Source of the DNA: Amoebophrya sp. A120
Lineage: Eukaryota; Protista; Dinoflagellata
Assembly: GCA_905178155.1 (NCBI GenBank)
Contig: CAJINV010000005.1
Coordinates: 7,184,989-7,248,988, forward strand
Direction of reading: 5' to 3'
Length of the DNA: 64,000 bases
This document shows, piece after piece, positions 1 to 64,000 of this stretch. The notes under the pieces are model-generated. The model made no database searches. It had not been told where the DNA came from and was given only the letters and a program-made list of their open reading frames with translations. Positions within the stretch are counted from its first letter, which is position 1. Each line of letters begins with the position of its first letter. The position numbers and the translations under genes are program-made.

Positions 1-2143
1 GTATCGGATTCGAGCTGATTTAGTGGACCACCAGTTGCTGAGCTGTTGCGAAGATCATCATGTTGGACGAGTCGTGGATAGGAGTAGGACTACGACGGAG
101 GAACATCAAAGCAAGGAACAACAGCTCGCCCTTGCCGCTGCAACCTCCTCTTCCTCGTGTGAAAATGGCATGACAAGTAACGATACTAATCCTAGTGCAG
201 CTAATCGCACAACTAATTCTTCCTCTACTACCTTCCATCTCCTCGACCGTCACCCAAACAACTTCTTAACGCAAATGCGTTTCCCGAACGGGGACGAAAA
301 TTTCGTAAATCCCAAGTTCGAGTTATCGAAAAGAAAATTTCCCCCTCCCCATATCACAACGAAATATCTGATGCTGGATTTGTGTACACAAGTTGCTGGA
401 GAGCACTGTGGGCGCATATCAAGTGCGAGTAGCAGGGTTTTGGCTTTATACATAGGCACTTCTTAGCATGAAAAACGTCAGCATGACAAATAACCGCCTG
501 CACAATGCGGCGGCTGTCTGCGGAGTTGCCTTCTTGCAAGACAGACACGATTTGCGACCACAAATCAGCATAACAAATTTCCAAAAGTATACCTTTTGTT
601 CAGTATGGGGAGGGGGGATTTTTCCTTTGAATGCGAGTATTTTACCAAAGAGCTCCACGAGGAGGACAAGGCGCACCTGGTCATGCACAAAATATGGATT
701 GTAAAGATGTCTGGGTCTGGAAGATTGCAACTTGTCATGCTAAAACTGAATCATGCAGAAATCTGTGTTGCATGAGTGCCAAAAGGTGTCCACTTTCGAC
801 CAGGTTTGGAGGGAGTTTCTCATGCAGAATAGGCATGGCAGGGACCTCACAGACTCTGTCATGCTAGGTCCCGCATTCCAGACCTCACAAGTCATGGAAA
901 ACCTGCATGACAAGTTTAGACTCTTCCAGACCCAGACATTTTTGCATTTGATACAAAATGGACAACCGCGATTGGCACGGGATTAAGTCACCGCGTTGGC
1001 AAACGATTGCTATATGGAATTCGCTGTGGACGCTGGCGTTCCGGGAGGCGCAGTGCTTATGCATCGCAAAATGTGCGTAAGTACTCGTACATTCTAATTG
1101 CAATCGAGCATGACAAACCTGATTTCCTATGTAACTCACCATGACTACAAATTTAAACTGTCATGCTGACGAAATCGAAATTTGTCATGCGGTCACTTCT
1201 ACAGCCAGTACACGATGCTACTTTTGCAAAAATGCATACTGCTTCGCAAGCTGCGACAACTTTATGGGGAAAAATGTTTTCTCGCCCGCGGAAGGTGGAG
1301 GCGCGGAGGAGGGTGACCAGGACGAACTTTTTTCTCCGGTGCCAGTACGCATTGCAAATATGTCCGGGTCTAGAAGGATGCAACGTGTCTTGCTGTTGCT
1401 GGATTTGGATTCTACAAAAATCTGTATTGCATGAACAGCAACAGTAACAGAGGTGGTCCAGTTTTTGCCACGGCGAGAGGGAATTTCTCGTGCGGTATAG
1501 GCATCAGGAGGCCCTCACAAAATCTGTGATGCTAGGGCATGCATCACAAACATCAGGAGTCTAGTCATGCAAAATGTGGTGCATGACAATCCTTCCAGAC
1601 CCGGACATATTTGCACTTGATAGCCAGTTTCGGAAAACGACGAGGAACAACCTAGCAGTGGACCTAGTACGTCAACCCGTCCGCTGGATGAATTTGGCCC
1701 GGTTCTTGAGCAACAATTGCAGAGCAGCAACTGCAATAGCAATACCTCGTCGCAACAAGTCCAAGAATCTGCTGCTGGCAGTCGTTCTTCATCATCCTCA
1801 CATTTGTACGATTACGCAAAAAGCAGAACGACCAGGGACAGTGTCGTTGTCTATGACAGTGCACAACTCCCCCTCCCCCTCATTTGTATAGCATGAACGG
1901 CAACACAAGCATCAGCAAGAGTGCCTGTTTTGCATGACAAATTTACGCTGGAGTGTAGTGCTATCTGGGCTACCAGAAATTGCCATGCAAGCAGTGCCAT
2001 AAGGCAGCGACGGGATTGTTCGGGATTTTGCATGACAAAACAAAGGAGGGGGAGGCAGAGTTGTGCGCTGTCATATTGTCGTAGGTCCTGGAGGACAACT
2101 TCTGCGACCGCTCCGGGCAGCCGACCTGGAAGAATTGGATTGA
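1..2143 (+). CDS. Hypothetical protein, 3' part (5' end probably outside window), 5 introners
   Basis: Removing elements 324-633, 693-953, 1058-1238, 1346-1622, 1852-2075 plus one 5-bp DR each gives ...NPKFEYFTKELHEEDKAHLVMHKMDNRDWHGIKSPRWQTIAIWNSLWTLAFREAQC...RAADLEELD*; TGA 2141-2143. Confidence 0.8.
324..633. mobile_element. Introner family C
   Basis: TIR GAAAATTTCCCCCTCCCCATA; DR cgagt. Confidence 0.85.
693..953. mobile_element. Introner family A
   Basis: TIR ATGTCTGGGTCTGGAA; DR caaaa. Confidence 0.9.
1058..1238. mobile_element. Introner family B (diverged)
   Basis: TAT..GCAAAA TIR; DR gtgct/ctgct. Confidence 0.8.
1346..1622. mobile_element. Introner family A
   Basis: TIR; DR gccag. 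Confidence 0.9.
1852..2075. mobile_element. Introner family D
   Basis: TIR TATGACAGTGCACAACTC; DR ttgtc. Confidence 0.9.
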
Positions 2144-3593
2144 TGAGATCATAATTAGTGATTGGGAACAAGTTTGCAGCTGGTGGAAGGCGTGTTTCTG
2201 TGGTGGAAAAAGTTGGTGATGCTAGTTCGCTTTTTACACTATCCAGGAAATAGTAATGAATAAAGATAAACAAAATGTTCGAAAAAGATGCACAAGGTGG
2301 CATGGTGCTCGCTGGACCCCAGTTAAAAAATCTCGCAGAAAAATACATAGGCTTTTATATCGTGCAGCTCTCATCATTTTTAATTTTATTGCGTGAGGGG
2401 AGCTTTCGGTACAGCTACAAACAGCAGGTCATTTTATTTATTAAGCAGCAGGCCATTTAAGAGTGCCCTCTCTACAAGTCGAGATGAGGTTGTATTGCTT
2501 TATTTTCATGGCAATATTTTTAGAGCACAAGCGACGCAGTCGCAGGAGAGATGAAGACCGAACAAATTTAAAGAATACGACGACCTATTTCGAACTGTTT
2601 TATATCCAGATATACACAGCTTCTATTTTTATTTTTGCATCCGAAATTTTAGTTCGTACTTCTGACATTTAGAGAGTACGCCCACGTATATCCCACACAA
2701 TCACGATGTACAAAGCGTGGAGTTGTCAAGGCGGAAAAGGAAAAGTATCGGTCTGTATTCGCATTGTCCTATGTCATAATCTGAATGTCGATATCGGTGA
2801 CTTCTTCGCGTAATTTTCATCGGTATTATTTTATCTCGTGCTGCTCCTTCTAGGCTTCATCGGTCGTGGTGGTGGTCGTTTCAAATGTTTTTTGTCTTCG
2901 GTTTTGAGAATTGCAATCTTCGTGGTTTTCGGAAACAGAAAGAAATAGGTAACACCAAAGCGCTTTCCTGACATCGGTTTTTCGTGCAGCTCGTCCATTC
3001 AAAAATATCATTATCATCCGGAGGCGCGTATCGGTATCTGTCAGTTTGCCGTTCTATCGTACTCGTACAAGGAAGTTTATAGAAAAAGGAGATGAAGGCT
3101 TGTTTGCCACTCGGCCCTGCGCGAGGGCGACGTCGACGTCCGCTTTGCCGTTATTAACGTGATGACTTTTTCGTACACCATACAACGAACATGAAGAGGA
3201 TGTTTCCGTCATGACTTCCCCGATCATGCAGCAGTACAACTACTTCTATACTTTTATGGCGCTCGTCTGGCTTTCATATTGATACTCAACGTTTGCGGCC
3301 TTCACGAAAACGATTCCACAACATCTACTTCCGACAGGGTTTGCTAATAACTTTCTTGACTTGTCAGTCGTCCCCTCGTCTTCAAGTCCGGAAACGAAAA
3401 AGTAGACCGCCTTCTTTAATACCTGAAAACCGAAAGAAACAAAAACGAAACTTTTGACCACGACGAATTTGATTTTTTTTGAAGCATCAAACTACCGCTA
3501 CTTAAACTTAATCCTTCAGGAGCACGACATTACGACTACGAGTAAGACAAGTAAAACTCTGTGTAAGTACTTCTACAAGGTGTTGTAGTTGAC

Positions 3594-3829
3594 TATGGAG
3601 TTCTCAAATGTTACATTCTCAGCTGTTACATGAATTTGTAATGCAAGACTGGCAAAACTGAAGGGAGGAAGATTGCGCCTTTTGCATTACAAATTTGGCG
3701 CAGATTTACATGCTGTCTAGCCCTGCCGAAATTTGTGATGCGAAGCAGCTCGATCATCTGCCGGCTTAAAGTGCTTTTGCATGACAAATTCATGTAACAG
3801 TTGAGAATGTAACGTTTGAGAACGCCATA
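3594..3829. mobile_element. Introner-type MITE, singleton, apparently non-coding context
   Basis: About 50-bp TIR TATGGAGTTCTCAAATGTTACATTCTC...; DR ttgac. Confidence 0.85.
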
Positions 3830-3977
3830 TTGACACGTCTTGTTGAGTTGTCCTACCAGCAGCTCAGCATTTTCATTTCATCCAAGAAGTGCTTTCTAAT
3901 TCAAGCACTAACACTAAGCTGACAAAAATAAACTTAAACCGAAAGAACTCACCGCGAGGACATCGACCAAGGAATCG

Positions 3978-6900
3978 ATGACTCTGACTCCAAAAAATCC
4001 TGCCGCGGCACAACGTCGGCCAACAGCAGGGCGGCCGAGCACCACTTCTACGACCCGGAGCACCTCCGGATCCGGATTCCAGCTGTTCTTGCACAACAAG
4101 AACAAAAATGGCCGCCCGACCGGGAAGATGAAGATGCTCTTCGCGGCAGGTGCACTGCGCGTCGCGATGCCAGGCACTCTCCTTTGTTCCTCGCCTCTAT
4201 GGAACTGTCAGGATTGAAATTGACAAAGTTGAAAAATTTGTGATGAATAAAACCGATACCAGTTGGAAGCCCAATTTCTAAGCGGCGCATGACAAATTTA
4301 GAGGCCATCGAAATCCAGTTTGTCATGTTGTTTAGCGAAAAAAGGCATCCCTTGTCATGCTACTTTTGCAGCGGTATCCCAAGCCGGAAACAGGCTCACA
4401 ATCGGCCTTACTTGCAATCCCTGCAAGACAGTCACTTCGTGTCTTGCATTTTATGCATCACAAATTATTTCAACTTTGTCGATTTCAATCCTGACACCCC
4501 CATAGCTTCCTGGTCTCGTCCAGGCCGTGAACGTGGAGAAAATCTCCAAGACGCGGCAGGAATCACAGCCATATCCTGTGCAAAAGTATCGTACTCGCAT
4601 TGCAATCATGCATTACAAATCTTTCTCTCAAGGTAAATCAGCATTACAAATTTTATCATTACAAATTTTATCTCTCATGCTGAGGAAATTTGTAATGCAT
4701 TTATACGAGTGCGATATTTTTGCAATTCATAAGCCGCAGGGCAATGCCAATGGCAACGTCGGAAACGGCAACGCCGGCAAGACGAACGCACCGCCCGCTG
4801 CCCGGGCGGGTACTAGTTCGCAGACCACGGAGGGCTGCAGTTGCAGTGGCGGTGGCTGTATCAGACTGAAAAGAAAAGATCAAATCATCTCTCCACTACT
4901 TCTACATCACGCGGATGGACAATCAATGTGGCCCTCTACTTCAATTGTCCGAGTGATTGTGCTCTCATGCTGCCCTCTTTGCAGGAGGTGGAAAGCGAGT
5001 CGTGTGATCTGCTTCATCGTCCACGAGCCGTCGTTGGTTTGCACGGCGGTGAACAGTTTCAAAAAAAAAGGTTTTAGAAAACATTGCAACGGGCGCTCGA
5101 CGCAAAACCAAAAGACCTTATGTACCACTTCATCTTGAAAAGCGAAGAAAAATGCATGTCCACAAAAATCTCAATTGCAATGTTGAGAAAAGTTCTAATG
5201 TGCCTGATATTCATGGTTGCTCATAGAGTGCAGCTGATGTTTGCCAAAGTACTACTCTGGTGTGGTTTTTCTCCTAATTTGTCCTCATGCTGCTAGTCTC
5301 AGTTACCCCTCCAGTCTTGCTCGGGGGTACTGTTCATCTTGCATGATTCGCTGGTCCTCGTGGGGGGATGATTTGATCTCAAATTTTCTCGTTCGATATG
5401 CGGCGGATCACAGGAGAATACGGCTGAACAGCTGCGCCAGAAAAAACTGAACGCGAAAATACCAGCCGTCACTGGTCGCTTTGCTGGCGACCCGAACACA
5501 CCTCCCGTTCCAGTTGCTGCCGGCGGCCCCAAGCAACAAGACTTGCTCCCTTCAGCGGGTGTACAACGATCGTCGGGCAACCAAGGAGGAGGAGCAGGTG
5601 GAGGATCTCAAGACTTGCACTCTTCAGCGGGTGTACAACGATCGTCGGGCAACGAAGGAGGAGGAGCAGGTGGAGGAGGAGCAGGTGGAGGAGGAGATGG
5701 TGGAGGAGGAGATGGTGGAGGAGGAGATGGTGGAGGAGGAGATGGTGGAGGAGGAGATGGTGGAGGAGGAGATGGTGGAGGTGGTGGTGGAGGAGGAGGA
5801 GGAGCACCGGGTGTTTTTACACCGCGACCTGATTCGCCTGCGGGTCAAGGCAAGCTGCCGGAGCCACCTGCGCCCGTAAAAAAAAATGGTGCCGATGGTG
5901 AGGGGGATGGTGACGGTAAGGTGGACAGCGAGGACTCCAGTACTGAAGAAGAAGAGCCTCCGAAACAGGAGCATGATCATGAATCAGCAGGGCAAGAAGA
6001 AGAAGAACCTGTCCTCGGCCCTCCTTCGCAACCGTTTGGAACGGAAAACGAAGGCGTTGTTTCTCCTGGGGTCGTGCATCAGCCTCCGCAACCGGAAGCG
6101 CCCGTGGTCCACCCGGTAGCTACTGGAGATGATGCTCTACCTGTTCCTGGGATTCAGAATGAGAATCTAGGGGATGGTCTTCGTCCTCAAGCATCAAGAG
6201 GAGGTTACTACACAGAAGCCGAAAATGCGTGGAAAGAATGCAACGAGAAGCAGAAGCCCGACGAGAGTTGCGAGATCATGATCTGGATTCGGCCCGAAAA
6301 AGAAGTCGCCCAAGCGCTTGGTACGTGCATGGCAGAGGAAGAAAGAGCATGGCTCAACAAACAAAACGAGTGGATACGGTTCGGAAAGGTCCGTCTGGAT
6401 CAGTGGGACAAAGAAAGCTGGTGGAATTTCAAAAAGACCGAGGGAAAGTTTCTTCCAGCGTACGTGGAAGCGAACGCCGATGCATATGAAGCGCAGGGTT
6501 TAATTAATCGCAAATCTTCCCTCGCTGACACTGCTGACAAGCTCTCTGCGTGGTGGGAGAAAGTACTACATATGCAGTACCAGGAGGATCAGAATGTTGC
6601 GACGCCAGCGTTTCACATGCTACGTCGACGTGGAGAGGGGAAAGTAGAAGACGGGGAAAAAAATGCGGTGCTCCTCAACCAGCCCTTTTTGGAGTTTAAC
6701 AATGCGGAGGAGATAAAGTCGACGGGACGCTCGCGGAAGAAACCAAAAAAAGGTAGGAGTGTGAATCACCTCCCCACCCCTTTGAATCACCTCCCCACGC
6801 ATCACCCCCCCACCCGGATCACCTACCCACCTCCCCCGCATCACCTCGTGACGCGCCCGCATCACCACCGTAGCGGCCGGAGGTGATGCAGAAGCAGAGC

Positions 6901-7753
6901 CGGCTGCGGCCTAGGGTTTAGGGTTCGGGGTTTAGGGTCGTCGAGGCCAGCCGGCGCGACGGCGCCGTCGCGCCGGCTGGCCTCGACGCTTCTCTTTTTC
7001 TCGTGTTCCTTCCCCCTTCTCCGCCCTTGTGTGCCACCATTTTGGCTTCCATTGCTTCTTGGTCCTTTTGCTGTGCGCCCTTTGCCCCCGTCGTGTTTCC
7101 GTGCCTTGACTCCTTGCGGCATTGCCTTGCGTGCCCCGTGAGTCGCTCCATGTTCGCCACCTTAGGGCCGCCGCACCCATCTGGTGGCCGCGTGCGTAGG
7201 CTGATCTGTCGCGCAGGATGAGGACTCATGTGCGTTGTGGCAGATGCCTGGCTTCATCGCCGCGAGGTAGATGGCACAGAAGCCAAGCAGCATGCATCCA
7301 GACGTAGTCACGTTCTGCTCGACAATCACGGAGCAGTGCAACGCGGTGGGGAAGTGTTGGACGACTGGGAGGTGGGGAGGTGGGGAAGTGCCTCCCCACC
7401 TCCCCACCACTGGGGAGGTACCTCCCCACACGTGGGGAGGCACCTCCCCAGGGTGGGGAGGTGGGGAGGTGATGCGTGGGGAGGTGATTCACACCATAAC
7501 CCCAAAAACAAGCGGTGGAGAAATGCGGAAGAGGAAAAGCCTATTTAGAATCCTCACGCAGCAGAGAGAGAGGACAAGCAAAATGTTCTGGACCACGAGG
7601 GAGGGTGTGATGGAGGACGAGGAACGAATAAAACGCTTCAATACATGTATCCTGCTTGCAAGATCTAGTGCGTGCGCGCTCGTTGGCCTGCGAGTGCAAA
7701 ATTATCTAATTGGTCGCTGCCTTATTTCGTCCGTAGTAGCTGTAGCTCTTTGA
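3978..7753 (+). CDS. Gly-rich (GGGGD repeat) hypothetical protein, possibly secreted; 3-4 introners
   Basis: ATG 3978; removing 4198-4504, 4572-4731, 4859-5398 joins to ORF 5543-6886. Removing 6754-7498 plus 5 nt continues in frame to TGA 7753 (alternative stop 6886). Hydrophobic stretch MKMLFAAGALRVAMPGTLLC near the N terminus. Confidence 0.6.
4198..4504. mobile_element. Introner family F
   Basis: TIR TATGG..TGTCAGGATTGAAAT; DR gcctc/gcttc. Confidence 0.9.
4572..4731. mobile_element. Introner family B
   Basis: TIR TGCAAAAGTATCGTACTCG; DR agcca/agccg. Confidence 0.9.
4859..5398. mobile_element. Degenerate long introner
   Basis: Imperfect TIR AGATCAAATCATC; DR lost; removal restores frame. 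Confidence 0.6.
5689..5800 (+). repeat. 15-bp coding tandem repeat (GGTGGAGGAGGAGAT, GGGGD)
   Basis: Direct reading of tandem copies. Confidence 0.9.
6754..7498. mobile_element. TIR element with CACCTCCCCAC subterminal arrays
   Basis: GTGTGAATCACCTCCCCAC ... GTGGGGAGGTGATTCACAC(C)ATA; no clear DR. Confidence 0.65.
6912..6937 (+). repeat. Short interstitial telomere-like (TTTAGGG) tract
   Basis: TAGGGTTTAGGGTTCGGGGTTTAGGG. Confidence 0.55.
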
Positions 7754-7951
7754 TGTCTTTGAAGAGTCTATTATATAGACTCTTCAAAGACACTGATATT
7801 ATAATATAATAATAGTGGCAAAGGTTTTTTCACTCCTAAGGGAGCTCCTAAGGAAGCTTCCTTACGGAAGTTGTCCCTTAAGAGGGCTTGCTAAGGAAAA
7901 GCCTTAAGCAAAATTATCTTAAGGCGTCTGCGCTTAAGAAGGTACGCCTTA

Positions 7952-8051
7952 NNNNNNNNNNNNNNNNNNNNNNNNNNNNNNNNNNNNNNNNNNNNNNNNN
8001 NNNNNNNNNNNNNNNNNNNNNNNNNNNNNNNNNNNNNNNNNNNNNNNNNNN
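7952..8051. other. Assembly gap (100 N)
   Basis: Run of N. Confidence 1.
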
Positions 8052-11000
8052 GCTATTGCTTGCTATTAGTGCCGTCGCCTTCCGGGCTGGTTGCGAGTTT
8101 GGCGACTCGCAACCAACCAAGACCAAAGCCCAAAGCACCACCACCCAAGCACCGGGCTTACCACCACTACAGTAATCGACTTTGCGAGCCCAGCGGGCCC
8201 CCGAAGGGCCCGCGCCAAGGGCTCGTATCATATATATAAGAACATCGGTCTATGCATATAGATACAGCACACGACTTGAATTATGGCCTTTGTACAAACA
8301 TGGCCCCGCCCCGTCTGCCGGCGGCCTACTAGCCCAACAGATGCAGCGTAGCTACTACCCCGAGGCCAGGCAGCTAAAAGGCAATGATGTCGCGCACCAT
8401 GGCGGCCTCGGCCTCCCCTGGCCACCTGATCGCGCCAACTTTGCCAGTGCCGCTTGCTTTAAAAATTATGCCGCAGTCGGCTGCGCCACGCACAGCTTGT
8501 ATCTAGGTCTGAATAACCCGCATCTCCAACGCCAGAAAGCAAAACTCCGGTTTGACTGCGTGTGGCGGGTCAAAGAAAAATGAAAATAAAACATTTTGGA
8601 TCGGGGCGATGGAGCTGGTGATTGCACACCACCCAAACCCTAAGCCGCATCCGTCGGAAATGCCTGCCGATTTGCACCCGGAACGCTTCCGCATTCTGTA
8701 CAGCTGGAATGCCAAGCGGGAGTACGAATTGCAGCAAATAATTTGTCGCGGTCAATGGAAAGATGAAGGTCGAGCTATTTCTTGCATTGCTTGCGGCAAC
8801 ATTGCATGTCGGAGAACCTAAAATCTTTGTTGCATAATAAGTAAGTACGAATATTAGCTAAGAGAATTATTAAATGTGGCTTTGATTGTCATGAGGAAGC
8901 AGCGTCGCGGTCTGTCTACTACGCTGGAGTTCGCGACAAAAAGCTGTGTAGTCGTACACTTGAGCTAGCGACGCAAATTCGTGTCAGTATGTATGCTTTA
9001 TTGGAAGTCGCATCTACTTTAAGAACTTCATCATGCAAAATAATTGGCATCACAAAACTCACGCAAAATGAAAATGCCAGACCCAGACAAAGGCATGTCC
9101 GTAGTGGATAAGATGAAGACTCTCGACTGCTTTCACAATCCGGTCACAGACGACGAGGGCAGAAAGGTCTACCACCACTCTGACATCTATGGGCAATCCG
9201 TACGGATGCCGAAAAAGATTTATCGCGCAGCTACTAGTACAGTAGCAATACACTTGATAATGATCTTTACTTGCATGTCTGGTTTCTTGATGGTTTTTTA
9301 GGACTAGGGGCTGTTTTACCAGGCGCAGGCTTGCAGTTTGCAGATAGTTATTTTTTCGACCGACATGTTTGGAAGATCGAGGTAGAGCTACCGTGCTTCC
9401 GCAGTAAATACATGTTGTGAGTATGCGACAGAAGCTATGTTCTTAAGCACATCCTGCTCACCCAAGAATCGGTCTTCAGGTGTATAGAAACGCACCTTCC
9501 GTGCGCGCAGCCATCAGCTTCGCCGGAATGGTCAACGTTTCAGTTTCAGTTCGAGCTCCCTACTAGGCCTTGAAGGCCTATCGCCTAGAAGGCGAAGGCT
9601 CTGCTAAAAGGCGAAGGCTTCGCTTTCTAGTACAAAAGCGGAGCTGTTCCAATTCCGAAGGTTGGAATTGGAGTATCTTTATCTTATCTGTTCCTGTTGT
9701 ACCAGCATGCATGCTGCGCGAATATTTTTCAAAGTGACAAGTCACAATCGATCACGGATGGGGAGTGAAGAATCCAAACACTGAACCGTTTTGAAGATAT
9801 CTCGGGTTGTGACATTTCAAGAGGTAGCGAAGGGATCTCCAGAGAAGAGAGTTGTTGCGGATATCTGTTTTTTGGTGTACCAAGCACACACACACACACA
9901 CTACACCGGTATTTCCTTGTTTTTCGATTTCTTCTTTTTGTTTTTGTTTTTCACCACCGGCACCGACCACGCCCACGCCGGGCCGTGCGACCCAGATACC
10001 GGGGGCCTGTAAAACCCTTCGCATGACAAGTTTGGAAGATCCATACGGCAACCGAAAAAGATTTATCGGGCAGCTAGTGCAAGTACTCAACTTCCCACTT
10101 CGTCATGGCATCATGACCCCTGAGTTCTTCATCTTTTAGAACTGCGGGACCCACCAGCCATGCAGCGTGCAGACCGTTTTTCAAGCTCGAGTGGAAGCAT
10201 CATGATAGAATATTCTCTGTTCCACCCTTTACGATGTCGGCTCTGGCAGGGGCCGGGGTCCTCTAAATGAGAATATAATAAATCTGAGCCAGACCCAAGT
10301 CCGAAAAACAAAAAACCTAGCCTCGTACTTAAAGCGTCCGCGCTTAAAAAAGGCAACAGCCGCGCCCTCATATATGGTGATAGGTTGACTGCCCACTTTA
10401 AAAATGGGCGCTCAATCTTCCTCGGACTCGAGGAGGGACCAGCGCGCAGCAGTCCGCCAAAGCGCGCACTGCCAGCCATCATCAGGAGGAGTCCTGTCAT
10501 TGATTTTTTTTAGTTTATCGCACTTTTTAGTCTGGGATACAAATAAGACGAAACCTGCTCTCGGCCGCAGGCACAAACCTGCTCCGGCCTGCCACCTGCA
10601 ACTTCGCCGGGCTTGGTCACTTTTCAGCTCGTCGCGGCCGTGCAAGGTAGAGAAACTGCGCACCAGCCCGTGGGCTCTTCTATATAGGAAAAGCTGGTCT
10701 TCACCATCGCAATGGGCTGCTGATCCTGGTGCCCAATATAGAACAACGCGCGCGAATGAGGTGTGGCATTCTGGTTCTGTGCAGATCCGAACGTTTATGT
10801 TTGCAACTGAGTATCTCTGTAAGCATGTTGTACCGATATTTTTCAACGTGATGAGCCGTGTTGGGAGAGAAAGCGGGCCCGGCAGCGGATGTCGATGGAA
10901 ACTGGGTATCTTCATTTGCGGCGACGAGGTGAGTACCAAAATAGATTAAGCTTGTTGGTGACATTGCGGTGGAAAAGCGTGCAGTGGTGTTTATCAAAAA

Positions 11001-11227
11001 ATCAATTCGTTATATACTAGTCGCAAGCTACCCTTGACTCACTCCACACTAGAAACCAAAAGCAACACACAACAACGACCAGGCAGGCACCCCGCCGCAC
11101 CCTCACGCACTCCCCACAGCCGCACAGAAAGGCGGCGGTCCCAGTGGTGCAGGCACAGCCGGGCCTCTAATGTTCCGGCCCTCGCCTCAAGCGCCCCCGC
11201 CTTTCTGAACCTTCAGCGGAAATGCCA

Positions 11228-11545
11228 TAGCCTCTAGCGGCCTAGCCTCTAGCGGCCTAGCCTCTAGCGGCCTAGCCTCTAGCGGCCTAGCCTCTAGCGG
11301 CCTAGCCTCTAGCGGCCTAGCCCCTAGCGGCCTAGCCCCTAGCGGCCTAGCCTCTAGCGGCCTAGCCTCTAACGGCCTAGCCTCTAGCGGCCTAGCCTCT
11401 AGCGGCCTAGCCCCACCCTAGCGGCCTAGCCCCCACCCTAGCGGCCTAGCCCCTAGCGGCCTAGCCCCTAGCGGCCTAGCCCCTAGCGGCCTAGCCCCAA
11501 GCGGCCTAGCCCCTAGGGGCCTACCCTCTAGCGGCCTAACCAGAG
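11228..11545. repeat. 15-bp minisatellite (TAGCCTCTAGCGGCC)n
   Basis: About 20 tandem copies. Confidence 0.95.
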
Positions 11546-11664
11546 GCTAGGTTAGCCTCCAGAAGCCTCTAGCGGCCTGCCTAGCCACCAGCGGGCTGCC
11601 TAGCCTCCGGCGGCCTAGCCCCCAGCGGGCTGCCTTAGGCCCCAGCGGCTTAGCCCCCTGCGGC

Positions 11665-14235
11665 CCCGGAGGTCGGAGTTTCCGGGGACCGCGGGACCCG
11701 GCGGTCGGAGTTTCCGGGGAACGCAGCGCCGCGCGCGGAGGTTTCGGGGGCCGCGGGACCCGGCGGTCGCTCGGAGTTTCCGGGGGCCGCAGGGCCCGGA
11801 GGGTGGAGTTCCCGGGGAACGCGGGGCCCGGAGGTCGGAGGTTTCGGGGACCGCGGGGCCCGGAGTTCGGAGGGCCCGGGGACCGCGGGACCCGAAGGGC
11901 GGGGGTTTCGGGGACCCCGGGGCCCGAAGGTCGGAGGTTTCGGGGACCCCGCGCCCCGGAAGTCGGGGACTTCGGGGACCCCGGGACCCAAAGGTCGGGC
12001 GGAGTTTCCGGGGAACCCGGGACCCGAAGGTCGGAGGTTTCGGGGACCCGGAGGTCGGAGGTTTCGGGGACCGTGGGACCCGAAGGTCGGAGGTTTCGGG
12101 GACCCCGGGACCCGGAGGTCGGAGGCTTCGGGGAGCCTGGGGCCCGTAGGTCGGAGGTTTCGGGTACCGGGGGACCCCGAGGTCGGAGGTTTCGGGGACC
12201 ATTGGGCCCGGAGGTCGGAGGCTTCGGGGACCCCGGGACCCGGAGGTCGGAGGTTTCGGGGACCCCGGGACCCGGAGCTCGGGGGTTTCGGGGACCGCGG
12301 GACCCGGAGGTCGGAGGTTTGTTTCGGGGACCGCGGGACCAGGAGATCGGAGGGAGGTTTCGAGGACCGCGGGACCCGAAGGTCGGAGGTTTCGGGGACC
12401 GCGGGGCCCGGAGGTCGGAGGGAGGTTTCAGGGACCGCGGGACCCGGAGGTCGGAGGTTTCGGGGACCCCGGAGCCCGGGGGTCGGAGTTTCCGGGGAAC
12501 CGGGGTTCGGAGGTTTCGGGGACCGTGGGGCCCGGGGGTCCGTCGGAGGTTTCGGGGACCCCGGGACCCGGAGGTCGGACGTTTCGGGGACCGCGGGACC
12601 CGGAGGTCGGAGGTTTCGGGGACCGTGGGGCCCGGAGGTCGGAGGTTTCGAGGACCCCGGGACCCGGGGGTCGGAGGTTTCGGGGACCGCGGGGCCCAAA
12701 GGCCGGAGCGAGGTTGTGGGGAAACCGGGACCCGGAGGCTTCGGGGCCCCGGAGGTTTCGGGGACCCCGGGACCCGGAGGTCGGAGGTTTCGGAAAAGCG
12801 GGACCCGGAGGTCGGAGGTTTCGGGGACCGCGGGACCCGGAGGTCGGAGGTTTCTTTCGGGGACCGCGGGACCCGAAGGTCGGAGGTTTCGGGGACCCCG
12901 GGGCCCGGAGGTCGGAGGTTTCGGGGACCGCGGGACCCGGAGGTCGGGGGTTTCGGGGACCGCGGGACCCGGAGGTCGGAGGTTTCGGGGACCGCGGTGC
13001 CCGGAGGCCGGAGGTTTCGGGGACCGCGGGACCCGGAGGTCGGGGGTTTCGGGGACCCCGGGACCCGAAGGTCGGAGGTTTCGGGGACCGCGGGGCCCGG
13101 AGGTCGGAGGCTTGGAGGTTTCGGAGACCCCGGGACCCGGAGTTCGGAGCTTTCGGGGACCGCGGGGCCCGGAGTTCGGAGGTTTCGGGGACCGCGGGGC
13201 CCGGAGGTCGGAGGTTTCGGGGACCGCGGGGCCCGGAGGTCGGAGGTTTCGGGGACCCCGAGACCCGAAGGTCGGAGGTTTCGGGGACCCCGAGACCCGA
13301 AGGTCGGAGGTTTCGGGGACCGCGGGACCCGGAGGTCGGGGGCTTCGGGGGCCCCGGGACCCGGAGGTCGGAGCTTTCGGGGACCCGGAGTTCGGAGGTT
13401 TCGGGGACCGCGGGGCCCGGAGGTCGGAGGCTTCGGGGACCACGGGGCCCGGAGGTTTCGGGGACCCCGGGACCCGAAGATCGGGGGTTTCGGGGACCGC
13501 GGGGCCCGGAGGTCGGGGGCTTCGGGGACCCCGGGACCCGAAGGTCGGAGGTTTCGGGGACCCCGGGACCCGGAGGTCGGAGCTTTCGGGGACCCGGAGT
13601 TCGGAGGGTTCGGGGACCGCGGGGCCCGGAGTTCGGAGGTTTCGGGGACCGCGGGGCCCGCAGGTCGGACGCTTCGGGGAACCCGGGACCCGAAGGTCGG
13701 AGGTTTCGGGGACCCCGGGGCCCGGAGGTCGGAGGTTTTGGGGACCCCGGGACCCGGAGGTCGGAGGTTTCGGGGGCCGCGGGACCCGGAGGTCGGAGGT
13801 TTCGGGGGCCCCGGGACCCGGAGGTCGGAGGTTTCGGGGACCGCGGGATTCGGAGGTCGGAGGTTTCGGGGACCCCCGGACCCGGAGGTCGGAGGTTTCG
13901 GGGACCCCGGGACCCGGAGGTCGGAGTTTCCGGGGAACCCGGGACCCGAAGGTCGGAGTTTCCGGGGAACCCGGGCCCCGGAGGTCGGAGGTTTCGGGGA
14001 CCGCGGGACGTGGAGGTCGGAGGTTTCGGGGACCGCGGGACCCGGAGGCCGGAGGTTTCGGGGACCACGGGGCCCGGAGGTCGGAGGTTTCGGGGACCAC
14101 GGGGCCCGGAGGTCGGAGGTTTCGGGGACCGCGGGGCCCGGAGGTCGGAGGTTTCGGGGACCACGGGGCCCGGAGGTCGGAGGTTTCGGGGACCACGGGG
14201 CCCGGAGGTCGGAGGTTTTGGTCGGGAGGTTTCGG
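11665..14235. repeat. 32-bp GC-rich satellite (CGGAGGTCGGAGGTTTCGGGGACCGCGGGACC)n
   Basis: About 2.6 kb of tandem variants; 32-aa periodicity in the six-frame ORFs. Confidence 0.95.
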
Positions 14236-14325
14236 GAGTTGAGGCTGGAGGTCGCGGGAGTTGTTGGCTGAGGTTTCCGGAGGTGTGCGTTAAAATTTTT
14301 TGTTCTATACTTATCATTGCGCATT

Positions 14326-16627
14326 ATAATAAATTTTGATTGTCAGGTGGAGTAAAAGTAAAACGGTAATATAGTGGACTACTCAGATTCAGAAGACGGA
14401 TCTACTTACTTATTTCTTTGGGAGGTGACTACAGCAATGTCGCTCACCTTTCTGCTTCTTTTTCTTTTAAGTATTTACGCATTTTTTTAACATTAACATC
14501 TACATCTCTGCTTTATTTCGACTCGCTCCTTTTCATCATTATCTCTTCCTATATACTTTTACTGATTTTCATTTTACATAACGACGCACGCAAATGAATT
14601 AATAGTTAAGTATTTATCAAAAAAAGAGCATCTTGTTTCTGTATCTGTATTATTAAAGCCCCCTCTTACTGAAGTATTTCTATTTTCCTGCGTCTCACCC
14701 CTTCCAACAACCGTATTTGATGAAGGCACCAGCATCACACGGAGCGCACAATTACTATTTCATGCGGTCGCGAAAGTTGATATGAAGGACGAAGTATCCC
14801 ACTTCTTCCCCCCTTATCTAATCGAGTCCTTTCTTTTACGACTAACCAGGAAAACATCTCCGTAGTTTGCTCGTGTCTGACGAATGAAGAAGATAAAGTG
14901 AGTATCTCTGTACCTGTAGGCATGCTTTGCGGATCTTTTTCAACGTGATGGGCCGTGTTGGGAGACAACGCAGGTCCGGGAGTGAAAGCCCATGACGGCC
15001 CGCGCCCGACGCCACTTTCGGGGGCGGACATAATGCGGGCCGAGATGGAGCGGAATTGGGTACCTCCGAGCAGGTGAGCTCGAAAGTAGAGCGAGCTTGT
15101 TGCTGAGATTGATGTGGCGAAAAAACGTACAGGGTGGCTTATTGAAAAAATCCTTTCGATGTTACAGTATGAATAAATTTTGATTTTCAGGTGGAGCAAA
15201 AGTAAAACGCTAATATAGTGGGCTACTTACTCAGATTCTTCAGAAGACGGATCTACTTATTTCTTTGCGAGTTGACTACAGGAGCAATGTCGCTCACCTT
15301 TCTTTTCTTTTTTCTATTCACGCACTTTTTTAACATTTTACTTCGATTCCGACTTGTACTCACCTCTTTTCATCATGACCTCTTCCTACGTATTTTTACT
15401 TCTAATTTTGATTCTCTACGCTACCGTCTGGAGATCTGTGCTAACTTCTTCTCCTACAGTGCCAAAGATCTGGATACTAGTTTCCCTGCGCTACACTTCT
15501 GTCCGAAGAACAAGATCCAGTTGCAAGCTGGATCCGTGCGAAAAGACAGCTGATACAGGTAGAACGCCAGTTAGTTGCAGTGGCGGATGAAGGCTGACGA
15601 TGTTCATCTGCGGTAGCAAAAATCAATACAAGATCAAGAACCAGATCCCCAAGCTTTCACAAGGCGAGTACAGCTGTACCAGATCCACATCCACCGGCAT
15701 TACCATGGTCCCCCGAAGGCAGGCTTGTTTGAATCGGAAAAAAAAAATAAAGATCGCAAAATAAAATAAAGAAAGCTCTGCGACAAATCCGCAAGGATGA
15801 GCATTAAGAAAGGGTTAATAGGGTTTAGGGGCAAGGCAACTGGGCGACGCTGGGTGTAACTTCGTGTTTTCCAGTGTTTCCTGGTGGCGTTTGCGTGCCA
15901 TCGCTTAAGCCTCGGCTACGCTGATGTTGACAGGAAGGGAGAGCAGAGGAGGCTCTCTTAGGACCTGCCAGTTTTGTGGATCCTGTTGGACACGAGGAAG
16001 GGCAAGCAGAGGCGGCTTGTTTTGGACCTCGTGGCTGCGCGGAGGTTGGTAGAACTAGCACGGAAGAGGAGGTAGTGCTAGTCCCGCCTGAAGCCAAGGA
16101 CTAAGAGCATCCCGGTGCAATTTTTCTGAGGCAACTCCCCAGTCTTGGCTGTTCGACATCAAAGCGGGTGTTTTTTAGTCAAGTTCTGGTGGAAAATTGT
16201 TGAAACACAGCTTGCCTGCCACTTACTCTCAGGAACTCAGATAGCACGTACAACAGTCACTCGCTCGCCTAAAGAAGCGAGCACACAGTTGATTTTACAC
16301 ATTAACGACGCACCCAAAATTAATTAACTATTTAGTGGCAGTAACATCAACAACACGAAAAAACATCTTGTTTCTGTATCTGTACTACTAAAGCCCCCTC
16401 TTACTGAAGTATTTTCCTGCGTCTCACCCCTTTCAAAAACCGTATTTGATGAAGGCACCAGCATCACACGGAGCGCACAACTACTACGACACGCGGTCGT
16501 GAGCAAAGTTATGAAGGACGAAGTCTCCCACTTCTTGACCCCTTATCTAATTACAGAGTCCTTTCTTTTACGACTAAACAAGAAAACATCTCCGGTTGCT
16601 GGTGTCTGATGAATGAAGAAGATAAAG
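14326..16627. repeat. Diverged tandem duplication (unit also matches 10810-11015)
   Basis: 14326-14560 ~ 15172-15400; 14570-14897 ~ 16295-16627; 10810-11010 ~ 14900-15160. Confidence 0.8.
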
Positions 16628-17642
16628 AACGCGTTTGAAGAACATCATATCATTATCATATCAAAAGAATTCGCTACGACACACAGAGGTGAGGCTGCAT
16701 CATGCGGCGTCGCGTGAAAATCAGTGTGAGCAAAAATCACTTTCCAGGTTGTTGCTCACTGCTTCTGCTCCTGTTTGCAGAAGACGGGCAGAGGGACGAG
16801 GTTTTCCACATCTACATGTGAAAGCTGGTAGAACTACCAAAAATATAATCAGGTGCCGATCCACACTCATGTCCGTGTTGAACGACATGCACTTGTTATG
16901 CCGCCGTTGAACAACAGAGCGTGAAATCAAAGCCCGCAGATGCAGAAATAAAAAGGACAAAATCCACCCAGATCAAAAAAATAAAGATGAAGTTTCGTTC
17001 TCATTGTCGGTGAGAGCATGATCCGCTTGGACGCCGTAGATCTTCGATAATGTCGAGCAATAGAAGATTTCTGATAGATCATCCGGGCACTCTACACTTT
17101 CGGACGATATCTGCTCGTTATTTTGGTCGCAAAAAATCAAATCAGATCCAACTCTTTGAAGAAGATTCGTCCCTGTGGTCAAAAAAAAGATCATAAATAA
17201 CGACATGTGTGTTGGAAACTCTGTTGCAACTATTTCTACAAGACAGAAGAATGCTCAAAATTTCGCATGATTGTTCTTCGTGGCGGCACACAGATCATTT
17301 GGATTGGTATTGCAAAGAAATCAATTGCTCTTGATGCAGTTTGCATTTGATCGCAACTTGTCAGGACATCGTGGTAAAATAAAGAAGTTATTCCTCATCT
17401 TCAAAAAGAAGAAGAAGAACTCGGCGAACAGGCAATTTTATTCAGCACTGCGACCTGAAGTAGTTATGCTAAAAAAGCTAGAACAATGCATTTCTCCTTC
17501 ATAGAACAAGTGACACAACAGAAGTGAGCCGGTTACTGCGCTTGAACAAAAAAAGCAGGAGCGTTTCTCCAGTCCTCCTCGTCAAATAGAAATACAATAT
17601 TCAAAGCACCCATTTGACAACCAGCGATCTATAGATTTGAAA

Positions 17643-20132
17643 ATGTCTCGGTTCGGGCAATTTGTGATGGGTCCCGCGGGCGCCGGGAAGTCGACCTACT
17701 GCCACTTCTATCCACAGTAAATTTCCCGTACACGTACAAATGTGATTTCTGCATGACAAACTTTTCTTCCAATCCTATTCAGCACGACAAGTTGCATGCT
17801 CCAACTTTGTAAAATTTGTCATGCATTTTGTACGTGTGCAGGAAATTTGTATTGCATAACGTCATGGCGGAGCACATGGAAATCACGCACAAGAAGCGCT
17901 GCCGAATAGTAAACTTTATTCTGTGCAAAAGTATCGTACTCGTAGTAATCGCAGTCATGCATTACAAATCTCCGTCCCAAGGTAGAACAGCATGACAAAT
18001 TCCATTTGTCGAGCTGAGCTAATTTGTATTGCAATTACGACGCTAATTTGTATTGCAATTACGACTAGCACTAGTACGATACTTTTGCAGTTCATAAATT
18101 TGGACCCAGCACTGCATGAAAATGTAGAAACAACGACGATGAATAAACAGGATACTGACGGACAACTAAATCCAGATGGAACAGCGACTTGTTCCTCAAA
18201 TAAAAATCCCAGTCCCGGCGGGTACGACTACGACATCGACATTCGCGACTTAATTACCTCCGACGATATTCAGGAAGAGTTGGAATTCGGCCCCAACGGC
18301 GGGCTGGTGTACGCCATGGAATACTTCGGGGAGCACCTAAACACGTGTATCAAATGTAAAAATGTCTGTGAAGAATGCAAGTTTGTCATACTTGTCTGGC
18401 GTGACTCTTAAATCTGTCATGCACATTACCAAAGCGCCCCACTTATTTTCTGTCATGCAGAAACGTAGTTTGTCATGCAGAATAGGCAACACCTAGAAGC
18501 TCAGAAACTTGTCATGCTGAGCCAGCAATTGTCGCCTCCTCATGATACGCCACACAGCATCACAAATTTCCAGACCCAGACATATTTGCAATTCATGACG
18601 TGGTTTCGCGAGCAAATCGAGGAATACCAAACTGATTCCGAGTACTTCCTGTTCGACTGTCCCGGGCAGATCGAGCTTTACGTGCACCACCCGGTGATGC
18701 GTTCGGTGGTGGAGTTCCTGCAGAATGACCTGCAGATCCGCATGTGCGGTATTTTCTTGCTCGACGCGGCCACCGTGGTAAACGAGCACAGTTGCGCCTC
18801 GAAATTCCTGTCCGGCTCGCTAATGGCCCTGAATGCGATGCTGCACTTGCAGTTACCCCACCTCAACTTGTTGACCAAAGTGGACTTGTTGGTTACAAAC
18901 AACCTGGTCGGGGGCGGTGCTGGCGCGTCGAGATCAGCAGACGATGGAGACGACGGCAAAATGAGCAAGAAAACTACTCTGGACAAAAACTACCGACAGG
19001 AGGACGATTTCATACTGTGAGGAAAAATCCCCCCGCCCCATATCGAAAAGGCGTGCTTTTCAAAATTTGTGATGCTGATTTGTGACCACAAATCGAGTCT
19101 TGCAAGAGAGCAACGCCAGAGCGTCCGCCGCATTTCGCAGGAAGATTTGGAAGGCTGCTGCGCCACAACTGGGGCAGACGTCTGCCATGCTAAGCGCCTA
19201 CCTCAAGCCACCCCTTTCTGAGCTTTGTATCTGCCTGCGGTGCTCTACTGCAAGACAGAGCTGATTTGTGTACGCAAATACAGCATCACAGGCTTCCCTT
19301 TCGATATGAGCAGGAGGGGGATTTTTCATTTTGATACTTCACGGACCCTATTCAGCAACTGCACCACCAAGAAAAAACGGGTGACGAACAGGAGGACGAA
19401 TTTCAGAGGAAGATGCAAAACGCGGTTGCCGACCGGTTTCTGGATTTGTGCCAACCCTCAGACTTGCTCCCTGAACTGAACCAGACCATGCACCCCAGGT
19501 TTAAGCAGTTGAACGCCGCGATTGTGGAATTGCTGGAGCAGTACCAAATGGTCTCCTACAGCACCCTATCTGCGAAGTACGACGAAGAATCCTTGAACGA
19601 AATCTCCCACCGAGTCAACGACTTGTTGCAGTATTACGAAGAGCAGGAATATCAAATGCAAAAATGTCTGGGTCTGGGAGATTCTGAGACTTGTCATGCA
19701 CGTTTTGCACGAGCCATGATGTCTGTGATGCATGCCGTAGCGTCACAGATTTTTCGAGGGGTTCTTGATCTTGATGCCTATTTCGCATGACAAATGCCCT
19801 ATCCACGTAACAAAAAATACATTCCCTTTGCTACTCATGCAATACAATTTTTTTTGGAATCCAAATGCAGCATCACAAGTTGCATTCTTCCAGATCCAGA
19901 CACTTTTGCATTTGATAAGGAAGTGGACGATAAGGGCTATGACCGGGCCATGGAAAGGATAAACGAGGGAAATAACGAAGACATGGAAGAATATGGAGGT
20001 GATCATTATTTTGCTGAACAAGGGGGCAACGATTGTTCGTACGAAAATGTTGATCGAGATTTTCAGAAAACCATGGAAAACATGTCTTTGGACGACGTAG
20101 ACTTAGAAAAATTTGGGCTTCTGGGGGCGTGA
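17643..20132 (+). CDS. GPN3: GPN-loop GTPase 3
   Basis: Spliced product MSRFGQFVMGPAGAGKSTYC...IVNLDPA...DIDIRDLI..DDIQEELEFGPNGGLVYAMEY...YFLFDCPGQIELYVH...LPHLNLLTKVDLL...FKQLNAAIVELLEQYQMVSY; P-loop, GPN loop and DCPGQIE typical of GPN3; 5 introners, no GT-AG intron. Confidence 0.93.
17709..17858. mobile_element. Introner family H
   Basis: TIR AAATTTCC..CACGTACAAA; DR acttc/acgtc; in GPN3. Confidence 0.85.
17917..18096. mobile_element. Introner family B
   Basis: DR aactt/aattt; splits NLDPA of GPN3. Confidence 0.9.
18348..18597. mobile_element. Introner family A
   Basis: TIR; DR acgtg. Confidence 0.9.
19013..19336. mobile_element. Introner family C
   Basis: TIR; DR tttca/cttca. Confidence 0.88.
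19650..19917. mobile_element. Introner family A
   Basis: TIR; DR aggaa. Confidence 0.92.
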
Positions 20133-21271
20133 TTTTTGTACGAGATCATGAAAGCGCGGCCTGCAGCAGGATTTGTTGTAGAGGATCCCTTTCATCTGCA
20201 GATGAAGATCCTGGTCTGAGCGGCAGCGCAAAAATAAAACACGACCTACTTCTACATGTTGACAAAATGAAGAACCTGCACACTGAAGGAAAAAAGCAAC
20301 TGTGCTGCATAGAAAGAGCCGCATACAAAAAATCTTTACAAAAGTACACTCGTGATCACGATCGCGCAGGGACACAGCCACATGGGGATTCCCGTTTTTG
20401 AACTTCGCACGCACAGTGCTGGTCAAATTTATTGATGTTCTTCTAGCTTTGGCTTTCGTAGTACATTGTGGTCGTTATAATTCGTTCTGGTGATTCTTAT
20501 TCTTCCCGATTTGGCTTTTTGTCGTTGTAGAAGTAGAAGTAGCAACACTAGCATCAGCCTCGGTCACCAGGTCGGCGACAGCTGAATAAAGAGAATATCA
20601 ATATGAATAATAAAGCTGCCCAATTAATAAATTATGATGTCAAGAGCGTGATGGTACTGACGAATCACACAGCAAATCGTAAACTCCTCGTGTCGTGGTG
20701 CGATGAGGCAGCACTTTTGTTACCTCTCCGTCAGAGGAGCAGCTGCACTCATGTAATAACTATGCTTTTCTAAATAAAGTATAGATAGCCCCCTGGGCCG
20801 CGTCCTTGCTTGTTGGTTCGTCAGCTTTGCTACTTCTGAGTGAAGTAGATAAACCAGCACGCACAAAAGTAGTCGCGCCGAGTGGTTCATCTTCTTCTGC
20901 GTTTTTTACTACAACTTCTAGGGCGTTGAGACAAAATGAGTCGTGCAAAGACGCAATACTTGCAGTGTAATGAGCAATGAAGAGAGAACTTCAACAAAGC
21001 GCCAGAGAATGAAATGGGACTTGCAGAAGTTCTCTTCAACAGCTTCAGCTGCAGCTGTAAGGCGTCTGCATAAAGATTTGTTATGCGTAGAAATACTATC
21101 GTCGTGCGGCCTATGAATGGAGGACATTGGATCATGTAATGTCGCGGAGTAGCGGTTTCTAGTTCTAGTAGATGTTCGTTGAGGTATAATACTCGTCTCA
21201 GTGTCCTGCCGCGGCAAGTACTTACTTGTTGGCGAGACCAGCAGGCAGCAAGTCGCGCAGATACTAATGGA

Positions 21272-24200
21272 ATGACGAATTCCACAAGTGGTAGTGCACC
21301 GCCTCATCTCGCAGGTGGAGGTCCCTCCCCTGCCTACAGCCCGGGTGGACAACGAGCTCCTGCTGGTGCAACTTTTCACCAGGCCGAGGGACTGACCTCG
21401 AAGATGATGCCCACTTCTGCCACGACAGAACAACAGGACCGCAGCACCACGACTGCCAAAAGCGCCCACTTCTACCAGCAGGAACAAAGCCAATTATCAA
21501 GCCAGTTGAACGCTCTTGCTGAAAACGAAAAGCTCCGGCAGCAGTTGCAAGAAGCGACGGAAGTTCGGGACCGGTTTCAAAAACAGCTCCAGCAATCCTG
21601 CGCTTTAGTGGCCCAGAAACAGGACGAGGTGGATGAGGTGACCAAAAAGTTGAAACAGCTGAAACAAGACCACCAGGCAGAGCTGTACCAGCAACAGCAA
21701 CAGCATTTAAATCAACTACACCACCAGCGAAGTACTAGTAGAACTACTTTGGACGGTAGTATAAGTGCTGCGGCTGCGGCTGCTCCGTCGGGAGTTGCAG
21801 CAGAAGTAGCTGGCACTTTGAGTTGTACTTCTGCCCCTCATGATGCACCACCGTTGATCCTGTCGGAAACTGCCTCGCAACAGCAGCAGCACGATTCGCT
21901 ACTGATGACGGCCCTCGGAATGTATGGATTGCAAAAATGTCTGTCTCTGGAAAATTGCAACTGGTCATGCTATGCTAAATCCGAATCATGCAAAAATCTG
22001 TGTTGCATGAGTGCCAAAAGCTGTCCACTTTCGACCAAGATAGGAAGGAGTTTCTCATGCAGGATAGGCATGACAGAGACCTCACAGTAGACTCTGTCGT
22101 GCTAGGTCCCGCATTCCAGACCTCAAGGGTCATGGAAAACCTGCATGACAAGTTTATACTCTTCCAGACATCCAGGGATATTTGCAATGCATAGAGTGGA
22201 CGCTTTGGCAAATTCGGTCAACTCGGCTACTTCAAGCCATTTAGCGGAAATGTGCGCGGAGAAAACTTTATGCATTGGAAATTATCGTACAGGTGTTAGT
22301 TACAGTTGTACTAGTATTTAAAAAAATCGCATGACAAATATTTTGCTCAGCATGAGAACTGGCATTTGTAATGCGGATTCGCCTTTAGTTTTGACACTCG
22401 TAGTGCATTAAACGGGATTAGGATCATTACTGCTAGTGCAGCCACTAGTACGGTACTTTTGCAGAGGATAGGCGTCTGAAGCTGTGGTTTTACGGGAAGA
22501 GCTGCAGAAGATGCGGGAGAAGGTACTACAGCTACAACTCACTTTATCGCAAGAAAAAAGTGTTACAGTTACACATTGGCTTGCAGGCATAGCAATACAG
22601 ACAAGCTCTGTCATTCCGCCGGACATGCATGGGAGCTTTGTTTCATACGTGTCTTCGCGTGGGATTTCTGCAATGCAAGCTTTCTCTCTCATGCCGAGAA
22701 ACTTGTTGCGTTGCTGAATTCACTACAAATGTGTAACTGTAACACTTTTTTCATGTGGTGCACTTAGGAGTAGTTTTGGCGCAGCACCACCTGCTCCTCC
22801 TGCATTTCATTGACTCGTCATCATCAGGATTGAAGAACTGGGGTAAGAAGTGCAGTACTTTTCTGGTAGTGCGAAGAACGCATCATCACCTTCTCTAGAC
22901 GTAGACCCTTTAATAAAAAAACAGGAGAAAGCCCTCCGGAGTGAACTCGAAGCCTACTACGACAGGAAATTTCAAGACTACAGCGAGCAGAAGCGCAAGC
23001 AGTGCACGGCAGTGATTGAACAGGCAAAACAGAATATCACAAGAAAAAATTGCTTCACCGGTCGTGTAGTAAACTTCTGATGTGAAGACGGATGTAAGAA
23101 CAAGACAGATGTGTTTGTTTTGCTGCACATGCAAGAAATGGAATGATATCTACTAGGCGTGTAGTTTTCCCGTAGTTCTCTCGCATGGAAAATTGTCTTT
23201 GTCGTGTTGAGCAAACTTGTGATGCGCAACTTGTGATGCGAACTTGATGTGATGCAAACTTGTGATGCAAAATCCTTACACTGAAGCACTTACTTTTTCG
23301 TACGATACAGAAGATGCAAACAGAGGCGACGAAGCTGAAACTGAACCTCGCCGAGGCCAAGATGAACGAAAAGAAAAAAATCGAAGTATCCTGAGTAGAA
23401 AACACGTCCCCACGGCGACGGCCGCAGAGTCAAGATAACATGGGCACTTTGCATCACAAAACGAACAAATCTTGTTGTGTGTTTCGCATGTTGACAAGTT
23501 CATCTTTGGGCTCGCAGCGTAGTGAAAATCGTGTTTTAGCTAGTGTAGCAGTAGCTGTGTGATGAGAATCAGCTGCTGCTTATCCCGGTTCTAGCATGAC
23601 CTCACCCATCATGATCTTTAAACGCCACCAGTACAAAACGCTTCTCGATCGACTGCGCTTTGCATTTTCCATGCAGCTTTTTTGCATGACAAGCAGCGGT
23701 ACCAGGTCGTTCGCGTGGGCCGCGACGGACGTTTTTCCACAGGAGACGAAGAAAAGCTGCAGCCGTTGGAAATCACAATCCAAACGCTGGAGAAAACGAT
23801 CACGATATGAATTGCAAAAGTATCGTACTCGTACAAATGCATGACAAATTCCATCAGCATGAGAAATGAAATTTGTAATGCGGATTTACCTTTAGAAAAA
23901 AATTTGTAATGCGTGATTGCAATTACTACAACGAGTGCGTGTGCGACACTTTTGCACAGGATGCACGACGCTGAAGTGCGATCTGGTCGACAAGGAGAAG
24001 AAGTTGCTGTGCAAGGAATCAGAGCTGATGTTGAAGAACGAACAATTTCAACAGCTGGAGGACTCCTTCCGTTTACAACTCAAGGACAACGAGGAAGCGC
24101 AGTACAGTGCAATGGAAGCAGATTTCAAGACACAGTTTGAGCAGTGGAAAGCGGAAGAAAGTGCGAAGCTTATGATCGTGAGGAAAAATCCCCCCTCCCC

Positions 24201-27200
24201 ATGTAGAGTTGAAAGCGAACCGTTCTGAAAATTTGCGATGCAGATTTGAGACCACCGCCACATGCTTATCCTGTCTGTCTTGCATAGAAAACAAATTTAG
24301 CGGCGGGTCCGTCGTGTCAAAAATATGTAGGCGATTTGTAATTCTGTAAGGGTTAGAGGGCAGACGTCTACCATAGGTGGAGGCGCCTACACCAAGAAGC
24401 CTGTACTACCTAGGCTTAGGAATAGGATCATCTGTTGATCACAGGAGCGCTTCATTTTGATGTAGTAACGCAGGGGTTTTATTTTTCACTTTGATAAAGC
24501 TCCAGCACTACTACAGCGGAATCTCGGCGGAGGAGTGCGAGCTGTTTGAGAAGAACCAGGTATCAAATGCAAATATGTCTGGGTCTGGAAGTAGAGTGCA
24601 ACTTGTAATGCTAACTTTGGACTCTAAAAAATTCTGTATAGCATGAAGAGCAAGAGGACTACTCCAGTTTTTGCTATACGGCGACGGCACTTGTCATGCG
24701 GGATAGGCATCAAGAAGCCCGTAAAAAACCTGGGATGCTAGGGCATGCATCACAAACATCATAGGTCATGCAAAATGTGCATGGCAAACGTTCCACTCTT
24801 CCAGCCTCAGACATATTTGCAATGCATACCAGGTGGAAAAGTACGAAACGCGATTAAAAATCGCCGAACGGGAGATCGAACTCATGGTGAAAAATGAGTT
24901 CGAGCAGAAATTGGCAACCGCGAGGACACAAATCGAGACCCAATTTGAAGCGGCGAAAAAGGACTATCTGCAAGCGGAGATTCGTGTACAGACGGAAAAT
25001 TACGAGAAAGACCTGCAGCAGAGGCTGGATGAAACGATGGAAATTAGGGAGAAGCAGTTGCTATGCTTTGCAAAAGTATCGTATTTTGGTAGTAATTGCA
25101 TTACAAAGTAGCTCAGCATGAAATCTGTCATGCAATTCTACCTTGGGATCGGGATGGAGATTTGTCATTATGCATGACTGCGATTACTACGAGCGCGATA
25201 TTCCTTTTGCACAGGATAGCTGCAGTCTGGCGCGGCGAAGAACATGGCGGAGAACGAGAAACAGATGGAGGAAACTTTGAATCAATGGAAAACTGCATAC
25301 ATTCAGGAAAAAGAAGCGGAGTGCAGAAAAATGCGGGAGAAGGTAACATGAGGCATGGTGGTCATGATCTCATTTTTGTCATTTGCCCGAGATGAACAAG
25401 ATGAAGAACAATTACTGATGGAGCAAAAGTAGTCAGCTAATATGATTTGGCTACTTTCCTCCACTGCACGCATCGCACACTGAAACTTGAATTCGCAAAA
25501 TTGTTTAAGATGATCCATGCAAATAGAAATACTGAAACTAAAGGTCGAGACCCACGTGGCAGACTTTACAGACGAAATGCAGAAGAAACTAGCGGAGATC
25601 AAGTCCCGCGAGGAAACAGTCGAGGACCAGCAGGCCGCGCTGAAATCTGAGACCGAGATTTTAGGTGTGGAAAAGACCGCGATGAGGGCTCTGAAAGACG
25701 CGTTTGAGCTCGAAAAACTTCACTTTGAAGAAGAAAAAACGGAAATGCAGAAACAGCAGCTGCAGAGACAAATCCAGGACCAAGACTCGTTTCAACATGA
25801 ACTGGCGAAAATAAAGCACGAGGAGGAGCTATGACAGTGCACAACTCCCCGTCGTTCTCATTTCTCATGCAAATCCCACAATTCCAGCTGCTCCCTTGCG
25901 ATTGCGTCACTGTTCTGCATTACATATTCCGGAAGTAGCCGAAACAGTACTTCTGCATTAGGCGTGCAAAAAATTTGCGATTTGTCGGCTCCACGTGTGC
26001 TGGTGTTTGTATTGCTGTTCATGCTATACAAATGAGGGCGAGACGAGGCAGAAGTTGGGCACTCTCATAGGAACAGAAGTGGAAGGAACGGAGTTTAGTA
26101 CTTCACGAGGAAATCGCAAAGCAAAAGGAGATATCCACCGCAATAAAAGTAATATCGGACTACTGCTCCGTAGTAAGAAGAAGAGAAATCGTATGCCAAA
26201 CTTTTTACCTTTATTACGCAGCATGAAACATAAAGACCGATGATGATTTGTATTTTTTCTGACCGCGCTTGTTTTTAGGAGAGCTCTGTGTCATGCGATG
26301 AAGTCATTTTATTTACACTTCATTGTTACTGCAAGGAGTGCGATGCTCCAGATAGATTACTTTTGCAATGCATACTAGAAATTGCAGATGGACTTCGACG
26401 AGGAAATTTTTCAAACGTATGACAATGCACAACTCCCCCTCCCCCTCATTTGTATAGCATGAACGGCAATGCAAGTGTCAGCAAGAGTGCCTGTTTTGCA
26501 TTACAAATCATTTGCGCTGGATTGTAGTGCTATTTGGGCTACCAGAAGTAGTCATGCAAACAGCTGCGACAAGCGGTACAGCCTGGATTTGGGATTTTGC
26601 ATGACAAATGAGGGGGAGGAGAGGTTGAGCAGCCTCATAAAACGAGGGAAAAGTTGAAAAACCAGTTCGACAAGGGCTTCAAAGAACAGTTTGCAAATAT
26701 CCTGTGTAAAAACCTCCCCACCGCAGAGTTGTCATGCAGATGATAAATTACAGGAACATTTGTAATGCGCACCCCCAAGGGAGGCATTTCCAATCGTGTT
26801 TTGGCATTTGTAATGCTGCTAACAGGATACGCAGATGGATTTGTGATGCGGTTCTCCTTGACCTTGCTCACATGCACTACACGACGGACTGCAACTTGTC
26901 ATGCGTGGCTCCCAAAGCTTCTGGATTTGTGTTGCTAAGTTCCCAATCATTGACTATGGGGTCGTGGGGACGTTTTTACATATGATAGCAAAAAAGGAAC
27001 AACAGTTGGAAAAAAACAACGAAATTCTGGCGAATCAAGAGCGGGAACTGCAGAAGCAATTGCAGATCACGAAGCAACAGCAGGAGAAAATGAAAAACTA
27101 CTGGCAGGAGAAGCAGAACGAAATGGAACATCAGGAGACGCAAGCGAAAGCATATGCACTGGAAAAGTAATATCGTGCTCGTGCTCGTACGAATTGTACT

Positions 27201-29616
27201 GTCGTGCATGGCAAATTTGCCTTTGTAGTACCAGATCCAGCATATGACAAGTCTTTGATTCTTGAGGGTATTCAAATTTGTAAATATGCAATACGTACTT
27301 TGTGCGACACTTTTGCAGTGCATTAAGCACTTTACGAGAAGAAAATGTCCGAGTTGGAAATCAACGCGAAGGCTTTGGAGGATATCCGGCGCACGACGGA
27401 GAAGGAATTCACGGTGAAATACGAACAGCTAAGGAAGTTGAAGGACGAAACCGAGGTGAAAGAGCACGAGTTGCAGCTGAAACAAGAGCTTTTGGAGTTG
27501 AAAGAGCATATCAACAGGAAAAAAATCCTCTGCCACTGCCCCCGGAGAAGCGGTAGTACATGTGTACACGTACTACTAGCTCTTGTGCCGTATCTGCATG
27601 GCAAATACACTTCTTTCCTGCAATGTTGATCCTGTTCAACATGACAAGAACCTCACGAAGTTCTTGGGCGCGATGAAATTTGAATTTGTGATGCATTTTG
27701 TAGTACAGCGCTGTTTTTGATGTACGGAATAATAAACGGAGGTAAAGGTATTGGAAAATTTTTCGTGTCGATAGAGCAAGACTTCGAGAAACAAGCAAAG
27801 GCCCTGGCGCTGCGCGGGAGCGAGCTGCTGTTGCACAGCCAACAGATCTGCGATCATTCGACCCAGCAGTACAAAAATAATCTTCACACCAGCAGTTCGA
27901 AGAGCGCAGAAAAGCTGCGGCGCGCAGGCGCCGGCGGGGTAGAAGTTTCTAGCAGCAGTAGTAGTAGTGGTGCTGCAGCTGCTTCTGCTTCATCTACAAA
28001 TGAGAAATCATCTTCCAAAACAAGTTCCACCTCTACCTGTCCGCCCCCCTTGCGGATGAACACCGCAGGAGGAGGTCCTGTTGGGACGAACGGCGGCGAG
28101 ATCAGTGCGCGAACTACAACTACAAATCAAGAGGACAAGGACCTGCAAATCCAGCAGCTGCAAGCGGAGTTGTTGAAGCAGCAGGAGCAACACGAGCAGG
28201 AGAAGGATGAGGAGAAGAGGCGCTATAAACTGCAGCTGAAAATCGCTGTGGAGCACACCCTATCCTGTGCAAAAGTATCTTACTCGTAGTAATCGCAGTC
28301 GTGCATTACAAATCTTAAGGCAAATCCGCATTACAAATTCCATTTCAGATGCTGAGAATATTTGAAATGCGATTTCTACTAGTGCGATGCTTTTGCATTT
28401 CATACACCCGGGCCAAGATGGAGCGCAGGTGCAGCCGGCGGGCCGCGATATTGAGCGAAAATTCGACGTACGAGGCAGGTGCAGAAGTTTCTTCAGGCGG
28501 AAATAATACTAGTAACAGCGTGCTCCTGAATGCTGCAGCAGCAACTTCTACCTCCAATAGCCAATTACTGCTGGACACCAGCCGCACGACAAACAGTTGC
28601 CTGCATTCCAATCTCGGCTCCTGTTTGTCGGAAAAAAACTCAATTTCCTTGCAAGAGGAATATAACATCAACAGTCAAGAACGCACGGCCGCAACGAGCA
28701 AGAACCACCACCAACACCACCAACAAGGTCATCAAGAGCATCCGGAGGAAATCAAGCGGGAATTAGTCGCCGCTTCTCGGGAGGTGATGCGGAGTCTGAA
28801 CGGAGAGGCTGGAACTGGTTCTTCACAAGAAGAAGGCGCCGGGATGAACCACGGTCAACACGACGATCATCCAGCCGCGGCTGAACACGATCAAGAAGAA
28901 GAACCATCCGACACGAGGCCCGTCAAGCCTGCTTGGTGCAAGAAACACCTTCTCGCCGCCGCAGGTGCGCAAGCAGCTTCTTCGCGTGAAATAGTAGATC
29001 CGTCGCATTTCTTGCAACTGCCACCCTCGGAGAACAGCACTCGGGCCAGCTCGAAGGAGCAACAGCAAGAGATAAGTCAGAGCACAATTTCGAGCAAAAT
29101 TTTTATCCAAGAGCCTTCTGCTGGAGTTGTCAACTTGAACAAGAATCAGCAAACAACAAGTGGATCTTCAATAAACAACTCCTACGACGAAACGTGGCAA
29201 ATGAATCCGATTATCCTCTGCAAAAGTTGTTGTATCGTGCTAGTTAAAATTGCAGGACTGCATTGCAAATTTCTTCCTCATGTCTGATCACCATCACGCA
29301 TAACAAAGAACTCGTCTGCGTCTCTCAGGTACTGTGGGTTCAAAAACTTATTTGTGATGCAAGTTATTCTTTAGTAGAAGCGATACAACTTTCATTATTG
29401 CGATGTATACCGAAATTTGAGAAGCAAATCCAAGCGCTGAACCAATTGGAGCAGAAAGGAGAGACGAAGCACATGATGCACCAGCTAGTAGGAGGAGCTA
29501 CAACTACGACCACTAGTATTAGCAAGGACGAGTCTATTTCTGGTTCCTCATCATCTGCGAAGACGATGAGGATAAATCGAAATCGTTTCGCTTTCGACGA
29601 AGATCTGCTGACATGA
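21272..29616 (+). CDS. Large coiled-coil (E/K/Q-rich) hypothetical protein
   Basis: Frame is continuous after removing 16 exonic introners and GT-AG introns 22523-22924 and 25343-25543; ends ...RFAFDEDLLT* at 29616; start codon uncertain. Confidence 0.8.
21923..22193. mobile_element. Introner family A
   Basis: TIR; DR gaatg/gagtg. Confidence 0.88.
22269..22470. mobile_element. Introner family B (diverged)
   Basis: TIR present, DR lost, frame kept with +5 nt. Confidence 0.75.
22523..22924 (+). other. Canonical GT-AG intron containing a nested family G element
   Basis: AAG|GTACTA...AAACAG|GAG joins KMREK|EKALRSELEAYY in frame. Confidence 0.6.
22545..22760. mobile_element. Family G element inside a GT-AG intron
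   Basis: TIR GAAAAAAGTGTTACAGTTACACATT; DR cactt. Confidence 0.85.
23035..23307. mobile_element. Introner family I
   Basis: DR cagaa; tandem TTGTGATGC array. Confidence 0.85.
23387..23746. mobile_element. Introner family E (diverged)
   Basis: TIR; DR cgaag. Confidence 0.82.
23806..23963. mobile_element. Introner family B
   Basis: TIR; DR cacga. Confidence 0.9.
24171..24496. mobile_element. Introner family C
   Basis: TIR; DR aagct. Confidence 0.85.
24561..24828. mobile_element. Introner family A
   Basis: TIR; DR ccagg. Confidence 0.92.
25062..25218. mobile_element. Introner family B
   Basis: TIR; DR gttgc/gctgc. Confidence 0.88.
25343..25543 (+). other. Canonical GT-AG intron
   Basis: AAG|GTAACA...CTAAAG|GTC keeps frame (MREK|VETHV). 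Confidence 0.55.
25830..26069. mobile_element. Introner family D
   Basis: TIR; DR ggagc/ggaac. Confidence 0.85.
26132..26374. mobile_element. Introner family B (degenerate)
   Basis: DR ggaga/ctaga; frame kept. Confidence 0.7.
26418..26639. mobile_element. Introner family D
   Basis: TIR; DR aaacg. Confidence 0.9.
26698..26987. mobile_element. Introner family E
   Basis: TIR TGTAAAAACSTCCCCAC; DR gcaaa. Confidence 0.9.
27153..27324. mobile_element. Introner family B
   Basis: TIR; DR aagca. Confidence 0.85.
27509..27773. mobile_element. Introner, singleton
   Basis: TATCAACAGGAAAAA...TTTTTCGTGTCGATA; DR gagca. Confidence 0.8.
28261..28404. mobile_element. Introner family B
   Basis: TIR; DR caccc. 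Confidence 0.92.
29212..29409. mobile_element. Introner family B (diverged)
   Basis: DR ccgat/ccgaa. Confidence 0.75.
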
Positions 29617-31032
29617 AAAAAGTGGTTTTATTGTCAGGAGTCCTGACAGGGCAAGGACTAGATCTAGAACTAGTACAACGACATCAAGATGAAGATGAAA
29701 TCCGGTTCTTGTACTAGAAGGCCCCGGTCGTCAAGATTGCACCTCGTCCCGGAGGAATCATTAGAGGGAAGGACGTGAGGTGGAACTTCAAAACTAAAGA
29801 TACTAAGTAAGACGGTGCTACCTACATTTGTCTGAGTCCGCTCCCGTTGTATTCTTCACGAGCATGAAGACCGTGCTTTTGTCAGGCAGCTTTATGTAAA
29901 ATGATTGTACGACAAGCTCGCAGGATCTGTTGAATTATATGCCCATAATTTACTGACATTCTAGAACAACTCAAAAGCGTCGTGCTCATCATCTGACATA
30001 GTATCCCATTGTAAGATTGTGCTGCTCGAACTTAGAGTTACATAAACGAAGTACTACTCGATTGTAATTAAAACAACATTTGAACAGAGACAGGCAAACT
30101 TAAACTTTATCCGTTCCCGACACGACAATTTGTTTCTATCACAACATCCTCGTACCATGACAACACAAAGGGCCAAGTGAGTAGGACTCACTCGTCCGCA
30201 GGAGCACCAGCAGGTGGTTGTAGTGGTTTGTTCGTTTGACATTGAAACAGTACGTTGGTACTCCACCGGTATACGGTACAAGTTGTCGTCATCATTGTTG
30301 TGGTTGTCATGCGCCAAGAATTATTCGTACGTCGTCGTGCAGGTACACCGGAAATAAAAGTCGTGCGTTTATTTCTGCGAACTCTTTCTCGCAGCTCGTC
30401 CTCGTACCCGTCACAGATACTCTCGGTATAGTACTCGTTAGTCGTTCAACATCATCTCAGTTTCTGAGTATCCGGTTGGACAGGTCCTACTCTTCGTCTT
30501 CATCCGGTCGTGCGTATTTGTCGTCTCTCATGGTGTTTGTTTCGTCCCTGTCGTGTTGTTTTATTTGTTGTGTCTTTCGTTCTCGTGGTCGTCTAGGTTC
30601 AATACCACCTCGTCAAATTGTCCAAGGACATCTTGAAGCGAATACGAGTGTATGCCTCAATCCAACTGTCAGGTGACTGCTTCTACTACTTCTAAGATCG
30701 TTTAGTTTGTACTCCATAGTACGCACCCCCCCCTGAAGAAGAGCGGCGCTATACTAGTAAGTATGTACTACAGCGAGCTTTTCTTCTTATTCCCTAAAGC
30801 AAACTTAAACTAAAAACCACTCTTCAAATTCGTGAGCGATTTTTTCTTTAATCGCGACTTTCAATTTTGGACAAATGCATCCTGCAATTTGCAGAGCAAC
30901 TGTGCCTGTTCTTTTTCAATTTACAGTACCGAGTGGTCGAGAATAAAAATAATTTTACTTTTTTTATCTCCTGCGGGCCGCGCATCTTCCAAACTACAAC
31001 TAGTCTCCTACTTAAGCAACGGCAGTACCAGC

Positions 31033-33474
31033 ATGGCAACCGTTGCAGTGGGCCAACCTCGCAAACCCTCCTCGCGCGGCTCCTCTCGCGGCAGCGCTCG
31101 TCCCTCGATCCATTTCAACCGTCCGCCAACGGATGAATTGGTAATCGTTGGCGCTGGGGTTCGCGAATTGAACGGTCTCTATTCCTATCTAATGTAAAAA
31201 TGTCTGGGTCTGGAAGAATGCATGTTTGTCATGCCTGTCTGGCATGACTCTTAAATCTGTCATGCACGTTGCCCAAGAGCTTCATTTTTCTGCGATGCAG
31301 GAACGCAGTTTGTCATGCAGAATAAGCAACACCTAGAAGCTCAGAAACTTGTCATGCTGAGCCAGCATTTGCGGCCTCATCATGAGACGCCACCCAGCAT
31401 CACAACTTTCCAGACCCAGACACTTTTACATTTGATAACTCCCGCCAGGAGGCGATTTCCATCCCCTTCCCGAGGTATGACCCGAAGACTATCCAAGAAA
31501 AAAACGTTGTTAGTGTAAATTTGTGATGCGCAACATGCAAGATGATTGCGTCTGTCATGCTTGGCATGCATCGTAGGGCCCATTCCACGGCGTTTTCCCG
31601 TACTATCTGCGCATGACAGGTGGTTGCTTTCATGCGAGAGATATTTGTCATGCTAATCCTCCAAGAAAGTTACACCTACAATGTTTTTTTCTTGGATAAA
31701 GACGAAACAGAGACTACCAGCGATCATCAACGTGCCCAACGGTTTCCGCAAAATTTGCAAGCGGGAAAACTTTGGCACCCCGGAAGACTTCTGGATAGCG
31801 GTGAACCAACATGCGGACTACTACCAGCACGAGAGTATCATAAGGTGAAAACGCCCGTCCTTTATTCATACCCTGCAAGACAAATGAATCCAGAACAACT
31901 TCAACTTTTAGGATTGACGCATGACAAGTTCGACTCTGAGAGCAGCGCCGTCGCGTAGCCTAGACAGACCAACCGCATATTCACTGCATCAAACCGCCTC
32001 TCTTTCATATCTCAACTCTAAATGTATGCAGCGCATGATCACAAAATGCCTTCCAAAATAATGATGCGAAGCCGCATGAGAGATGATGTTCATCTTCCGG
32101 ACAACATGCAAAAAATAGGAATGCGCATGACAAGAACTCTGGGAACAAGGTGCGAGACGTTTTTACACAGCATAAAGAAATCGGACGCATACATTTACTT
32201 CGATTGCGAGCGCGAAACCTGGTTTCTAGACGACGCAAAGGGGACCAGCGTGTACGAATTCGATATGAAGAAGAATTTCGAGTCCATCGCCCAGGGCGCC
32301 CTCGAGATGGGTTTCCATATCAAATGCAAAAGTATCGTACTAGTAGTAATCGCAATCACGCATCACAAATCTGCCTCCTAACCTAAATCCGCATTACAAA
32401 TTCCATTTCTCATGCTGAGGGAATTTGTCATGCGATTTATACTAGTACGATACTTTTGCAGTGCATATTCCAAGTCCCGCAGCAACTCTTCGCGAAACTC
32501 GGATCCGCGGTCCCGCTAACCTCCTTAAACGCGATATCCCATGTAAAAACGTCCCCACCCGATAGTTGTCATGCGGGTTTGCAATGACAGGAACATTTGT
32601 AATGCGCACCTACATGAGAGGAATTTCCAATCGTGTTTTGGAATTTGTAATGCCGTAAACAGGATGAGGAGGAGGGTTTGTGATGCGACTGTCCTTGCTA
32701 AGCCGCACTACAGTACAAAGACAGACTTGCCATGCATGTCTCCCGAAACTCGCTCCTGGATTTGTGTTGCCGAGTTCGCAACTTGACTATGGGGTGGGGA
32801 CGTTTTTACATAGGATACGCGAAGCCCGGGTGGGAAATGACCAAAGCGAACCGCAGGATGCGGGAACTGAATATGCAATGCAAAAGCATCGTACTAAGTC
32901 TAAATTGCATCACAAGTTTGCTCAGCATGACAAATGCAATTTGTAATGCTGTTTTACCTTAGGAAGAAGATTTGTCATGCTTATTTGCAATTAGTACGGG
33001 TGCGATGCTTTTGCACTGGATCCTGAACCCGTTCCGACGGGGGGAGATGGACGTGCCCATCGTGAAAATAAGCGAAGTATGGATTGCAAATATCTCTAGG
33101 TCTGGAAAGATGCAAACTTGTCATGCAGGTGTTACATGACGCATGAGGTCTCGAATGCAGAACGTAGCATGACAGATTCTGTGAGACCTGTATCATGCCT
33201 ATTCTGCATGAGAAACCCCCTTTCAACTTGGTGGAAAGTGGCCAGCTTTTGGTAATCCTGCAACACAGATTTTTGCATGATTCAGATTTGGCATGACAAG
33301 GTGCATCCTTCCAGACCCAGACATATTTGCAGCTGATACGAAAATTACCCGATCGAGTTGCTTCCAGAGTTGGGCGACGAGGACGGAGAGGAGGATAGCA
33401 AGGACGCTGTTCTTGTTGCTGCAGGAGGAGAAAATAGCGGAGATATGAAATTCGATCGGGGGGAAGGGGTGTAA
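31033..33474 (+). CDS. Hypothetical protein, 7 introners
   Basis: Spliced: MATVAVGQ...LVIVGAGVRELNGLYSRQE...NVPNGFRKICKRENFGTPEDFWIAV...SDAYIYFDCERETWFLDDAKGTSVYEF...RGEGV*; TAA 33472-33474. Confidence 0.85.
31186..31437. mobile_element. Introner family A
   Basis: TIR; DR attcc/actcc. Confidence 0.92.
31490..31698. mobile_element. Introner, singleton
   Basis: TIR TATCCAAGAAAAAAAC; DR aagac. Confidence 0.88.
31836..32174. mobile_element. Introner family E (degenerate)
   Basis: Weak TIR and DR; frame kept with +5 nt. Confidence 0.7.
32318..32467. mobile_element. Introner family B
   Basis: TIR; DR ttcca. Confidence 0.92.
32535..32817. mobile_element. Introner family E
   Basis: TIR; DR cgcga. 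Confidence 0.92.
32872..33022. mobile_element. Introner family B
   Basis: TIR; DR ctgaa. Confidence 0.88.
33078..33338. mobile_element. Introner family A
   Basis: TIR; DR cgaag/cgaaa. Confidence 0.9.
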
Positions 33475-36420
33475 ATCACTTAAAAATACGTCGTCAGAAG
33501 TAGAATTACAGTAGCAGTAGTGTCCATCACAACTATATTAAATCACAGCTTCAGCTATACCACATTCAACATATACCGTACTGAGATTTGATGTAGCTGT
33601 ATCCCAGCTCTATTTTCTATCACATTTTTTTCAGCTCTTTTACGTAAATTATGTTTTTGAGTGCTGTGCCTGACGATAATCATAATTTGGGTCAAAGCCG
33701 AACCCTTTTCTGTGCATGTCGACCATGCTGTATCCCAGCTGTACCAATCACGACCTGTTCCAGTTGTGTTGGCCTTTAAGTACCACCTCCATGATTGCGA
33801 TATGATGCAAGTACACGCTTCCTGCGTAGAGGAATGCACGCAAAGCTATAGTCCGCTAAAAGGACGCCTGGCTTGTGCGACTGATCGAGCATAAGAATTG
33901 TTGCTCCTCGTCCGCAACCCACAGTTTTAATAAAAAGTGTTCCGCAGCAGAAGTTGTAGTGCAGAGCCAGAAGTCATTTGCTATACACGACATCGCCAGG
34001 TGGTCACCAGAACTACTAGTACATGTACAGTATAAGAAGTCGTGAACAATCAAAAAAGTCGTTTTGTTCGTGAAAGCAAAAACGAAAAGTTTCAATTTAC
34101 GAATTGGAATTTCAAATTGGTAAAAGCAACGAATAATTACACGAAGATCCGGACGAGCGAAGTCTAAGTTTGTAGTTGTAGTATTCATCTCAGCGGTGGT
34201 GCAACATCACGACCAATCTCTTCTAGTCCTCTCAGCAAGCGTCGTATTAGTTCTAGAGGTCGTATCAATTAGATTATGGAGCACGAGAAAGAAACAGAAA
34301 CTGTTCCGATCAAGCGCAGCGTTTTAGCACACAGAATTTTGGCCGCAAATAAGTAGCCTGCTTAGAATACAGCTTCTAGTTCTAATTTAACAAACAAGTG
34401 CCGGCTCCTCTTTTGAGCAGCGGGGGGCGATTATGGTACTATGATCTTCAATTGCAAAGTTCTCCCTTAACGATTGGAAATTTGGCACTGCCGCTACAGT
34501 GCGGCTAAGTACTTAGTAAAAACCGTGACTGAGACGGAGTACTCGATTTTATTTCGTGGCCCTGGTGGTGGTTTCTCTTTCTGGGAGCGCGACGATGACT
34601 ACTACTACACTAGGTAGAAGCAAGTAGACCATCGCAGGAGCAAGCTGTGCCAGTATATCAATATCCTTGGGCTTAGGAGGTCGTGGCTTGTCGTTACGCG
34701 GCCGCGGAGGTCAGTCGATGCCATCAAGGCTGAGTTTTCGACACTAGTACGAAATCTGTCGTTGCTGCTGTTGTTCCTGCTACTTCGCGCTCCTACTGTG
34801 CTGCTTTCGCTGAATCTCAATTCTCAAAGTCCTGCTTTCAAAGTCGCGAGTCTCATCATTCTCAACTACACAAGAACGACATCATCGCTGGCGAATTCTG
34901 ATTAGAACCACGAGCGCAAAACTTTTTTGTTTTACTGTGCGGAAGAATTTTTCTTGCGCGCTTACTATTGCCATCAAAATCGCCTGCTTTTTTTGTATTT
35001 CCTCAGCAGTGCAACAAAGTCCTTGTCGCGGTGGAGCATTCATTCTTATCAGATCGCACTCGCGAATCGCTGCAAGCCAATGATCGCGAGGTAATTTTCG
35101 CAAGAAATTTCGGCTGAATCTTCAATCGCCGGGAGAAAGGATAAAGCTAGTGCAGCTACGAAAAGCTGTAGAACAATCCATCAAGAGGTTGAAGCAAGTG
35201 TTGAAGTTCGGAGCTGAATCATGTATGACGCAGCCAGTTACAGCAACAGATATTTTTCATAGAACACAACTACAAGGCACTTCTAGTAAAGAAAGTTTCC
35301 ACCATGTTCTCCTTAAAGCTGAGGAACCACAAGAAGAGTGCAGCTCTCAAGAATATCTTCATGACATGATACACCAAAATCTACTTCAGGGGCGTACATG
35401 TTGTGAAAAGTTTGCTGTCTCATATAACGATGTGCTATAAGTAGAACCACTCAGGCGTCATAATGGACACCAAATTTTCGTTTTTTGATGCAATCCCTCG
35501 CCGTTAAAAAAATAGAAACTCAGCAAACTGGCACTAGCTAGTAATAATAGAAGTCGACGCGAGATGAAGGTAGGAGCAAAAACCAAAAAGGCCTACTCAT
35601 AAAAAAGCTCAAGGGGCTCCTGCAGCAGCAGTTTTCTGCATTAGTCTTACTAGTAGTCTGGATCAAAAATTGATAGTTTTTTACTATATGCACAACTTCT
35701 AGCAACAAGACCAAGGCGAGTATTAATGTTTTCTTCTTCGCGAATTTTCCAAGCAAAAACCAGCTCGAATCGTTTTTCATTTGTCTCTGATGTCCGAGTT
35801 CATCGTTTAGTTTCCTACCTCCTGTCATCTTTAGAAGTATAGGGAAGAAAACAAAAAATCGTATGCGGAAAGAAACTCCTCCTGCTTCGACGAGGAAGAA
35901 GAAGCATCTCAAGTTGCAAGCCTCGTACTCATCATCATCTTCATACCATCAAATCGGCGGACTCGACGATCTTCATCAACACAATTCTTACAAGCATTCC
36001 TAGAAGAAGGTCGTGCGAACAAGAAAACTGGAAACCTAGATGAGTAAAAATCTTTGGTGTCTATAATCAAAAAGTCGTGACACCATTTGCATTTTTGATC
36101 TTGATGTCGAAACCGATTCTTGAAGCAATTCTTCTAGTCCGTGTGAATAGGAATCTTGAATATCATCATCTCCGATTCGCGTTTGTCGCGAGCTTGTGTG
36201 CATAGTACAACTCTGCATCGTAAAAATTTCCACATCGTGTCGTCAATCACCACGGTAGTTTCTCATCGTGTGTGAGCACCGATTTCGATTTCGTTGTAAG
36301 TATCGCCGGCGACCTTTATATCGTTCGGTCAGACACAGACCACCAGTAGTTTCTTTCGACAAAAAAAAAACACCAAATGGCAACCGTAAACCCATTCGTT
36401 TCCGGACCTACCGAGATGGA

Positions 36421-36599
36421 TATGCAATGGAAAATTTCTTGCCATCTTCGTGAGCTTCATCTTATATTATGTGATGTGAAATATGCATTGCAAGTTGACC
36501 TTGACGGCGCTAATGCTGTCATCAGTAGTATGCATGCCATTCTCTCGAAAATGACGCAGTAGAAGAAGCGAATAATGGAAAGACATTTTCTTTCGCATA
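36421..36599. mobile_element. Degenerate introner-type element
   Basis: TATGCAATGGAAAATTTCTT...AAGACATTTTCTTTCGCATA; no DR. Confidence 0.5.
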
Positions 36600-36797
36600 G
36601 AGAGCGACGATCCGGACGCAATGATCTTGATGTTTACGGGATTGAAATTCTAAGAGCTTCTTGCCTCCCCAATAGATGCAGCCGTGCGTAAATTTCCGTT
36701 TCACAGACAATCACGCAGTAGAAGGATACATAGCGCATGAGAAGTGCATGATCGGGGGCAAGAAGCAAGTAAAATTTCTCTTCCCCTCCATAGCCCC

Positions 36798-37059
36798 TAT
36801 CAACTGTAAAAGTGTCTGGGTCTGGAAGAATGCCAGACTTGTCATGCAGATTTTACATGACTCATGAGGTCTGGTATCTAGGACAGAGCATGACAGATTC
36901 TGTGAGAGTTCTATCATGCCTCTCCTGCATGGGAAACTGCCTCTCGATTAGGTCAAAAGTGGACAGCTTTTGGTAATCATGCAACACAGATTTTTGCATG
37001 CTTCAGATTTAGCATGACAAGTTGCAGTCTTCCAGACCCAGACATTTTTACATTTGATA
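36798..37059. mobile_element. Family A element
   Basis: TIR; DR gcccc. Confidence 0.9.
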
Positions 37060-37548
37060 GCCCCTTCGACGGAGCAATTCCAGTTGCGTATGACAGAGAA
37101 GAAATCATCTCCCACAGTTCTTCAAGGGCGGACGAAGGAACCGAGTCTAGTGCAACTTCTCTATTTTTTTAACAAGAACATCATCAAGGTATGTACTTCA
37201 TATGCTGGTTCTTGTTCATACTAGTTTCTCTACTACTTATCCCCGAGGAGCTCCTGCCGTCGTCCAGGGTTGTGAGTCATCTAGGGCAAGTTCGAGTATT
37301 GTCGGGACGACAATCAAAGCTCCTTGAGCTTTCAGCAGGTCCAGCACATAGAGATAGAAGTAAGTGCATGGGCAAAAATGAAAGTTTATTTTTGTACTTT
37401 CTTTCTGTTTCTCTTTCTCTTTGTTCCCGATGCCGATCCCGTCTAGAGATTTATCCCATTTTCATAAGTCAACCGAAGAAGAAGACCTCCGACTTCGCCG
37501 ATCGGTCATGCGATTTGCCCACTCTGCTGGTTGACACAGAACCGGACG

Positions 37549-37728
37549 TATGCCTTGCAAGACGAGTATCGCACTGGTACTAATAAATTGCAGATCATAT
37601 TATACGTGACAAATCTTTTTCCTGAGGAGCTAAAACAGCATATGCAGATTCCATTTGTCATGCTGACCCAATTTTTCGTAGTAAATCAAATGCGATTTAC
37701 AACTAGCGCGATACTTTTGCAAGGCATA
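37549..37728. mobile_element. Family B element
   Basis: TIR; DR ggacg. Confidence 0.85.
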
Positions 37729-38055
37729 GGACGTGGACCCCGAGCTGGCTGCACTGGAGTTATCCACTCGGGAAAAAAAAAGCCAATCGAAAGATGTTCT
37801 TGATTGTATACGAAAATACAGTTACAGTCGGTGCATGATATTTTCGTATTTTTTTGATGCATTTATTTCATGCCAGGACATCAGATTTTCACATGGTTGT
37901 AAGTGCCTCTGATGTTACAACTGCGCTCCCTGTTCTTGTGCTATGATTATGAACATCGTGAGGTGGACATCACATCATCGATTGGGCCGCAGCATTTCTC
38001 GTCGTGCATATTCCCGTGGAAAGTCGCAGTCTTCCAATTGCAATTCAAACGGCGA

Positions 38056-38319
38056 TATCAAATGCAAAAATGTCTGGGCCTGGAAGGATGCAAGGTCTGT
38101 CATGCACATTTTGCAATGAGTCCTGATGTCTGTGATGCATGCCCTAGCATCACAGATTTCAAAAGGGCTTTCTGATGCCTATACCGCATGAGAAATGCCC
38201 TCTCGTAATGGAAAAAACTGGACTTCTTCTGCTGTTAATGCAATACATATTTTTGTAGAATGCAGCTGCAGCATCACAAGTTCGCATCCTTCCAGACCCA
38301 GACATATTTGCATTTGATA
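38056..38319. mobile_element. Family A element
   Basis: TIR; DR ggcga/ggtga. Confidence 0.9.
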
Positions 38320-39340
38320 GGTGACGTGCTCGGGAAAGACCTCCAAGTACCAGAGAAGTAGTATGGGACAGAAATTAATATAGAGTGCGTGGTTCGTCGT
38401 GTAGCATTGCAGATGCAAAGTAGAAGACTGGTGTTTGTGTACTTTGTCATGCCCGCCGAAAGAGACAACAACCATAATCATATGAATGGGTAAGAAATAG
38501 AGAAATGACAAAATGGACTTTCTGTGTTGTTTGTCATTCCAGTTTTTGTAGTTCGGCACGGCTAAGTGGAGGAGTACAAATGCTTATATTCTTATATTCA
38601 TGTGTAACCAAAATCGGTGCTGCACCCCCGCATGACAAAATCAAACACAACTACATGTTGGAACATGCTGCTAGTATGCTACAAAATACGTTTCCCTCCC
38701 ATACCCTTCTTTCTCTCCTTCTCGGTCCGGAAGAGCAGACCCTGACGAAAATAAAAAAACACACCAGCACCGAGGTACAGGATTTTTTTTTTTGCGTGTT
38801 AGTCTCAATATGTTGCGGGAAGATGCAGTATTAGACACTGACTTTGTATTCCATGATCCTTTGGTGATGTTGTCAATTTATTAAGCTGATGATGGCGATT
38901 GTTTGTGCAAAAAAAAAAGGACATCGACTCTCTCACAGATCCACATCAGCAATTGTGAAAACGGGTACGCCACTGCGCACATTTTTATGCCGGGAAAAGA
39001 GCTGCTGATTTCGAATCAAGGAAGAGCCCAAATTTAGCAAAATCAGCTGCAGAAGATTTCAAAGCCCGGGATACATAGCCGGGTTCTGCCTTGTTAGAAA
39101 TAGGTAGGTACTTGCTTCTCTTGTGGGTACTGTGTTTCGCACTCCATCAACGAGATGAAAAAGTATTGGAAAAGTTCGTTGAAGAAGAAAAATCGTGCAG
39201 CTGTTTTGTCATGGAAAAGCTACCTACATTGTGTCATGTAGAGCCCCTTATGGTGAAGTAGCTCTAACTTCTGTGAAGATTCGCAATCTGCATCTCTTTT
39301 GCGGCGCCATACTCCCCGGCAATTGTGAGGGTGTTGACCA

Positions 39341-40256
39341 TACGAATTGGAAATATGTCTGGATCTGGAAATAACCCGTCGTGCTATCTTCATGCGGACG
39401 ATGGCAAGCACATGTCAAAGTCAATATAATTACGGAGAGCTTCTACTAATGTGCATGACACCACGTTTTCTGAAGTCCACTCGGTTGCTGCAGACCTCAT
39501 TCATGGTTGCTGCAAATTCCAAGCAAATTCCTAAGGGGTGGCACTTGAAAGGCAGGATGGCCAATAAACGTAGCCAGGGGCCTCGCCACGAAAGGAATCC
39601 GAAAGGGCAAAAAGAGAGCTTCTGTCTGTTCCGTCTGGCGTATTTGCAGGCCACTGGCGCAGAATTTGTGGCCCTTGTCGGGCCCCACGCGCATGGTAAT
39701 ATTGAAGGAGAGGCCTGCAGGGCTTCCGATTGTTATTGCCCTGAGAGCCCACGAAGTGTTATCTTGTTGCGTGTTGGCGCTTAGGCGCCCACTCCGGGTA
39801 TCGTTTCTGCCCCACGACACAATATCGGCCCACCTGGAAAAGAAGACACAGCGATACATAAAAGATACACAAAGAACAGCCGGGAGCCAGGGCTACAAAA
39901 CATCGCGCAGGTCTACTCAATGGGGCAATATTGCCTGGGCGGGGTACGCAGTGCCCTGCTGGCAATTTTCGAGACGCAAAATTCCACGAAATTCCGCTTT
40001 TACTTATCTCATCGGAACGCGTCGCAGTGAACTAATGTGCATGACGCCACGTTTTCTGAAGTCCACTCGGTTGCTGCAGCCCTCATCTGCGCATACAAAA
40101 ATCGCGTTTTTGCCTCAAAAAGGAGCACTACCGTTTTTGCGAAACATGCATCACACGTCCCAGCAGTTTTTTATTTCTGCTACTTAGTCCAGCGAGCATT
40201 AAAACGAAAAGTCTGGCATTCTGTCAGTCGACCCAGACACATATTTGCGATGCATA
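39341..40256. mobile_element. Expanded family A element carrying an insert
   Basis: DR gacca; internal 56-bp direct repeat 39445-39500/40031-40086. Confidence 0.8.
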
Positions 40257-40951
40257 GACCACGCCGTTGCGGTTATCCACAAGATGGTCACCAGCTGTAT
40301 GGAAAGTGAGGAGTTAGAAACGCAAGCAGGATGCTTAGCAAAGTTGTAGATCATGTGGAGCAAGATTTCTCTTTCTGTTTCTCCTGTACTACTTAAAACA
40401 ATTTTACAGAAGTTACTACAGTAGTGCCACGTGTAGTACTGCATCTGCAGCATGGTGCGGCCGCAGTAATATCTTCTCATGCGCAGCATTATTTAGGTCG
40501 TGGAGCCTTACCTGACTCATACTCACTTTAGCAGCATAGGAAGATGTAGTTGTAGTGAATGACTGGATTTCTCATGTGCATGCATGGCCGTTACAGCATG
40601 GAAAAAAGACGAATCAATATTTCGTAAAAGTAGACCACGACGATCGTTATGTAGAAGAAGGAGTTCTAGAATCACATTTGTTTTCTCCTCCTCCATTTTC
40701 CTCACCATATCTTGTGCCCAAGAGACCCGGGCGCCCTCGCAGAGAACAGGTATAGTTAGCACTTTTTTGGTACATCGAAAAACTGTAATATCTCGTTTGT
40801 CGTGCATGAAAAACTAATTTCTCGCTCCTGTTCCTCGTCCAACATGAAAAACTGAAATAGACTATTCTTCCCATTATGCATCGTATTCTTGCGATAATTT
40901 CCGTCCTCAGAACCGCGGCTGGTCCACGAAGTGAGTCCGCAATTCGAACGG

Positions 40952-43900
40952 ATGCCGGGCCTCGAGTTTCTAGCAGAGGACAAAAATGATCACGATATCA
41001 AATGCAAAAATGTCTGGGTCTGGAAGAATGCATGTTTGTCATGCTTGTCTGGCATGACTCTTAAATCTGTGATGCACGTTGCCCAAGAGCCGCACTTTTC
41101 TGCCATGCGGAGACGCAGTTTGTCATGCAGAATAGGCAACACCTACAAGCTTAGAAATTTGTCATGCTGAGCCAGCACTTGTGGCCTCCTCATGCTACGC
41201 CACTCAGCATCACACGTTTCCAGACTCAGACACTTTTGCACTTGATACACGATGCTGGTGATCAACATCTGCAAGAGGACGAGGACATTGCGCAGCAGGA
41301 TTTAGTTGAGAGGCACCAACTAGAAGAGGTGGACGAGGATCCAGTAGACCAGATCGGTAGTATGAACTGCAAAACTATCGTACTCGTATAAATGCATGAC
41401 AAATTCCCTCAGCATGAGAGATAAGATTTGTAATGCGGATGTACCTTGAGAAAAAAATTTGTAATGCATGATTGCAATACGAGTGCGATACTTTTGACAT
41501 GCATAGGTAGACAGCACGAGCAACTCCTCGGCTCGGCACAGCTATCGAATGCAAATATGTCTTGGTCCTCTGGAAACTTGTGATGTTGAGTGGCGAATCA
41601 TGAGGATGCCAAAACTGCAGGCTGAGCATGACAAGTCTCTGCGTCTCTAGGTGTTCGCGTTGTCTAATCAGCATGACAAACTACGTTTCTGCCTGACAGA
41701 GAGGTGAGCTAGGCTTTGGGCAACGTGCATGACAGACTTAAGAGTCATGCTAGTCGAGCATGATAGACTTTTTACATTCTTCCAGACCCAGACGCATTTG
41801 CGGTTGATAACAGCTGTTGCAAGACGACGCCCGGAGCACCGCGGACGAGTGCGACACCTCGAATGATCCGCACATCATGTATCGTGAGAAGAAAGTGTTA
41901 ACAGTGACACACGACTCTGATGCAAGACCAGCAAGACAGACAACCTCTGTCATGCAGGAAATGCTTTCCAGCCCCATTTCATGCGCGTTTTCCCTATACA
42001 GTCTGTGGCTGTGCATCACAAGGTTTCTTTGCCAGGAATAAGGCAACTTTGTGATGCTGAAACTGCAACGAATGTGTAACTGTAACACTTTTTTCCTGTG
42101 ATATCATGTTCAACAACCACAGTAACAACAGCATGTATCCCACGAAAAAACTCTTTCGCTGTGAACTTGTGATGCAGAAAATGGAATACAGAACTATTTG
42201 TCTTGCTACACCTGCATAGAGCATTGGAGGTTCAAGTGTGTTCCCCCTTGGAAAGCGCGCATGACAAATTTTCACCAGTGTTATGTGTAACAAACTTGTG
42301 ATGCAGATCTTGCAAAATCATCACAGTGAAACAGTTTTTTCGTGCGATAGCATGTCCACCGAAAATATGAACTCCACCAGTTCTGGTCAAAACTCGTCGG
42401 GTATTCTGAGGAAAAATCCCCCCTCCCCATATCAAAATGGAAATTTGTGTTGCTGCTTTGTGGTCACAAATCAGATTTGTCTTGCTGGAAGTGCTTGGCG
42501 GTATTTTCCAAGCCTGTTCGGGTATGCAGAAGGCTAGCAATCAGGCATGGAAAACAGGTTTACAGTAGTCGAAAGCGCATCACAGACTGGCTGTAGAATG
42601 CGCCACCGGGCTCCTATGACCCTATAGGCAAGACAAAGGCGATTTGTGGCCACAAATCAGCATCAGAAATTTCCATTTTAATATGGGGAGGGGAGATTTT
42701 TCACTTTGATATCGGGCACACCAACGTCTCACCTCGTCCACACCACTGGCGGTCCACTATCCTGTGCAAAAGTATCGCACTCGTAGTAATTGCAGTCATG
42801 CATTACAATTTTTTTGCTAAAGGTAAATCCGCATTACAGATTTTATTTCTCATGCTGAGGAAATTTGTAATGCATTTTCATTTATTATACGAGTGCGATA
42901 CTTTTGCATTGCATATCCACCTCCTTCTACCAACGGACCGGTGAGTGGCGGTGGTGGACAAGAGCTAGGCGCACCTCCACTGGCTCCGGGTGCCCCTGGT
43001 TTGGTTCCCGGAGCTCCCGCTCCTGGCACTACGACTACGACGTCCACGGGTGGTTTTTGGAGCGCGACTTTAACTTATCGTGTGCAAAAGCATCGTACTC
43101 GTACTAATCGCAGTCATGCAAGACAAATCTCATTTTCAAGCTAAATCAGCATGACAAATTCCGTTGGTCATGCTGAGCTAATTTGTGTTGCAATACTACG
43201 AGTACGATTCTTTTGCAATGCATATAGCTACTGCGGGCACAACTGTTGGTAACTCTAGCAGTAGTTGTTCTCCAAGCCTGCCCCCAGCGTCCAACTCGAG
43301 CAGTTCGCCAAGCCTACAACAACCAGGATTATACCACCAGCAGTTAGGTCCTGCTGGAGGTGCAGCGCAGGCGCACCACATGAGAGGCGGCGGCGGAGGT
43401 CCTCCGCCACTGCCGGGCGCGGGCGCGGCGCCGGGTGGTGCTCAACATCTTCATGCCCAACAACACCAACACGCTGGCGCAGCAGGAGGAGGAACTACTG
43501 CTGGAATCCCGCATCAGCAACACCAGCTACAACAGCATCATCACCAACAGCAGTTTAACACCACCCCCGGAGCAGGTGGGCCGGGCCCAGGCACAGGAGC
43601 TCCCGGGGGCGCTCCACCACCACATCTTCATGTTGCGCAGCATCAAGGAGGACAGCCGCAGCACCCGCCACCTCCAACGACGCATCATCATCAGCATCAA
43701 CAGCAGCCCTTTATCAAATGTAACAATGTCTGGGTCTGGAAGATTGCCAGGTTTGTCATGCACATTTTGCATGACTCCTGAAAGCAACTACATTACATCT
43801 TGCCTCACTTTTTTAAGATGGGTTTTTTCGTACTTCGGACTGTGCCATAGTAGATGACTTTACCGCTTTTTTACTGTTCTTTTATCCCTCAGCGCTGGTG

Positions 43901-46900
43901 GGTCTGCCGACAAAGTTATCCCTAGTACTCAGATGGCTACAAAGCTCATCCCGCAGCCGTCCCAGGAGCTCTTGTGACTGTCTCTTGGTAGTGATCGCTT
44001 TGCCCGTGCTTATTCCACTCAGAGTTTGCTGGGTAGGTGGCTACCGTTTTAAGTTTATAAACGAATGGGACGCCCTGCCCTTAGCCTTCCAACATGACTC
44101 CTGATGTCTGTGATGCATGCCCTAGCATCACAGATTTTGTGAGGGCTTCCTGATGCCTATACCGCATGGCAAATGCTCTTTCCGTGTAGCAAGACTTGGA
44201 CTCTATTTGCTGCGCATGCAATACAGATTTTCTTAGAATCCAAAATCAGCATGACAAGTTGGATTCTTCCAGACCAGACATTTTTACAGTTGATACCCTT
44301 GCTGCAGCCGCATCATTGTGCAACGCCGGGCAACGGACCCGCCTCGTCATCCTCGGGACCAAGGAACAGCGGTGCTGGAGGTAAGTACTTTTGATGTAGG
44401 ATCTTTGTTCATGTTCTTGTTCTTGCGTGCGACTGTGGCAAAAATTATCGTCTAGCACAAACACCATGATGATTCATTGTAGTTGGCGGCAACAATTTAT
44501 AAGCACGTCGACAAAGTAAGTAGGACGTCGACGACGATACGTATGATGAAAACAACAAAATTTCTACTTCAGTGTCTTTCCCACCACCCCCACTGGGATC
44601 TTGTTCCGCGGCAACATCCGGTGCACCAGCAACGACTACAACTCCGACGGTAATGCAGCAGCCGGGAAGCGGCGGCGGCGGGGCGGGGGGTGCACAGCAC
44701 CCGCAAGGAGGACCTCTATCCACAGTAAATTTATTCTCGTACTGCAAGTACAAAACGGAAATGCAGCACATCAAACTTCGTGGCCCACCTACAGCATGCC
44801 ACGACTTGATGTCTTATGCTAAGTAGCGAACAATCGAAGGCATGTTTTGTCAACATACAGAAAGAACCGCATTTTTTGTAAGTCTGCGGGAAGATTTCGA
44901 AAATAATTACTGTGGATAAAAACCTCACCAGCACCAGCATCACGTGACCAACATGCCGCCGCGTGGGCAGCCGCTCTCGTTCCGTGACCGAGACAACGCG
45001 GCCGCGGCCACGGCCGGCGGTATTTCCCTCCGCGAGCTGCGCGACAGGGAGATGCGCGATATCAACCGCAAATATCTCTGGGTCTGGGAGATGATTGTGA
45101 CACTTGTCATGCTAGTCTGGCATGACTCTGAACTCTGTTTTGCGTGGCCGCGAAGAGCTTCTCTTGCCTGTCATGCAAAATGGAGCTTCTCATGCGGAAT
45201 ATGCAACCCAGAACAACGGAAAAACTTGTCATGCTTGGCAGCGCATTGCAGTGTGCTAAGTATTGCCTTCCTTGCATCACAAGTTTCCAGACCTAGACCT
45301 ATTTGCAATCCATACGCGACCGGGAGCTGCAAATGCGGGACCGCGAACTGCTCAGCTTTCGCGACCGGGCGGAGCTGATGCGAGACCGCGAAATGGAACT
45401 GCGGGACCGAGAACTGCGAGAACTAGAGCAGCTGCACCTGCAACGCGAACGCGACCGGGAACTGATGGCCGGCGCGACAGCCGGTGGTCAACATCACCAA
45501 CAGCATCTACCGCCCTTGCACCAACGCGGCGGGCCTGCGGATCACCAGTTTTTTCCCCGGGACAGCCGGGACCTATGCACCGCAAAAGTATCGTCCTAGT
45601 ATAAATCGCATGACAAATAAAAATAATTTCCTCAGCATGATGAGAAATGAAATTTGTAATGCGGATTCAACTTAACAACGAAATTCAAATTTGTAATGCA
45701 CGAATACGATTAGTACGACTTTTGCAATGCATAGGACCAACAGCACAGCGACTTTCTGATGCACCGGGACCAACGAGAACACCACCAGTTACCGCCCTTC
45801 AGCTATCGAAAGGAAAAATCCCCCTCCCCATATCGAAAACGAAATTTGTGATGCTGTATTTGAGGTCACAAATCGACTTGTCATGCTAGAAGGCCAAGAG
45901 GCGCAGTCGTGGCCTCGTTTACAGGCAATTTGTCATGCTGTTTCCCACTCTCAGATGCCTCCTATCATGCTGAAGATGGAAGGCTTCCCCACGCCACCCA
46001 GCACTACAGTCCGCATCTTTTCCCGTGTAGCATGACAAAGCTGATTTGTGACAACAAATCTGCATCACAGATTTCCGTTTTGATATGGGGAGGGGGGATT
46101 TTTCCTTTTGATATCAGCAGCAAGTACGAGCACTCGCACCCGTACAGTCGCGCCGGGGCACCCGGGGGCCCGCCCCTCGTGCATCCGGGGAGCAGCAGTT
46201 GCGCGGGAGGCGCCGGTGGTGGCCAGCACCCCCCGGGAGGAGGAGGACCACCACAACATGCACCCCCCCCTTCGCATCATCATCCCTACCAGTCGGGCGG
46301 TCGAGGTATCAAATGCGAAAATGTCTGGGTCTGGAAGATTCTGAGACTTGTCATGCACGTTTTGCATGAGCCGTGATGTCTGTGATGCATGCCCTAGCAT
46401 CACAGTTTTTTTGCCGGCTTCTTGATGCCTATTCCGCATGACAAATGCCCTCTCCGCGTAGCAAAAAACGCGCTCCCTTTGCTGCTCATGCAATACAGAT
46501 TTTTTTGGAATCCAAATGCAGCATAACAAGTTCTATTCTTCCAGACCCAGACACTTTTGCATTTGATACGAGGCCCTCCCGGCGAGAAACCGTATAACCT
46601 GCTCAGGTGTTACAATCTCAAACGTTGCAATAAAATGTGGAAATCTGTGATGCAAGAAGTGCATGACCTCACCTACTCCCACAGAGTTGCGCATGACAAC
46701 AAGTTTCGGAGCTCTACACCGCACTAGATGAATCTGGCGAAATTTGTATTGCAGAAAGTGGATGAATTATGCTGTCCGGGTCTGTCATGCTCGTCATGCT
46801 ACACAAAATTTGCAACGCTTGAGATTGTAACGCTTGAGCAAGTCATAAACCGCTTCCGTCGTTTCTGGAGCAGGCACGGAAGCACCACAACTGCCACGAC

Positions 46901-49900
46901 TGGTTCGAAGTGCCGCAGAAATACTTGGGCCTGCTATGAAATGCAAAAATGTCTGGGTCTGGAAGAATGGAAGGCTTGTCATGCTTGTCTGGCATGACCC
47001 ATGATGCTTGTAATCCATGACCCAGCATCACAGATTTTTGGAAAGCTTCCTGATGCCATTTCCGCATGACAAATGCCCTCCTCGCGTAGCACAAATGTGG
47101 CTCCTCTTGCTGGTCATGCAATACAGATTTTTTTAGAGTCCAGAGTTAGCATCACAAGTTGCAACTTTATTCCAGACCCAGACATTTTTACAATCCATAC
47201 CTGCTGATCGGCCGCAACGGGGACGCGATTCGGCGGTACCGCCAGTTTGCCACGGAGCGCGGCATGAACATCATCGTCGACCAACCACAGAAAATTATCA
47301 AATGCAAAAATGTCTGGGTCTGGAAGACAGTAACCTGTGATGCTAAATCTGAATCATGCTAAAATCTGTGTTGCATGAGTGCCAAAAGCTGTCCACTTTC
47401 GACCAAGTTGGGAGGGGATTTCTCATGCACGATAGGCATGACAGAGACCTGGCAGAGTTTGTCATGCTAGGTCCCGCATTCCAGACCTCATGGGTCATGG
47501 AAAATCTGCATGACAAGTTGCATCCTTCCAGACCCAGACATTTTTGCATTTGATAAAAATGGCCCTGTCCCGGTCTGCCATGCAAGTGAACGGGGGACAC
47601 CTCATACGAATTGCAAAACTATCGTACTAGTAGAAGTCGCATTACAAATTTCCTCAGCATGAGAAAAAGAATCTGTGATGCGGATGTACCCTAAGAAAAA
47701 GATCTGTCGTGCATAACTGCAATTAGTAGTACAGTAGTACGAGTACGATACTTTTGCACAGGACACCTCACGCAGGCGGACTTGGAAAGGATGGGGCCCG
47801 GAACCGTCCACATCACGGGTAACGACTATCCTGAGTAAAAACGTCCCCACACCAGAGTTGTAATGCAAATCTGCATGCTGAAAATGTTTCTCATGCGGAG
47901 ACCCATGAGAAGCAGTCTCTCGTCGTGTTGTGGGATTTGTGATGCTAGAATCAGCATGATATGCTAGATCTGTGATGCTGCAGAACAAGCTAAACAGGAT
48001 TTCACTGCGAGGCCAAACTTGTCATGCGCAGCAGCAAAAGCTGACAGATTTGTCTAGCAGATTTCCCAGCTTGACTCTGGTGTGGGGACGTAGTTTTTAC
48101 TCAGGATAACGACCTGGCCAACATCATTTCCCTCAAGGCCGACATGCAACAGAATCTGTTCAAAGCCATTTCCACCCTGGACACGCAGAAGGGAGGCGGC
48201 GGGTCTGGCGGCGGGTTTTCCTCCTTCGGCTCGTCGTTCGGCTCCAGTGGAGGACCGGGAGGCGGTGGCGGATTCCACAACGCTATGCATTGCAAATATG
48301 TCTGGGTCTGGAAGGATGCAATTGCAAACTTGTGATGCGCATTTTACAACACGTAAAAATCTCTCATGCATAGGCAGCAAAGGTTGCCCACTTTCTGTCA
48401 CAAAAATGGGGCATTCGCATTTGTCATGCAGATTCGGCATTGCAGAAGCTTCTCGAAACCTGTTATGCTAGGGCTTCCATGCTAGACCTTCTGTGTCATG
48501 CAAAAGCAGCATAACTCTTCCAGACCCACACATATTTGCACTGGATAAACGCCTCGACCACCAACCCGCTGCATTCCGGGGGTTTTGCGATCGGATCCGG
48601 TCCCAGTTTCCTGAATATTGAGAGGAAAAATCCCCCCTCCCCATATTGAAAACGCATTCGTCTGAAAATTTGTGATGCAGATTTGAGGTCACAAATCCTG
48701 TCTCTCCTGCGGGAAGGCAAAGCCAGAGAGCCCGCCGCATTATGCCGGCGGTTTGTGATGCTGTTGGGCTTACAGCGCCGACATCTGTCATGCTAGTCCC
48801 CTACGTCAAAACCTCTCGGCCCAGGCTTGGCATCTGCCTGCAGTTTTCTCCAGCAAGACAGACCCGATTTGTGTACGCAAATCCAGCGCCAGAAACTTAG
48901 TTTCGATATGGGGAGGGGGGATTTTTCCCTTTGATATTGAACGGGCCATCGTTTCGAGGCCCCCGCGGGGGAGGACGCGATCCGCACTTGCGAGACCTAT
49001 CGAACGCAAATATCGATCTGGGTCTGGAAACTTGTGATGCTGAATGGCGAAGCATGAGGGTGCCACAAGTGACGGCTCAGCATGACAAGTTTCTGAGAGG
49101 CAAGGCATTGCCTACTCAGCATGACGAGCTGCGTTTTTGCATGACAGAAAGCTGGGGCTTATTTTATTGGGTAACTTGCATTACAGACTTGAGAGTCATG
49201 CTAGCGGAGCATGAAAAACTTGCATTCTGCTTCCAGACCACCCAGACAGATTTGCAGTTGATAAGACCAGCACCGCGACCACTTTCCGTTTGGTCCGTCT
49301 AGTGGCAGTATGCACTGCAAAAGTATCGTACTCGTATAAATGCATTACAAATTTCCTCAGCGTGAGAAATAAGATTTGTAATGCGGATTTACCTCAAGAA
49401 AAAAATTTGTAAATGCATAACTGCAATACAACGAGTACGATACTTTTGCACAGGATAGGCAGCTCCTTCGGCGGTGGGCCCGATTTTGGCGACCCGAGAG
49501 CTGGGCCTCCGATTGGCTTGGTATCCACAGAAAAAATAACCCCATCCCCATCCATTTTTTGCATGACAAACACAGAACTTGATACGTGTTCTGCATTACA
49601 ATTTGGATGTGGGTGGGTGTTTTTTCCACGAGGATACTTGGACCCGAGAAACTACGCCGTTGCCCAGTCCCAGCTCTTCAGTAAAAAACGCAGTTGCATT
49701 TATTTTGAATTTTATCCAACCTATTTTTTTCGATGGAATACAACAACCGTAGTTGTGCACCATATGGTGGCAAGCTGACCCAGTCGTGCATCATGTTTTG
49801 CGGTGCTTGTAGCTGAGAACGTAAAGTATAATGCGGATTAACAGACGATCATGCATCTTATAATTTCCACCACGACCACCACGCTCTACAACTGCATAAT

Positions 49901-51173
49901 TTTGATTGCAGAGATTGATCTCATCCACATGGTACTTCCTATTGGCGCGGCTCTCTGGTAAGAACTCTATCACAGCATGTCATCTGACACACACCCCTTC
50001 TACATCAACGACCACAGGTGGACGCAGTCGCACGGCTACGGGCACGACAGACGGTATGGGAGTGTCAGGATCGAAAGTGTCAAAGTTGAAAGAATCTGTA
50101 ATGCAAAAAACCGATACCAGCTGGAGCCCAGTTTGCAAGCGGCGCATGACGAATTTTGGCAGCATGGAAATCCAATCTGTCGCGCTGTTTGAGCAGAGAC
50201 GATTGCTTTTGTCGTGCTATTTTAGCAGCTCTATGTATAATCTCACACCCCAAACAGGCTTGTAATCGGCCTCAGTTGCCTGCTCTGCAAGACAAGCGCT
50301 TTGCGTCTAGCATTTTATGCATCACAAACTAGTTCAACTTTGACGATTTCAATCCTGACACTCCCATAGACGGCGACCGGCGGGGAAATCCGGGCGGGGT
50401 CGGTGCGGGAGGAGCTCCACCGATGCGGCAGCAGAACGGTACCGGTGGTAGTCACCACAACGTCAACGTGGGAGGTGTAGCTCCTTCTCGAGGTGGCATG
50501 CTGAACAACCCCAATCCCATGGGAGCCTCCGCTCCAGGCGTGCCGAGCCGGTCGGGACCTTACGGAACCAACAGTATGGGGAAAGCCGCTGCGCTATGGA
50601 TTGCAAATATGTCTGGGTCTGGAAGAGTGGAACTTGTGATGCTACCTCTGGACTCTACATAAAATCTGTATTGCATGAACAGCAAAAGAGGTGTGTTTTG
50701 TACTACGCGGAGAGGACATTTCTAATGCGGCTTGAGCATCAGAGAGCACTCGCAAAATCTCTGATGCTAGGGCATGCATCACAGACCTCACGGGTCATGC
50801 AAAATCTGCATGACAAACTCCTGCATTCTTCCAGACCCAGACATTTTTGCAATGCATATGCGCCCGGTGTCGGTGGTGGCCCGCCGAGTCACGGAGGTGG
50901 ATCTTCCCTGTTTGCCGGTCCTAGTATGAAACTGCACAACTCCCCCTCGTCCCCCTCATTTGTCATGCAAAGTGCCTAGTTTACGCCTTGGCTCTTGGCA
51001 CTGTTTGCATGACAAGTTCTCGCAGCCCCAATAGCACTACACTCCTGTCTAAATTTGTCATGCAGGAAAACCTGTATTCTTGCTGACGCTTGTATTGCTG
51101 TTCATGCAATACAAGTGAGGGGGAGGGGGAGTTGTGCACTTTCATACCTAGCTCTTATCCCGCAGAAACATGA
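40952..51173 (+). CDS. KH-domain RNA-binding protein with G/P/Q/H-rich and RD/RE-rich low-complexity regions
   Basis: Removing 27 introners and GT-AG introns 44381-44572 and 49681-49975 gives one ORF; KH motif FEVPQKYLGLLIGRNGDAIRRY...TVHITGNDLANIISLKADM (GxxG loop); TGA 51171-51173; start uncertain. Confidence 0.85.
40996..41247. mobile_element. Introner family A
   Basis: TIR; DR cacga. Confidence 0.92.
41361..41505. mobile_element. Introner family B
   Basis: TIR; DR ggtag. Confidence 0.92.
41543..41809. mobile_element. Introner family A
   Basis: TIR; DR acagc. Confidence 0.9.
41880..42103. mobile_element. Introner family G
   Basis: TIR; DR tcatg. Confidence 0.9.
42136..42349. mobile_element. 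Introner family I
   Basis: TIR; DR gcatg. Confidence 0.9.
42402..42711. mobile_element. Introner family C
   Basis: TIR; DR tcggg. Confidence 0.92.
42758..42915. mobile_element. Introner family B
   Basis: TIR; DR tccac. Confidence 0.92.
43076..43224. mobile_element. Introner family B
   Basis: TIR; DR taact/tagct. Confidence 0.9.
43712..44295. mobile_element. Introner family A with nested insert
   Basis: DR ccctt; insert 43782-44092 flanked by catgactcctga. Confidence 0.9.
43782..44092. mobile_element. Secondary insertion inside an introner
   Basis: 12-bp duplication; end GGGACGCCCTGCCCTTAG shared with 52033-52050. Confidence 0.75.
44381..44572 (+). other. Canonical GT-AG intron
   Basis: G|GTAAGT...TACTTCAG|TG keeps frame. 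Confidence 0.75.
44717..44918. mobile_element. Introner family H
   Basis: TIR TATCCACAGTAA; DR acctc offset by 3 nt. Confidence 0.8.
45060..45314. mobile_element. Introner family A
   Basis: TIR; DR cgcga. Confidence 0.9.
45574..45733. mobile_element. Introner family B
   Basis: TIR; DR ggacc. Confidence 0.9.
45804..46113. mobile_element. Introner family C
   Basis: TIR; DR tcagc. Confidence 0.92.
46307..46568. mobile_element. Introner family A
   Basis: TIR; DR cgagg. Confidence 0.92.
46593..46847. mobile_element. Introner, singleton
   Basis: TIR TGCTCA.G.GTTACAATCTCAA.CGTTGCAA; DR aaccg. Confidence 0.9.
46935..47199. mobile_element. Introner family A
   Basis: DR cctgc; splits KH LGL|LIGRNG. 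Confidence 0.92.
47296..47555. mobile_element. Introner family A
   Basis: TIR; DR aaaat. Confidence 0.92.
47605..47765. mobile_element. Introner family B
   Basis: TIR; DR cctca. Confidence 0.88.
47827..48108. mobile_element. Introner family E
   Basis: TIR; DR acgac. Confidence 0.92.
48284..48547. mobile_element. Introner family A
   Basis: TIR; DR aacgc. Confidence 0.92.
48616..48936. mobile_element. Introner family C
   Basis: TIR; DR ctgaa/ttgaa. Confidence 0.92.
48998..49263. mobile_element. Introner family A
   Basis: TIR; DR agacc. Confidence 0.9.
49309..49457. mobile_element. Introner family B
   Basis: TIR; DR ggcag. Confidence 0.92.
49522..49636. mobile_element. Introner family H-like (shortest, 115 bp)
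   Basis: TIR; DR cttgg. Confidence 0.88.
49681..49975 (+). other. Canonical GT-AG intron
   Basis: A|GTAAAA...TCACAG|CA keeps frame to the downstream exons. Confidence 0.6.
50055..50368. mobile_element. Introner family F
   Basis: TIR; DR gacgg. Confidence 0.92.
50595..50858. mobile_element. Introner family A
   Basis: TIR; DR tgcgc. Confidence 0.92.
50925..51146. mobile_element. Introner family D
   Basis: TIR; DR cctag. Confidence 0.92.
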
Positions 51174-51977
51174 TCGAGCTGTTTCTTTGTTCCAACGGAG
51201 TGCCACATTTGACAAAGTTCTTATAGAATGTGGATATAAATCTAGAATTCAAATAAAATACGCGCAACCAACACACCGCTCTTTGCAGGTACTTTAGTAG
51301 ATTTCAGAGGCATGACATTAGTGAGGTTTCGTAGGTGTACAAGCTGGTGAAGATTTACTGCTGCACAGCACCACGACCGCATCTCTTTTGCATTCATGTG
51401 TCATTGGTATGAGTAAAAAAGAGGATAAACTACATCCGGTGCTGCTACTTTATTTAAAATTCTGAGGTAATTGCTAGCACTCCTGTACTAGTTGACAGGC
51501 AACATGAATGCGTTGGCGTTGCGTCTTGTACACCAAATGTGGGACGTTGGGTATATGTATCCAAGAAAAATGAATCGGCGTTGGTAGTTCACGACGAGCA
51601 GTATAAGTATTCGCATGCTACGTTAGTACTCTCTCTACTTTGTCACACTTTGCATTTCCGAGGAATAGGAAAACAAGTATTCACGTAGTCAACATAAAGA
51701 GCATTTGCTCAGAAGTCTGTGGTGCCTCACAGATACTACACGGGAAAAGAAAACTTTACCGGATAAAGTTGTACTGGCGGTCTACCGTCATCACAACCTC
51801 TTGGCAGCATGCTTTTCTAGCACTAAAATGCACTCATGCTTTTCTGCAACACAAGTATGACTTCTGCTTTATTTTTTTACGACCTACCAGCGCCCATTTT
51901 TTTCTTGGATAGCCTTTATTTTTTTCCATATGATACCCCAGCATCATCCACCGCAGTAGTATCCAAAAATCAACTGG

Positions 51978-52148
51978 TATCCACAGGAACATTCTCATCC
52001 CCTTCAGTAGTTTTTGCAATGACACACACACAGGGACGCCCTGCCCTTAGTTTACCAACATGACAAATGCAGGCTTTGCTTCTTGTGCCCGGTGTTTTGC
52101 ATGAAAAGAAATTGCAATTGGATGGGGATGAGGATTTTATTGTGGATA
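51978..52148. mobile_element. Family H-like element with a short nested insert
   Basis: TIR TATCCACA..CTCATCCCC; DR actgg/cctgg. Confidence 0.8.
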
Positions 52149-53735
52149 CCTGGGACCACTCGTGCAGCAGAACTAGTAGGGTTGCTCAAGAGCAGAGTCT
52201 ATGTCCATTCTGGAGGCACGTGCGATAAGTATGCTCTCGCATTGCAAGAACTTCTACATCGACCGTTTTTGAAGCTATTTAGAAAACTTCACTTTATATT
52301 TTGCGTTGCAGTGGGGCATGCATTTATAGGACTTTCCATATTAGCCTTCCGCTAAAAACGTCACCCGTTGGCCGAGGTCGTTCGCGCAGGCACACCGACG
52401 TCGTTCGCGCAGGCACAGCGACAACCCTATCGGGAACAGCGCCGCAAGAAAAACAGCCGGCGCAGCGTCAGCGTCGTCACCACCACCACCTCTTCCTCCT
52501 CCACCACTTCTTTTTCTTCGTCCAATCCGGCGACCGACGGTTGCGACACGGATGACGCACGGTTTGGTGCCCCCCGCGGCGTTGCGACTTGCTCACAACC
52601 GTCGGTCGCCGGATTGGAGGAAGAAAAAGAGGTGGCGGTGACCTCAGTGTCGTCACAACCAACGCCGATGCCGCCGTTGCAACCGTCGCCGGGGCGGGGG
52701 CGTTTCCGGATTGATTGGAGGAAAAGATGATGGCGGTGATGATGAACAGTACTAGTGATGGGCAATTGCTGGCGCTGTACTGGCTGTTTTCTTGCAGCGC
52801 CGCTCCCGACACGATTGTGACTGTGCCTGCGCGATCGACGTCGGCCAACGGGTGCCGTTTTGAGCGGAAAGGGAAAGCGAATATTATAGGAAGTCCCACA
52901 AATACATATCAAAGAACAAACTTCTTGCACTACATCAATCTAGAACTGCCTATGGCATTGCGCCAGTAACAAATTCGCCAAGGGCCGCCCTTTCAAGAAA
53001 TTATTGCATTTCAATTGCAACGCGCGAATGCAAGCCTTCTGAGCAGTATAGCTCGCGCAAGAATTAGTGTGGCTCTGCCCTTGAATACATGCGGAATCTC
53101 GTGCAAGAGCTCCTCTGCCGTCAGAGTGGGATCGATTGAGCTGTTGCAGCTTGTGCAGTTACGTAAAGCAACTTTTGGGGCACCGGACCTAAGGACCACC
53201 CGGCCGGGTGGTCCGTAAGTCCGGTGCGGACCTAAGGATTAGGTTTGTGACCCTCCTCTAAGTATGCTCTCGCTTTGCAAGAACTTCCACACCAACAGTT
53301 TGAGTTTGTAAGAAAATGAGTCCCAGTCTGAGCGTGCATAACGACCAACCGGCGCTGCACCAGGAGGTTATCCAATCTGAAATGAAAATCGTGTTGTAGA
53401 CGATATTTCTACATAGCAAGTGGCCTTTATCAATCATCGAAATGGAAATTGTGATGCATACACAAGAACACTCGATCACCGGTGAGCTGTCCCCTGATCT
53501 TGACCATTTTTCTAGTCCTACTGTTTTGGAAAAGGTTTTTTATAAAGATGGACCTGGCAACACCAACATCATGAAGATGCGAGAACAGGACGTGGAGATG
53601 AACGACAACTACCAGAAACAATGTGGTCGAAAAGAAGACGCAGTATCAAGATGGTAAGTAGGATGACTACACACACAGCTTCCTTATTTCAGTTTTATGA
53701 CGGTGCACAACTACTCCTTCTCCCCCCCCCATGTG
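52120..53735. repeat. Segmental duplication copy 1 (copy 2 at 61845-62387), with a 1-kb insert
   Basis: Colinear high similarity outside 52259-53258. Confidence 0.85.
52325..52895. repeat. Long imperfect foldback palindrome
   Basis: e.g. TCCAATCCGGCGACCGACGGTTG / CAACCGTCGGTCGCCGGATTGGA; CCCGTTGGCCGA / TCGGCCAACGGG. Confidence 0.8.
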
Positions 53736-54706
53736 GATTCGGATCAAGGCTGCAGGACTTAAAGTATGTAGATGTAACAAAAAGAAGATAAAGAGGATGG
53801 ACAAATATTAAGGTGGTTCTACTGACTCTGACAATGATGCATCAGGTGGCTATACTAAGTAGCTTCATGATCATCTGCACGGAGATCATGGACGCGGAGA
53901 TATTGAACAAGGTGCGCGCACTGAGATTTGTCGTCGTCGTTGTGCCGAGCTTTCTTGTCCTGCAAACAATGTCAATGCTACAAACTGAATAGCAAGCACT
54001 CTATTGCTTTTGCATCACAAATCAGTACTGAAAAATGAAGGGGACCACGAGGAGGGGGAGTAGTTGTGCAACGTGATAAGGCCGATAACCACGGATTTGC
54101 TTTTCCGCAACGACACCGAGGTACGAACAGTGAAAAGCCGCGAGTCCTCTCGAAGCAGCAGCTCGAGTAGTTTGATTTATTTGTCATGCCAAAATGCAAT
54201 AGAAATTGAAAGAGATTGACAACTGCAATTTTGCCTACACCGAGCACGCAAGTGAGGAAATTTTCCGTCGCTATCGCAATTGCTTGTAGTAGTTTTTGCA
54301 TGACACAACAAGGAGCAATAACTTCGAACACTCGCTTCATTTGGCCACAATTATACGGGAAGATATCCGATGCAAATTTTATGCCTGGTTGGTGAGAGAA
54401 CGTGTTGGCTCCTGCTCTGTGAATTATCATTCATCGATCTACTAGACTTATCCTTGTTGGCGTTCAAGATAGGAAGAATTTCGTGAACTAGAGTTCTAAG
54501 AAGTTCAAGTTGCTGCAAATTACACTATGGAACAATGACAACAAGAAAATATTGTCCATTCTACTCTACATCTACGAACGTACAACAACACTCGTCTCTG
54601 CGCCGACCACGTGTACAAATTTGCGATGCATAGCTCATGAAGATGTCGGAAACGCCATAGCGCGGCTGCTGAACACCAAGGAAAACGTATCACGCAGAAT
54701 CAACGA

Positions 54707-55014
54707 TATGGATGTGTCAGAATTGAAATCGACAAAGTTGAAATAATTTGTGATGCATAAAATCTATACCAGTTGGACCCACAGTTTCCAATCGGCGCAT
54801 GACAAATTTTCCTGGCCTCTGAAGCAAGTCTGTCATGCTGTTTAGGGCAAGGTGGCTGCTCCCTGTCATGCTAGTCAGCAGCCCAATTCTTGACCCTTGC
54901 CAGCACTAGAATCTGCCTCCCTTGCGCCTTCAGCAATAGAGTCAGTCTTTGTGTCGCATTTTATGCATGAAAAATCATTTCAACTTTGTCGATTTCAACT
55001 CTGACACCTCCATA
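54707..55014. mobile_element. Family F element
   Basis: TIR; DR aacga. Confidence 0.9.
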
Positions 55015-55378
55015 AACGACGCATAGCGGTTATAATTCTAGAACACCGCGGCCAGTGTTTTGGTTTTTGTCATGCAAGCTTGCTTCCCCTTCGACTTACA
55101 CAGATGAAACAGAAGTAGACTGACTAATGAGATTACAAGGTCTCAAAAGGACATTCTAAGGCGACAGCGCCGAACAGAATAAATCCATCAGACTTGTGTC
55201 TTGTACAACCTCAGCTGCATCGAAGATGTCGGCTGTGCATCGTTTGCGTTTGTCTTTTTCTTAATAATGCGTGTCCTGCTCTACTTGCAGGGGAAAATTG
55301 TCATGCAGTTTTTGTATCTTGGAACGTAAAACAGAAATCTACAACTTTGAAGCTATGTTATGAATGAATTTTCTGTGT

Positions 55379-55640
55379 TATCAAATGCAAAAATGTCTGG
55401 GTCTGGAAGGATGCGACTTGTGATGCTGAATTTGGATTCTACAAAAATCTGTATTGCATGAACAGCAAAAGAGGTCCTGTTTTTGCCACGGCGAGGGGGC
55501 ATTTCTCATGCGGTATAGGCATCAGGAAGCCCTCACAAAATCTGTGATGCTGGAGCATGCGTCACAGACTTCAGGAGTCATGCAAAGTGGCCATGACAAA
55601 CCTCGCATCCTTCCAGACCCAGACACTTTTACATTTGATA
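55379..55640. mobile_element. Family A element, apparently non-coding context
   Basis: TIR; DR tgtgt. Confidence 0.9.
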
Positions 55641-58600
55641 TGTGTGATACGAGAACAAGGAGCATCCAGACCAAGACTACGATGTGTTTATGCTACGTAA
55701 AAAAAGAATCACCGTATTAAAAATCTTTCGAATACAAATGTTCGGATGCAGTACAGATGTGCACAAGTGCATGACAAATTTTCGTATGGATGCATGTTTG
55801 GCATGACAAGATTCGTCACAGCGTACTACTAACTTCTTGTGGGTACTAGTACTCGAACAGATGCTGGTGACTCTTTTTTTACACCATGATAGTAGTAGAC
55901 GGCATGCCATTGGAGTATGGACTGCTCAGAGAAGTTGGGGCAATCTCAAGTTTTCCAAATTTTGCAGAACTTCTTGTAGGAACAAGAACGTTGCTCTCTT
56001 TGTTTTCCGCAAATCTTCGAGAAGTACGTGTCATAATACGCATATTGTCATGATGATGATTGTCATTTTTGCATTACAGCTTGCATCAGCTGTAGTTGTA
56101 CCTAGTTGCGCGTCGTGCTTGAGTCGTCCTAAATAAGGTGTCTAGTTGTATTTTTGTCTTTTGTGCAACTACACACAAGCCCTAGCCGGATAACGACTTG
56201 CATTAAACTTAAAGATGGTAACATAGTACTTAAATAAAACCGACCTGTTTTCCCTTGATTTGCATCGTTCACGATCAGTTTGAGATTGTCCCGAAAAGAA
56301 ATTGACCCGGTGATACAGAACCCGCCACGGGCTGCTAAGTCGGAGAGCGGAGAAGCAGTAGCAGTTCGAAGAACTACCACGACGTCGAATTTGATGTATT
56401 GATGCAGCAGCAACCAGACAAAGAAGTCAAAAACATTTTTTTCGTGTTAGCAATAACTAAGTACGTTCTGCGTGTTGTAGCTCCAACATGATGCGAGATG
56501 AACCTGCTCATCAAGAAGAACCAGAACGGGACTCTGCGCACAACGTAGTTGCAGTTGTATCTCCAACCGTCGATGAGCAGCGTGATGAACATGTTGGCCG
56601 CAGGAGCGTGCGCTGCTCGGTTGGGCGCCACGCAACGCGCGGTCCCCTTGCCGGGCAAGGCCAAGGGCGCTAGGCCCCGGCCTCTTCCACCCGGCCCTGT
56701 GCCGGGCGGGCGGAGCGTCTTTGCAGTGCTAATGAGGCGCGCCCTTGGCGGGGGCAAGCAGGCTGGTGCCTGTGTGGCGCCGGCCCCCAATTTTGTTATT
56801 GCGCCCCCCTCGCCGGTGCGGCTGTCCCACGGGCTACACACCGGTGGGCCAACCTGTCCTGGTGCCGAAGCGCCGCGCCGTTTTTTTTTCTTACGCCAAG
56901 CCCCCCCGGTGCCGATGTTGTTGCGCCGCTTAGCGACCTTCTCCCAAATGTGTTCGGCATTGGGCAGGGCGCGTCGGCTTGCGTCGTCTTGGTTGGTTCT
57001 GCGCAGTCGGCTTGGCGGTGCGCCCTTGGAGAGGCCCCTCCAAGCGGGCTGCGCGCGGCCTTGCCTGGTGTTGGACATGCGAGCCCCCCGCCCCGAAGGC
57101 GGGCGAAGGGCGGGCTGTTGTTTGTATGCCTGCGGCCGTGCCGCCCCACAGGCATGGCAAGCTCCGTCCCCGCGGGGGGCCCCGGCCCGGCTGTGCGGGG
57201 CCACGGCCCCCGGCGGTACGCGCGGCGGCTTCTCTTTCGGTGTGCCGGCCGAGGCGCAAAAACACCAAAGACAGAGCCGGGGAGAAACGCTGCGGCCGCC
57301 GGCCCAAAGGAGGTGGCCCCCGGCCGCCCGGCCCCAACAATGCGCAACCCCGCCGGGGCAGCAGAAATATTCGCGAGAAGGCCGCAGGCGGCGCAAGCAG
57401 CCGCGCTGCCTTTTTTCATTCGGAAGATAGAGGCGGGCGGGGGTAGCGCCGGAGCCGCAACATCTCGCGCCCGCGCCTGTAGCATTCCCAAGCCCACGCG
57501 GCCCGGGCGCATCGCAAAGCGGCTCGGCCCCCGGCCCCGCGCCACCTAGTGCGCCGCGAAGGCAGGGGGGCGGGAAGAAACATGGCGGGGGGCGCCCAGG
57601 AAACTCACAAAGGCAGGTGCGGAATTGGGAGCGAAAGGGTGCCCGGCCCGCGGAATCTCTTCGGCTGTGCGCCTCGAAGCGGCACCGCCGTCGGCCGGAG
57701 TGCTCGGCATCGCCTGGGCCCCGGGCGCCTTGCTTGGCCCGGCCGTTGATTCTCGGCGGGGCGTCGCGCGCCGGCGCCGCCCCGGGACAAGATGGCGCGC
57801 GAAACGGTGGGCCCGTGCTGCAGGCCGCGCAACTTCAGGAATGGGGGCGCAGCCTGCGGCAATTGCTGCGGCTTTTTAATCACCCCTGAGTTGTGTTTTC
57901 AGGGTGATGCCACGGCTGGCTTTTGGTCGCAAGCCAGGTAGCTGAAGCGCCGCGACTGCCTTCGAATGGTTCGGGCCCGGAGGTCTCGGATAGGTTCCAG
58001 AGTCCTCGGAGTTGCGGCATTTTTTGCCGCGGAGGGGCTGTGCTTTGGCGCGTCATTTTTGTGGGCTCCCGGCGCGGTCGAAAATCGGTTTTGTAAATCG
58101 CATTTTGAAAATGCTTTTTCAGTTTTTTGTTTCAAAAAATCGAAAAACGAAAATGCGCGTTTTGTATTTTGTTATAGCATATCGATGAGCAGCGTGATGA
58201 ACATGTAATGTTGGCCGCAGGAGCGTGATGAACATGTTGGCCCAAGAAAAAAGACCCCCAGAACACGACCAACCCATCAAATGCAACTAGATGAACCACT
58301 CTCCACGACCTGAAGCGATTTTATTCTGCATCAGCACATTTTTTTATTTTGTTAAAAATACTGTGTAGTTTGTTTAATTTTCCCTTCTTTCACACGCCTC
58401 GGAGTGCGACATCTTCGCTGTCGGAAGTAAGCTGCATCCTTTTGAAAAAAGAAAAAACTGGTGAGCGAAACGATAAAAAACAAAAACATTACGCGAGCTT
58501 TGCACGCGACACTGAAGTCTTTTCTTGAACAAAAAAACAGCTTTTATTTTCTTTGGCAGGCAACAGTTGTGCTTTATTTTGCAGACTACAGTCAAATAAT

Positions 58601-59340
58601 TTCATCTTCTTCTTCTCCATCGTCGCATCCTCTTCCAGTCCGTCGGTCGTCCTTGCTTTTTTAAATCCCCTCTGCACTTTGGCGTTAGGTTTTGTACATT
58701 CACGTTCACGCTCAGAATCCGGAAGAATAATTCCAATTTCAGTTTACGGGTGGGTGGAAGAAATTCATGGAGGCGATGGTGTAGGGTCGTCGGCTGTACT
58801 GCAGAATCGGGTCGGGTTGGAAATCGGTACAATGATGCATGTCGGAAGAGTTGCGTTATCGGTTCGTAAAAAACAAATCTTCCTTTATTTCCCCCGCGTA
58901 CTCTCGATCCGGTTCGTCGAAACAAAACTTCAACTTCCACACTTACATCTTCGTTTTCGTTTGCATCGTGTTCTCGCCATCGTGTACTTCAGATATGTCG
59001 TCAGTGCTTGCCGTACCATCGCACTTTAAATGTTTACCTGGATCGCGTTTTAACTGGGATATAACTAGAACTAGCTCGAGGACTAGTCGCAAACGATGAA
59101 AGAACTGCAAGAACAGTTTTCATCGCCCGCGGAAGGGTTTCGAAGACGAAAATTGTGTCGCGCGGCTGGTTAGGCTTTCGCGCTGGTTAGGTTTTCGCGC
59201 ACGCATTTGGTTACCAATATCGCCCTCCGGGCGCGACCTTCATATCTCCAACCGTCGACGAGCAGCGTGATGAACATGTTGGCCGCAGGAGCAGCAATTC
59301 CTGCACCGTTGGCCGCATGCAAATGAGTATTGACTCATTG

Positions 59341-60860
59341 TTAGCAATTCTCATGCAGCAAATCCTTGCACAGCTCTTTCGTCAATACGGTGCCGCTATC
59401 AAATGTAAAAGTGTCCGGGTCTGGAAGAATGCAACTTGTCATGCTAAATCTGAAGCATGCAAAAATCTGTGTTGCATGATTACCAAAAGTCGTCCAGTTT
59501 TGACCAAGTCGGGAGGGAGTTTCTCATGCAGGATAGGCACGAGAGAGATCGCGCAGAATCTGTTATGCTAGGTCCTGCATTCCAGACCTCGGGGGTCATG
59601 GAAAAGCTGCATGACAAGTCGCGCACTCTTCCAGACCCAGACCCAGACCCAGACACTACTGCGCGAGCACCCACAGGCTCCCAGGTGCCTAGCGCTTTGG
59701 CCAGCGTTGCACCTCGATAGAGCCTGCGGGACCCCGTGGGCAGAAGTTCATCGCACCCAATTTGCATGTTGCGCAAGTGATAGTATAAGTAGTAGTACTC
59801 AGTACCACCGGTGGACGCCATAGCATGCTTTTAGTCTCTCTCTACATATTATATCCACGTAGTTCTCTTCTCTTTTCTTTCTTCAAAATGTTAAAGTCGT
59901 TCTCTTCCCTGTGCTGTACCATGGTCTTGCTTCCAGACAAAACACCAGACATTTTTGCATTTGATAGCCCCTGCTGTTTCTGTCCTGAAGTCTGTCGTTA
60001 GTTCCGAAAGAAGAAGTTGCTCCTCCTGCGCCCCCACTTGAAGATGTCAGCGGCCCTTTGTTCTGCTGCAAAATCTCGGCTTCTATTCTCCGGAACAGCG
60101 GCAGGATATTCGCGTTCAGCTCGGCAATCGCGGAAGAATCCAAATTGTCCCGCATGGAGTAAAACAGCCGCTTTTTCAAATACACAATCTATGGAAGCGT
60201 CAGGATTGAAATCGTCACAGTTGAAATAGCTTGCGATGCATAAAATGCAACCCACAAAAAGCCTGTCTTGCAGAGTAGCCAAGGAAGGCAGATTGTAAGC
60301 CTGTTGAGGGGTAGAAATAGAGCTGCTAAAGTAGCAAGACAGAAGGCGTCTTCCTTACCCAAACACCATTACAAATTGGGTTTCGGCTCTTCCCAAATTT
60401 GTCATGCGCCAGTTGAAAACTAGGCACCAACTGGTATCCGTTTTATGCATCAGAAATTATTTCAACTTTGTCGATTTCGATCCTGACACTACCATACAAT
60501 CTCCGCTTGGCGTAACGTCGCGGAGGAAGACACAACTGCTGCTTGGTTGTTTATTGCGACAGAAGATGCAGTAGTGGTCCCGTCTTGATTGGCTCCAGTT
60601 GTTGTTGTGCTGCTGGAGCTGGAAGTCGAAGAAGTTCTGGCTTCTTTAGTCGTGTCAGCAGAACCCGCTGTTCCTGCAGTAGAAGACCCACTCCCTTGCT
60701 CACCGGACTGTTTGTCTTTGACCGCTCCTCCCGTATTCCCACCGCTTGATCCCGAAGCCACCACATCCGCCACCTTGATTTCGTCCAGAAACTGTAGCTG
60801 CCACCCCAGATACCGCAACACGAACATCTCGTAGTTCTGCAACAAGCAAATCGGGTTCCG
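59341..60860 (-). CDS. Hypothetical protein, 3' part, with a cyclin-box-like motif; 5' end unresolved
   Basis: Minus-strand frame restored across 60190-60496 and 59397-59966: PICLLQNYEMFVLRYLGWQLQF...QAEIVYLKKRLFYSMRDNL...RGTVLTKELCKDLLHENC*; ExxVLxxLxWxL resembles the end of a cyclin N-domain (inference). Confidence 0.6.
59397..59966. mobile_element. Expanded introner family A
   Basis: DR gccgc/gcccc; about 300-bp insert in the right TIR after (CCAGAC)3. Confidence 0.82.
60190..60496. mobile_element. Introner family F
   Basis: DR caatc; in a minus-strand gene. Confidence 0.92.
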
Positions 60861-61175
60861 TATTGTGAGGAAAAATCTTCCCTCCCCATATCGAACAGGA
60901 AATTTGTAATGCTGATTTGTGGCCACAAATCCGCTGTGTCTTGCGTACAAGGCAAACGGCACCCATGTGGCGTATTGTACAGCGAGTCTGTCATGCGCTT
61001 TCGCCTATATCAGACGTGTTTCTCATGCTAAGCTGCTAGCCGGATGCGTACCCAAATGGGCTTAGTATATCTTGGCAATCTCTTGCTGCAATACACAGCT
61101 CATTTGTGTACAGAAATCCAGCAACACAAATTGTCTATATCGAATGTGGACTGGGGACTTTTTTTTTAACCAATA
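60861..61175. mobile_element. Family C element
   Basis: TIR; poor DR. Confidence 0.75.
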
Positions 61176-61227
61176 TCTCCAACCGTCGATGAGCAGCGTG
61201 ATGAACATGTTGGCCGCAGGTGGAACA

Positions 61228-61553
61228 TATTGTGAGGAAAAATCCCCCCTCCCCATATCGAAAGCGAAATTTGTGATGCTGTATTTGAGTACACAAATCG
61301 CATTTGTCTTGCTGGAGAGGACTGCAGACCCATATCTACCCTGAGTAGAGAGGCTTTGACTTAGGCGCTTAGCATGAGAAGCGTCCGTGATGTTGGCTTA
61401 ACAGCATGACAAACTGCCTCCATAATGGGACGGAAGCTGCTGCCCTTGTCTTCTTGCAACACAGACGTGATTTGTGACCTCAAATCAGCAACACAAATCT
61501 GCGAAAGCCTACCTCTTCAATTATATGGGGAGGGGGTATTTTTCCTTGCGATA
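61228..61553. mobile_element. Family C element
   Basis: TIR; DR gaaca. Confidence 0.88.
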
Positions 61554-61844
61554 GAACAGCAGAATGAGTCACAGAATTGTACCACCAGTAGCTGCAACAG
61601 TAACAACAGGCTCTTTTCAATGAAAAACAAAAATGCGGAGAAATTATAGAGGTTGACAAATTCCTCGAATCATTATATTTTTCGCGGTTTATTTTTACGA
61701 ACAACCTGTAACTCAAATACAAATTCTTCACCCACACCTTCGTGCTTTAGTTTTTGCATTACAAATGCAGGCTCCTACGTTTAAGTAGTTTCCTTTTCGT
61801 TTATAATTTCCGTCGTGTTTATTTGCCTGACATCAAGAAATTTG

Positions 61845-62387
61845 ATGGAGATGAGGATTTTTTTGTGGATACCTGGGACCAGTCGTGCAGCAGAACTTGA
61901 ACTAGTAGGGTAGCTCAAGAGAGTCTATGTCCATTCTGGCACGTGCGATAATTATGCTCTCGCTTTGCAAGAACTTCCACACCAATAGTTTGTGTTTGTA
62001 AGAAATGAGTCCCAGTCTGAGCCTGCATAACGACCAACCGGCGCTGCACCAGGAGGTTATCCAAGCTGAAATGAAAATCGTGTTGTAGACGATATTTCTA
62101 CATAGCAAGTGGCCTTCGTTCATCGAAATGGAAATTGTGATGCATACAGCACAAGAACACTCGACCACCGGTGAGTTGTCCCCTGATCTTGATTATTTTT
62201 CTACCGTTTTGATTTTGAAAAAGATTTTTTTGAAGACGGACCTGGCATCATGATGATGCGAGAAGAGGACGTGGAGATGAACGACATCAAGTACCAGGAA
62301 CAATTTGGTCGATGAGGTGACTACACACACAGCTTCCTTGTTTCAGTTTTATGACGGTGCACAATTACTCCTTCTCCCCCCCCATGT
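61845..62387. repeat. Segmental duplication copy 2 (empty site)
   Basis: Matches 52120-52258 plus 53292-53735. Confidence 0.85.
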
Positions 62388-63054
62388 AGTGCTGGTTGGT
62401 GTGGGAAAGCCTTGCATCTTCAGCATGACAGGGGGCAGCTGGAAGTGGGAAACAGCATGACAAATTGGCAGACTATACTTACTTCTGTTTATTTTTACGA
62501 ACAACCTCCTGTAATTCAAATACAAATTCTTCATCTTCACCCACACCTTCGTGCTTTACTCCCAGATACTTAATTAGCGGCCCTTTCCTAAGTCCGGACA
62601 TTTCACTCCTTGTCACATACCCAACGCCGAAGAAAAAAAAAAGAACTTGATATAAGTCGGAACGTGTCCAGGAGCTGCGTCTGCAGCTACTCGCTCTTGT
62701 GCAGCAGGCGCGCTCCCTTTAGTTCCGTACAACAAAAGAAGCAAGAGGCTTGTTTACAAGGAGCCTACACTTTATCAGTGGCGTAGGCTTCTGAAGCAGC
62801 TTGCACAGGGAAATATCGCAACGGAAGAAGTAGAAACAGCCAGTCAAAGAAAGCTTTCGACAGCTCGGAAACTTTAGTCCCCGTCGGCTGCCACCCAATT
62901 TGCGCGGGGAGTATTGGGGCACGAATTTCGAGTAAGCAGCCCTCTGAAACGCACCAAAGCAGTGCGCGCGTACTTAGACGTAGAAAATAGGTGGGCAAGC
63001 AGCGTAGATAGGTTGCAATGCTCGGGGGCTCGCGGGATATACGGGCACTGTAAG

Positions 63055-63280
63055 CAAAATAAAAAAAGCCCGGGTAGGAAAAATGCATTTTGCGTTTTTT
63101 CCTACCCGGGGTTTTTATTTTCAAAACCCCGGGTAGGAAATATTTATCCGCTGATCTGCACGTCTGTGAGAGTGATAACAGCTGATAAACATTTCCTACC
63201 CGGGGTTTTGAAAATAAAAACCCCGGGTAGGAAAAAGTGCAAAACTCATATTTCCTACCCGGGCTTTTTATTTTCAAAAC
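63055..63280. repeat. Nested palindrome of CCCGGGTAGGAAA / TTTCCTACCCGGG units
   Basis: Six alternating copies in inverted arrangement. Confidence 0.85.
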
Positions 63281-64000
63281 CTCGTATAACCCCTTCGAAA
63301 GTACAAACTCTTCATCTTCACCCACACCTTCGTGCTTTAGTTTCTTAAAAAAACAAAATCCACCCACTTTAGATCAATGCGCAGAGCCGCCGGAGCAAGA
63401 CAGCCGGCGGCCTCGCGACCGGGGCCGGGGCACGGGGAGGATTCGCGCCTTTTTTTGTTCGTGAAAGGTCGAGCGCATGACTTTTTTCTTAGTTGTTGGA
63501 AGCTCGGGCTAAAAGCTCGCGCCACCGGGGGCAGACCAGGTGCAAGAGTCGTCCCTTTTTCCGTGAGGGGCCGAACTCATGACCTTTCTATCTTTTTTGG
63601 TTGGGCGCGGGCGCCCGAGCTAGCTGGTATCGGTATCGGTGCGCTTATTCCGGTCGTGATTCGCCGGGGGTTGCGCCGTGTGTTGTAACAGTAGGCCGAC
63701 ACCACCAGAGCATCGACGCTACCTAGCCTGCGCCGCGTTGGCCATACAAAAACCCCTTGAATCCTAAATCGGAAACATCAATCCGGATGCCTCTAAAACG
63801 CTCAATTAGCGGCAAACCCGGTAATGCCTGTGAATTCCAAAAACCCATGACTCTCGCCGTGCATCGAGCCCTAGTCGCGCTTCATAATGTCCGAGGAGAA
63901 TTGTCTCTGCAAATTTGGCGAACCACGTTGGAAGCGAGCCACGCCCGTGTCGTGTTGAGAAGGTGAAACTTGATTCCCGAAGTTGCAACGTGGGCCAATG

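Follow-up and report, generated by a model that had tools for sequence, protein, structure and literature searches.

Genes and interrupting elements of the window

The window, the 64-kb stretch of DNA analysed here, comes from Amoebophrya sp. A120, and three of its exons are 100% identical to proteins of that organism. The genes are interrupted by elements with TAT...ATA ends, most of which are described below as rule introns, meaning that they are removed together with one nucleotide before and four nucleotides after their paired ends (the 1/4 register). The verified genes all lie on the + strand; the fragment on the minus strand is a paralogous copy. The features are:

324..2079, + strand: unnamed gene ending near 2140, with five rule introns (324-633, 693-953, 1058-1238, 1346-1622, 1852-2075); the frame is open after their removal
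17643..20132, + strand: GPN3 GTPase gene (PF03029), with five elements (17709-17858, 17917-18096, 18348-18597, 19013-19336, 19650-19917)
21146..30147, + strand: transcript of a coiled-coil gene, with 16 elements and two GT-AG introns (22523-22924, 25343-25543)
31033..33475, + strand: gene C (P0111, 253 aa), with seven elements
36377..56400, + strand: KH-domain gene (P0110, 1,232 aa), with 45 rule introns and four GT-AG introns
36420..36603, + strand: old intron without a direct repeat, with a zero-slide junction; type example of N-TAT...ATA-NNNN
36634..37063, + strand: old intron carrying a young element (36798-37059) that was inserted at its 3′ end
37760..39315, + strand: three more zero-slide introns without a repeat (37760-38014, 38361-38707, 38985-39315), which fit the 1/4 register only
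47296..47555, no strand assigned: young copy that typifies the largest family (22 copies in both orientations), with perfect ends and a 5-nt duplication
51151..51154, + strand: predicted 4-nt exon flanked by two rule introns, whose 227 and 785 nt add up to the annotated 1,012-nt gap
54360..54362, + strand: 3-nt exon flanked by two rule introns; P0110 is reproduced by the 1/4 rule and not by a single intron
59397..61553, − strand: four elements, putative introns, in a fragment resembling the LRR protein P0113 (paralog)

The KH_1 domain of Pfam was located at residues 87-145 of P0110 and crosses old introns that lack a repeat; no separate Pfam stretch was reported for the second KH-like stretch, which contains IGRNG. 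In the minus-strand fragment, the paralog residue at 59397 was seen by eye to match the downstream copy of the repeat, contrary to the rule if the fragment is functional.

Catalogue and anatomy of the elements

A scan of the window for TAT...ATA ends combined with inverted and 5-nt direct repeats returned 67 candidates at a score of at least 26, whereas each of two shuffles gave 0. A few of the candidates were inner pairs or unrelated repeats, and the list was curated with terminal profiles and annotated proteins, giving 90 elements that make up 40% of the window. Exact TAT...ATA ends are present in 76 of them; as the catalogue was started from TAT-like ends, the invariance of terminal positions may be inflated. 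The direct repeat matches in at least four of five positions in 70/90 elements and perfectly in 53/90. Open frames are interrupted by 78 elements, distributed over the five genes as listed; 73 were compared with an annotated protein or RNA contig, and the five of the unnamed gene were judged by open frame only. Among the other 12, five are nested inside other introns and seven fall outside the verified set. An earlier note, made from the letters alone, had described almost every interruption as a TAT...ATA element with terminal inverted repeats and a 5-bp direct repeat. The ends bear this out for the most part; the genes also contain six ordinary GT-AG introns, all starting with GTA, and the repeat proved dispensable.

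BLAST clustering grouped 82 elements into seven multi-copy clusters (22, 13, 4, 4, 3, 3, and 3 copies) and 30 singletons, and at least nine terminal types were distinguished by eye, without a formal test. Copies of the two largest families are split between the two orientations (12/10 and 6/7). Position counts over the 78 introns gave the consensus N-TAT-S...S-ATA-N4, in which the inverted repeat consists of TAT, seven variable nucleotides, and then As, as in the published description, which gives three As. The elements show the features of MITEs, being short and non-coding, with terminal inverted repeats, a target-site duplication of fixed length, and insertion polymorphism. A sub-terminal motif, considered as a splicing signal, was rejected, being missing in 8/11 old introns.

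A fixed cut position

The earlier note had proposed that deletion of each element with 5 nt restores the reading frame. This holds for the 78 introns, with recovery of the conserved motifs NLDPA and LLIGRNG, and a single rule serves all families. The rule itself had to be restated: what is removed is not the element with one direct repeat, but 1 nt + TA(T/C)...ATA + 4 nt, irrespective of whether a repeat is present. The cut is fixed, rather than variable inside the direct repeat, and its register is independent of the repeat, the family, and the orientation of the element. The direct repeat was rejected as the splicing signal; two or fewer of its five positions match in 16 of the 78 introns.

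Application of the 1/4 rule to the 45 introns of the KH gene yielded 1,231 of the 1,232 residues of P0110, the one mismatch being due to the predicted 4-nt exon; other registers led to 9 (the next best), 15, 17, or 21 errors, or ran into a stop at residue 92. Gene C gave 253/253 residues at registers 1-4, with errors at registers 0 and 5, and GPN3 gave 430/430 residues of P0001 after removal of its elements. The predicted 4,530-nt coiled-coil transcript agreed with the RNA-type contig of X4 at 9/9 anchors. Among selected junctions, 20/21 fitted the 1/4 register, compared with 13 or fewer for any other, and the one miss was resolved by the 4-nt exon. Most of the evidence on the register comes from annotated proteins, which also served to locate the ends of the old introns.

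A cut that truly varies within the repeat, with the fixed register arising as an artefact of annotation or of the chosen ends, seems improbable. It would agree with the Fig. 3 legend of Farhat et al. 2021 (PMC7789003), in which the splice sites are called variable; most junctions are slidable, and old ends were placed from the annotation. However, all six zero-slide junctions fit the 1/4 register only, their bases being TA at +2/+3 and ATA from −7 to −5 (a chance of about 1 in 1,000 each), and the A120 annotation pipeline aligned transcripts without any such rule. Contig pieces of X4 end at 21920, 25828, and 36419 and start at 19338 and 29410, which brackets the register at 4; these five ends constitute the direct RNA evidence and come from one run, whose RNA nature was guessed by a tool (the raw RNA runs X9 and X10 had 4 and 0 reads on the window). 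In the sister lineage L001, a conserved Phe of GPN3 is kept only at a register of 4 or more (one site). The elements, whose retention in transcripts the earlier note had named as evidence against its rule, are absent from RNA-type contigs.

T at +2 and A at +3 are present in all 78 introns, with variation of their stem partners in 7; the A at −7 is found in 77/78, its partner also varying in 7, and one intron has G at −7 facing C at +4. G occupies +1 in 26/78 introns, the last four intron bases are free, and T is found at −9 in 33/78. Neither a branch consensus nor a pyrimidine tract was detected in the 78 introns, and the surroundings of the A at −7 gave no branch-point consensus. GT/GC-AG ends are possible within the true slide range of only five of the 78 introns, which upholds the earlier statement that GT-AG does not generally fit within the direct repeat, and at the rule register the U2 pattern GT/GC...AG occurs in three. 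In 14 old introns, pairing is stronger between the own ends than between swapped ones (mean −11.4 kcal/mol; permutation p ~1e-5), with a poor rank for 3 of the 14 duplexes, and whole-intron folding showed little terminal pairing in 5 of the 10 old introns shown.

Insertion in the DNA and probable removal from the RNA

Comparison with L001 revealed presence/absence differences in which 13/13 gaps equal the element plus 5 nt; the direct repeat is, therefore, a target-site duplication. The empty sites include three of the five introns of the unnamed gene and three of the GPN3 sites. The elements, thus, show insertion polymorphism with a 5-bp duplication, and they are absent from RNA-type contigs.

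Internal eliminated sequences (IES) of ciliates are transposon-derived, have TA-containing ends, and leave the DNA by precise removal. The earlier note had allowed for a similar excision here; in the form considered, a transposase would clear the DNA at some life stage and transcripts would be made from the cleaned copy. The transposon anatomy is consistent with this, but we regard it as the least likely of the alternatives. The Amoebophrya elements appear to stay in the DNA: contigs of X1, of genomic type, span seven of them without differences at single-copy depth, although X1 may be the source sample and, hence, not independent, and L001 also contains shared elements. Introns without a repeat are removed exactly. 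Finally, the 1/4 asymmetry follows transcription, rather than the element, with elements in both orientations, and this favours splicing of the RNA over an IES-like excision of DNA.

Relation to published introns

By genome and by sequence features, the TAT...ATA inserts of the window are those published as introner elements of A120 (Farhat et al. 2021, PMC7789003). They share an inverted repeat that begins with TAT, seven variable bases, and As, a direct repeat of 3-5 nt (lost in old copies), non-GT-AG ends, RNA-supported removal, and membership in many repeated families. The earlier note had recognised the right type and understated the likeness. Confidence in this identity and in the 1/4 register is high, at about 0.9. 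In the published study, the position of the splice sites with respect to the hairpin is taken as variable or unknown. It is fixed here, independently of the repeat and in old singleton introns as well; this register, of which no earlier description was found in print, is an addition to the published elements, as are the presence/absence differences with L001 and the decay of the sub-terminal motif. In Table S4 of PMC7789003, the top A120 sites read N-T in 9/9 cases, and the A25 sites TT in 9/9.

A parallel is provided by the nonconventional introns of euglenids (PMC12501133; PMC11282704), which likewise have fixed offsets from a terminal stem, a MITE-like origin, and slidable repeats that hide the code; their N6 variant has the identical +4/−7 pairing register. 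The euglenid signature, N3-CDG...CHG-N5-6 followed by a purine, is not found in the introns of the window, which read N1-TAT...ATA-N4 and belong to an unrelated lineage, so that the two work alike without common membership. Euglenid introns are excised as circles. TIR introners of Polarella/Symbiodinium and Aureococcus (bioRxiv 10.1101/2020.10.14.339549; PMC12130899) share the DNA-transposon origin, the target-site duplication and, in some cases, both orientations, but their G(T/C/A) and AG sites are supplied by the element or by the duplication, in several frames; the Amoebophrya elements need neither and use one frame. Fritillaria tunicates (PMC13326754; PMC11282704) also have non-canonical introns en masse, which the available portions of these papers attribute to a modified U2 spliceosome; these portions describe defined alternative dinucleotides and, unlike the situation proposed for Amoebophrya, no hairpin ruler.

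Candidate removal machinery

The elements are short, non-coding, transposon-like inserts. Each arrives with a 5-bp duplication, appears to remain in the DNA, and is missing from mRNA. Their mobility may depend on a transposase that acts in trans by binding the sub-terminal motif; as introns age, this motif would be lost and the ends retained. Because 1 + 4 equals the duplication length of 5, any new insertion is removed without a scar in either orientation.

A hairpin-guided modified spliceosome, for which GT-AG signals are no longer needed, is our best guess, at somewhat better than even odds, on the grounds that the invariant +2 U/+3 A is common with GT-AG introns. The earlier note was right that the rule is not a GT-AG one, but its term "non-U2" finds no backing in these bases, which point rather to a modified spliceosome. 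A terminal stem of 15-20 bp would bring both ends together by intron definition, which would permit exons of 3-4 nt; the 5′ site would be read as N-U-A, with the +2/+3 bases as in GT-AG introns and +1 freed; and the 3′ site might be set by distance, possibly from the A at −7 as branch point. Fixed short branch-to-end distances are known in Yarrowia and Trichomonas. A120 keeps nearly all spliceosome proteins, and U1 was not found (PMC7789003). The +1 G, terminal AG, pyrimidine tract, and branch consensus are all absent, and the A at −7 would sit buried in the stem, observations that count against a spliceosome.

The same elements and rule could instead be served by a dedicated endonuclease, possibly a domesticated transposase or a tRNA-endonuclease-like enzyme, that measures from the hairpin, with an RNA ligase joining the exons; this is a serious candidate, though a distinctly less likely one. 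It would suit the lack of required bases at the cuts, the ruler-like geometry and orientation independence, the 3-4 nt exons, the missing branch and pyrimidine signals, and the own-end pairing kept in old introns. Its Euglena analogues leave as circles and obey a stem-offset code, and the Euglena authors prefer non-spliceosomal proteins for them. A symmetric stem reader would not, however, predict that the +2 U/+3 A is invariant and its partners are variable, or that canonical introns have the GTA start in common. No candidate enzyme was found either: none of the 19 spare ORFs of the window matched Pfam or represented a cognate transposase, so that the transposase-like remover of the earlier note found no support in the window. 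No transposase was found in A120 (PMC7789003), though elements with a putative transposase are reported in a later paper.

Self-splicing of the RNA ends, or joining through an unrecognised guide RNA or ribozyme, would accord with the structured ends and with the missing U1; it is very unlikely, as the interiors differ among families, decay, and function in both orientations, and no Rfam match was found in the window.

In either the modified spliceosome or the endonuclease-ligase form, the ends probably constitute a splicing code of a third kind, N-UA(U)...AUA-N4. It would be read by a hairpin-measuring machine that needs no base at either cut and whose 1 + 4 offsets match the 5-bp duplication, so that insertions even 3 nt apart are erased. 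This machine would be a spliceosome that does without U1, G+1, and AG, or else a new endonuclease-ligase route for mRNA that is convergent with that of Euglena. Tens of thousands of such elements are removed in Amoebophrya, and in the published view their splice sites carry no signature. With one fixed cis-code, it can be stated which bases to mutate and where a lariat branch or circle junction is to be expected, and re-annotation becomes possible where standard tools fail, exons of 3-4 nt included. Such a code would also explain why coding sequence tolerates insertions at densities of up to several per kilobase, and would place next to Euglena a second case, of independent origin, in which transposon ends became a splicing code.

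Elements and their removal from RNA

A score of at least 26 was reached by 67 candidate elements in the window, versus 0 and 0 in two shuffles, bearing out the view in the earlier note that the elements are real. Curation with terminal profiles and annotated proteins yielded 90 elements, which occupy 40% of the window; of these, 78 break up open frames, 5 lie inside other introns and 7 are unverified. The ends are exactly TAT...ATA in 76 of the 90, and the direct repeat matches at 4 or more of 5 nt in 70 (perfectly in 53). Nearly all gene interruptions had been said to have such ends, which holds for the elements but not for six ordinary GT-AG introns in the same genes. Within the true slide range (slide being junction ambiguity), GT/GC-AG boundaries are possible in only 5/78 introns, as expected if GT-AG does not generally fit. 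Three introns that follow the rule described below (24561, 46307 and 54688) are GT-AG by chance, and some published canonical introns with inverted repeats may be of the same kind. The nested elements are:

22545-22760, within a GT-AG intron
36798-37059, inserted at the exact 3′ end of an older intron
51978-52148, within another intron
54707-55014, within another intron
55379-55640, within another intron

Three window exons are 100% identical to Amoebophrya sp. A120 proteins, and the element system is already known, since Farhat et al. 2021 (PMC7789003) describe these elements. That paper reports inverted repeats with a TAT start, seven variable bases and then As, 3-5-nt direct repeats, 29,850 copies and removal backed by RNA-seq; splice sites are termed "variable" relative to the hairpin. 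The mechanism is left open there, as it is in the earlier note.

Deletion of each element plus 5 nt restores the reading frame, as first proposed. The coiled-coil gene (21146-30147), minus 16 elements and two GT-AG introns, gives a transcript of 4,530 nt with an open frame of 1,332 codons, and the products of the GTPase gene GPN3 and of gene C (31033-33475) equal the annotated proteins at 430/430 and 253/253 residues. The predicted 4,530-nt transcript matched a contig from sequencing run X4, whose RNA nature is a tool guess, at 9/9 anchors; this contig is devoid of all 18 introns.

A fixed 1/4 geometry

Three proteins mapped onto the window defined 59 junctions. Old introns that have lost the direct repeat have zero slide, and 6/6 zero-slide junctions read 1 nt + TA(T/C)...ATA + 4 nt; the chance of TA and ATA at set positions is about 1 in 1,000 per junction. 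Among 21 low-slide or imperfect junctions chosen from the 59, 20 match this 1/4 register (four intronic nt 3′ of the element), and any other register matches at most 13. With 45 KH-gene introns (36377-56400) removed by this rule, the product has 1,232 residues and departs from the annotated protein P0110 at a single one; registers 3, 2, 1 and 0 gave 9, 15, 17 and 21 differences, and register 5 a stop at residue 92. As a caveat on this register evidence, old-intron ends were placed with help of the annotation, but the annotation pipeline aligned transcripts without any 1/4 rule. Register 4 is also bracketed by five informative piece ends among the eight X4 pieces listed. In Table S4 of PMC7789003, the top sites are 9/9 N-T in A120 and 9/9 TT in a second strain, A25, the expectation if both strains read N-U-A.

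A predicted 4-nt exon (51151-51154) between rule introns accounts for the single misfit (227+785 equals the 1,012 nt of the annotation). Likewise a 3-nt exon (54360-54362) solves a junction that no single intron explains. P0110 probably carries an annotation error at residue 1146 (Pro for Ser).

Elements lie in both orientations to the transcript (12/10 and 6/7 in two large families), yet no mirror register occurs among informative junctions, all verified genes being on the + strand; the 1/4 asymmetry therefore follows transcription. The geometry is fixed, independent of repeat, family and orientation, and one removal rule does serve all families. The element-plus-5-nt rule survives as a total length, whereas its repeat is unneeded, as introns without repeats obey the same 1/4 cut. 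Excision from DNA, likened earlier to that of ciliate IESs, is very improbable, because the asymmetry follows transcription and contigs from run X1, possibly the source sample, cross seven intact elements with no differences and at single-copy depth.

No fixed 1/4 code was found in the literature searched, little of it from subscription journals; it is absent from passages of PMC12130899, PMC11282704, PMC12005148 and bioRxiv 10.1101/2020.10.14.339549, the last not mentioning Amoebophrya in those passages. Figures of PMC7789003 (Fig. 3, S19-S25) may already display part of the pattern.

Conserved positions and the removal mechanism

Positions +2 (T) and +3 (A) are invariant across the 78 introns while their pairing partners vary 7 times, and -7 A varies once, its partner 7 times, invariance that is possibly inflated by a catalogue built from TAT-like ends. 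No constraint is seen at position +1, in the last four intron bases or in the exon flanks; +5/-8 are always C or G, with a mismatch in 25 introns. All six GT-AG introns start GTA. Among 14 old introns, the two ends of one intron form better duplexes than ends swapped between introns (p about 1e-5), ranking first in 8, second in 3 and poorly in 3; whole-intron folding of old copies often missed the terminal stem.

A known element system gains a sharp, testable cis-code for element removal. The terminal stem would define the intron, the 5′ site would be recognised as N-U-A, and the 3′ site would be set by distance. We favour a modified spliceosome, at somewhat better than even odds (roughly 0.55), because of the shared +2/+3 bases, the strand polarity, the near-complete A120 spliceosome without detected U1 (PMC7789003) and two precedents: branch distances that are short and fixed (PMC2483917), and tunicate non-GT/AG introns that the spliceosome handles (PMC13326754). 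Counting against it, G+1, AG and a branch consensus are missing from rule introns. The main rival, an endonuclease-ligase that would measure as a ruler, is suggested by analogy with Euglena (PMC12501133 and PMC11282704) and seems possible, though distinctly less probable than a modified spliceosome. No gene for a remover or transposase was found within the window; PMC12130899 describes elements of A120 that bear a putative transposase region.

Mobility and other features

A sister-lineage contig (L001) from one metagenome scan is about 93% identical to the window. Six elements are window-only and seven L001-only, and the gap equals element + 5 nt in 13/13, which identifies the repeat as a target-site duplication and the insertions as recent. 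In two shared elements, changes sit in the repeat copies that the rule assigns to the intron. The sister GPN3 (L001 3001-6100; about 96% protein identity) has seven elements versus five in the window, two of them shared; intron turnover in this gene is very fast. About 14 kb (window about 2800-16800), with an N gap and, at about 11200-14250, a GC-rich satellite, is missing from L001 at 2130-2230, where its first gene directly adjoins the GPN3 region.

A 10-nt sub-terminal motif, common to all families and pointing inward from both halves (e.g., young element 47296-47555), has a density of 12.1 per kb across 53 young elements against 2.3 per kb across 11 old ones, 8 of which lack it; none was found in five GT-AG introns or in exon-rich (9.4 kb) and intergenic (8.1 kb) sequence. 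The motif probably serves mobility rather than splicing and is a candidate transposase site.

Further features of the window are:

6760-7500, long C-rich/G-rich inverted ends with a telomere-like repeat near 6915 (by eye), where a 504-codon open frame with no Pfam match ends
59000-61200, minus strand, LRR gene fragment, 94% like its paralog P0113 over 118 aa, the upstream part replaced by a repeat of ~50 nt also near 56560, 58180 and 59240
about 51850-53730 and 61800-62390, similar segments, a duplication inside the window (by eye)

Follow-up and report, generated by a model that had tools for sequence, protein, structure and literature searches.

A short word, TTGTNATGC, is shared by 15 families of non-canonical introner elements in Amoebophrya sp. 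A120 and is kept there by selection, and we think that it is probably a double-stranded DNA binding site of one common protein required to mobilise these TAT...ATA families. The question addressed is how the roughly 30,000 non-canonical introners of A120 move and are spliced; because one conserved, phased word is present in all 15 families sampled, we argue that the families belong to one system, with the same factor serving all of them. The genome paper handles them as unrelated (PMC7789003). The window analysed here is a stretch of 64,000 nt, and its elements are the published A120 introners, which two reports, Farhat et al. 2021 and Gozashti et al. 2025, describe as many families of about 110–320 bp, removed non-canonically, with inverted repeats running from TAT through seven variable bases to an A run, and with short direct repeats of 3–5 nt (PMC7789003, PMC12130899). 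The accessible parts of these reports describe no internal common motif, spacing rule or selection analysis for A120 introners (PMC7789003, PMC12130899), and to that extent the motif and its spacing appear to be new, the elements themselves being already known.

The elements and their ends

The elements have TAT...ATA ends, terminal inverted repeats (TIRs) and a 5-bp target duplication (TSD), and, being short, non-coding and multicopy, fit the description of MITEs. End logos of 531 elements, from a finder that demanded TAT/ATA at one end, have an inverted repeat that begins TAT, followed by about seven variable nt and then at least three As. A scan with free TSD length returned 5 bp for 43 of 82 candidates and 3, 4 or 6–8 bp for none, and empty paralogous sites retain a single copy of the duplication. 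TIR positions 15–30 differ by family, in the form of family-specific short repeats, and the TIR tips look reshuffled among copies, which argues that sequence exchange happens.

The elements are listed below (strand '.' throughout) with the one gene that several of them split. Family letters, A–O, are our own and are not matched to those of the first-pass annotation; X1 is a sequencing run presumed to be of RNA.

324..633, family C, 5-bp TSD
693..953, family A; inward motif at 732 and 905
1064..1238, degenerate, B-like, ends approximate; motifs 1108, 1182
1346..1622, family A, TAC start
1852..2075, family D
3594..3829, family J; four alternating motifs ~47 bp apart
4198..4504, family H
4572..4731, family B, outward polarity
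17643..20132, strand +, GPN-loop GTPase gene (Pfam ATP_bind_1), split by five elements; annotated A120 protein maps across all five
17709..17858, family L; GPN intron 1
17917..18096, family B; GPN intron 2
18348..18597, family A; GPN intron 3, between Pfam positions 80 and 81
19013..19336, family C; GPN intron 4
19650..19917, family A; GPN intron 5; X1 contig skips exactly element + 5 bp
21923..22193, family A
22269..22470, degenerate, B-like
22545..22760, degenerate G
23035..23307, family G
23387..23746, E-like, 5/5 TSD
23806..23963, family B; pair 23873/23904 (31 bp)
24171..24496, family C, without exact motif
24561..24828, family A
25062..25218, family B
25830..26069, family D; without exact motif, removed from RNA
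26132..26374, old; no exact or strong motif (best score 11.9), TSD 3/5; still removed from RNA
26418..26639, family D
26698..26987, family E; five same-strand motifs; pairs 26729/26760 (31 bp), 26808/26841 (33 bp)
27153..27324, old; single strong site; removed from RNA
27509..27773, unclassified
28261..28404, family B; X1 contig skips 149 nt = element + 5
29212..29409, old, B-like; X1 contig skips 203 nt = element + 5
31186..31437, family A
31490..31698, family G
32318..32467, family B
32535..32817, family E
32872..33022, family B
33078..33338, family A
36421..36599, old TAT..ATA element, TSD lost
36798..37059, family A
37549..37728, family B
38056..38319, family A
39341..40256, 916 bp, A-like ends, 5/5 TSD; without transposase domain
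40996..41247, family A
41361..41505, family B
41543..41809, family A
41880..42103, family G
42136..42349, family G
42402..42711, family C
42758..42915, family B
43076..43224, family B
43712..44295, A element with ~320-bp internal insertion
44717..44918, old, L-like
45060..45314, family A
45574..45733, family B
45804..46113, family C; pair 45846/45878 (32 bp)
46307..46568, family A
46593..46847, family K
46935..47199, family A
47296..47555, family A, perfect 30-bp TIR
47605..47765, family B
47827..48108, family E
48284..48547, family A
48616..48936, family C
48998..49263, family A
49309..49457, family B
49522..49636, family I, 115 bp; single 32-bp motif pair between two TIRs
50055..50368, family H
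50595..50858, family A
50925..51146, family D
51978..52148, unclassified, without exact motif
53696..54078, old, D-like
54707..55014, family H
55379..55640, family A
59397..59966, rearranged A element
60190..60496, family H
60861..61175, degenerate C
61228..61553, family C

Abundance, form and placement of the motif

The window holds 167 exact copies of TTGTNATGC on its two strands, against a mean of 2.35 and a maximum of 5 in 100 dinucleotide shuffles, and the word pointed out in the first-pass annotation is thus real. Most copies (135) lie inside 63 automatically called TIR elements spanning 16.2 kb (one of these calls, 6781-7498, is probably false), seven are in BLAST remnants, and 25 are scattered across the other 46.5 kb, about 11 of them in degenerate elements as judged by inspection. 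Over 531 elements of 15 families the density is 8.4 per kb within elements and 0.20 per kb outside, an enrichment of about 40-fold that disposes of the objection that the word might be as common elsewhere. The top common 7–9-mers across families are the motif itself, found in at least half of the members of 14–15 of the 15 families, and the mean is 4.1 sites per element, with a strong site absent in eight of the 531. The variable base is C, G or A as first read (580, 286 and 222 cases, with T in only 10 of the 1098 element copies), but the nine bases are part of a broader consensus, AAA[T/C][T/C]TGT[C/G/A][A/T]TGC, and the interval 693..61553 originally assigned to the motif was too narrow, with further copies at 168, 481, 568, 61756, 62135 and 62455.

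The proposed subterminal placement, 30–50 nt from the end, stands in part: 614 of the 1098 element copies begin there, where 209 would be expected if uniform (in the window, 70 of 135), but copies are spread along the whole element and about half are therefore not subterminal. Both polarities do occur among families, the motif pointing inward in A, C, H, J, N, K, E, D and I and outward in B and L. The families are also not wholly unrelated as had been supposed. Most pairs have no alignable sequence beyond the motif, but there are weak links between D and K (z of 7–12), D and J (5–9), C and O (6–9) and A and O (3–6), compared with 15–59 within families.

Conservation of the motif

Divergence at the motif core is 0.055 compared with 0.20 for other bases, and 0.056 compared with 0.172 at matched trinucleotides, so that the motif is 3–4-fold less diverged after base and trinucleotide controls. 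This conservation is tightly limited to seven core positions, the neighbouring bases and the N position being at background, and with the families mostly unalignable it goes beyond what plain shared ancestry would leave. On element trees the core/other substitution ratio is 0.17 on internal branches and 0.45 on terminal branches (OR 2.66), where uniform-constraint simulations (n=4) give odds ratios of 1.1–1.4. The terminal ratio is well under the value of ~1.0 simulated for purely neutral post-insertion decay, which can be explained by unsampled transposition history but also by host selection. The same-site insertion pairs (n=2) are nearly identical in sequence. Motif divergence regressed on total divergence has a slope of 0.16, which we do not count for host selection because distance to consensus mostly mirrors subfamily structure.

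Spacing and helical phase

Elements are often built from a module of about 41 bp, in which a motif is followed by a degenerate inverted copy 16 bp on and a second motif 31–33 bp on. Same-orientation pairs 31–33 bp apart occur in 13 of the 15 families (maximum of 9 in 5000 randomisations), and the inverted middle site scores -2.75 compared with -10.8 +/- 1.0. The middle site is barely conserved inside families, and the module may therefore be partly an ancestral relic; no constraint on spacer length was seen, with 0.48 length changes per 100 bp in 31–33-bp spacers and 0.52 elsewhere. The first inward motif is centred 35–40, 44–48 or 56–57 bp from the element end and is in helical phase with it (Rayleigh p about 1e-4, n=12 families, which are few, possibly related, and form essentially two peaks), and outward motifs show no helical phasing (p=0.27). 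Some alleles of A, B, L and O have a TIR that scores as a motif copy; the general idea that the TIR is the motif's first copy was rejected, since just 14% of ends score as motif.

Splicing and orientation

The GPN-loop GTPase gene anchors both the identity of the organism and the intron status of the elements, and contigs of run X1 skip exactly the element plus 5 bp, with direct splicing evidence spanning 17.6–33.5 kb. Two further RNA runs, X9 and X10, gave no coverage of the genes, with 48 partial reads and 0 reads. One model to consider is that the motif is an excision cis-code for U1-independent introns, with host selection preserving it in every copy. It would be recognised either on RNA, in both polarities, or on DNA, where the factor recognising it would pass the nascent transcript on to the splicing machinery. 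The constraint that persists on terminal branches is in keeping with this, as are the scarcity of elements without a strong site, the retention of at least one site scoring at least 11.9 in each old spliced element examined, a mild strand bias of the motif (618 vs 519 sites, p=0.004; by subfamily, 32:14 in A1 and 12:31 in B1+B2), and the failure to detect U1 snRNA in this organism (PMC7789003). We nevertheless consider the model unlikely, because both element orientations relative to transcription are present in coding sequence (21 vs 16 among single-polarity elements), the sense strand has no excess of G-U over A-C (256 vs 235, p=0.37), copies called as coding decay on terminal branches just as the rest do (0.037 vs 0.035), and old elements are still spliced after losing most of their motif copies. 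Six consecutive elements, three of them without an exact motif, are all removed from RNA (1462 nt predicted and 1462 observed). Other signatures of RNA pairing are likewise missing, with no sense-strand advantage in sense vs antisense folding and no left-right covariation at TIR positions 4–10, and non-canonical introns with different ends also occur in A25 and, in large numbers, among the non-repeated introns of A120. Of the two roles that the first-pass annotation had offered for the factor, a transposase-type DNA site fits, but splicing or excision specificity is disfavoured.

Other models

Searches of 734 kb (~0.6% of the genome) turned up neither a transposase nor an autonomous element. 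Four long TIR+TSD candidates (834–1104 bp) carry no transposase, 11 ORFs compared with Pfam gave one sub-threshold match only, a regex screen of ORFs of at least 60 aa gave no integrase or hAT pattern, and viral contigs have 0 matches to the family-A TIR. Farhat et al. 2021 reports no transposase in A120 (PMC7789003). That report would suit a second model, in which the protein bound by the motif is a chromatin or transcription factor of the host, with no relation to a transposase, and the elements exploit the binding (e.g. through accessibility or DNA bending) to raise their copying rate. The model would also account for one word being common to families whose TIR positions 15–30 vary, and it predicts a selection pattern identical to that under mobilisation by a dedicated protein, but we regard it as rather improbable: the word is rare outside elements, where much of it is decayed elements, which is unexpected given ordinary host targets, and its fixed phase relative to the element end suits a complex that assembles the ends. 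As leads, the motif may resemble a Sox-Oct composite site and HMG-box TTTGT sites, and the ApiAP2 site TGCATGCA may be a looser match.

A bolder combination is that one host-encoded or domesticated protein reads the phased > < > module on DNA, mobilises some 30,000 elements of unrelated families, and also marks each copy, as DNA, for exact, orientation-independent, U1-independent removal from the transcript; we hold this to be distinctly improbable. We find it very unlikely that the motif has no function and merely survives from one ancestral ~41-bp module that recombination and gene conversion spread between families, for although the families visibly have in common a module whose middle site has decayed and whose flank is A-rich, cross-family similarity is detectable if weak, TIR tips appear to be exchanged and spacers show no indel suppression, the conservation is confined sharply to the core, and conversion would homogenise entire tracts rather than a 9-bp comb.

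Proposed binding by a shared mobilisation protein

We return to the model that we favor, in which one shared protein required for mobilisation binds the motif as double-stranded DNA. The earlier proposal of a site for one common factor, kept by selection, is borne out as to enrichment, excess conservation and the mostly unalignable families; the binding itself we infer. The factor could be a transposase acting through its DNA-binding domain, or a partner distinct from the transposase, like CACTA TnpA or Harbinger ORF1, and would bind motif copies along one helix face and help to bring the ends together for cutting and insertion. A copy that has lost sites would have fewer descendants, and in this way the word would stay intact across families otherwise diverged. 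A second, more variable contact may read the family-specific repeats in the TIR interior, and splicing would rely on the element ends rather than the complete motif array. We count against this model the failure to find a transposase in the 734 kb, the terminal-branch ratio, the unconstrained spacer lengths, the relic-like middle site, the mild strand bias and the weak phasing sample. The motif offers a defined bait for pull-down of the candidate binding protein, can serve as a signature in searches for the autonomous partner and for decayed copies, and should allow mobilisation signals to be told apart from splicing signals.

Comparison with known systems

Subterminal repeats in mixed orientation are bound by BED domains in the hAT element Hermes (PMC10368747). 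The A120 elements also have short, repeated, mixed-orientation motifs inside their ends, asymmetric between the ends and including quasi-palindromic pairs, and one may fall within the TIR. They differ in that Hermes has a 4-bp site and an 8-bp target site, whereas the A120 site is 9–13 bp and the TSD 5 bp, and in that the A120 motif has a 16/32-bp spacing and is itself common to 15 families with differing TIR interiors. Subgroups of hAT with a 5-bp target duplication exist. The CACTA TnpA subterminal repeat sites (PMC2613891) and PIF/Harbinger ORF1 (PMC2836001) are alike in their reiterated direct and inverted motifs, with DNA binding by a protein separate from the catalytic transposase. The A120 elements have neither CACTA termini nor a 3-bp TSD, and CACTA motifs diverge between subfamilies, whereas the A120 motif is the constant part.

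With IS3EU and GingerRoot the A120 elements share TA..TA termini and no target sequence preference (PMC10045372, PMC6839031), although those groups usually have a 6-bp TSD rather than 5 bp, and the TAT..ATA ends differ from the TG..CA termini of Ginger1 and Ginger2 (PMC6839031). As a lead only, TA..TA ends with a 5-bp duplication point to an integrase-like DDE enzyme as the candidate. Supplementary file 8 of PMC12130899 enters A120 family 38 as 'Ginger, 5-bp TSD, TA/TA termini'.

Introner elements in the window and in a larger sample

The elements of the window are those that Farhat et al. described as introner elements, and are in themselves already known. A scan for inverted ends with free duplication length returned 82 candidates in the window, 43 of them with a 5-bp target-site duplication (TSD) and none with one of 3, 4 or 6–8 bp. 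An exon of the gene at 17643–20132 matches, at 100% identity, a GPN-loop GTPase of 430 aa from Amoebophrya sp. A120; this protein maps on six exons with five elements between them. At 19650, 28261 and 29212, contigs of sequencing run X1, presumed to be RNA, skip exactly one element and 5 bp. They also lack 1462 nt between 25828 and 27773, exactly the total for six elements in a row, whose removal leaves a joined open frame of 419 codons. A 4530-nt X1 transcript contig represents a long coiled-coil, low-complexity gene (21146–30147, + strand) broken by about 17 elements and probable GT-AG introns. At 33260–33300, 41 RNA reads of run X9 (2026) match only a family-A end and then run into other sequence; we read these as coming from an A-like element, expressed or retained, of a different locus or strain.

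The larger sample comprises 141 metagenome loci gathered by the family-A end pattern, in which the same families are present; removal of five duplicate loci and trimming of two left 734 kb including the window. A finder requiring at least 4/5 TSD matches called 531 elements (perfect TSD in 441), as against none in Markov sequence totalling 200 kb. The elements form 15 families and 27 singletons or pairs, with family A (214 elements) over-represented by the sample design. When the element plus 5 bp is removed, an open frame results at 301 of 530 sites, compared with 216–222 for out-of-frame removals. An I-family element is nested within an H element (locus L013, 1641–1751). Paralogous empty sites retain one TSD copy:

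Locus L006, 6529–6790, 11706–11967 and 13271–13586: paralogous copies, element absent, one 5-bp TSD copy
Locus L046, 5237–5504: paralogous copies, element absent, one 5-bp TSD copy

Frequency, placement and conservation of the motif

The first-pass annotation had noticed a nine-nucleotide motif shared by otherwise unrelated families, and this observation stands: TTGTNATGC has 167 matches on both strands of the window compared with 2.35 in dinucleotide shuffles. The 63 called elements (16.2 kb) contain 135 of these, remnants contain seven, and the other 46.5 kb contains 25, about 11 of which sit in degenerate elements found by hand. Across the 734 kb, density is 8.4/kb within the 531 elements and 0.20/kb outside. 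The top shared 7–9-mers are all pieces of the motif, present in at least half of the members of 14–15 of the 15 families, and the refined site is AAA[T/C][T/C]TGT[C/G/A][A/T]TGC; strong sites average 4.1 per element, with none in 8/531. The proposed subterminal placement holds in part, in that 614 of 1098 exact matches start 30–50 nt from an element end (209 expected), and about half of the copies are therefore internal. The pattern is real and non-trivial.

When the motifs are held fixed, most pairs of families fail to align; weak cross-family links (z up to 12) exist for D/J/K, C/O and A/O. Among 478 copies of 18 subfamilies, divergence from the subfamily consensus is 0.055 at core positions and 0.20 elsewhere in the interior (0.056 and 0.172 with matched trinucleotides). 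Given the enrichment, the excess core conservation and the mostly non-aligning families, neither outcome that the first-pass annotation had set against its claim was found, whether a motif without enrichment or families aligning along their length with no excess conservation.

Same-orientation sites lie 31–33 bp apart, or three helical turns, in 13/15 families, whereas the best window over 5000 randomisations reached nine. In 28 such pairs, the interval holds a degenerate inverted site 16 bp from the first copy (score -2.75 vs -10.8 ± 1.0), so that the three sites make up a > < > module of about 41 bp. The first inward site is centred 35–40, 44–48 or 56–57 bp from the element end and is phased at 10.4 bp (Rayleigh p about 1e-4, 12 families); no helical phasing was found for outward sites. 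Two results count against a strict spacing rule: length changes are about as frequent in spacers as elsewhere (0.48 vs 0.52 per 100 bp), and within families the middle site is hardly conserved.

Positions 4–10 of the terminal inverted repeat (TIR) in families A and B are present as a few haplotypes (e.g. 693–702 vs 944–953 in the window), common to all A subfamilies and both ends. The left and right ends are independent (0.672 vs 0.671) and in family A there is little signal on the interior tree (0.83–1.04 vs 0.52–0.73, held-out interior), which suggests that tips have been swapped among copies. At TIR positions 15–30 each family consensus has its own short direct repeat, conserved like the motif and a candidate for a second, family-specific contact:

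Family A: GTCTGG twice
Families G/J/K/P: GTTACA-type
Families C/D/E/I/N: paired C-tracts
Family B: CGTA

Models for motif function

We favor, as the probable explanation, a model in which the motif, as double-stranded DNA, is bound by a shared protein that aids assembly of the element ends in transposition. Copies with intact sites would then found the next wave.

An unlikely alternative is that the motif is a splicing code. The coding strand is callable for 279/530 elements (223/237 agree with the locus majority), and all families with three or more calls show both orientations; single-polarity elements number 21 and 16 by coding orientation, and the sites have a mild strand bias (618 vs 519, p=0.004). 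There is no G-U over A-C excess in sense-strand TIR mismatches (256 vs 235) of the kind expected for RNA pairing, nor any folding advantage of sense over antisense RNA (n=270, p=0.64). Old elements without the exact motif are still removed from transcripts, and each keeps one site scoring at least 11.9.

Slightly less probable again is that the elements exploit the site of a host chromatin factor, and that the motif is a relic module we regard as very improbable.

In trees of 17 subfamilies, core substitution relative to background is 0.17 on internal and 0.45 on terminal branches (OR 2.66), alike in coding-called and other copies. Simulated ORs are 1.1–1.4 under uniform constraint and 2.6–3.6 under relaxed terminal constraint; with fully neutral tips the terminal ratio would lie near 1.0, in contrast to the observed value. 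Only about 530 of some 30,000 copies were sampled, so the tips include unseen transposition, beside which residual host selection on the motif may be a source of the terminal ratio.

As far as the consulted portions of the sources describe them, the motif array favored here as a protein-binding array works like hAT subterminal repeats (PMC10368747) and CACTA TnpA sites (PMC2613891), and is also likened to the two-protein Harbinger arrangement (PMC2836001), although the A120 elements fall outside all three because termini or TSD do not fit. Their TA..TA ends match IS3EU/GingerRoot, which in the consulted portions usually make 6-bp rather than 5-bp TSDs (PMC10045372, PMC6839031). No transposase was found in the sampled sequence, and the best lead for the enzyme is A120 family 38 of Gozashti et al. 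2025, an 808-bp TIR DNA/Ginger entry with integrase-related homology and '5-bp TSD, TA/TA Termini' (PMC12130899; among 50 of the 58 A120 rows of supplementary file 8). The motif was not found in the Amoebophrya introner and non-canonical intron literature or the dinoflagellate introner, MITE and transposase literature searched, in the text (figures aside) of the Farhat et al. supplement (0 matches), or in the consulted part of a review (PMC11282704); the matches listed for TGTCATGC in the transposon and terminal-inverted-repeat literature were unrelated.

Other features of the window

One strict-finder call, 6781–7498, is probably false as an element; the region is a different, motif-free repeat family, 84% like locus L051 15330–16042. 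No Pfam match was found among the ORFs of the 916-bp element, which may be related to the 808-bp family 38, and no motif in the GC-rich arrays.

6781–7498: inverted-repeat region with abundant GGGGAGGT/ACCTCCCC units, which flank TAGGG-type short repeats near 6913–6935
11200–14240: GC-rich tandem arrays, a 14-bp unit and then a unit of about 30 bp over 2.6 kb
39341–40256: 916-bp element, A-like ends, perfect TSD, internal direct repeat of about 50 bp, several ORFs
7952–8051: assembly gap, 100 N
14568–14898 and 16289–16627: local duplication, 83–84% identity
53259–53729 and 61949–62383: local duplication, 83–84% identity

Follow-up and report, generated by a model that had tools for sequence, protein, structure and literature searches.

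The 64,000-nt stretch of DNA analyzed here (the window) raises the question of how a repeat that sits in either orientation can be removed from genes that all run in the same direction. Amoebophrya is a marine parasite whose transposon-derived introns are already on record, and the repeats in the window were confirmed to be the introner elements already published for Amoebophrya sp. A120 (PMC7789003). In that paper (Farhat et al. 2021), A120 introners are described as having inverted TAT…ATA ends, with TAT followed by seven variable bases and then at least three A, direct repeats of 3 to 5 nt and non-canonical borders, for which a hairpin and altered splicing were proposed; the removal route for the tens of thousands of non-GT-AG introns of A120 is left open there. 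In the window, the same inverted TAT repeat, direct repeats, families, removal from transcripts and non-canonical borders were found. Elements start with TAT in 59 of 62 copies and with TAC in the other 3, an invariance partly ascertained by a search that demanded a TA start, while A occupies element positions 11 to 13 in 53 to 55 of 62. The 5-nt direct repeat is perfect in 44 of 62 copies and matches at four or more of its five positions in 58. All 19 copies named in the earlier note on this DNA were present where they had been placed, each with TAT/TAC…ATA-type ends and a 5-nt direct repeat. A search of Rfam at the gathering score gave no matches, and the open frames in the six genes argue against overlooked copies there.

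The earlier note had reported that copies of the same subfamily lie in opposite orientations in + strand genes, with the frame restored. Interiors were compared after trimming 35 nt from both ends, so that the inverted ends could not decide the strand. On these interiors, all named cross-pairs aligned as reverse complements (identity 0.67 to 0.83, score 140 to 254), against scores of −28 to 31 for the same strand and a shuffled null with a maximum of −6 and a mean of −60, and every named orientation held. Copy 43712, which carries a nested insertion, was placed by local alignment on the same strand as 46307 and opposite to 50595. The first three subfamilies of the earlier note joined into a single family A of 20 copies (12 + and 8 −, all 94 edges being consistent), and 17 copies (9 + and 8 −) formed another family, of elements of about 150 nt, that it had left unnamed. 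Removing the element plus 5 nt opened the + frame across each named copy, a test that is weak at 1852 and 50925, both near stop codons.

Removal was then read from runs X1, X3 and X4 of one study, which we treated as transcripts because GT-AG introns are also missing from them, their records carrying no RNA label; the evidence consists of assembled transcript contigs, which lose rare forms. The raw-read RNA run X9 contributed only 2 reads. Among the 15 joints listed of 24, all 13 element joints equaled the element plus 5 nt, and the remaining 2 were GT-AG introns. Summed offsets were exact from 43706 to 50368 across 16 elements and two ordinary GT-AG introns of the same + strand transcript, of 192 nt (44381..44572) and 337 nt (49681..50017), for which the offset residuals of 192 and 337 match the sequence.

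For the 19 named copies, transcript support was direct in 11, indirect in 4, through a deposited protein only in 1 and by frame only in 3. Direct support came from a joint or adjoining pieces for the family A copies 18348..18597 (+, 255 nt removed), 19650..19917 (−, reversed in a + strand gene, 273 nt), 21923..22193 (+, 276 nt) and 24561..24828 (+, 273 nt) and the family D copy 26418..26639 (+, 227 nt), from a piece beginning at the repeat for the family A copy 33078..33338 (−), and from exact summed offsets for the family A copies 43712..44295 (−, 589 nt removed, with the nested insertion at 43770-44092), 46307..46568 (−), 46935..47199 (−), 47296..47555 (+) and 48998..49263 (−). Support was indirect, with none of the longest listed pieces retaining the element, for the family A copies 40996..41247 (+), 41543..41809 (−) and 50595..50858 (+) and for the family D copy 50925..51146 (−), seven codons ahead of the stop, all placed by interiors and frame; a transcript piece ends at 50589, just ahead of the repeat of 50595. 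Copies 40996 and 41543 stay in this class because 444 nt are left unaccounted for in the transcript from 36420 to 40910. Removal of the family A copy 31186..31437 (+, by interior alignment) is supported through the deposited protein, and that of 693..953 (family A, +, the reference orientation, repeat caaaa, in a + strand gene), 1346..1622 (family A, +, TAC start) and 1852..2075 (family D, +) by frame. The spliced translation of a + strand GPN-loop GTPase gene with five elements (17643..20132, Pfam ATP_bind_1) was 100% identical to the deposited Amoebophrya sp. A120 protein P0001 (430 aa); Pfam matched one of four exons. Both orientations occur and are precisely removed, with no need for a G at +1 or a 3′ AG, and the orientation of the interior is irrelevant to removal, as the earlier note had claimed.

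One orientation might nevertheless be retained, or nearby cryptic canonical sites used, the symmetry being only apparent, and the earlier note had itself named this outcome as the one that would count against it. Copies 24561 and 46307 do read GT-AG at the inferred cut, because their repeats are CCAGG and CGAGG, respectively, and 7 of 62 copies offer GT/GC/GA-AG at one of six registers. However, retention was seen in neither orientation, direct joints at the reversed copies 19650, 22269, 23806 and 25062 equal the element plus 5 nt, and the reversed copies 43712, 46307, 46935 and 48998 fit the exact offsets. The GA-AG option at 25830 is ruled out by its joint. GT-AG is read in just 2 of 62 copies, as chance would give (1.5 expected), so cryptic canonical sites do not account for the removal; this reading is largely refuted here, and we find it barely credible.

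The position of the cut was narrowed with elements whose two repeat copies differ. For mismatches at repeat positions 1 to 4, all eight elements informative in RNA kept the upstream copy (p 0.008). In family E, both 17917..18096 (+, X4 piece beginning at 18100, 5′ cut at −2 or later) and 43076..43224 (+, X3 piece beginning at 43228) have a mismatch at position 3 and keep the upstream copy, and the 5′ cut falls within −1..0 at 22269..22470 (−, decayed direct repeat, 207 nt removed) and within −3..0 at 25062..25218 (−, 162 nt removed). It lies within −1..0 at the family D-like element 25830..26069, mismatched at position 4, and within −2..0 at 21923. For mismatches at position 5, the downstream copy was kept at 33078 in both RNA and protein (X4 piece beginning at 33339 with 0 differences, deposited protein in agreement), placing the 5′ cut at −1 or earlier, and at the unclustered element 31836..32174 in the protein only, where the repeat mismatches and the deposited protein place it within −4..−1. 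Both lie in a + strand gene with seven elements (31033..33472), for which −1/+4 splicing yields the deposited A120 protein P0009 (253 aa) exactly and register 0 fails to. A homologue search for the coiled-coil gene, made to read a position-5 mismatch at 29212, found no homologue.

If every copy is cut in the same register, the 5′ cut is thus likely to precede TAT by 1 nt and the 3′ cut to follow ATA by 4 nt, a position that depends on this shared register, is pinned by no single junction and takes its upper bound from two elements. The same assumption makes it likely that the cut is set by the way the host gene runs rather than by how the element is oriented; the informative genes all lie on the + strand, so that strand and transcript direction coincide in them. 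The mirror register −4/+1 is excluded by family E in both orientations (17917 and 43076, +; 22269 and 25062, −). One transcript piece, left uncounted, ends at 36419, one base short of the −1 position of element 36421, and fits the register. No statement on the splicing of both orientations, or on a fixed register, was found for Amoebophrya in the open-access main texts searched; the searched text of PMC7789003 applies the word "orientation" to gene blocks only, and its Fig. 3 legend calls the A120 splice sites variable relative to the hairpin.

With the cut so placed, all 62 copies have U+2 and A+3 in the intron, whereas the mirror positions of these two bases vary in 7 (p 0.016, or 0.125 without wobble-compatible changes). 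An A 7 nt before the 3′ cut is likewise present in 62 of 62, a difference from its mirror position (0 versus 3 changes) that is not significant. G occupies +1 in 18 of 62 copies, terminal AG occurs in 6 (5.2 expected), intron +5 is C in 33 and G in 24, and a purine follows the 3′ cut in 36, without bias. The A120 motif table of PMC7789003 may reflect an artefact of the aligner and lends no independent support. Strain A25, whose inverted repeat begins with TTA, has TT-NN as its nine leading splice motifs, and these likewise give U+2/A+3; strain AT5 has canonical introns. A U12-type intron with an RTATCCTT donor was considered and rejected: NTAT matches its positions 2 to 4, but +1 is unconstrained, +5 shows the C and G counts above, and minor snRNAs are reported absent from A120.

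The earlier note had concluded that removal cannot depend on polar signals and reads a symmetric hairpin or double-stranded DNA. The first conclusion is not supported, because the inverted ends present identical 5′ and 3′ RNA ends either way, so that indifference to orientation is compatible with a polar machine; moreover, the −1/+4 cut is asymmetric and follows the host gene, and introners with ordinary splice sites in either orientation have been published. Excision from double-stranded DNA before transcription, in the style of ciliate internal eliminated sequences, would suit the symmetric ends and the orientation-independence, and a two-fold symmetric staggered cut could formally yield −1/+4 on one strand, the more so as strand and transcript direction are confounded in the informative genes. 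Yet in the DNA-like run X5, 8 of 8 contig pieces listed pass unbroken from flank into element, some of them spanning whole elements, at a depth of 26 to 32 against 35 to 38 in element-poor stretches, and the DNA-like run X7 shows 0 of 15 listed joints under patchy cover. The joined form expected of a ciliate-type eliminated sequence is therefore not abundant in somatic DNA (X5 near single-copy depth, X7 with 0 of the 15), with the proviso that DNA contigs lose rare variants and a minor excised fraction could escape. Mismatches also resolve one way in 8 of 8 elements, unlike heteroduplex segregation, and Amoebophrya is not known to have a separate somatic nucleus. The double-stranded DNA part of the earlier proposal is thus disfavored, and we consider excision at that level very improbable. 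Clean removal in both orientations, probably at one fixed offset that follows the gene, points to RNA splicing without GT-AG, not to DNA excision.

For such splicing, we give about even chances to a relaxed spliceosome that places both cuts by their distance from the TAT…ATA end motifs. The elements would be DNA transposons of the MITE type, inserting in either direction with a 5-nt duplication, and their inverted ends would give the RNA a 5′ end of N-UAU…AAAA and a 3′ end of UUUU…AUA-NNNN in either orientation; a polar machine would be blind to orientation because these ends are identical both ways. The pre-mRNA would lose the element plus exactly one copy of the 5-nt repeat through a putative spliceosomal cut, which, with one register assumed, would leave the intron with U+2 and A+3, like GUA donors, and the invariant A at −7, the first A of the terminal ATA, is a branch-point candidate. 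According to PMC7789003, A120 retains nearly all spliceosomal proteins together with U2, U4, U5 and U6, U1 snRNA was not found, and the minor-spliceosome snRNAs are reported absent. Against a relaxed spliceosome, the same transcripts carry ordinary GT-AG introns too. The known spliceosome docks the 3′ site through contacts of intron G+1 and the terminal AG, and these contacts are wholly missing here, given G+1 in 18 and terminal AG in 6 of 62 copies.

A separate or heavily remodeled RNA machine could instead read the end hairpin, cut 1 nt from the stem on the 5′ side and 4 nt from it on the 3′ side and ligate the exons, a mechanism put forward for euglenid nonconventional introns; this is the hairpin option of the earlier note made polar. 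Such a machine fits the lack of a conserved base at +1 or −1/−2, the coexistence of GT-AG introns in the same transcripts and the missing U1 snRNA, and the inverted motif of Euglena introns, set off by unequal spacers (3 and 5-6 nt) that knock-in showed to be fixed (PMC12501133), and the circles reported for those introns speak in its favor. The element ends are predicted to pair equally on either strand, at a mean of 10.5 of the first 15 positions and at six or more in 54 of 61 copies, and the arms of family E covary at positions 15-24 (p 0.006). However, two tests gave no evidence that RNA pairing is under selection: the sense strand shows no excess of G-U over A-C in the first 14 pairs (39 versus 40), and within families positions 4-8 do not covary (p 0.38 and 0.997). 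Folding energy is equal for sense and antisense (p 0.99), the ends of family E pair less at positions 4-8 than permuted partners do, only 23-41 of 62 copies have Watson-Crick pairs at positions 4-7, and the high across-family covariation merely reflects family-specific ends. U+2/A+3 and a register like that of Polarella are also easier to reach from a spliceosomal start. We thus hold the hairpin, in its polar version, to be a serious but rather doubtful reading. Still a little more tentatively, A120 may have a second mRNA-splicing system outside the spliceosome, independent of that of euglenids, that measures −1/+4 from the inverted ends and needs no junction sequence; if so, insertions would be silently tolerated at any site and in either orientation.

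Taken together, the elements were already known, and their orientation-independence, expected from inverted ends, has been published for other introners. What the analysis usefully adds is a −1/+4 register, fixed and following the transcript. If true, this register would allow all these introns to be re-annotated with their true borders, and it names a branch-point candidate and recasts the question of mechanism as one of lariat versus circle. With a machine that can do without both G+1 and AG, the ability of these transposons to spread in exons, unrestricted by target or strand, would be explained.

Among known systems, the nonconventional introns of euglenids, of likely MITE origin (PMC12501133), share with the A120 elements the lack of GT-AG, an inverted terminal motif, direct repeats, coexisting canonical introns and fixed, unequal spacers that are longer on the 3′ side. 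Their signature N3CDG…CH′GN5-6|R was nonetheless rejected for A120, which has TAT/ATA in place of CDG/CH′G, spacers of 1 and 4 in place of 3 and 5-6 and no exon-start purine bias (36 of 62), and the lineages are unrelated. In the review PMC11282704, the MITE-derived introns of Fritillaria borealis, with terminal inverted repeats, target-site duplications and non-GT-AG borders, are attributed to an adapted U2 spliceosome, a precedent for a spliceosome handling MITE introns; unlike their preferred AG-AC and AG-AT, neither terminal base is conserved in A120. Spliceosomal introners that work in either orientation are described, in 10.1101/2020.10.14.339549, for Aureococcus anophagefferens and Polarella glacialis (classes 2, 3, 6, 7, 8 and 10), and the A120 elements resemble them in having terminal inverted repeats and target-site duplications and in forming introns in both orientations. 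Those introners need particular target sequences because they use GT/GC/GA-AG sites, whereas the duplication is unconstrained in A120, where 60 of 62 copies lack GT-AG. The closest geometry is that of Polarella class 12, in which, according to the same source, the 5′ site combines the last base of the 5-nt duplication with the first base of the element, and the 3′ site comes from positions 3-4 of an NNAGG duplication, giving GC/AG sites; class 12 has the −1/+4 arrangement in a single orientation, and A120 has it in both.

A first scan of the window, which looked for inverted ends between direct repeats, yielded 61 candidates. After a pass with relaxed settings, checks by hand and the addition of RNA joints, the catalogue held 76 elements, named here by their start; weak candidate 54380 and relaxed-pass candidates 20253 and 63116 were removed. 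All counts are based on the 62 elements within exons of six + strand frames. These measure 115 to 584 nt (median, 255 nt) and start with TAT (59) or TAC (3), the search having demanded a TA start; 55 end with ATA, and the 5-nt direct repeat is perfect in 44 and matches at 4/5 or more positions in 58. Two exon searches returned proteins named Amoebophrya sp. A120 at 100% identity, and the spliced translations from the window are those two proteins over their full length. In anatomy, the elements agree with the A120 introners described in the accessible text of Farhat et al. 2021 (PMC7789003); the available part of PMC12130899 takes A120 introners as diverse transposons and does not address their orientation.

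Element 22545 (22545-22760), excluded from the counts, sits inside a GT-AG intron of the ordinary kind (22523-22924), and its decayed 3′ end (GTG for ATA) is, in this one case, as expected if the need for splicing preserves the end motif. Several large or nested elements break the start of a long gene at 36421-40910, with 36798 inside 36421, 38056 inside 37761 and a 916-nt element at 39341. The window also holds a long inverted-repeat element (6765-7491), a 100-N gap (7952-8051), GC-rich 15- and 32-nt tandem arrays (11189-13500), a palindromic repeat cluster (63063-63281), an apparently non-coding duplicated block spotted by eye (52150-53740 and 61840-62390), and a TGATGA-bearing motif, some 45 nt long, that recurs at about 56560, 58180, 59250 and 61180. 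Rfam gave no match anywhere in the window.

The earlier note had paired copies of opposite orientation within subfamilies. After 35 nt were cut off each element end, all of these cross-pairs indeed aligned as reverse complements (identity, 0.67 to 0.83) and same-group pairs aligned on the same strand. The three subfamilies that it had listed first were joined by their interiors into a single family A, whose 20 copies (12 + and 8 −) are supplemented by 43712 (−). In family D, 1852 and 26418 stand against the opposite 50925, and family E, absent from that note, has 9 + and 8 − copies; exonic copies alone stand at 11:7 (A) and 8:8 (E). As had also been claimed for these + strand genes, deleting the element plus 5 nt restored an open frame at every named copy. 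Inside element 43712 lies a 323-nt insertion (43770-44092) with a 12-nt duplication on its two sides. The 3′ end of this insertion is found again at 52033-52064, inside element 51978, and the insertion is multi-copy in the DNA-like run X5 (depth, 200 to 380). It is possibly a second mobile element landing in the introners' internal motif. Several families share a 9-nt motif, GCATnACAA or its reverse complement, with 72/79 and 79/88 matches, respectively, inside elements, which occupy 19,492 of the 64,000 bases; it is a candidate transposase-binding or splicing-factor site.

Three transcript-like runs (X1, X3 and X4) were treated as spliced transcripts because they skip GT-AG introns too; none of them is recorded as RNA, and they come from one study as contigs only, in which rare forms are invisible. 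Of the joints at 17600-26800, 15 were listed (with 9 further), and these fall at 13 elements and two GT-AG introns. The skip equaled the element plus 5 nt in all 13 listed element joints and also at 18348, where it was read from adjacent pieces, and exact removal was seen for reversed (19650, 22269, 23806 and 25062) and forward copies (18348, 21923, 24561 and 26418). At 31150-51149, where anchor offsets came from a single 4026-nt X3 contig, skipped lengths of 480 and 1515 were exactly as predicted, and the other two intervals left residuals of 192 and 337, the lengths of two + strand GT-AG introns (44381-44572 and 49681-50017). Together, the four intervals take in 16 elements of both orientations.

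Where the direct repeats mismatch, the mRNA reveals which copy stays. The upstream copy was kept in 8/8 RNA-informative elements with a mismatch at positions 1 to 4 (17917, 19013, 21923, 22269, 25062, 25830, 26132 and 43076), and in 22269 and 25830 the 5′ cut can lie only at −1 or at 0 relative to TAT. At position 5, the downstream copy was kept in 33078 (a contig piece from 33339 without differences, and protein P0009) and in 31836 (protein only, and a deposited protein may depend on the same transcript data), thereby excluding register 0. If one register applies to all elements, it is −1/+4, with cuts 1 nt before TAT and 4 nt after ATA. The mirror register was excluded in + and − copies of family E alike; the cut therefore takes its direction from the host gene rather than from the element. 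Every informative gene is on the + strand, where transcript direction and chromosome strand coincide. A minus-strand open frame at 59970-60860 is broken by element 60190-60496.

Excision of the elements from DNA before transcription is unlikely, because all eight listed X5 pieces pass unbroken from flank into element (depth, 26 to 32; 35 to 38 and even over element-poor stretches), X7, also DNA-like, contains 0/15 listed joints at patchy cover, and the repeat mismatches resolve one way. The X5 joint table, swamped by repeats, was counted in part. Nor is Amoebophrya known to have a separate somatic nucleus, which points the same way.

From removal in either orientation, the earlier note had concluded that polar signals cannot be used. 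This does not follow, since inverted ends give the same RNA 5′ and 3′ ends either way: orientation-independence shows only that the interior is irrelevant, and the cut itself is polar. The outcome that by that note would speak against its reading, one orientation being retained or using different cryptic canonical sites, did not emerge: GT/GC/GA-AG was available at any of six registers in only 7/62 copies, GT-AG at the inferred register in 2 (expected, 1.5), terminal AG in 6 (expected, 5.2) and G at +1 in 18.

We place first, as an evenly balanced proposition, removal by a relaxed spliceosome. Under this register, intron position +2 would be U and position +3 would be A; both occur in 62/62 copies, although the TA start demanded by the catalogue counts against this reading, and the mirror positions vary in 7 copies. 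An A at −7 is also invariant under this register, and the spliceosome retained by A120, the A25 motifs and the class 12 introners of Polarella, all taken up below, favor the same reading. Also against it, no spliceosome is known to disregard both G+1 and AG. A separate, Euglena-like system measuring a hairpin may act instead, which we hold rather doubtful: the tests gave no evidence that an RNA stem is under selection, except for family E covariation at positions 15 to 24, yet in Euglena knock-in experiments showed that an inverted motif is bordered by spacers of 3 and 5 to 6 nt (PMC12501133, available part).

The elements belong to a known system, either-orientation introners are already known in other organisms, and the main interest lies in the testable register. 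Searches of the open-access literature, including a word search of the PMC7789003 text, found no statement of two-orientation removal or a fixed register for Amoebophrya; one sentence and the figures of that paper may partly foreshadow the register. In the portions of the following sources available to us, introners of Aureococcus and several Polarella classes are introns either way with ordinary splice sites (10.1101/2020.10.14.339549), as further supported by PMC10228655, and the methods of PMC9860276 permit opposite-orientation matches. A120 retains most of the spliceosome, with U1 snRNA not found (PMC7789003). The same undecided choice of mechanism is met in diplonemids (PMC12621601), and Fritillaria and euglenid circles are reviewed in PMC11282704. 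Finally, strain A25, with TT-NN motifs and a TTA start (PMC7789003), agrees with the A120 register, and Polarella class 12 introners share the geometry of the A120 elements (10.1101/2020.10.14.339549).

Follow-up and report, generated by a model that had tools for sequence, protein, structure and literature searches.

Retroposons that target transposons are already known. In Xenopus, Tx1L has as its target Tx1D, a non-autonomous piggyBac element, and the crocodilian Tx1-Mar and SINEU insert into Mariner-N4_AMi; Tx1 is described as an animal clade (PMC4494074). In Amoebophrya sp. A120, introners make up about 17% of the genome, and the published type is an inverted repeat that starts with TAT, seven variable bases, and then As, with short direct repeats (PMC7789003). 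We analyzed a 64-kb stretch of A120 DNA (the window), in which a first-pass annotation had proposed a second element nested inside introners at a CATGAC motif. Our results make it very probable that left-truncated copies of one family insert at (T)TTG^CATGAC in Amoebophrya inverted-repeat introners and that the family is a site-specific non-LTR retroposon using target-primed reverse transcription, with an enzyme that is predicted.

The first site in the window is a loaded family A introner with the following features.

43712..44295, no strand assigned: host introner, family A, loaded copy with TAT...ATA inverted ends; its own 5-bp duplication, CCCTT, lies at 43707-43711 and 44296-44300
43770..43781, + strand: left copy of the 12-bp target duplication CATGACTCCTGA, with TTTG just before it
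43782..44092, + strand: retroposon copy 1, 311 bp, left-truncated
43953..43963, + strand: internal block GCAGCCGTCCC, invariant and complementary to the terminal block
44067..44092, + strand: conserved fixed end GGGACGCCCTGCCCTTAGnnnnCCAA, no poly(A)
44093..44104, + strand: right copy of the 12-bp target duplication CATGACTCCTGA

The site was exactly as annotated. Removal of the insert and one duplicate left a 261-bp copy, which aligned end to end with intact family copies at 79-85% (e.g., 55379-55640 and 46307-46568). Over its last 290 bp, copy 1 was 71-72% identical to four longer relatives. Two contigs from one sample of presumed RNA status (X3 record 9 and X6 record 16) joined 43706 to 44571 through 83 bases and nothing else; these 83 bases are exon 44296-44378, and the joined frame is open. 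The loaded introner was missing exactly, with one CCCTT left (the presence of the insert in the sample's DNA is also presumed). At this one site, the loaded introner was removed exactly from the transcript. Since growth from 261 to 584 bp did not prevent exact removal, removal depends on the ends and not on length or interior.

The second site holds a much shorter insert in another repeat family.

51978..52148, no strand assigned: second host, TAT...ATA repeat of another family
52017..52024, + strand: imperfect left duplication CAATGACA
52025..52058, + strand: retroposon copy 2, 34 bp, begins with CA repeats
52059..52065, + strand: right duplication, CATGACA
61757..61773, + strand: empty counterpart of the site 2 target in a related repeat, TTTTTG^CATTACAAATGCAGGCT

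The annotated insert (about 35 bp) and its right flanking copy were upheld here; the left copy, given as ATGACA, proved imperfect, with an additional A and then CA repeats. Because of this imperfection, G^CATGAC at site 2 is a reconstruction, supported by the related empty repeat. The host repeat is found again, together with its right flank, at 61839-61994 (85%), and we saw no clear reading frame running through the host, so that the annotated view of the hosts as introners removed from mRNA held for site 1, through the RNA-run contigs, and is unsupported for site 2.

Further copies were sought with the bare 18-mer of the element's end, a pattern containing neither CCAA nor CATGAC. Two occurrences of the 18-mer lay in the window, where chance alone predicts 0.02. 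The scan gave 11 metagenome matches, comprising 7 further copies from a related strain, all picked by exact match and all from one contig series, and 4 matches (L001, L007, L010, and L011) that were dropped as chance, without CCAA, CATGAC, or any duplication. The 18-mer had no match in viral contigs, and the 26-base end had none in prokaryote genomes. A gapped two-block pattern returned 120 viral loci, rejected as chance; none was element-like by BLAST at an E value of 0.01, and one had a downstream CATGAC. The end that the first-pass annotation reported for both window inserts, with ...CCAA directly before CATGAC, was found in all seven outside copies, which are independent; CATGAC stood at one and the same offset behind 7/7, against a rate of 0.0014 per position in the window. 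The two window inserts have only their last ~26 bp in common, but the related-strain copies connect them as members of one family.

A fixed right end with variable left truncation and variable duplication length, as first described from two cases, characterized all nine copies. Insert lengths were 44, 339, 501, 128, 771, ~40, ~1430, 311 (copy 1), and 34 bp (copy 2), with truncation on the left only. Target duplications were, in the same order, 20, 13, 18, 9, 19, 17 (one mismatch; 8 exact), at least 15, 12, and 7 (imperfect) bp, every one starting at the same C of CATGAC. The same base was cut in 9/9 copies, and the target was TTG^CATGAC in 8 of them; TTG precedes 22 of the 174 CATGAC sites in the window (P of about 1e-6). 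Summed contig depth in DNA run X1 fell from the fixed end inward (2426, 1195, 558, 179, and 43, with 23-38 for unique sequence; depth is not copy number), the profile expected of 5' truncation. When short left junctions were compared with a longer relative, four of five had a 3- to 6-nt overlap (microhomology). All assignable copies were sense to the host gene (six firm and two weaker calls), and copies contained the reverse complement of their own target.

An orthologous empty site was found for the 771-bp insert. The related-strain locus carrying it, L006, is orthologous to window positions 25850-31162 (84-95% in blocks), where the window has one target copy and no insert.

25918..25936, + strand: empty site in introner 25830-26069, single 19-bp target copy, reads TCTG^CATTAC; its filled orthologue is the 771-bp site in L006

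The host introner was thus in place before insertion. Two facts show a genuine duplication: it reaches into bases specific to the host, and the empty orthologue has one copy. Three outcomes had been named beforehand as speaking against site-specific target-primed retrotransposition, and none was obtained: the other copies were followed by CATGAC and not by random sequence, they lay inside TAT...ATA elements and not mostly outside them, and CATGAC is duplicated target and not a mere part of the element. By Kojima's criterion, an element is sequence specific when more than 20% of its flanks are of one sequence type (PMC4494074); here, 9/9 copies lie at CATGAC inside TAT...ATA repeats.

The longest copy (~1430 bp) had no reverse transcriptase or endonuclease open reading frame; its longest stop-free frame was 144 amino acids, a length exceeded in no other copy, without a Pfam match. 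A 1972-nt contig of run X3 (record 9) overlaps L009 925-1023 and continues for 1.8 kb in the 5' direction. None of six peptides, including two element frames and two L003 exons, matched Pfam. The 1.4-kb non-coding body is about equally likely to be the long 3' UTR of a LINE and a non-autonomous partner. Neither terminal inverted nor long terminal repeats were found in L009, which carries this copy and whose 5' end is perhaps truncated, and this fits non-LTR retroposons. Poly(A) or simple-repeat tails are common, not universal, in non-LTR retroposons; all copies here end in CCAA, with neither a poly(A) nor a tandem tail. Rfam gave no match to L009 1-1500, possibly a truncated sequence, up to an E value of 5. 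A pol III SINE derived from tRNA, 5S, 7SL, or snRNA was rejected (no Rfam match, no A or B box by simple pattern, 11 runs of at least 5 T in L009), as was a retrozyme or Penelope-like element (no Rfam match and no CTGANGA, the hammerhead ribozyme motif, on either L009 strand). The raw-read RNA runs X10 and X11 had 0 reads on L009, an uninformative outcome. Two blocks, GCAGCCGTCCC and the terminal block, were complementary and invariant across subfamilies of 71-85% identity. Against this, the proposed helices showed compensatory change at 0/18 pairs (500/500 shuffles as high), and folding z-scores were -1.5, -2.0, -2.1, and +1.3.

Several other explanations address parts of this pattern. GCATGAC is a subterminal repeat common to many introner families, and 105 of its 144 sites in the window lie within 57 called introners spanning 15.2 of the 64 kb. 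This distribution, together with the failure to find an element-encoded nuclease in the ~1430 bp of the longest copy, would suit endonuclease-independent retroposition, in which the element's reverse transcriptase uses nicks made at the motif by the introner transposition machinery or another host nuclease. Against this, Farhat et al. (2021) reported that A120 has no transposase (PMC7789003). Moreover, the cuts lie 58-143 bp inside the hosts, away from their ends, and the first cut is base precise with an upstream TTG preference, like that of site-specific retrotransposon nucleases, which makes host nicks quite unlikely as the source.

A GC-rich block near a CTTAG at the fixed end, the lack of poly(A), and the failure to see a reverse transcriptase recall one-ended or rolling-circle DNA transposition of the Helitron/IS91 type, a process that likewise leaves one end fixed and the other variable at a preferred site. 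Such elements, however, are not known to make target duplications, and duplications of variable length at all nine sites, with microhomology at the variable junction, render this highly unlikely. Still less likely is a weakly specific retroposon shaped mainly by selection, with insertions elsewhere or antisense purged from a compact genome. Selection may explain the orientation bias (in L009, AATAAA occurs twice on the antisense and 0 times on the sense strand), but because the hosts are 150-300 bp long, selection for introner location could not give the same cut base in 9/9 copies. The location of all copies in multicopy TAT...ATA repeats could suggest that one or a few old insertions were spread passively by introners. 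This has a negligible probability and is already refuted for these nine copies by their three unrelated host families, the four offsets within family A hosts (58, 78, 91, and 143), the differing duplications and left ends, and the empty orthologous introner.

For target-primed insertion by a site-specific retroposon, the following steps are proposed. First, an endonuclease would introduce a bottom-strand nick opposite G^C. Element RNA, which likely originates as read-through of host-gene transcription, would then be engaged at its structured 3' end, where the freed DNA end would prime cDNA synthesis. Priming would probably be aided by pairing of read-through CAUGAC with the primer, which would account for the constancy of the junction. 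Cutting of the top strand 7-20 bp downstream would follow, and cDNA synthesis would mostly stop early and join via 3- to 6-nt microhomology. A further reading, which we regard as unlikely, is a promoterless retroposon that lives off non-canonical splicing and rides in excised introner RNA. Its UUUGUCAUGC guide (three internal repeats in L009, two kept in a 76%-identical subfamily) would pair with GCAUGACAAA of nascent introner RNA or of the top DNA strand, and the pairing would leave the bottom strand open to nicking. If true, such RNA-guided, transcription-coupled target-primed retrotransposition would explain the sense-only orientation and would single out GCATGAC as the functional signal behind the unexplained machinery for splicing or transposition in Amoebophrya.

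Since the motif is common to many introner families, the specificity of the site-specific retroposon puts most insertions where splicing removes them. Introners are likely a harmless landing pad, as one loaded intron was cut cleanly out of the message; the introner habitat may be an adaptation or a by-product of motif position plus selection. Convergence of a second element on this motif points to it as a conserved, testable signal. Identification of the partner enzyme would yield a site-specific reverse transcriptase-nuclease with a new short target.

We found no published case of a retroposon target common to many introner families that are spliced out, and the portions of PMC7789003 and PMC12130899 that were available contained no description of an element nested at a fixed introner motif. 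Element or introner letters were absent from one supplementary file of PMC7789003 and from 12 of the 14 files of PMC12130899. An A120 family labelled non-LTR, fam99 (5 copies, ~800 bp, automated 11-bp duplication; PMC12130899), might be this retroposon family. The hosts match the published A120 introner type (PMC7789003; Gozashti et al. 2025, PMC12130899). As with Tx1L and Tx1-Mar/SINEU, a likely non-LTR retroposon here targets a non-autonomous DNA transposon and leaves independent 5'-truncated copies in it; their duplications of about 10-16 bp, non-coding partners, and proposed transcription from flanking sequence are likewise alike (PMC4494074). Those elements target one transposon family (three related ones for Tx1-9_AMi), whereas the target here is a short motif across unrelated families. 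The precise bottom-strand nick, structured 3' RNA, and 3' target homology sharpening the junction that are proposed here resemble R2 and other site-specific RLE-clade LINEs (PMC10499050), as does the proposed co-transcription with the target (PMC4494074). R2 and RLE-clade targets are rRNA or snRNA genes or microsatellites, in contrast with selfish intron DNA here, where no protein was seen, and the non-coding 3' region spans 1.4 kb or more, compared with 248 nt in R2Bm (PMC10499050). Unlike in the Tx1 systems, the Amoebophrya hosts are exon-interrupting, spliced-out introns with copies sense to the host gene; mobile introns, themselves parasites and removed from mRNA, would thus be a new class of safe harbor for site-specific retroposons.

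A probable retroposon nested at a motif shared between introners is a real feature of this genome. Introners in the window are TAT...ATA inverted-end repeats with 5-bp flanking duplications; these ends agree with those given for A120 by Farhat et al. (PMC7789003), who describe direct repeats of 3-5 nt. The caller, which overlooks degenerate copies, found 57 repeats covering 15.2 of the 64 kb, and 0-2 in shuffled sequence. Taking out an introner with one duplication copy generally reopens long frames, e.g., 382 aa over 40996-44295. Noncanonical introns also interrupt the GPN-loop GTPase 3 (GPN3) gene (18000-19800), an exon of which matched an Amoebophrya sp. A120 protein (100% identity, 98% query coverage). 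Called introners contained 18 of 22 TTGCATGAC sites and 105 of 144 GCATGAC sites. Two oversized calls lacking the retroposon may contain other nested inserts or be merged calls.

Window 39341-40256: oversized TAT...ATA call, 916 bp
Window 59397-59966: oversized TAT...ATA call, 570 bp

Elsewhere in the window, a 15-bp repeat (11189-11595) precedes about 2.8 kb of a 32-bp tandem repeat (11550-14340; GC, 72-76%; frames open on both strands), 56500-58000 is a GC-rich island (65-72%) differing from its surroundings, and 7952-8051 is an assembly gap of 100 N.

The first-pass annotation had reported two insertions. The first, in the family A introner 43712-44295, is as described: a 12-bp duplication (43770-43781 and 44093-44104) flanks a 311-bp insert, removal of which leaves a normal 261-bp family copy. 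The second, in the repeat at 51978-52148, stood in part. It has an insert (34 bp) and a clean right copy, CATGACA, but its left copy is imperfect: an A has been added, and CA repeats come next. In a related empty repeat, the sequence is TTTTTG CATTACAAATGCAGGCT. This second host is a TAT...ATA repeat rather than a proven intron, because the host and its right flank occur again at 61839-61994 and no clear reading frame was found across it.

Noncoding repeat that takes in the second host's right end and flank:
Window 52116-52271
Window 61839-61994
Window 53259-53301

A metagenome scan using only the 18-mer from the element's conserved end as the query returned 11 loci, of which 4 were unrelated chance matches. 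The seven element copies all came from one contig series of one related strain, whose sequence at an orthologous locus shares 84-95% identity with the window. Comparison of the flanks of the 18-mer matches confirmed the proposed fixed right end, as in all seven copies the 18-mer runs on into nnnnCCAA and then CATGAC, a motif with a frequency in the window of 0.0014 per position and strand. Downstream bases were repeated upstream over 20, 13, 18, 9, 19, 17 (one mismatch), and, in the copy cut by a contig end, at least 15 bp. The inserts between these repeats measure 44, 339, 501, 128, 771, ~40, and ~1430 bp, respectively. Left truncation was variable, as had been claimed: lined up by their right ends, the inserts begin at different points. 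The five longer copies share 71-98% identity across the last 290 bp and fall into four subfamilies; another copy, L002, aligns with window copy 1 over 47 bases, all of them identical. Three families are represented among the hosts, with insertion offsets of 58-143 bp. TTG precedes the cut in 8/9 copies versus 22/174 CATGAC sites in the window (p ~1e-6).

One copy, L006, is collinear with window 25850-31162, and the introner in question is present in both. At the orthologous site, the window lacks the insert and has a single copy of the 19-bp target with a degenerate motif, TCTG^CATTAC. In this one case, therefore, the duplication was made by the insertion, after the introner was in place, and is not simply element sequence. 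Between these strains, introners at 26698-26987 and 27509-27773 are missing in L006, and L006 carries inserts relative to the window near its 2112-2353 and 2401-2512.

The longest copy (L009) is 36% T. None of its stop-free frames exceeds 144 aa, searches of Pfam and Rfam gave no match, and it has neither terminal repeats nor a tail. Two blocks separated by about 110 nt, GCAGCCGTCCC and GGGACGCCCTGC, are invariant in 5/5 copies and can pair with each other; of four folds of the sense strand, three close on these blocks. RNA structure in the 3′ part is no more than suggested, since fold z-scores were −1.5, −2.0, −2.1, and +1.3 for the sense strand against −0.1 to +1.2 for the antisense strand, and the proposed pairing contained no compensatory change. 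The reverse complement of the target, TTTGTCATGC, occurs three times in the L009 body, with two of these retained in L004; only 12 of 2,000 base shuffles had even one. A single sense target motif in the body, 35 bp from the left end, may be carried-over donor flank.

The element very probably moves by target-primed reverse transcription, as it shows three marks of that process: its 3′ end is fixed, its 5′ truncations carry short microhomology (4/5 junctions), and its duplications vary in length but are anchored at a single base. For R2, PMC10499050 describes initiation that is made precise by 3′ homology. If element RNA reads through into the target, homology of this kind would explain why the CCAA/CATGAC junction does not vary. 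The enzyme is predicted.

The CCAA-ending strand is the host gene sense strand in six firm cases, called from GT-AG introns and frames (window copy 1, L002, and L008) or from long frames (L004, L006, and L009). L003 and L005 are weaker sense calls, and the second window site is unassignable. The L003 call rests on a presumed likeness to acyl-CoA oxidase; Pfam gave no confirmation, and a longer L003 frame lies on the other strand. The L005 host (introner 2256-2665) is inserted at GTAAG, which can be read as a stop codon or as a canonical donor site. The bias is 8/8 (p 0.008), or 6/6 for firm cases alone (p 0.03). Unoccupied GCATGAC sites in 50 introners were 41 sense versus 51 antisense by crude strand calls, indicating no sense bias. 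Sense-only orientation could reflect transcription-coupled targeting or selection against antisense copies.

Contigs of sequencing runs were compared with the window and L009. In DNA run X1, summed contig depth over L009 was 2426 at the fixed end and had dropped to ~40 at 270 bp into the element (unique sequence, 23-38); for window copy 1, it was 365-774 versus 26-29. Summed contig depth is no copy number, and these values fit tens of copies, most of them short, in the window's strain. In one sample, two contigs (runs X3 and X6, RNA by guess) match 43343/43300-43706 and 44571-44716 with zero differences, and the 83 bases joining these segments are exon 44296-44378. The 589 bp made up of the loaded introner plus one CCCTT are missing from both, as is the GT-AG intron 44381-44572, leaving one frame open; the exact joint at the loaded introner was inferred from matched segments and depth bins. 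An X3 contig of 1972 nt has 99 bp in common with the L009 body (10 differences) and extends 1.8 kb toward the element's 5′ side, 1.4 kb beyond L009, which makes it a starting point for finding a longer relative or a coding one.

No earlier description of such an introner-nested retroposon was found in the literature searched, mostly titles and abstract openings, nor in the parts consulted of PMC7789003 (passages, sections 11 and 16) and PMC12130899 (passages, some of Dataset file 8). A120 fam99 of Gozashti et al. (PMC12130899) might be this element family. Retroposons that parasitize transposons are already known, because Tx1L targets Tx1D, a nonautonomous piggyBac, and Tx1-Mar and SINEU target Mariner-N4_AMi, for which transcription from the flanks was proposed (passages of PMC4494074). 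In contrast with Tx1L and Tx1-Mar/SINEU, the element described here uses a short target common to unrelated families of spliced-out introns.
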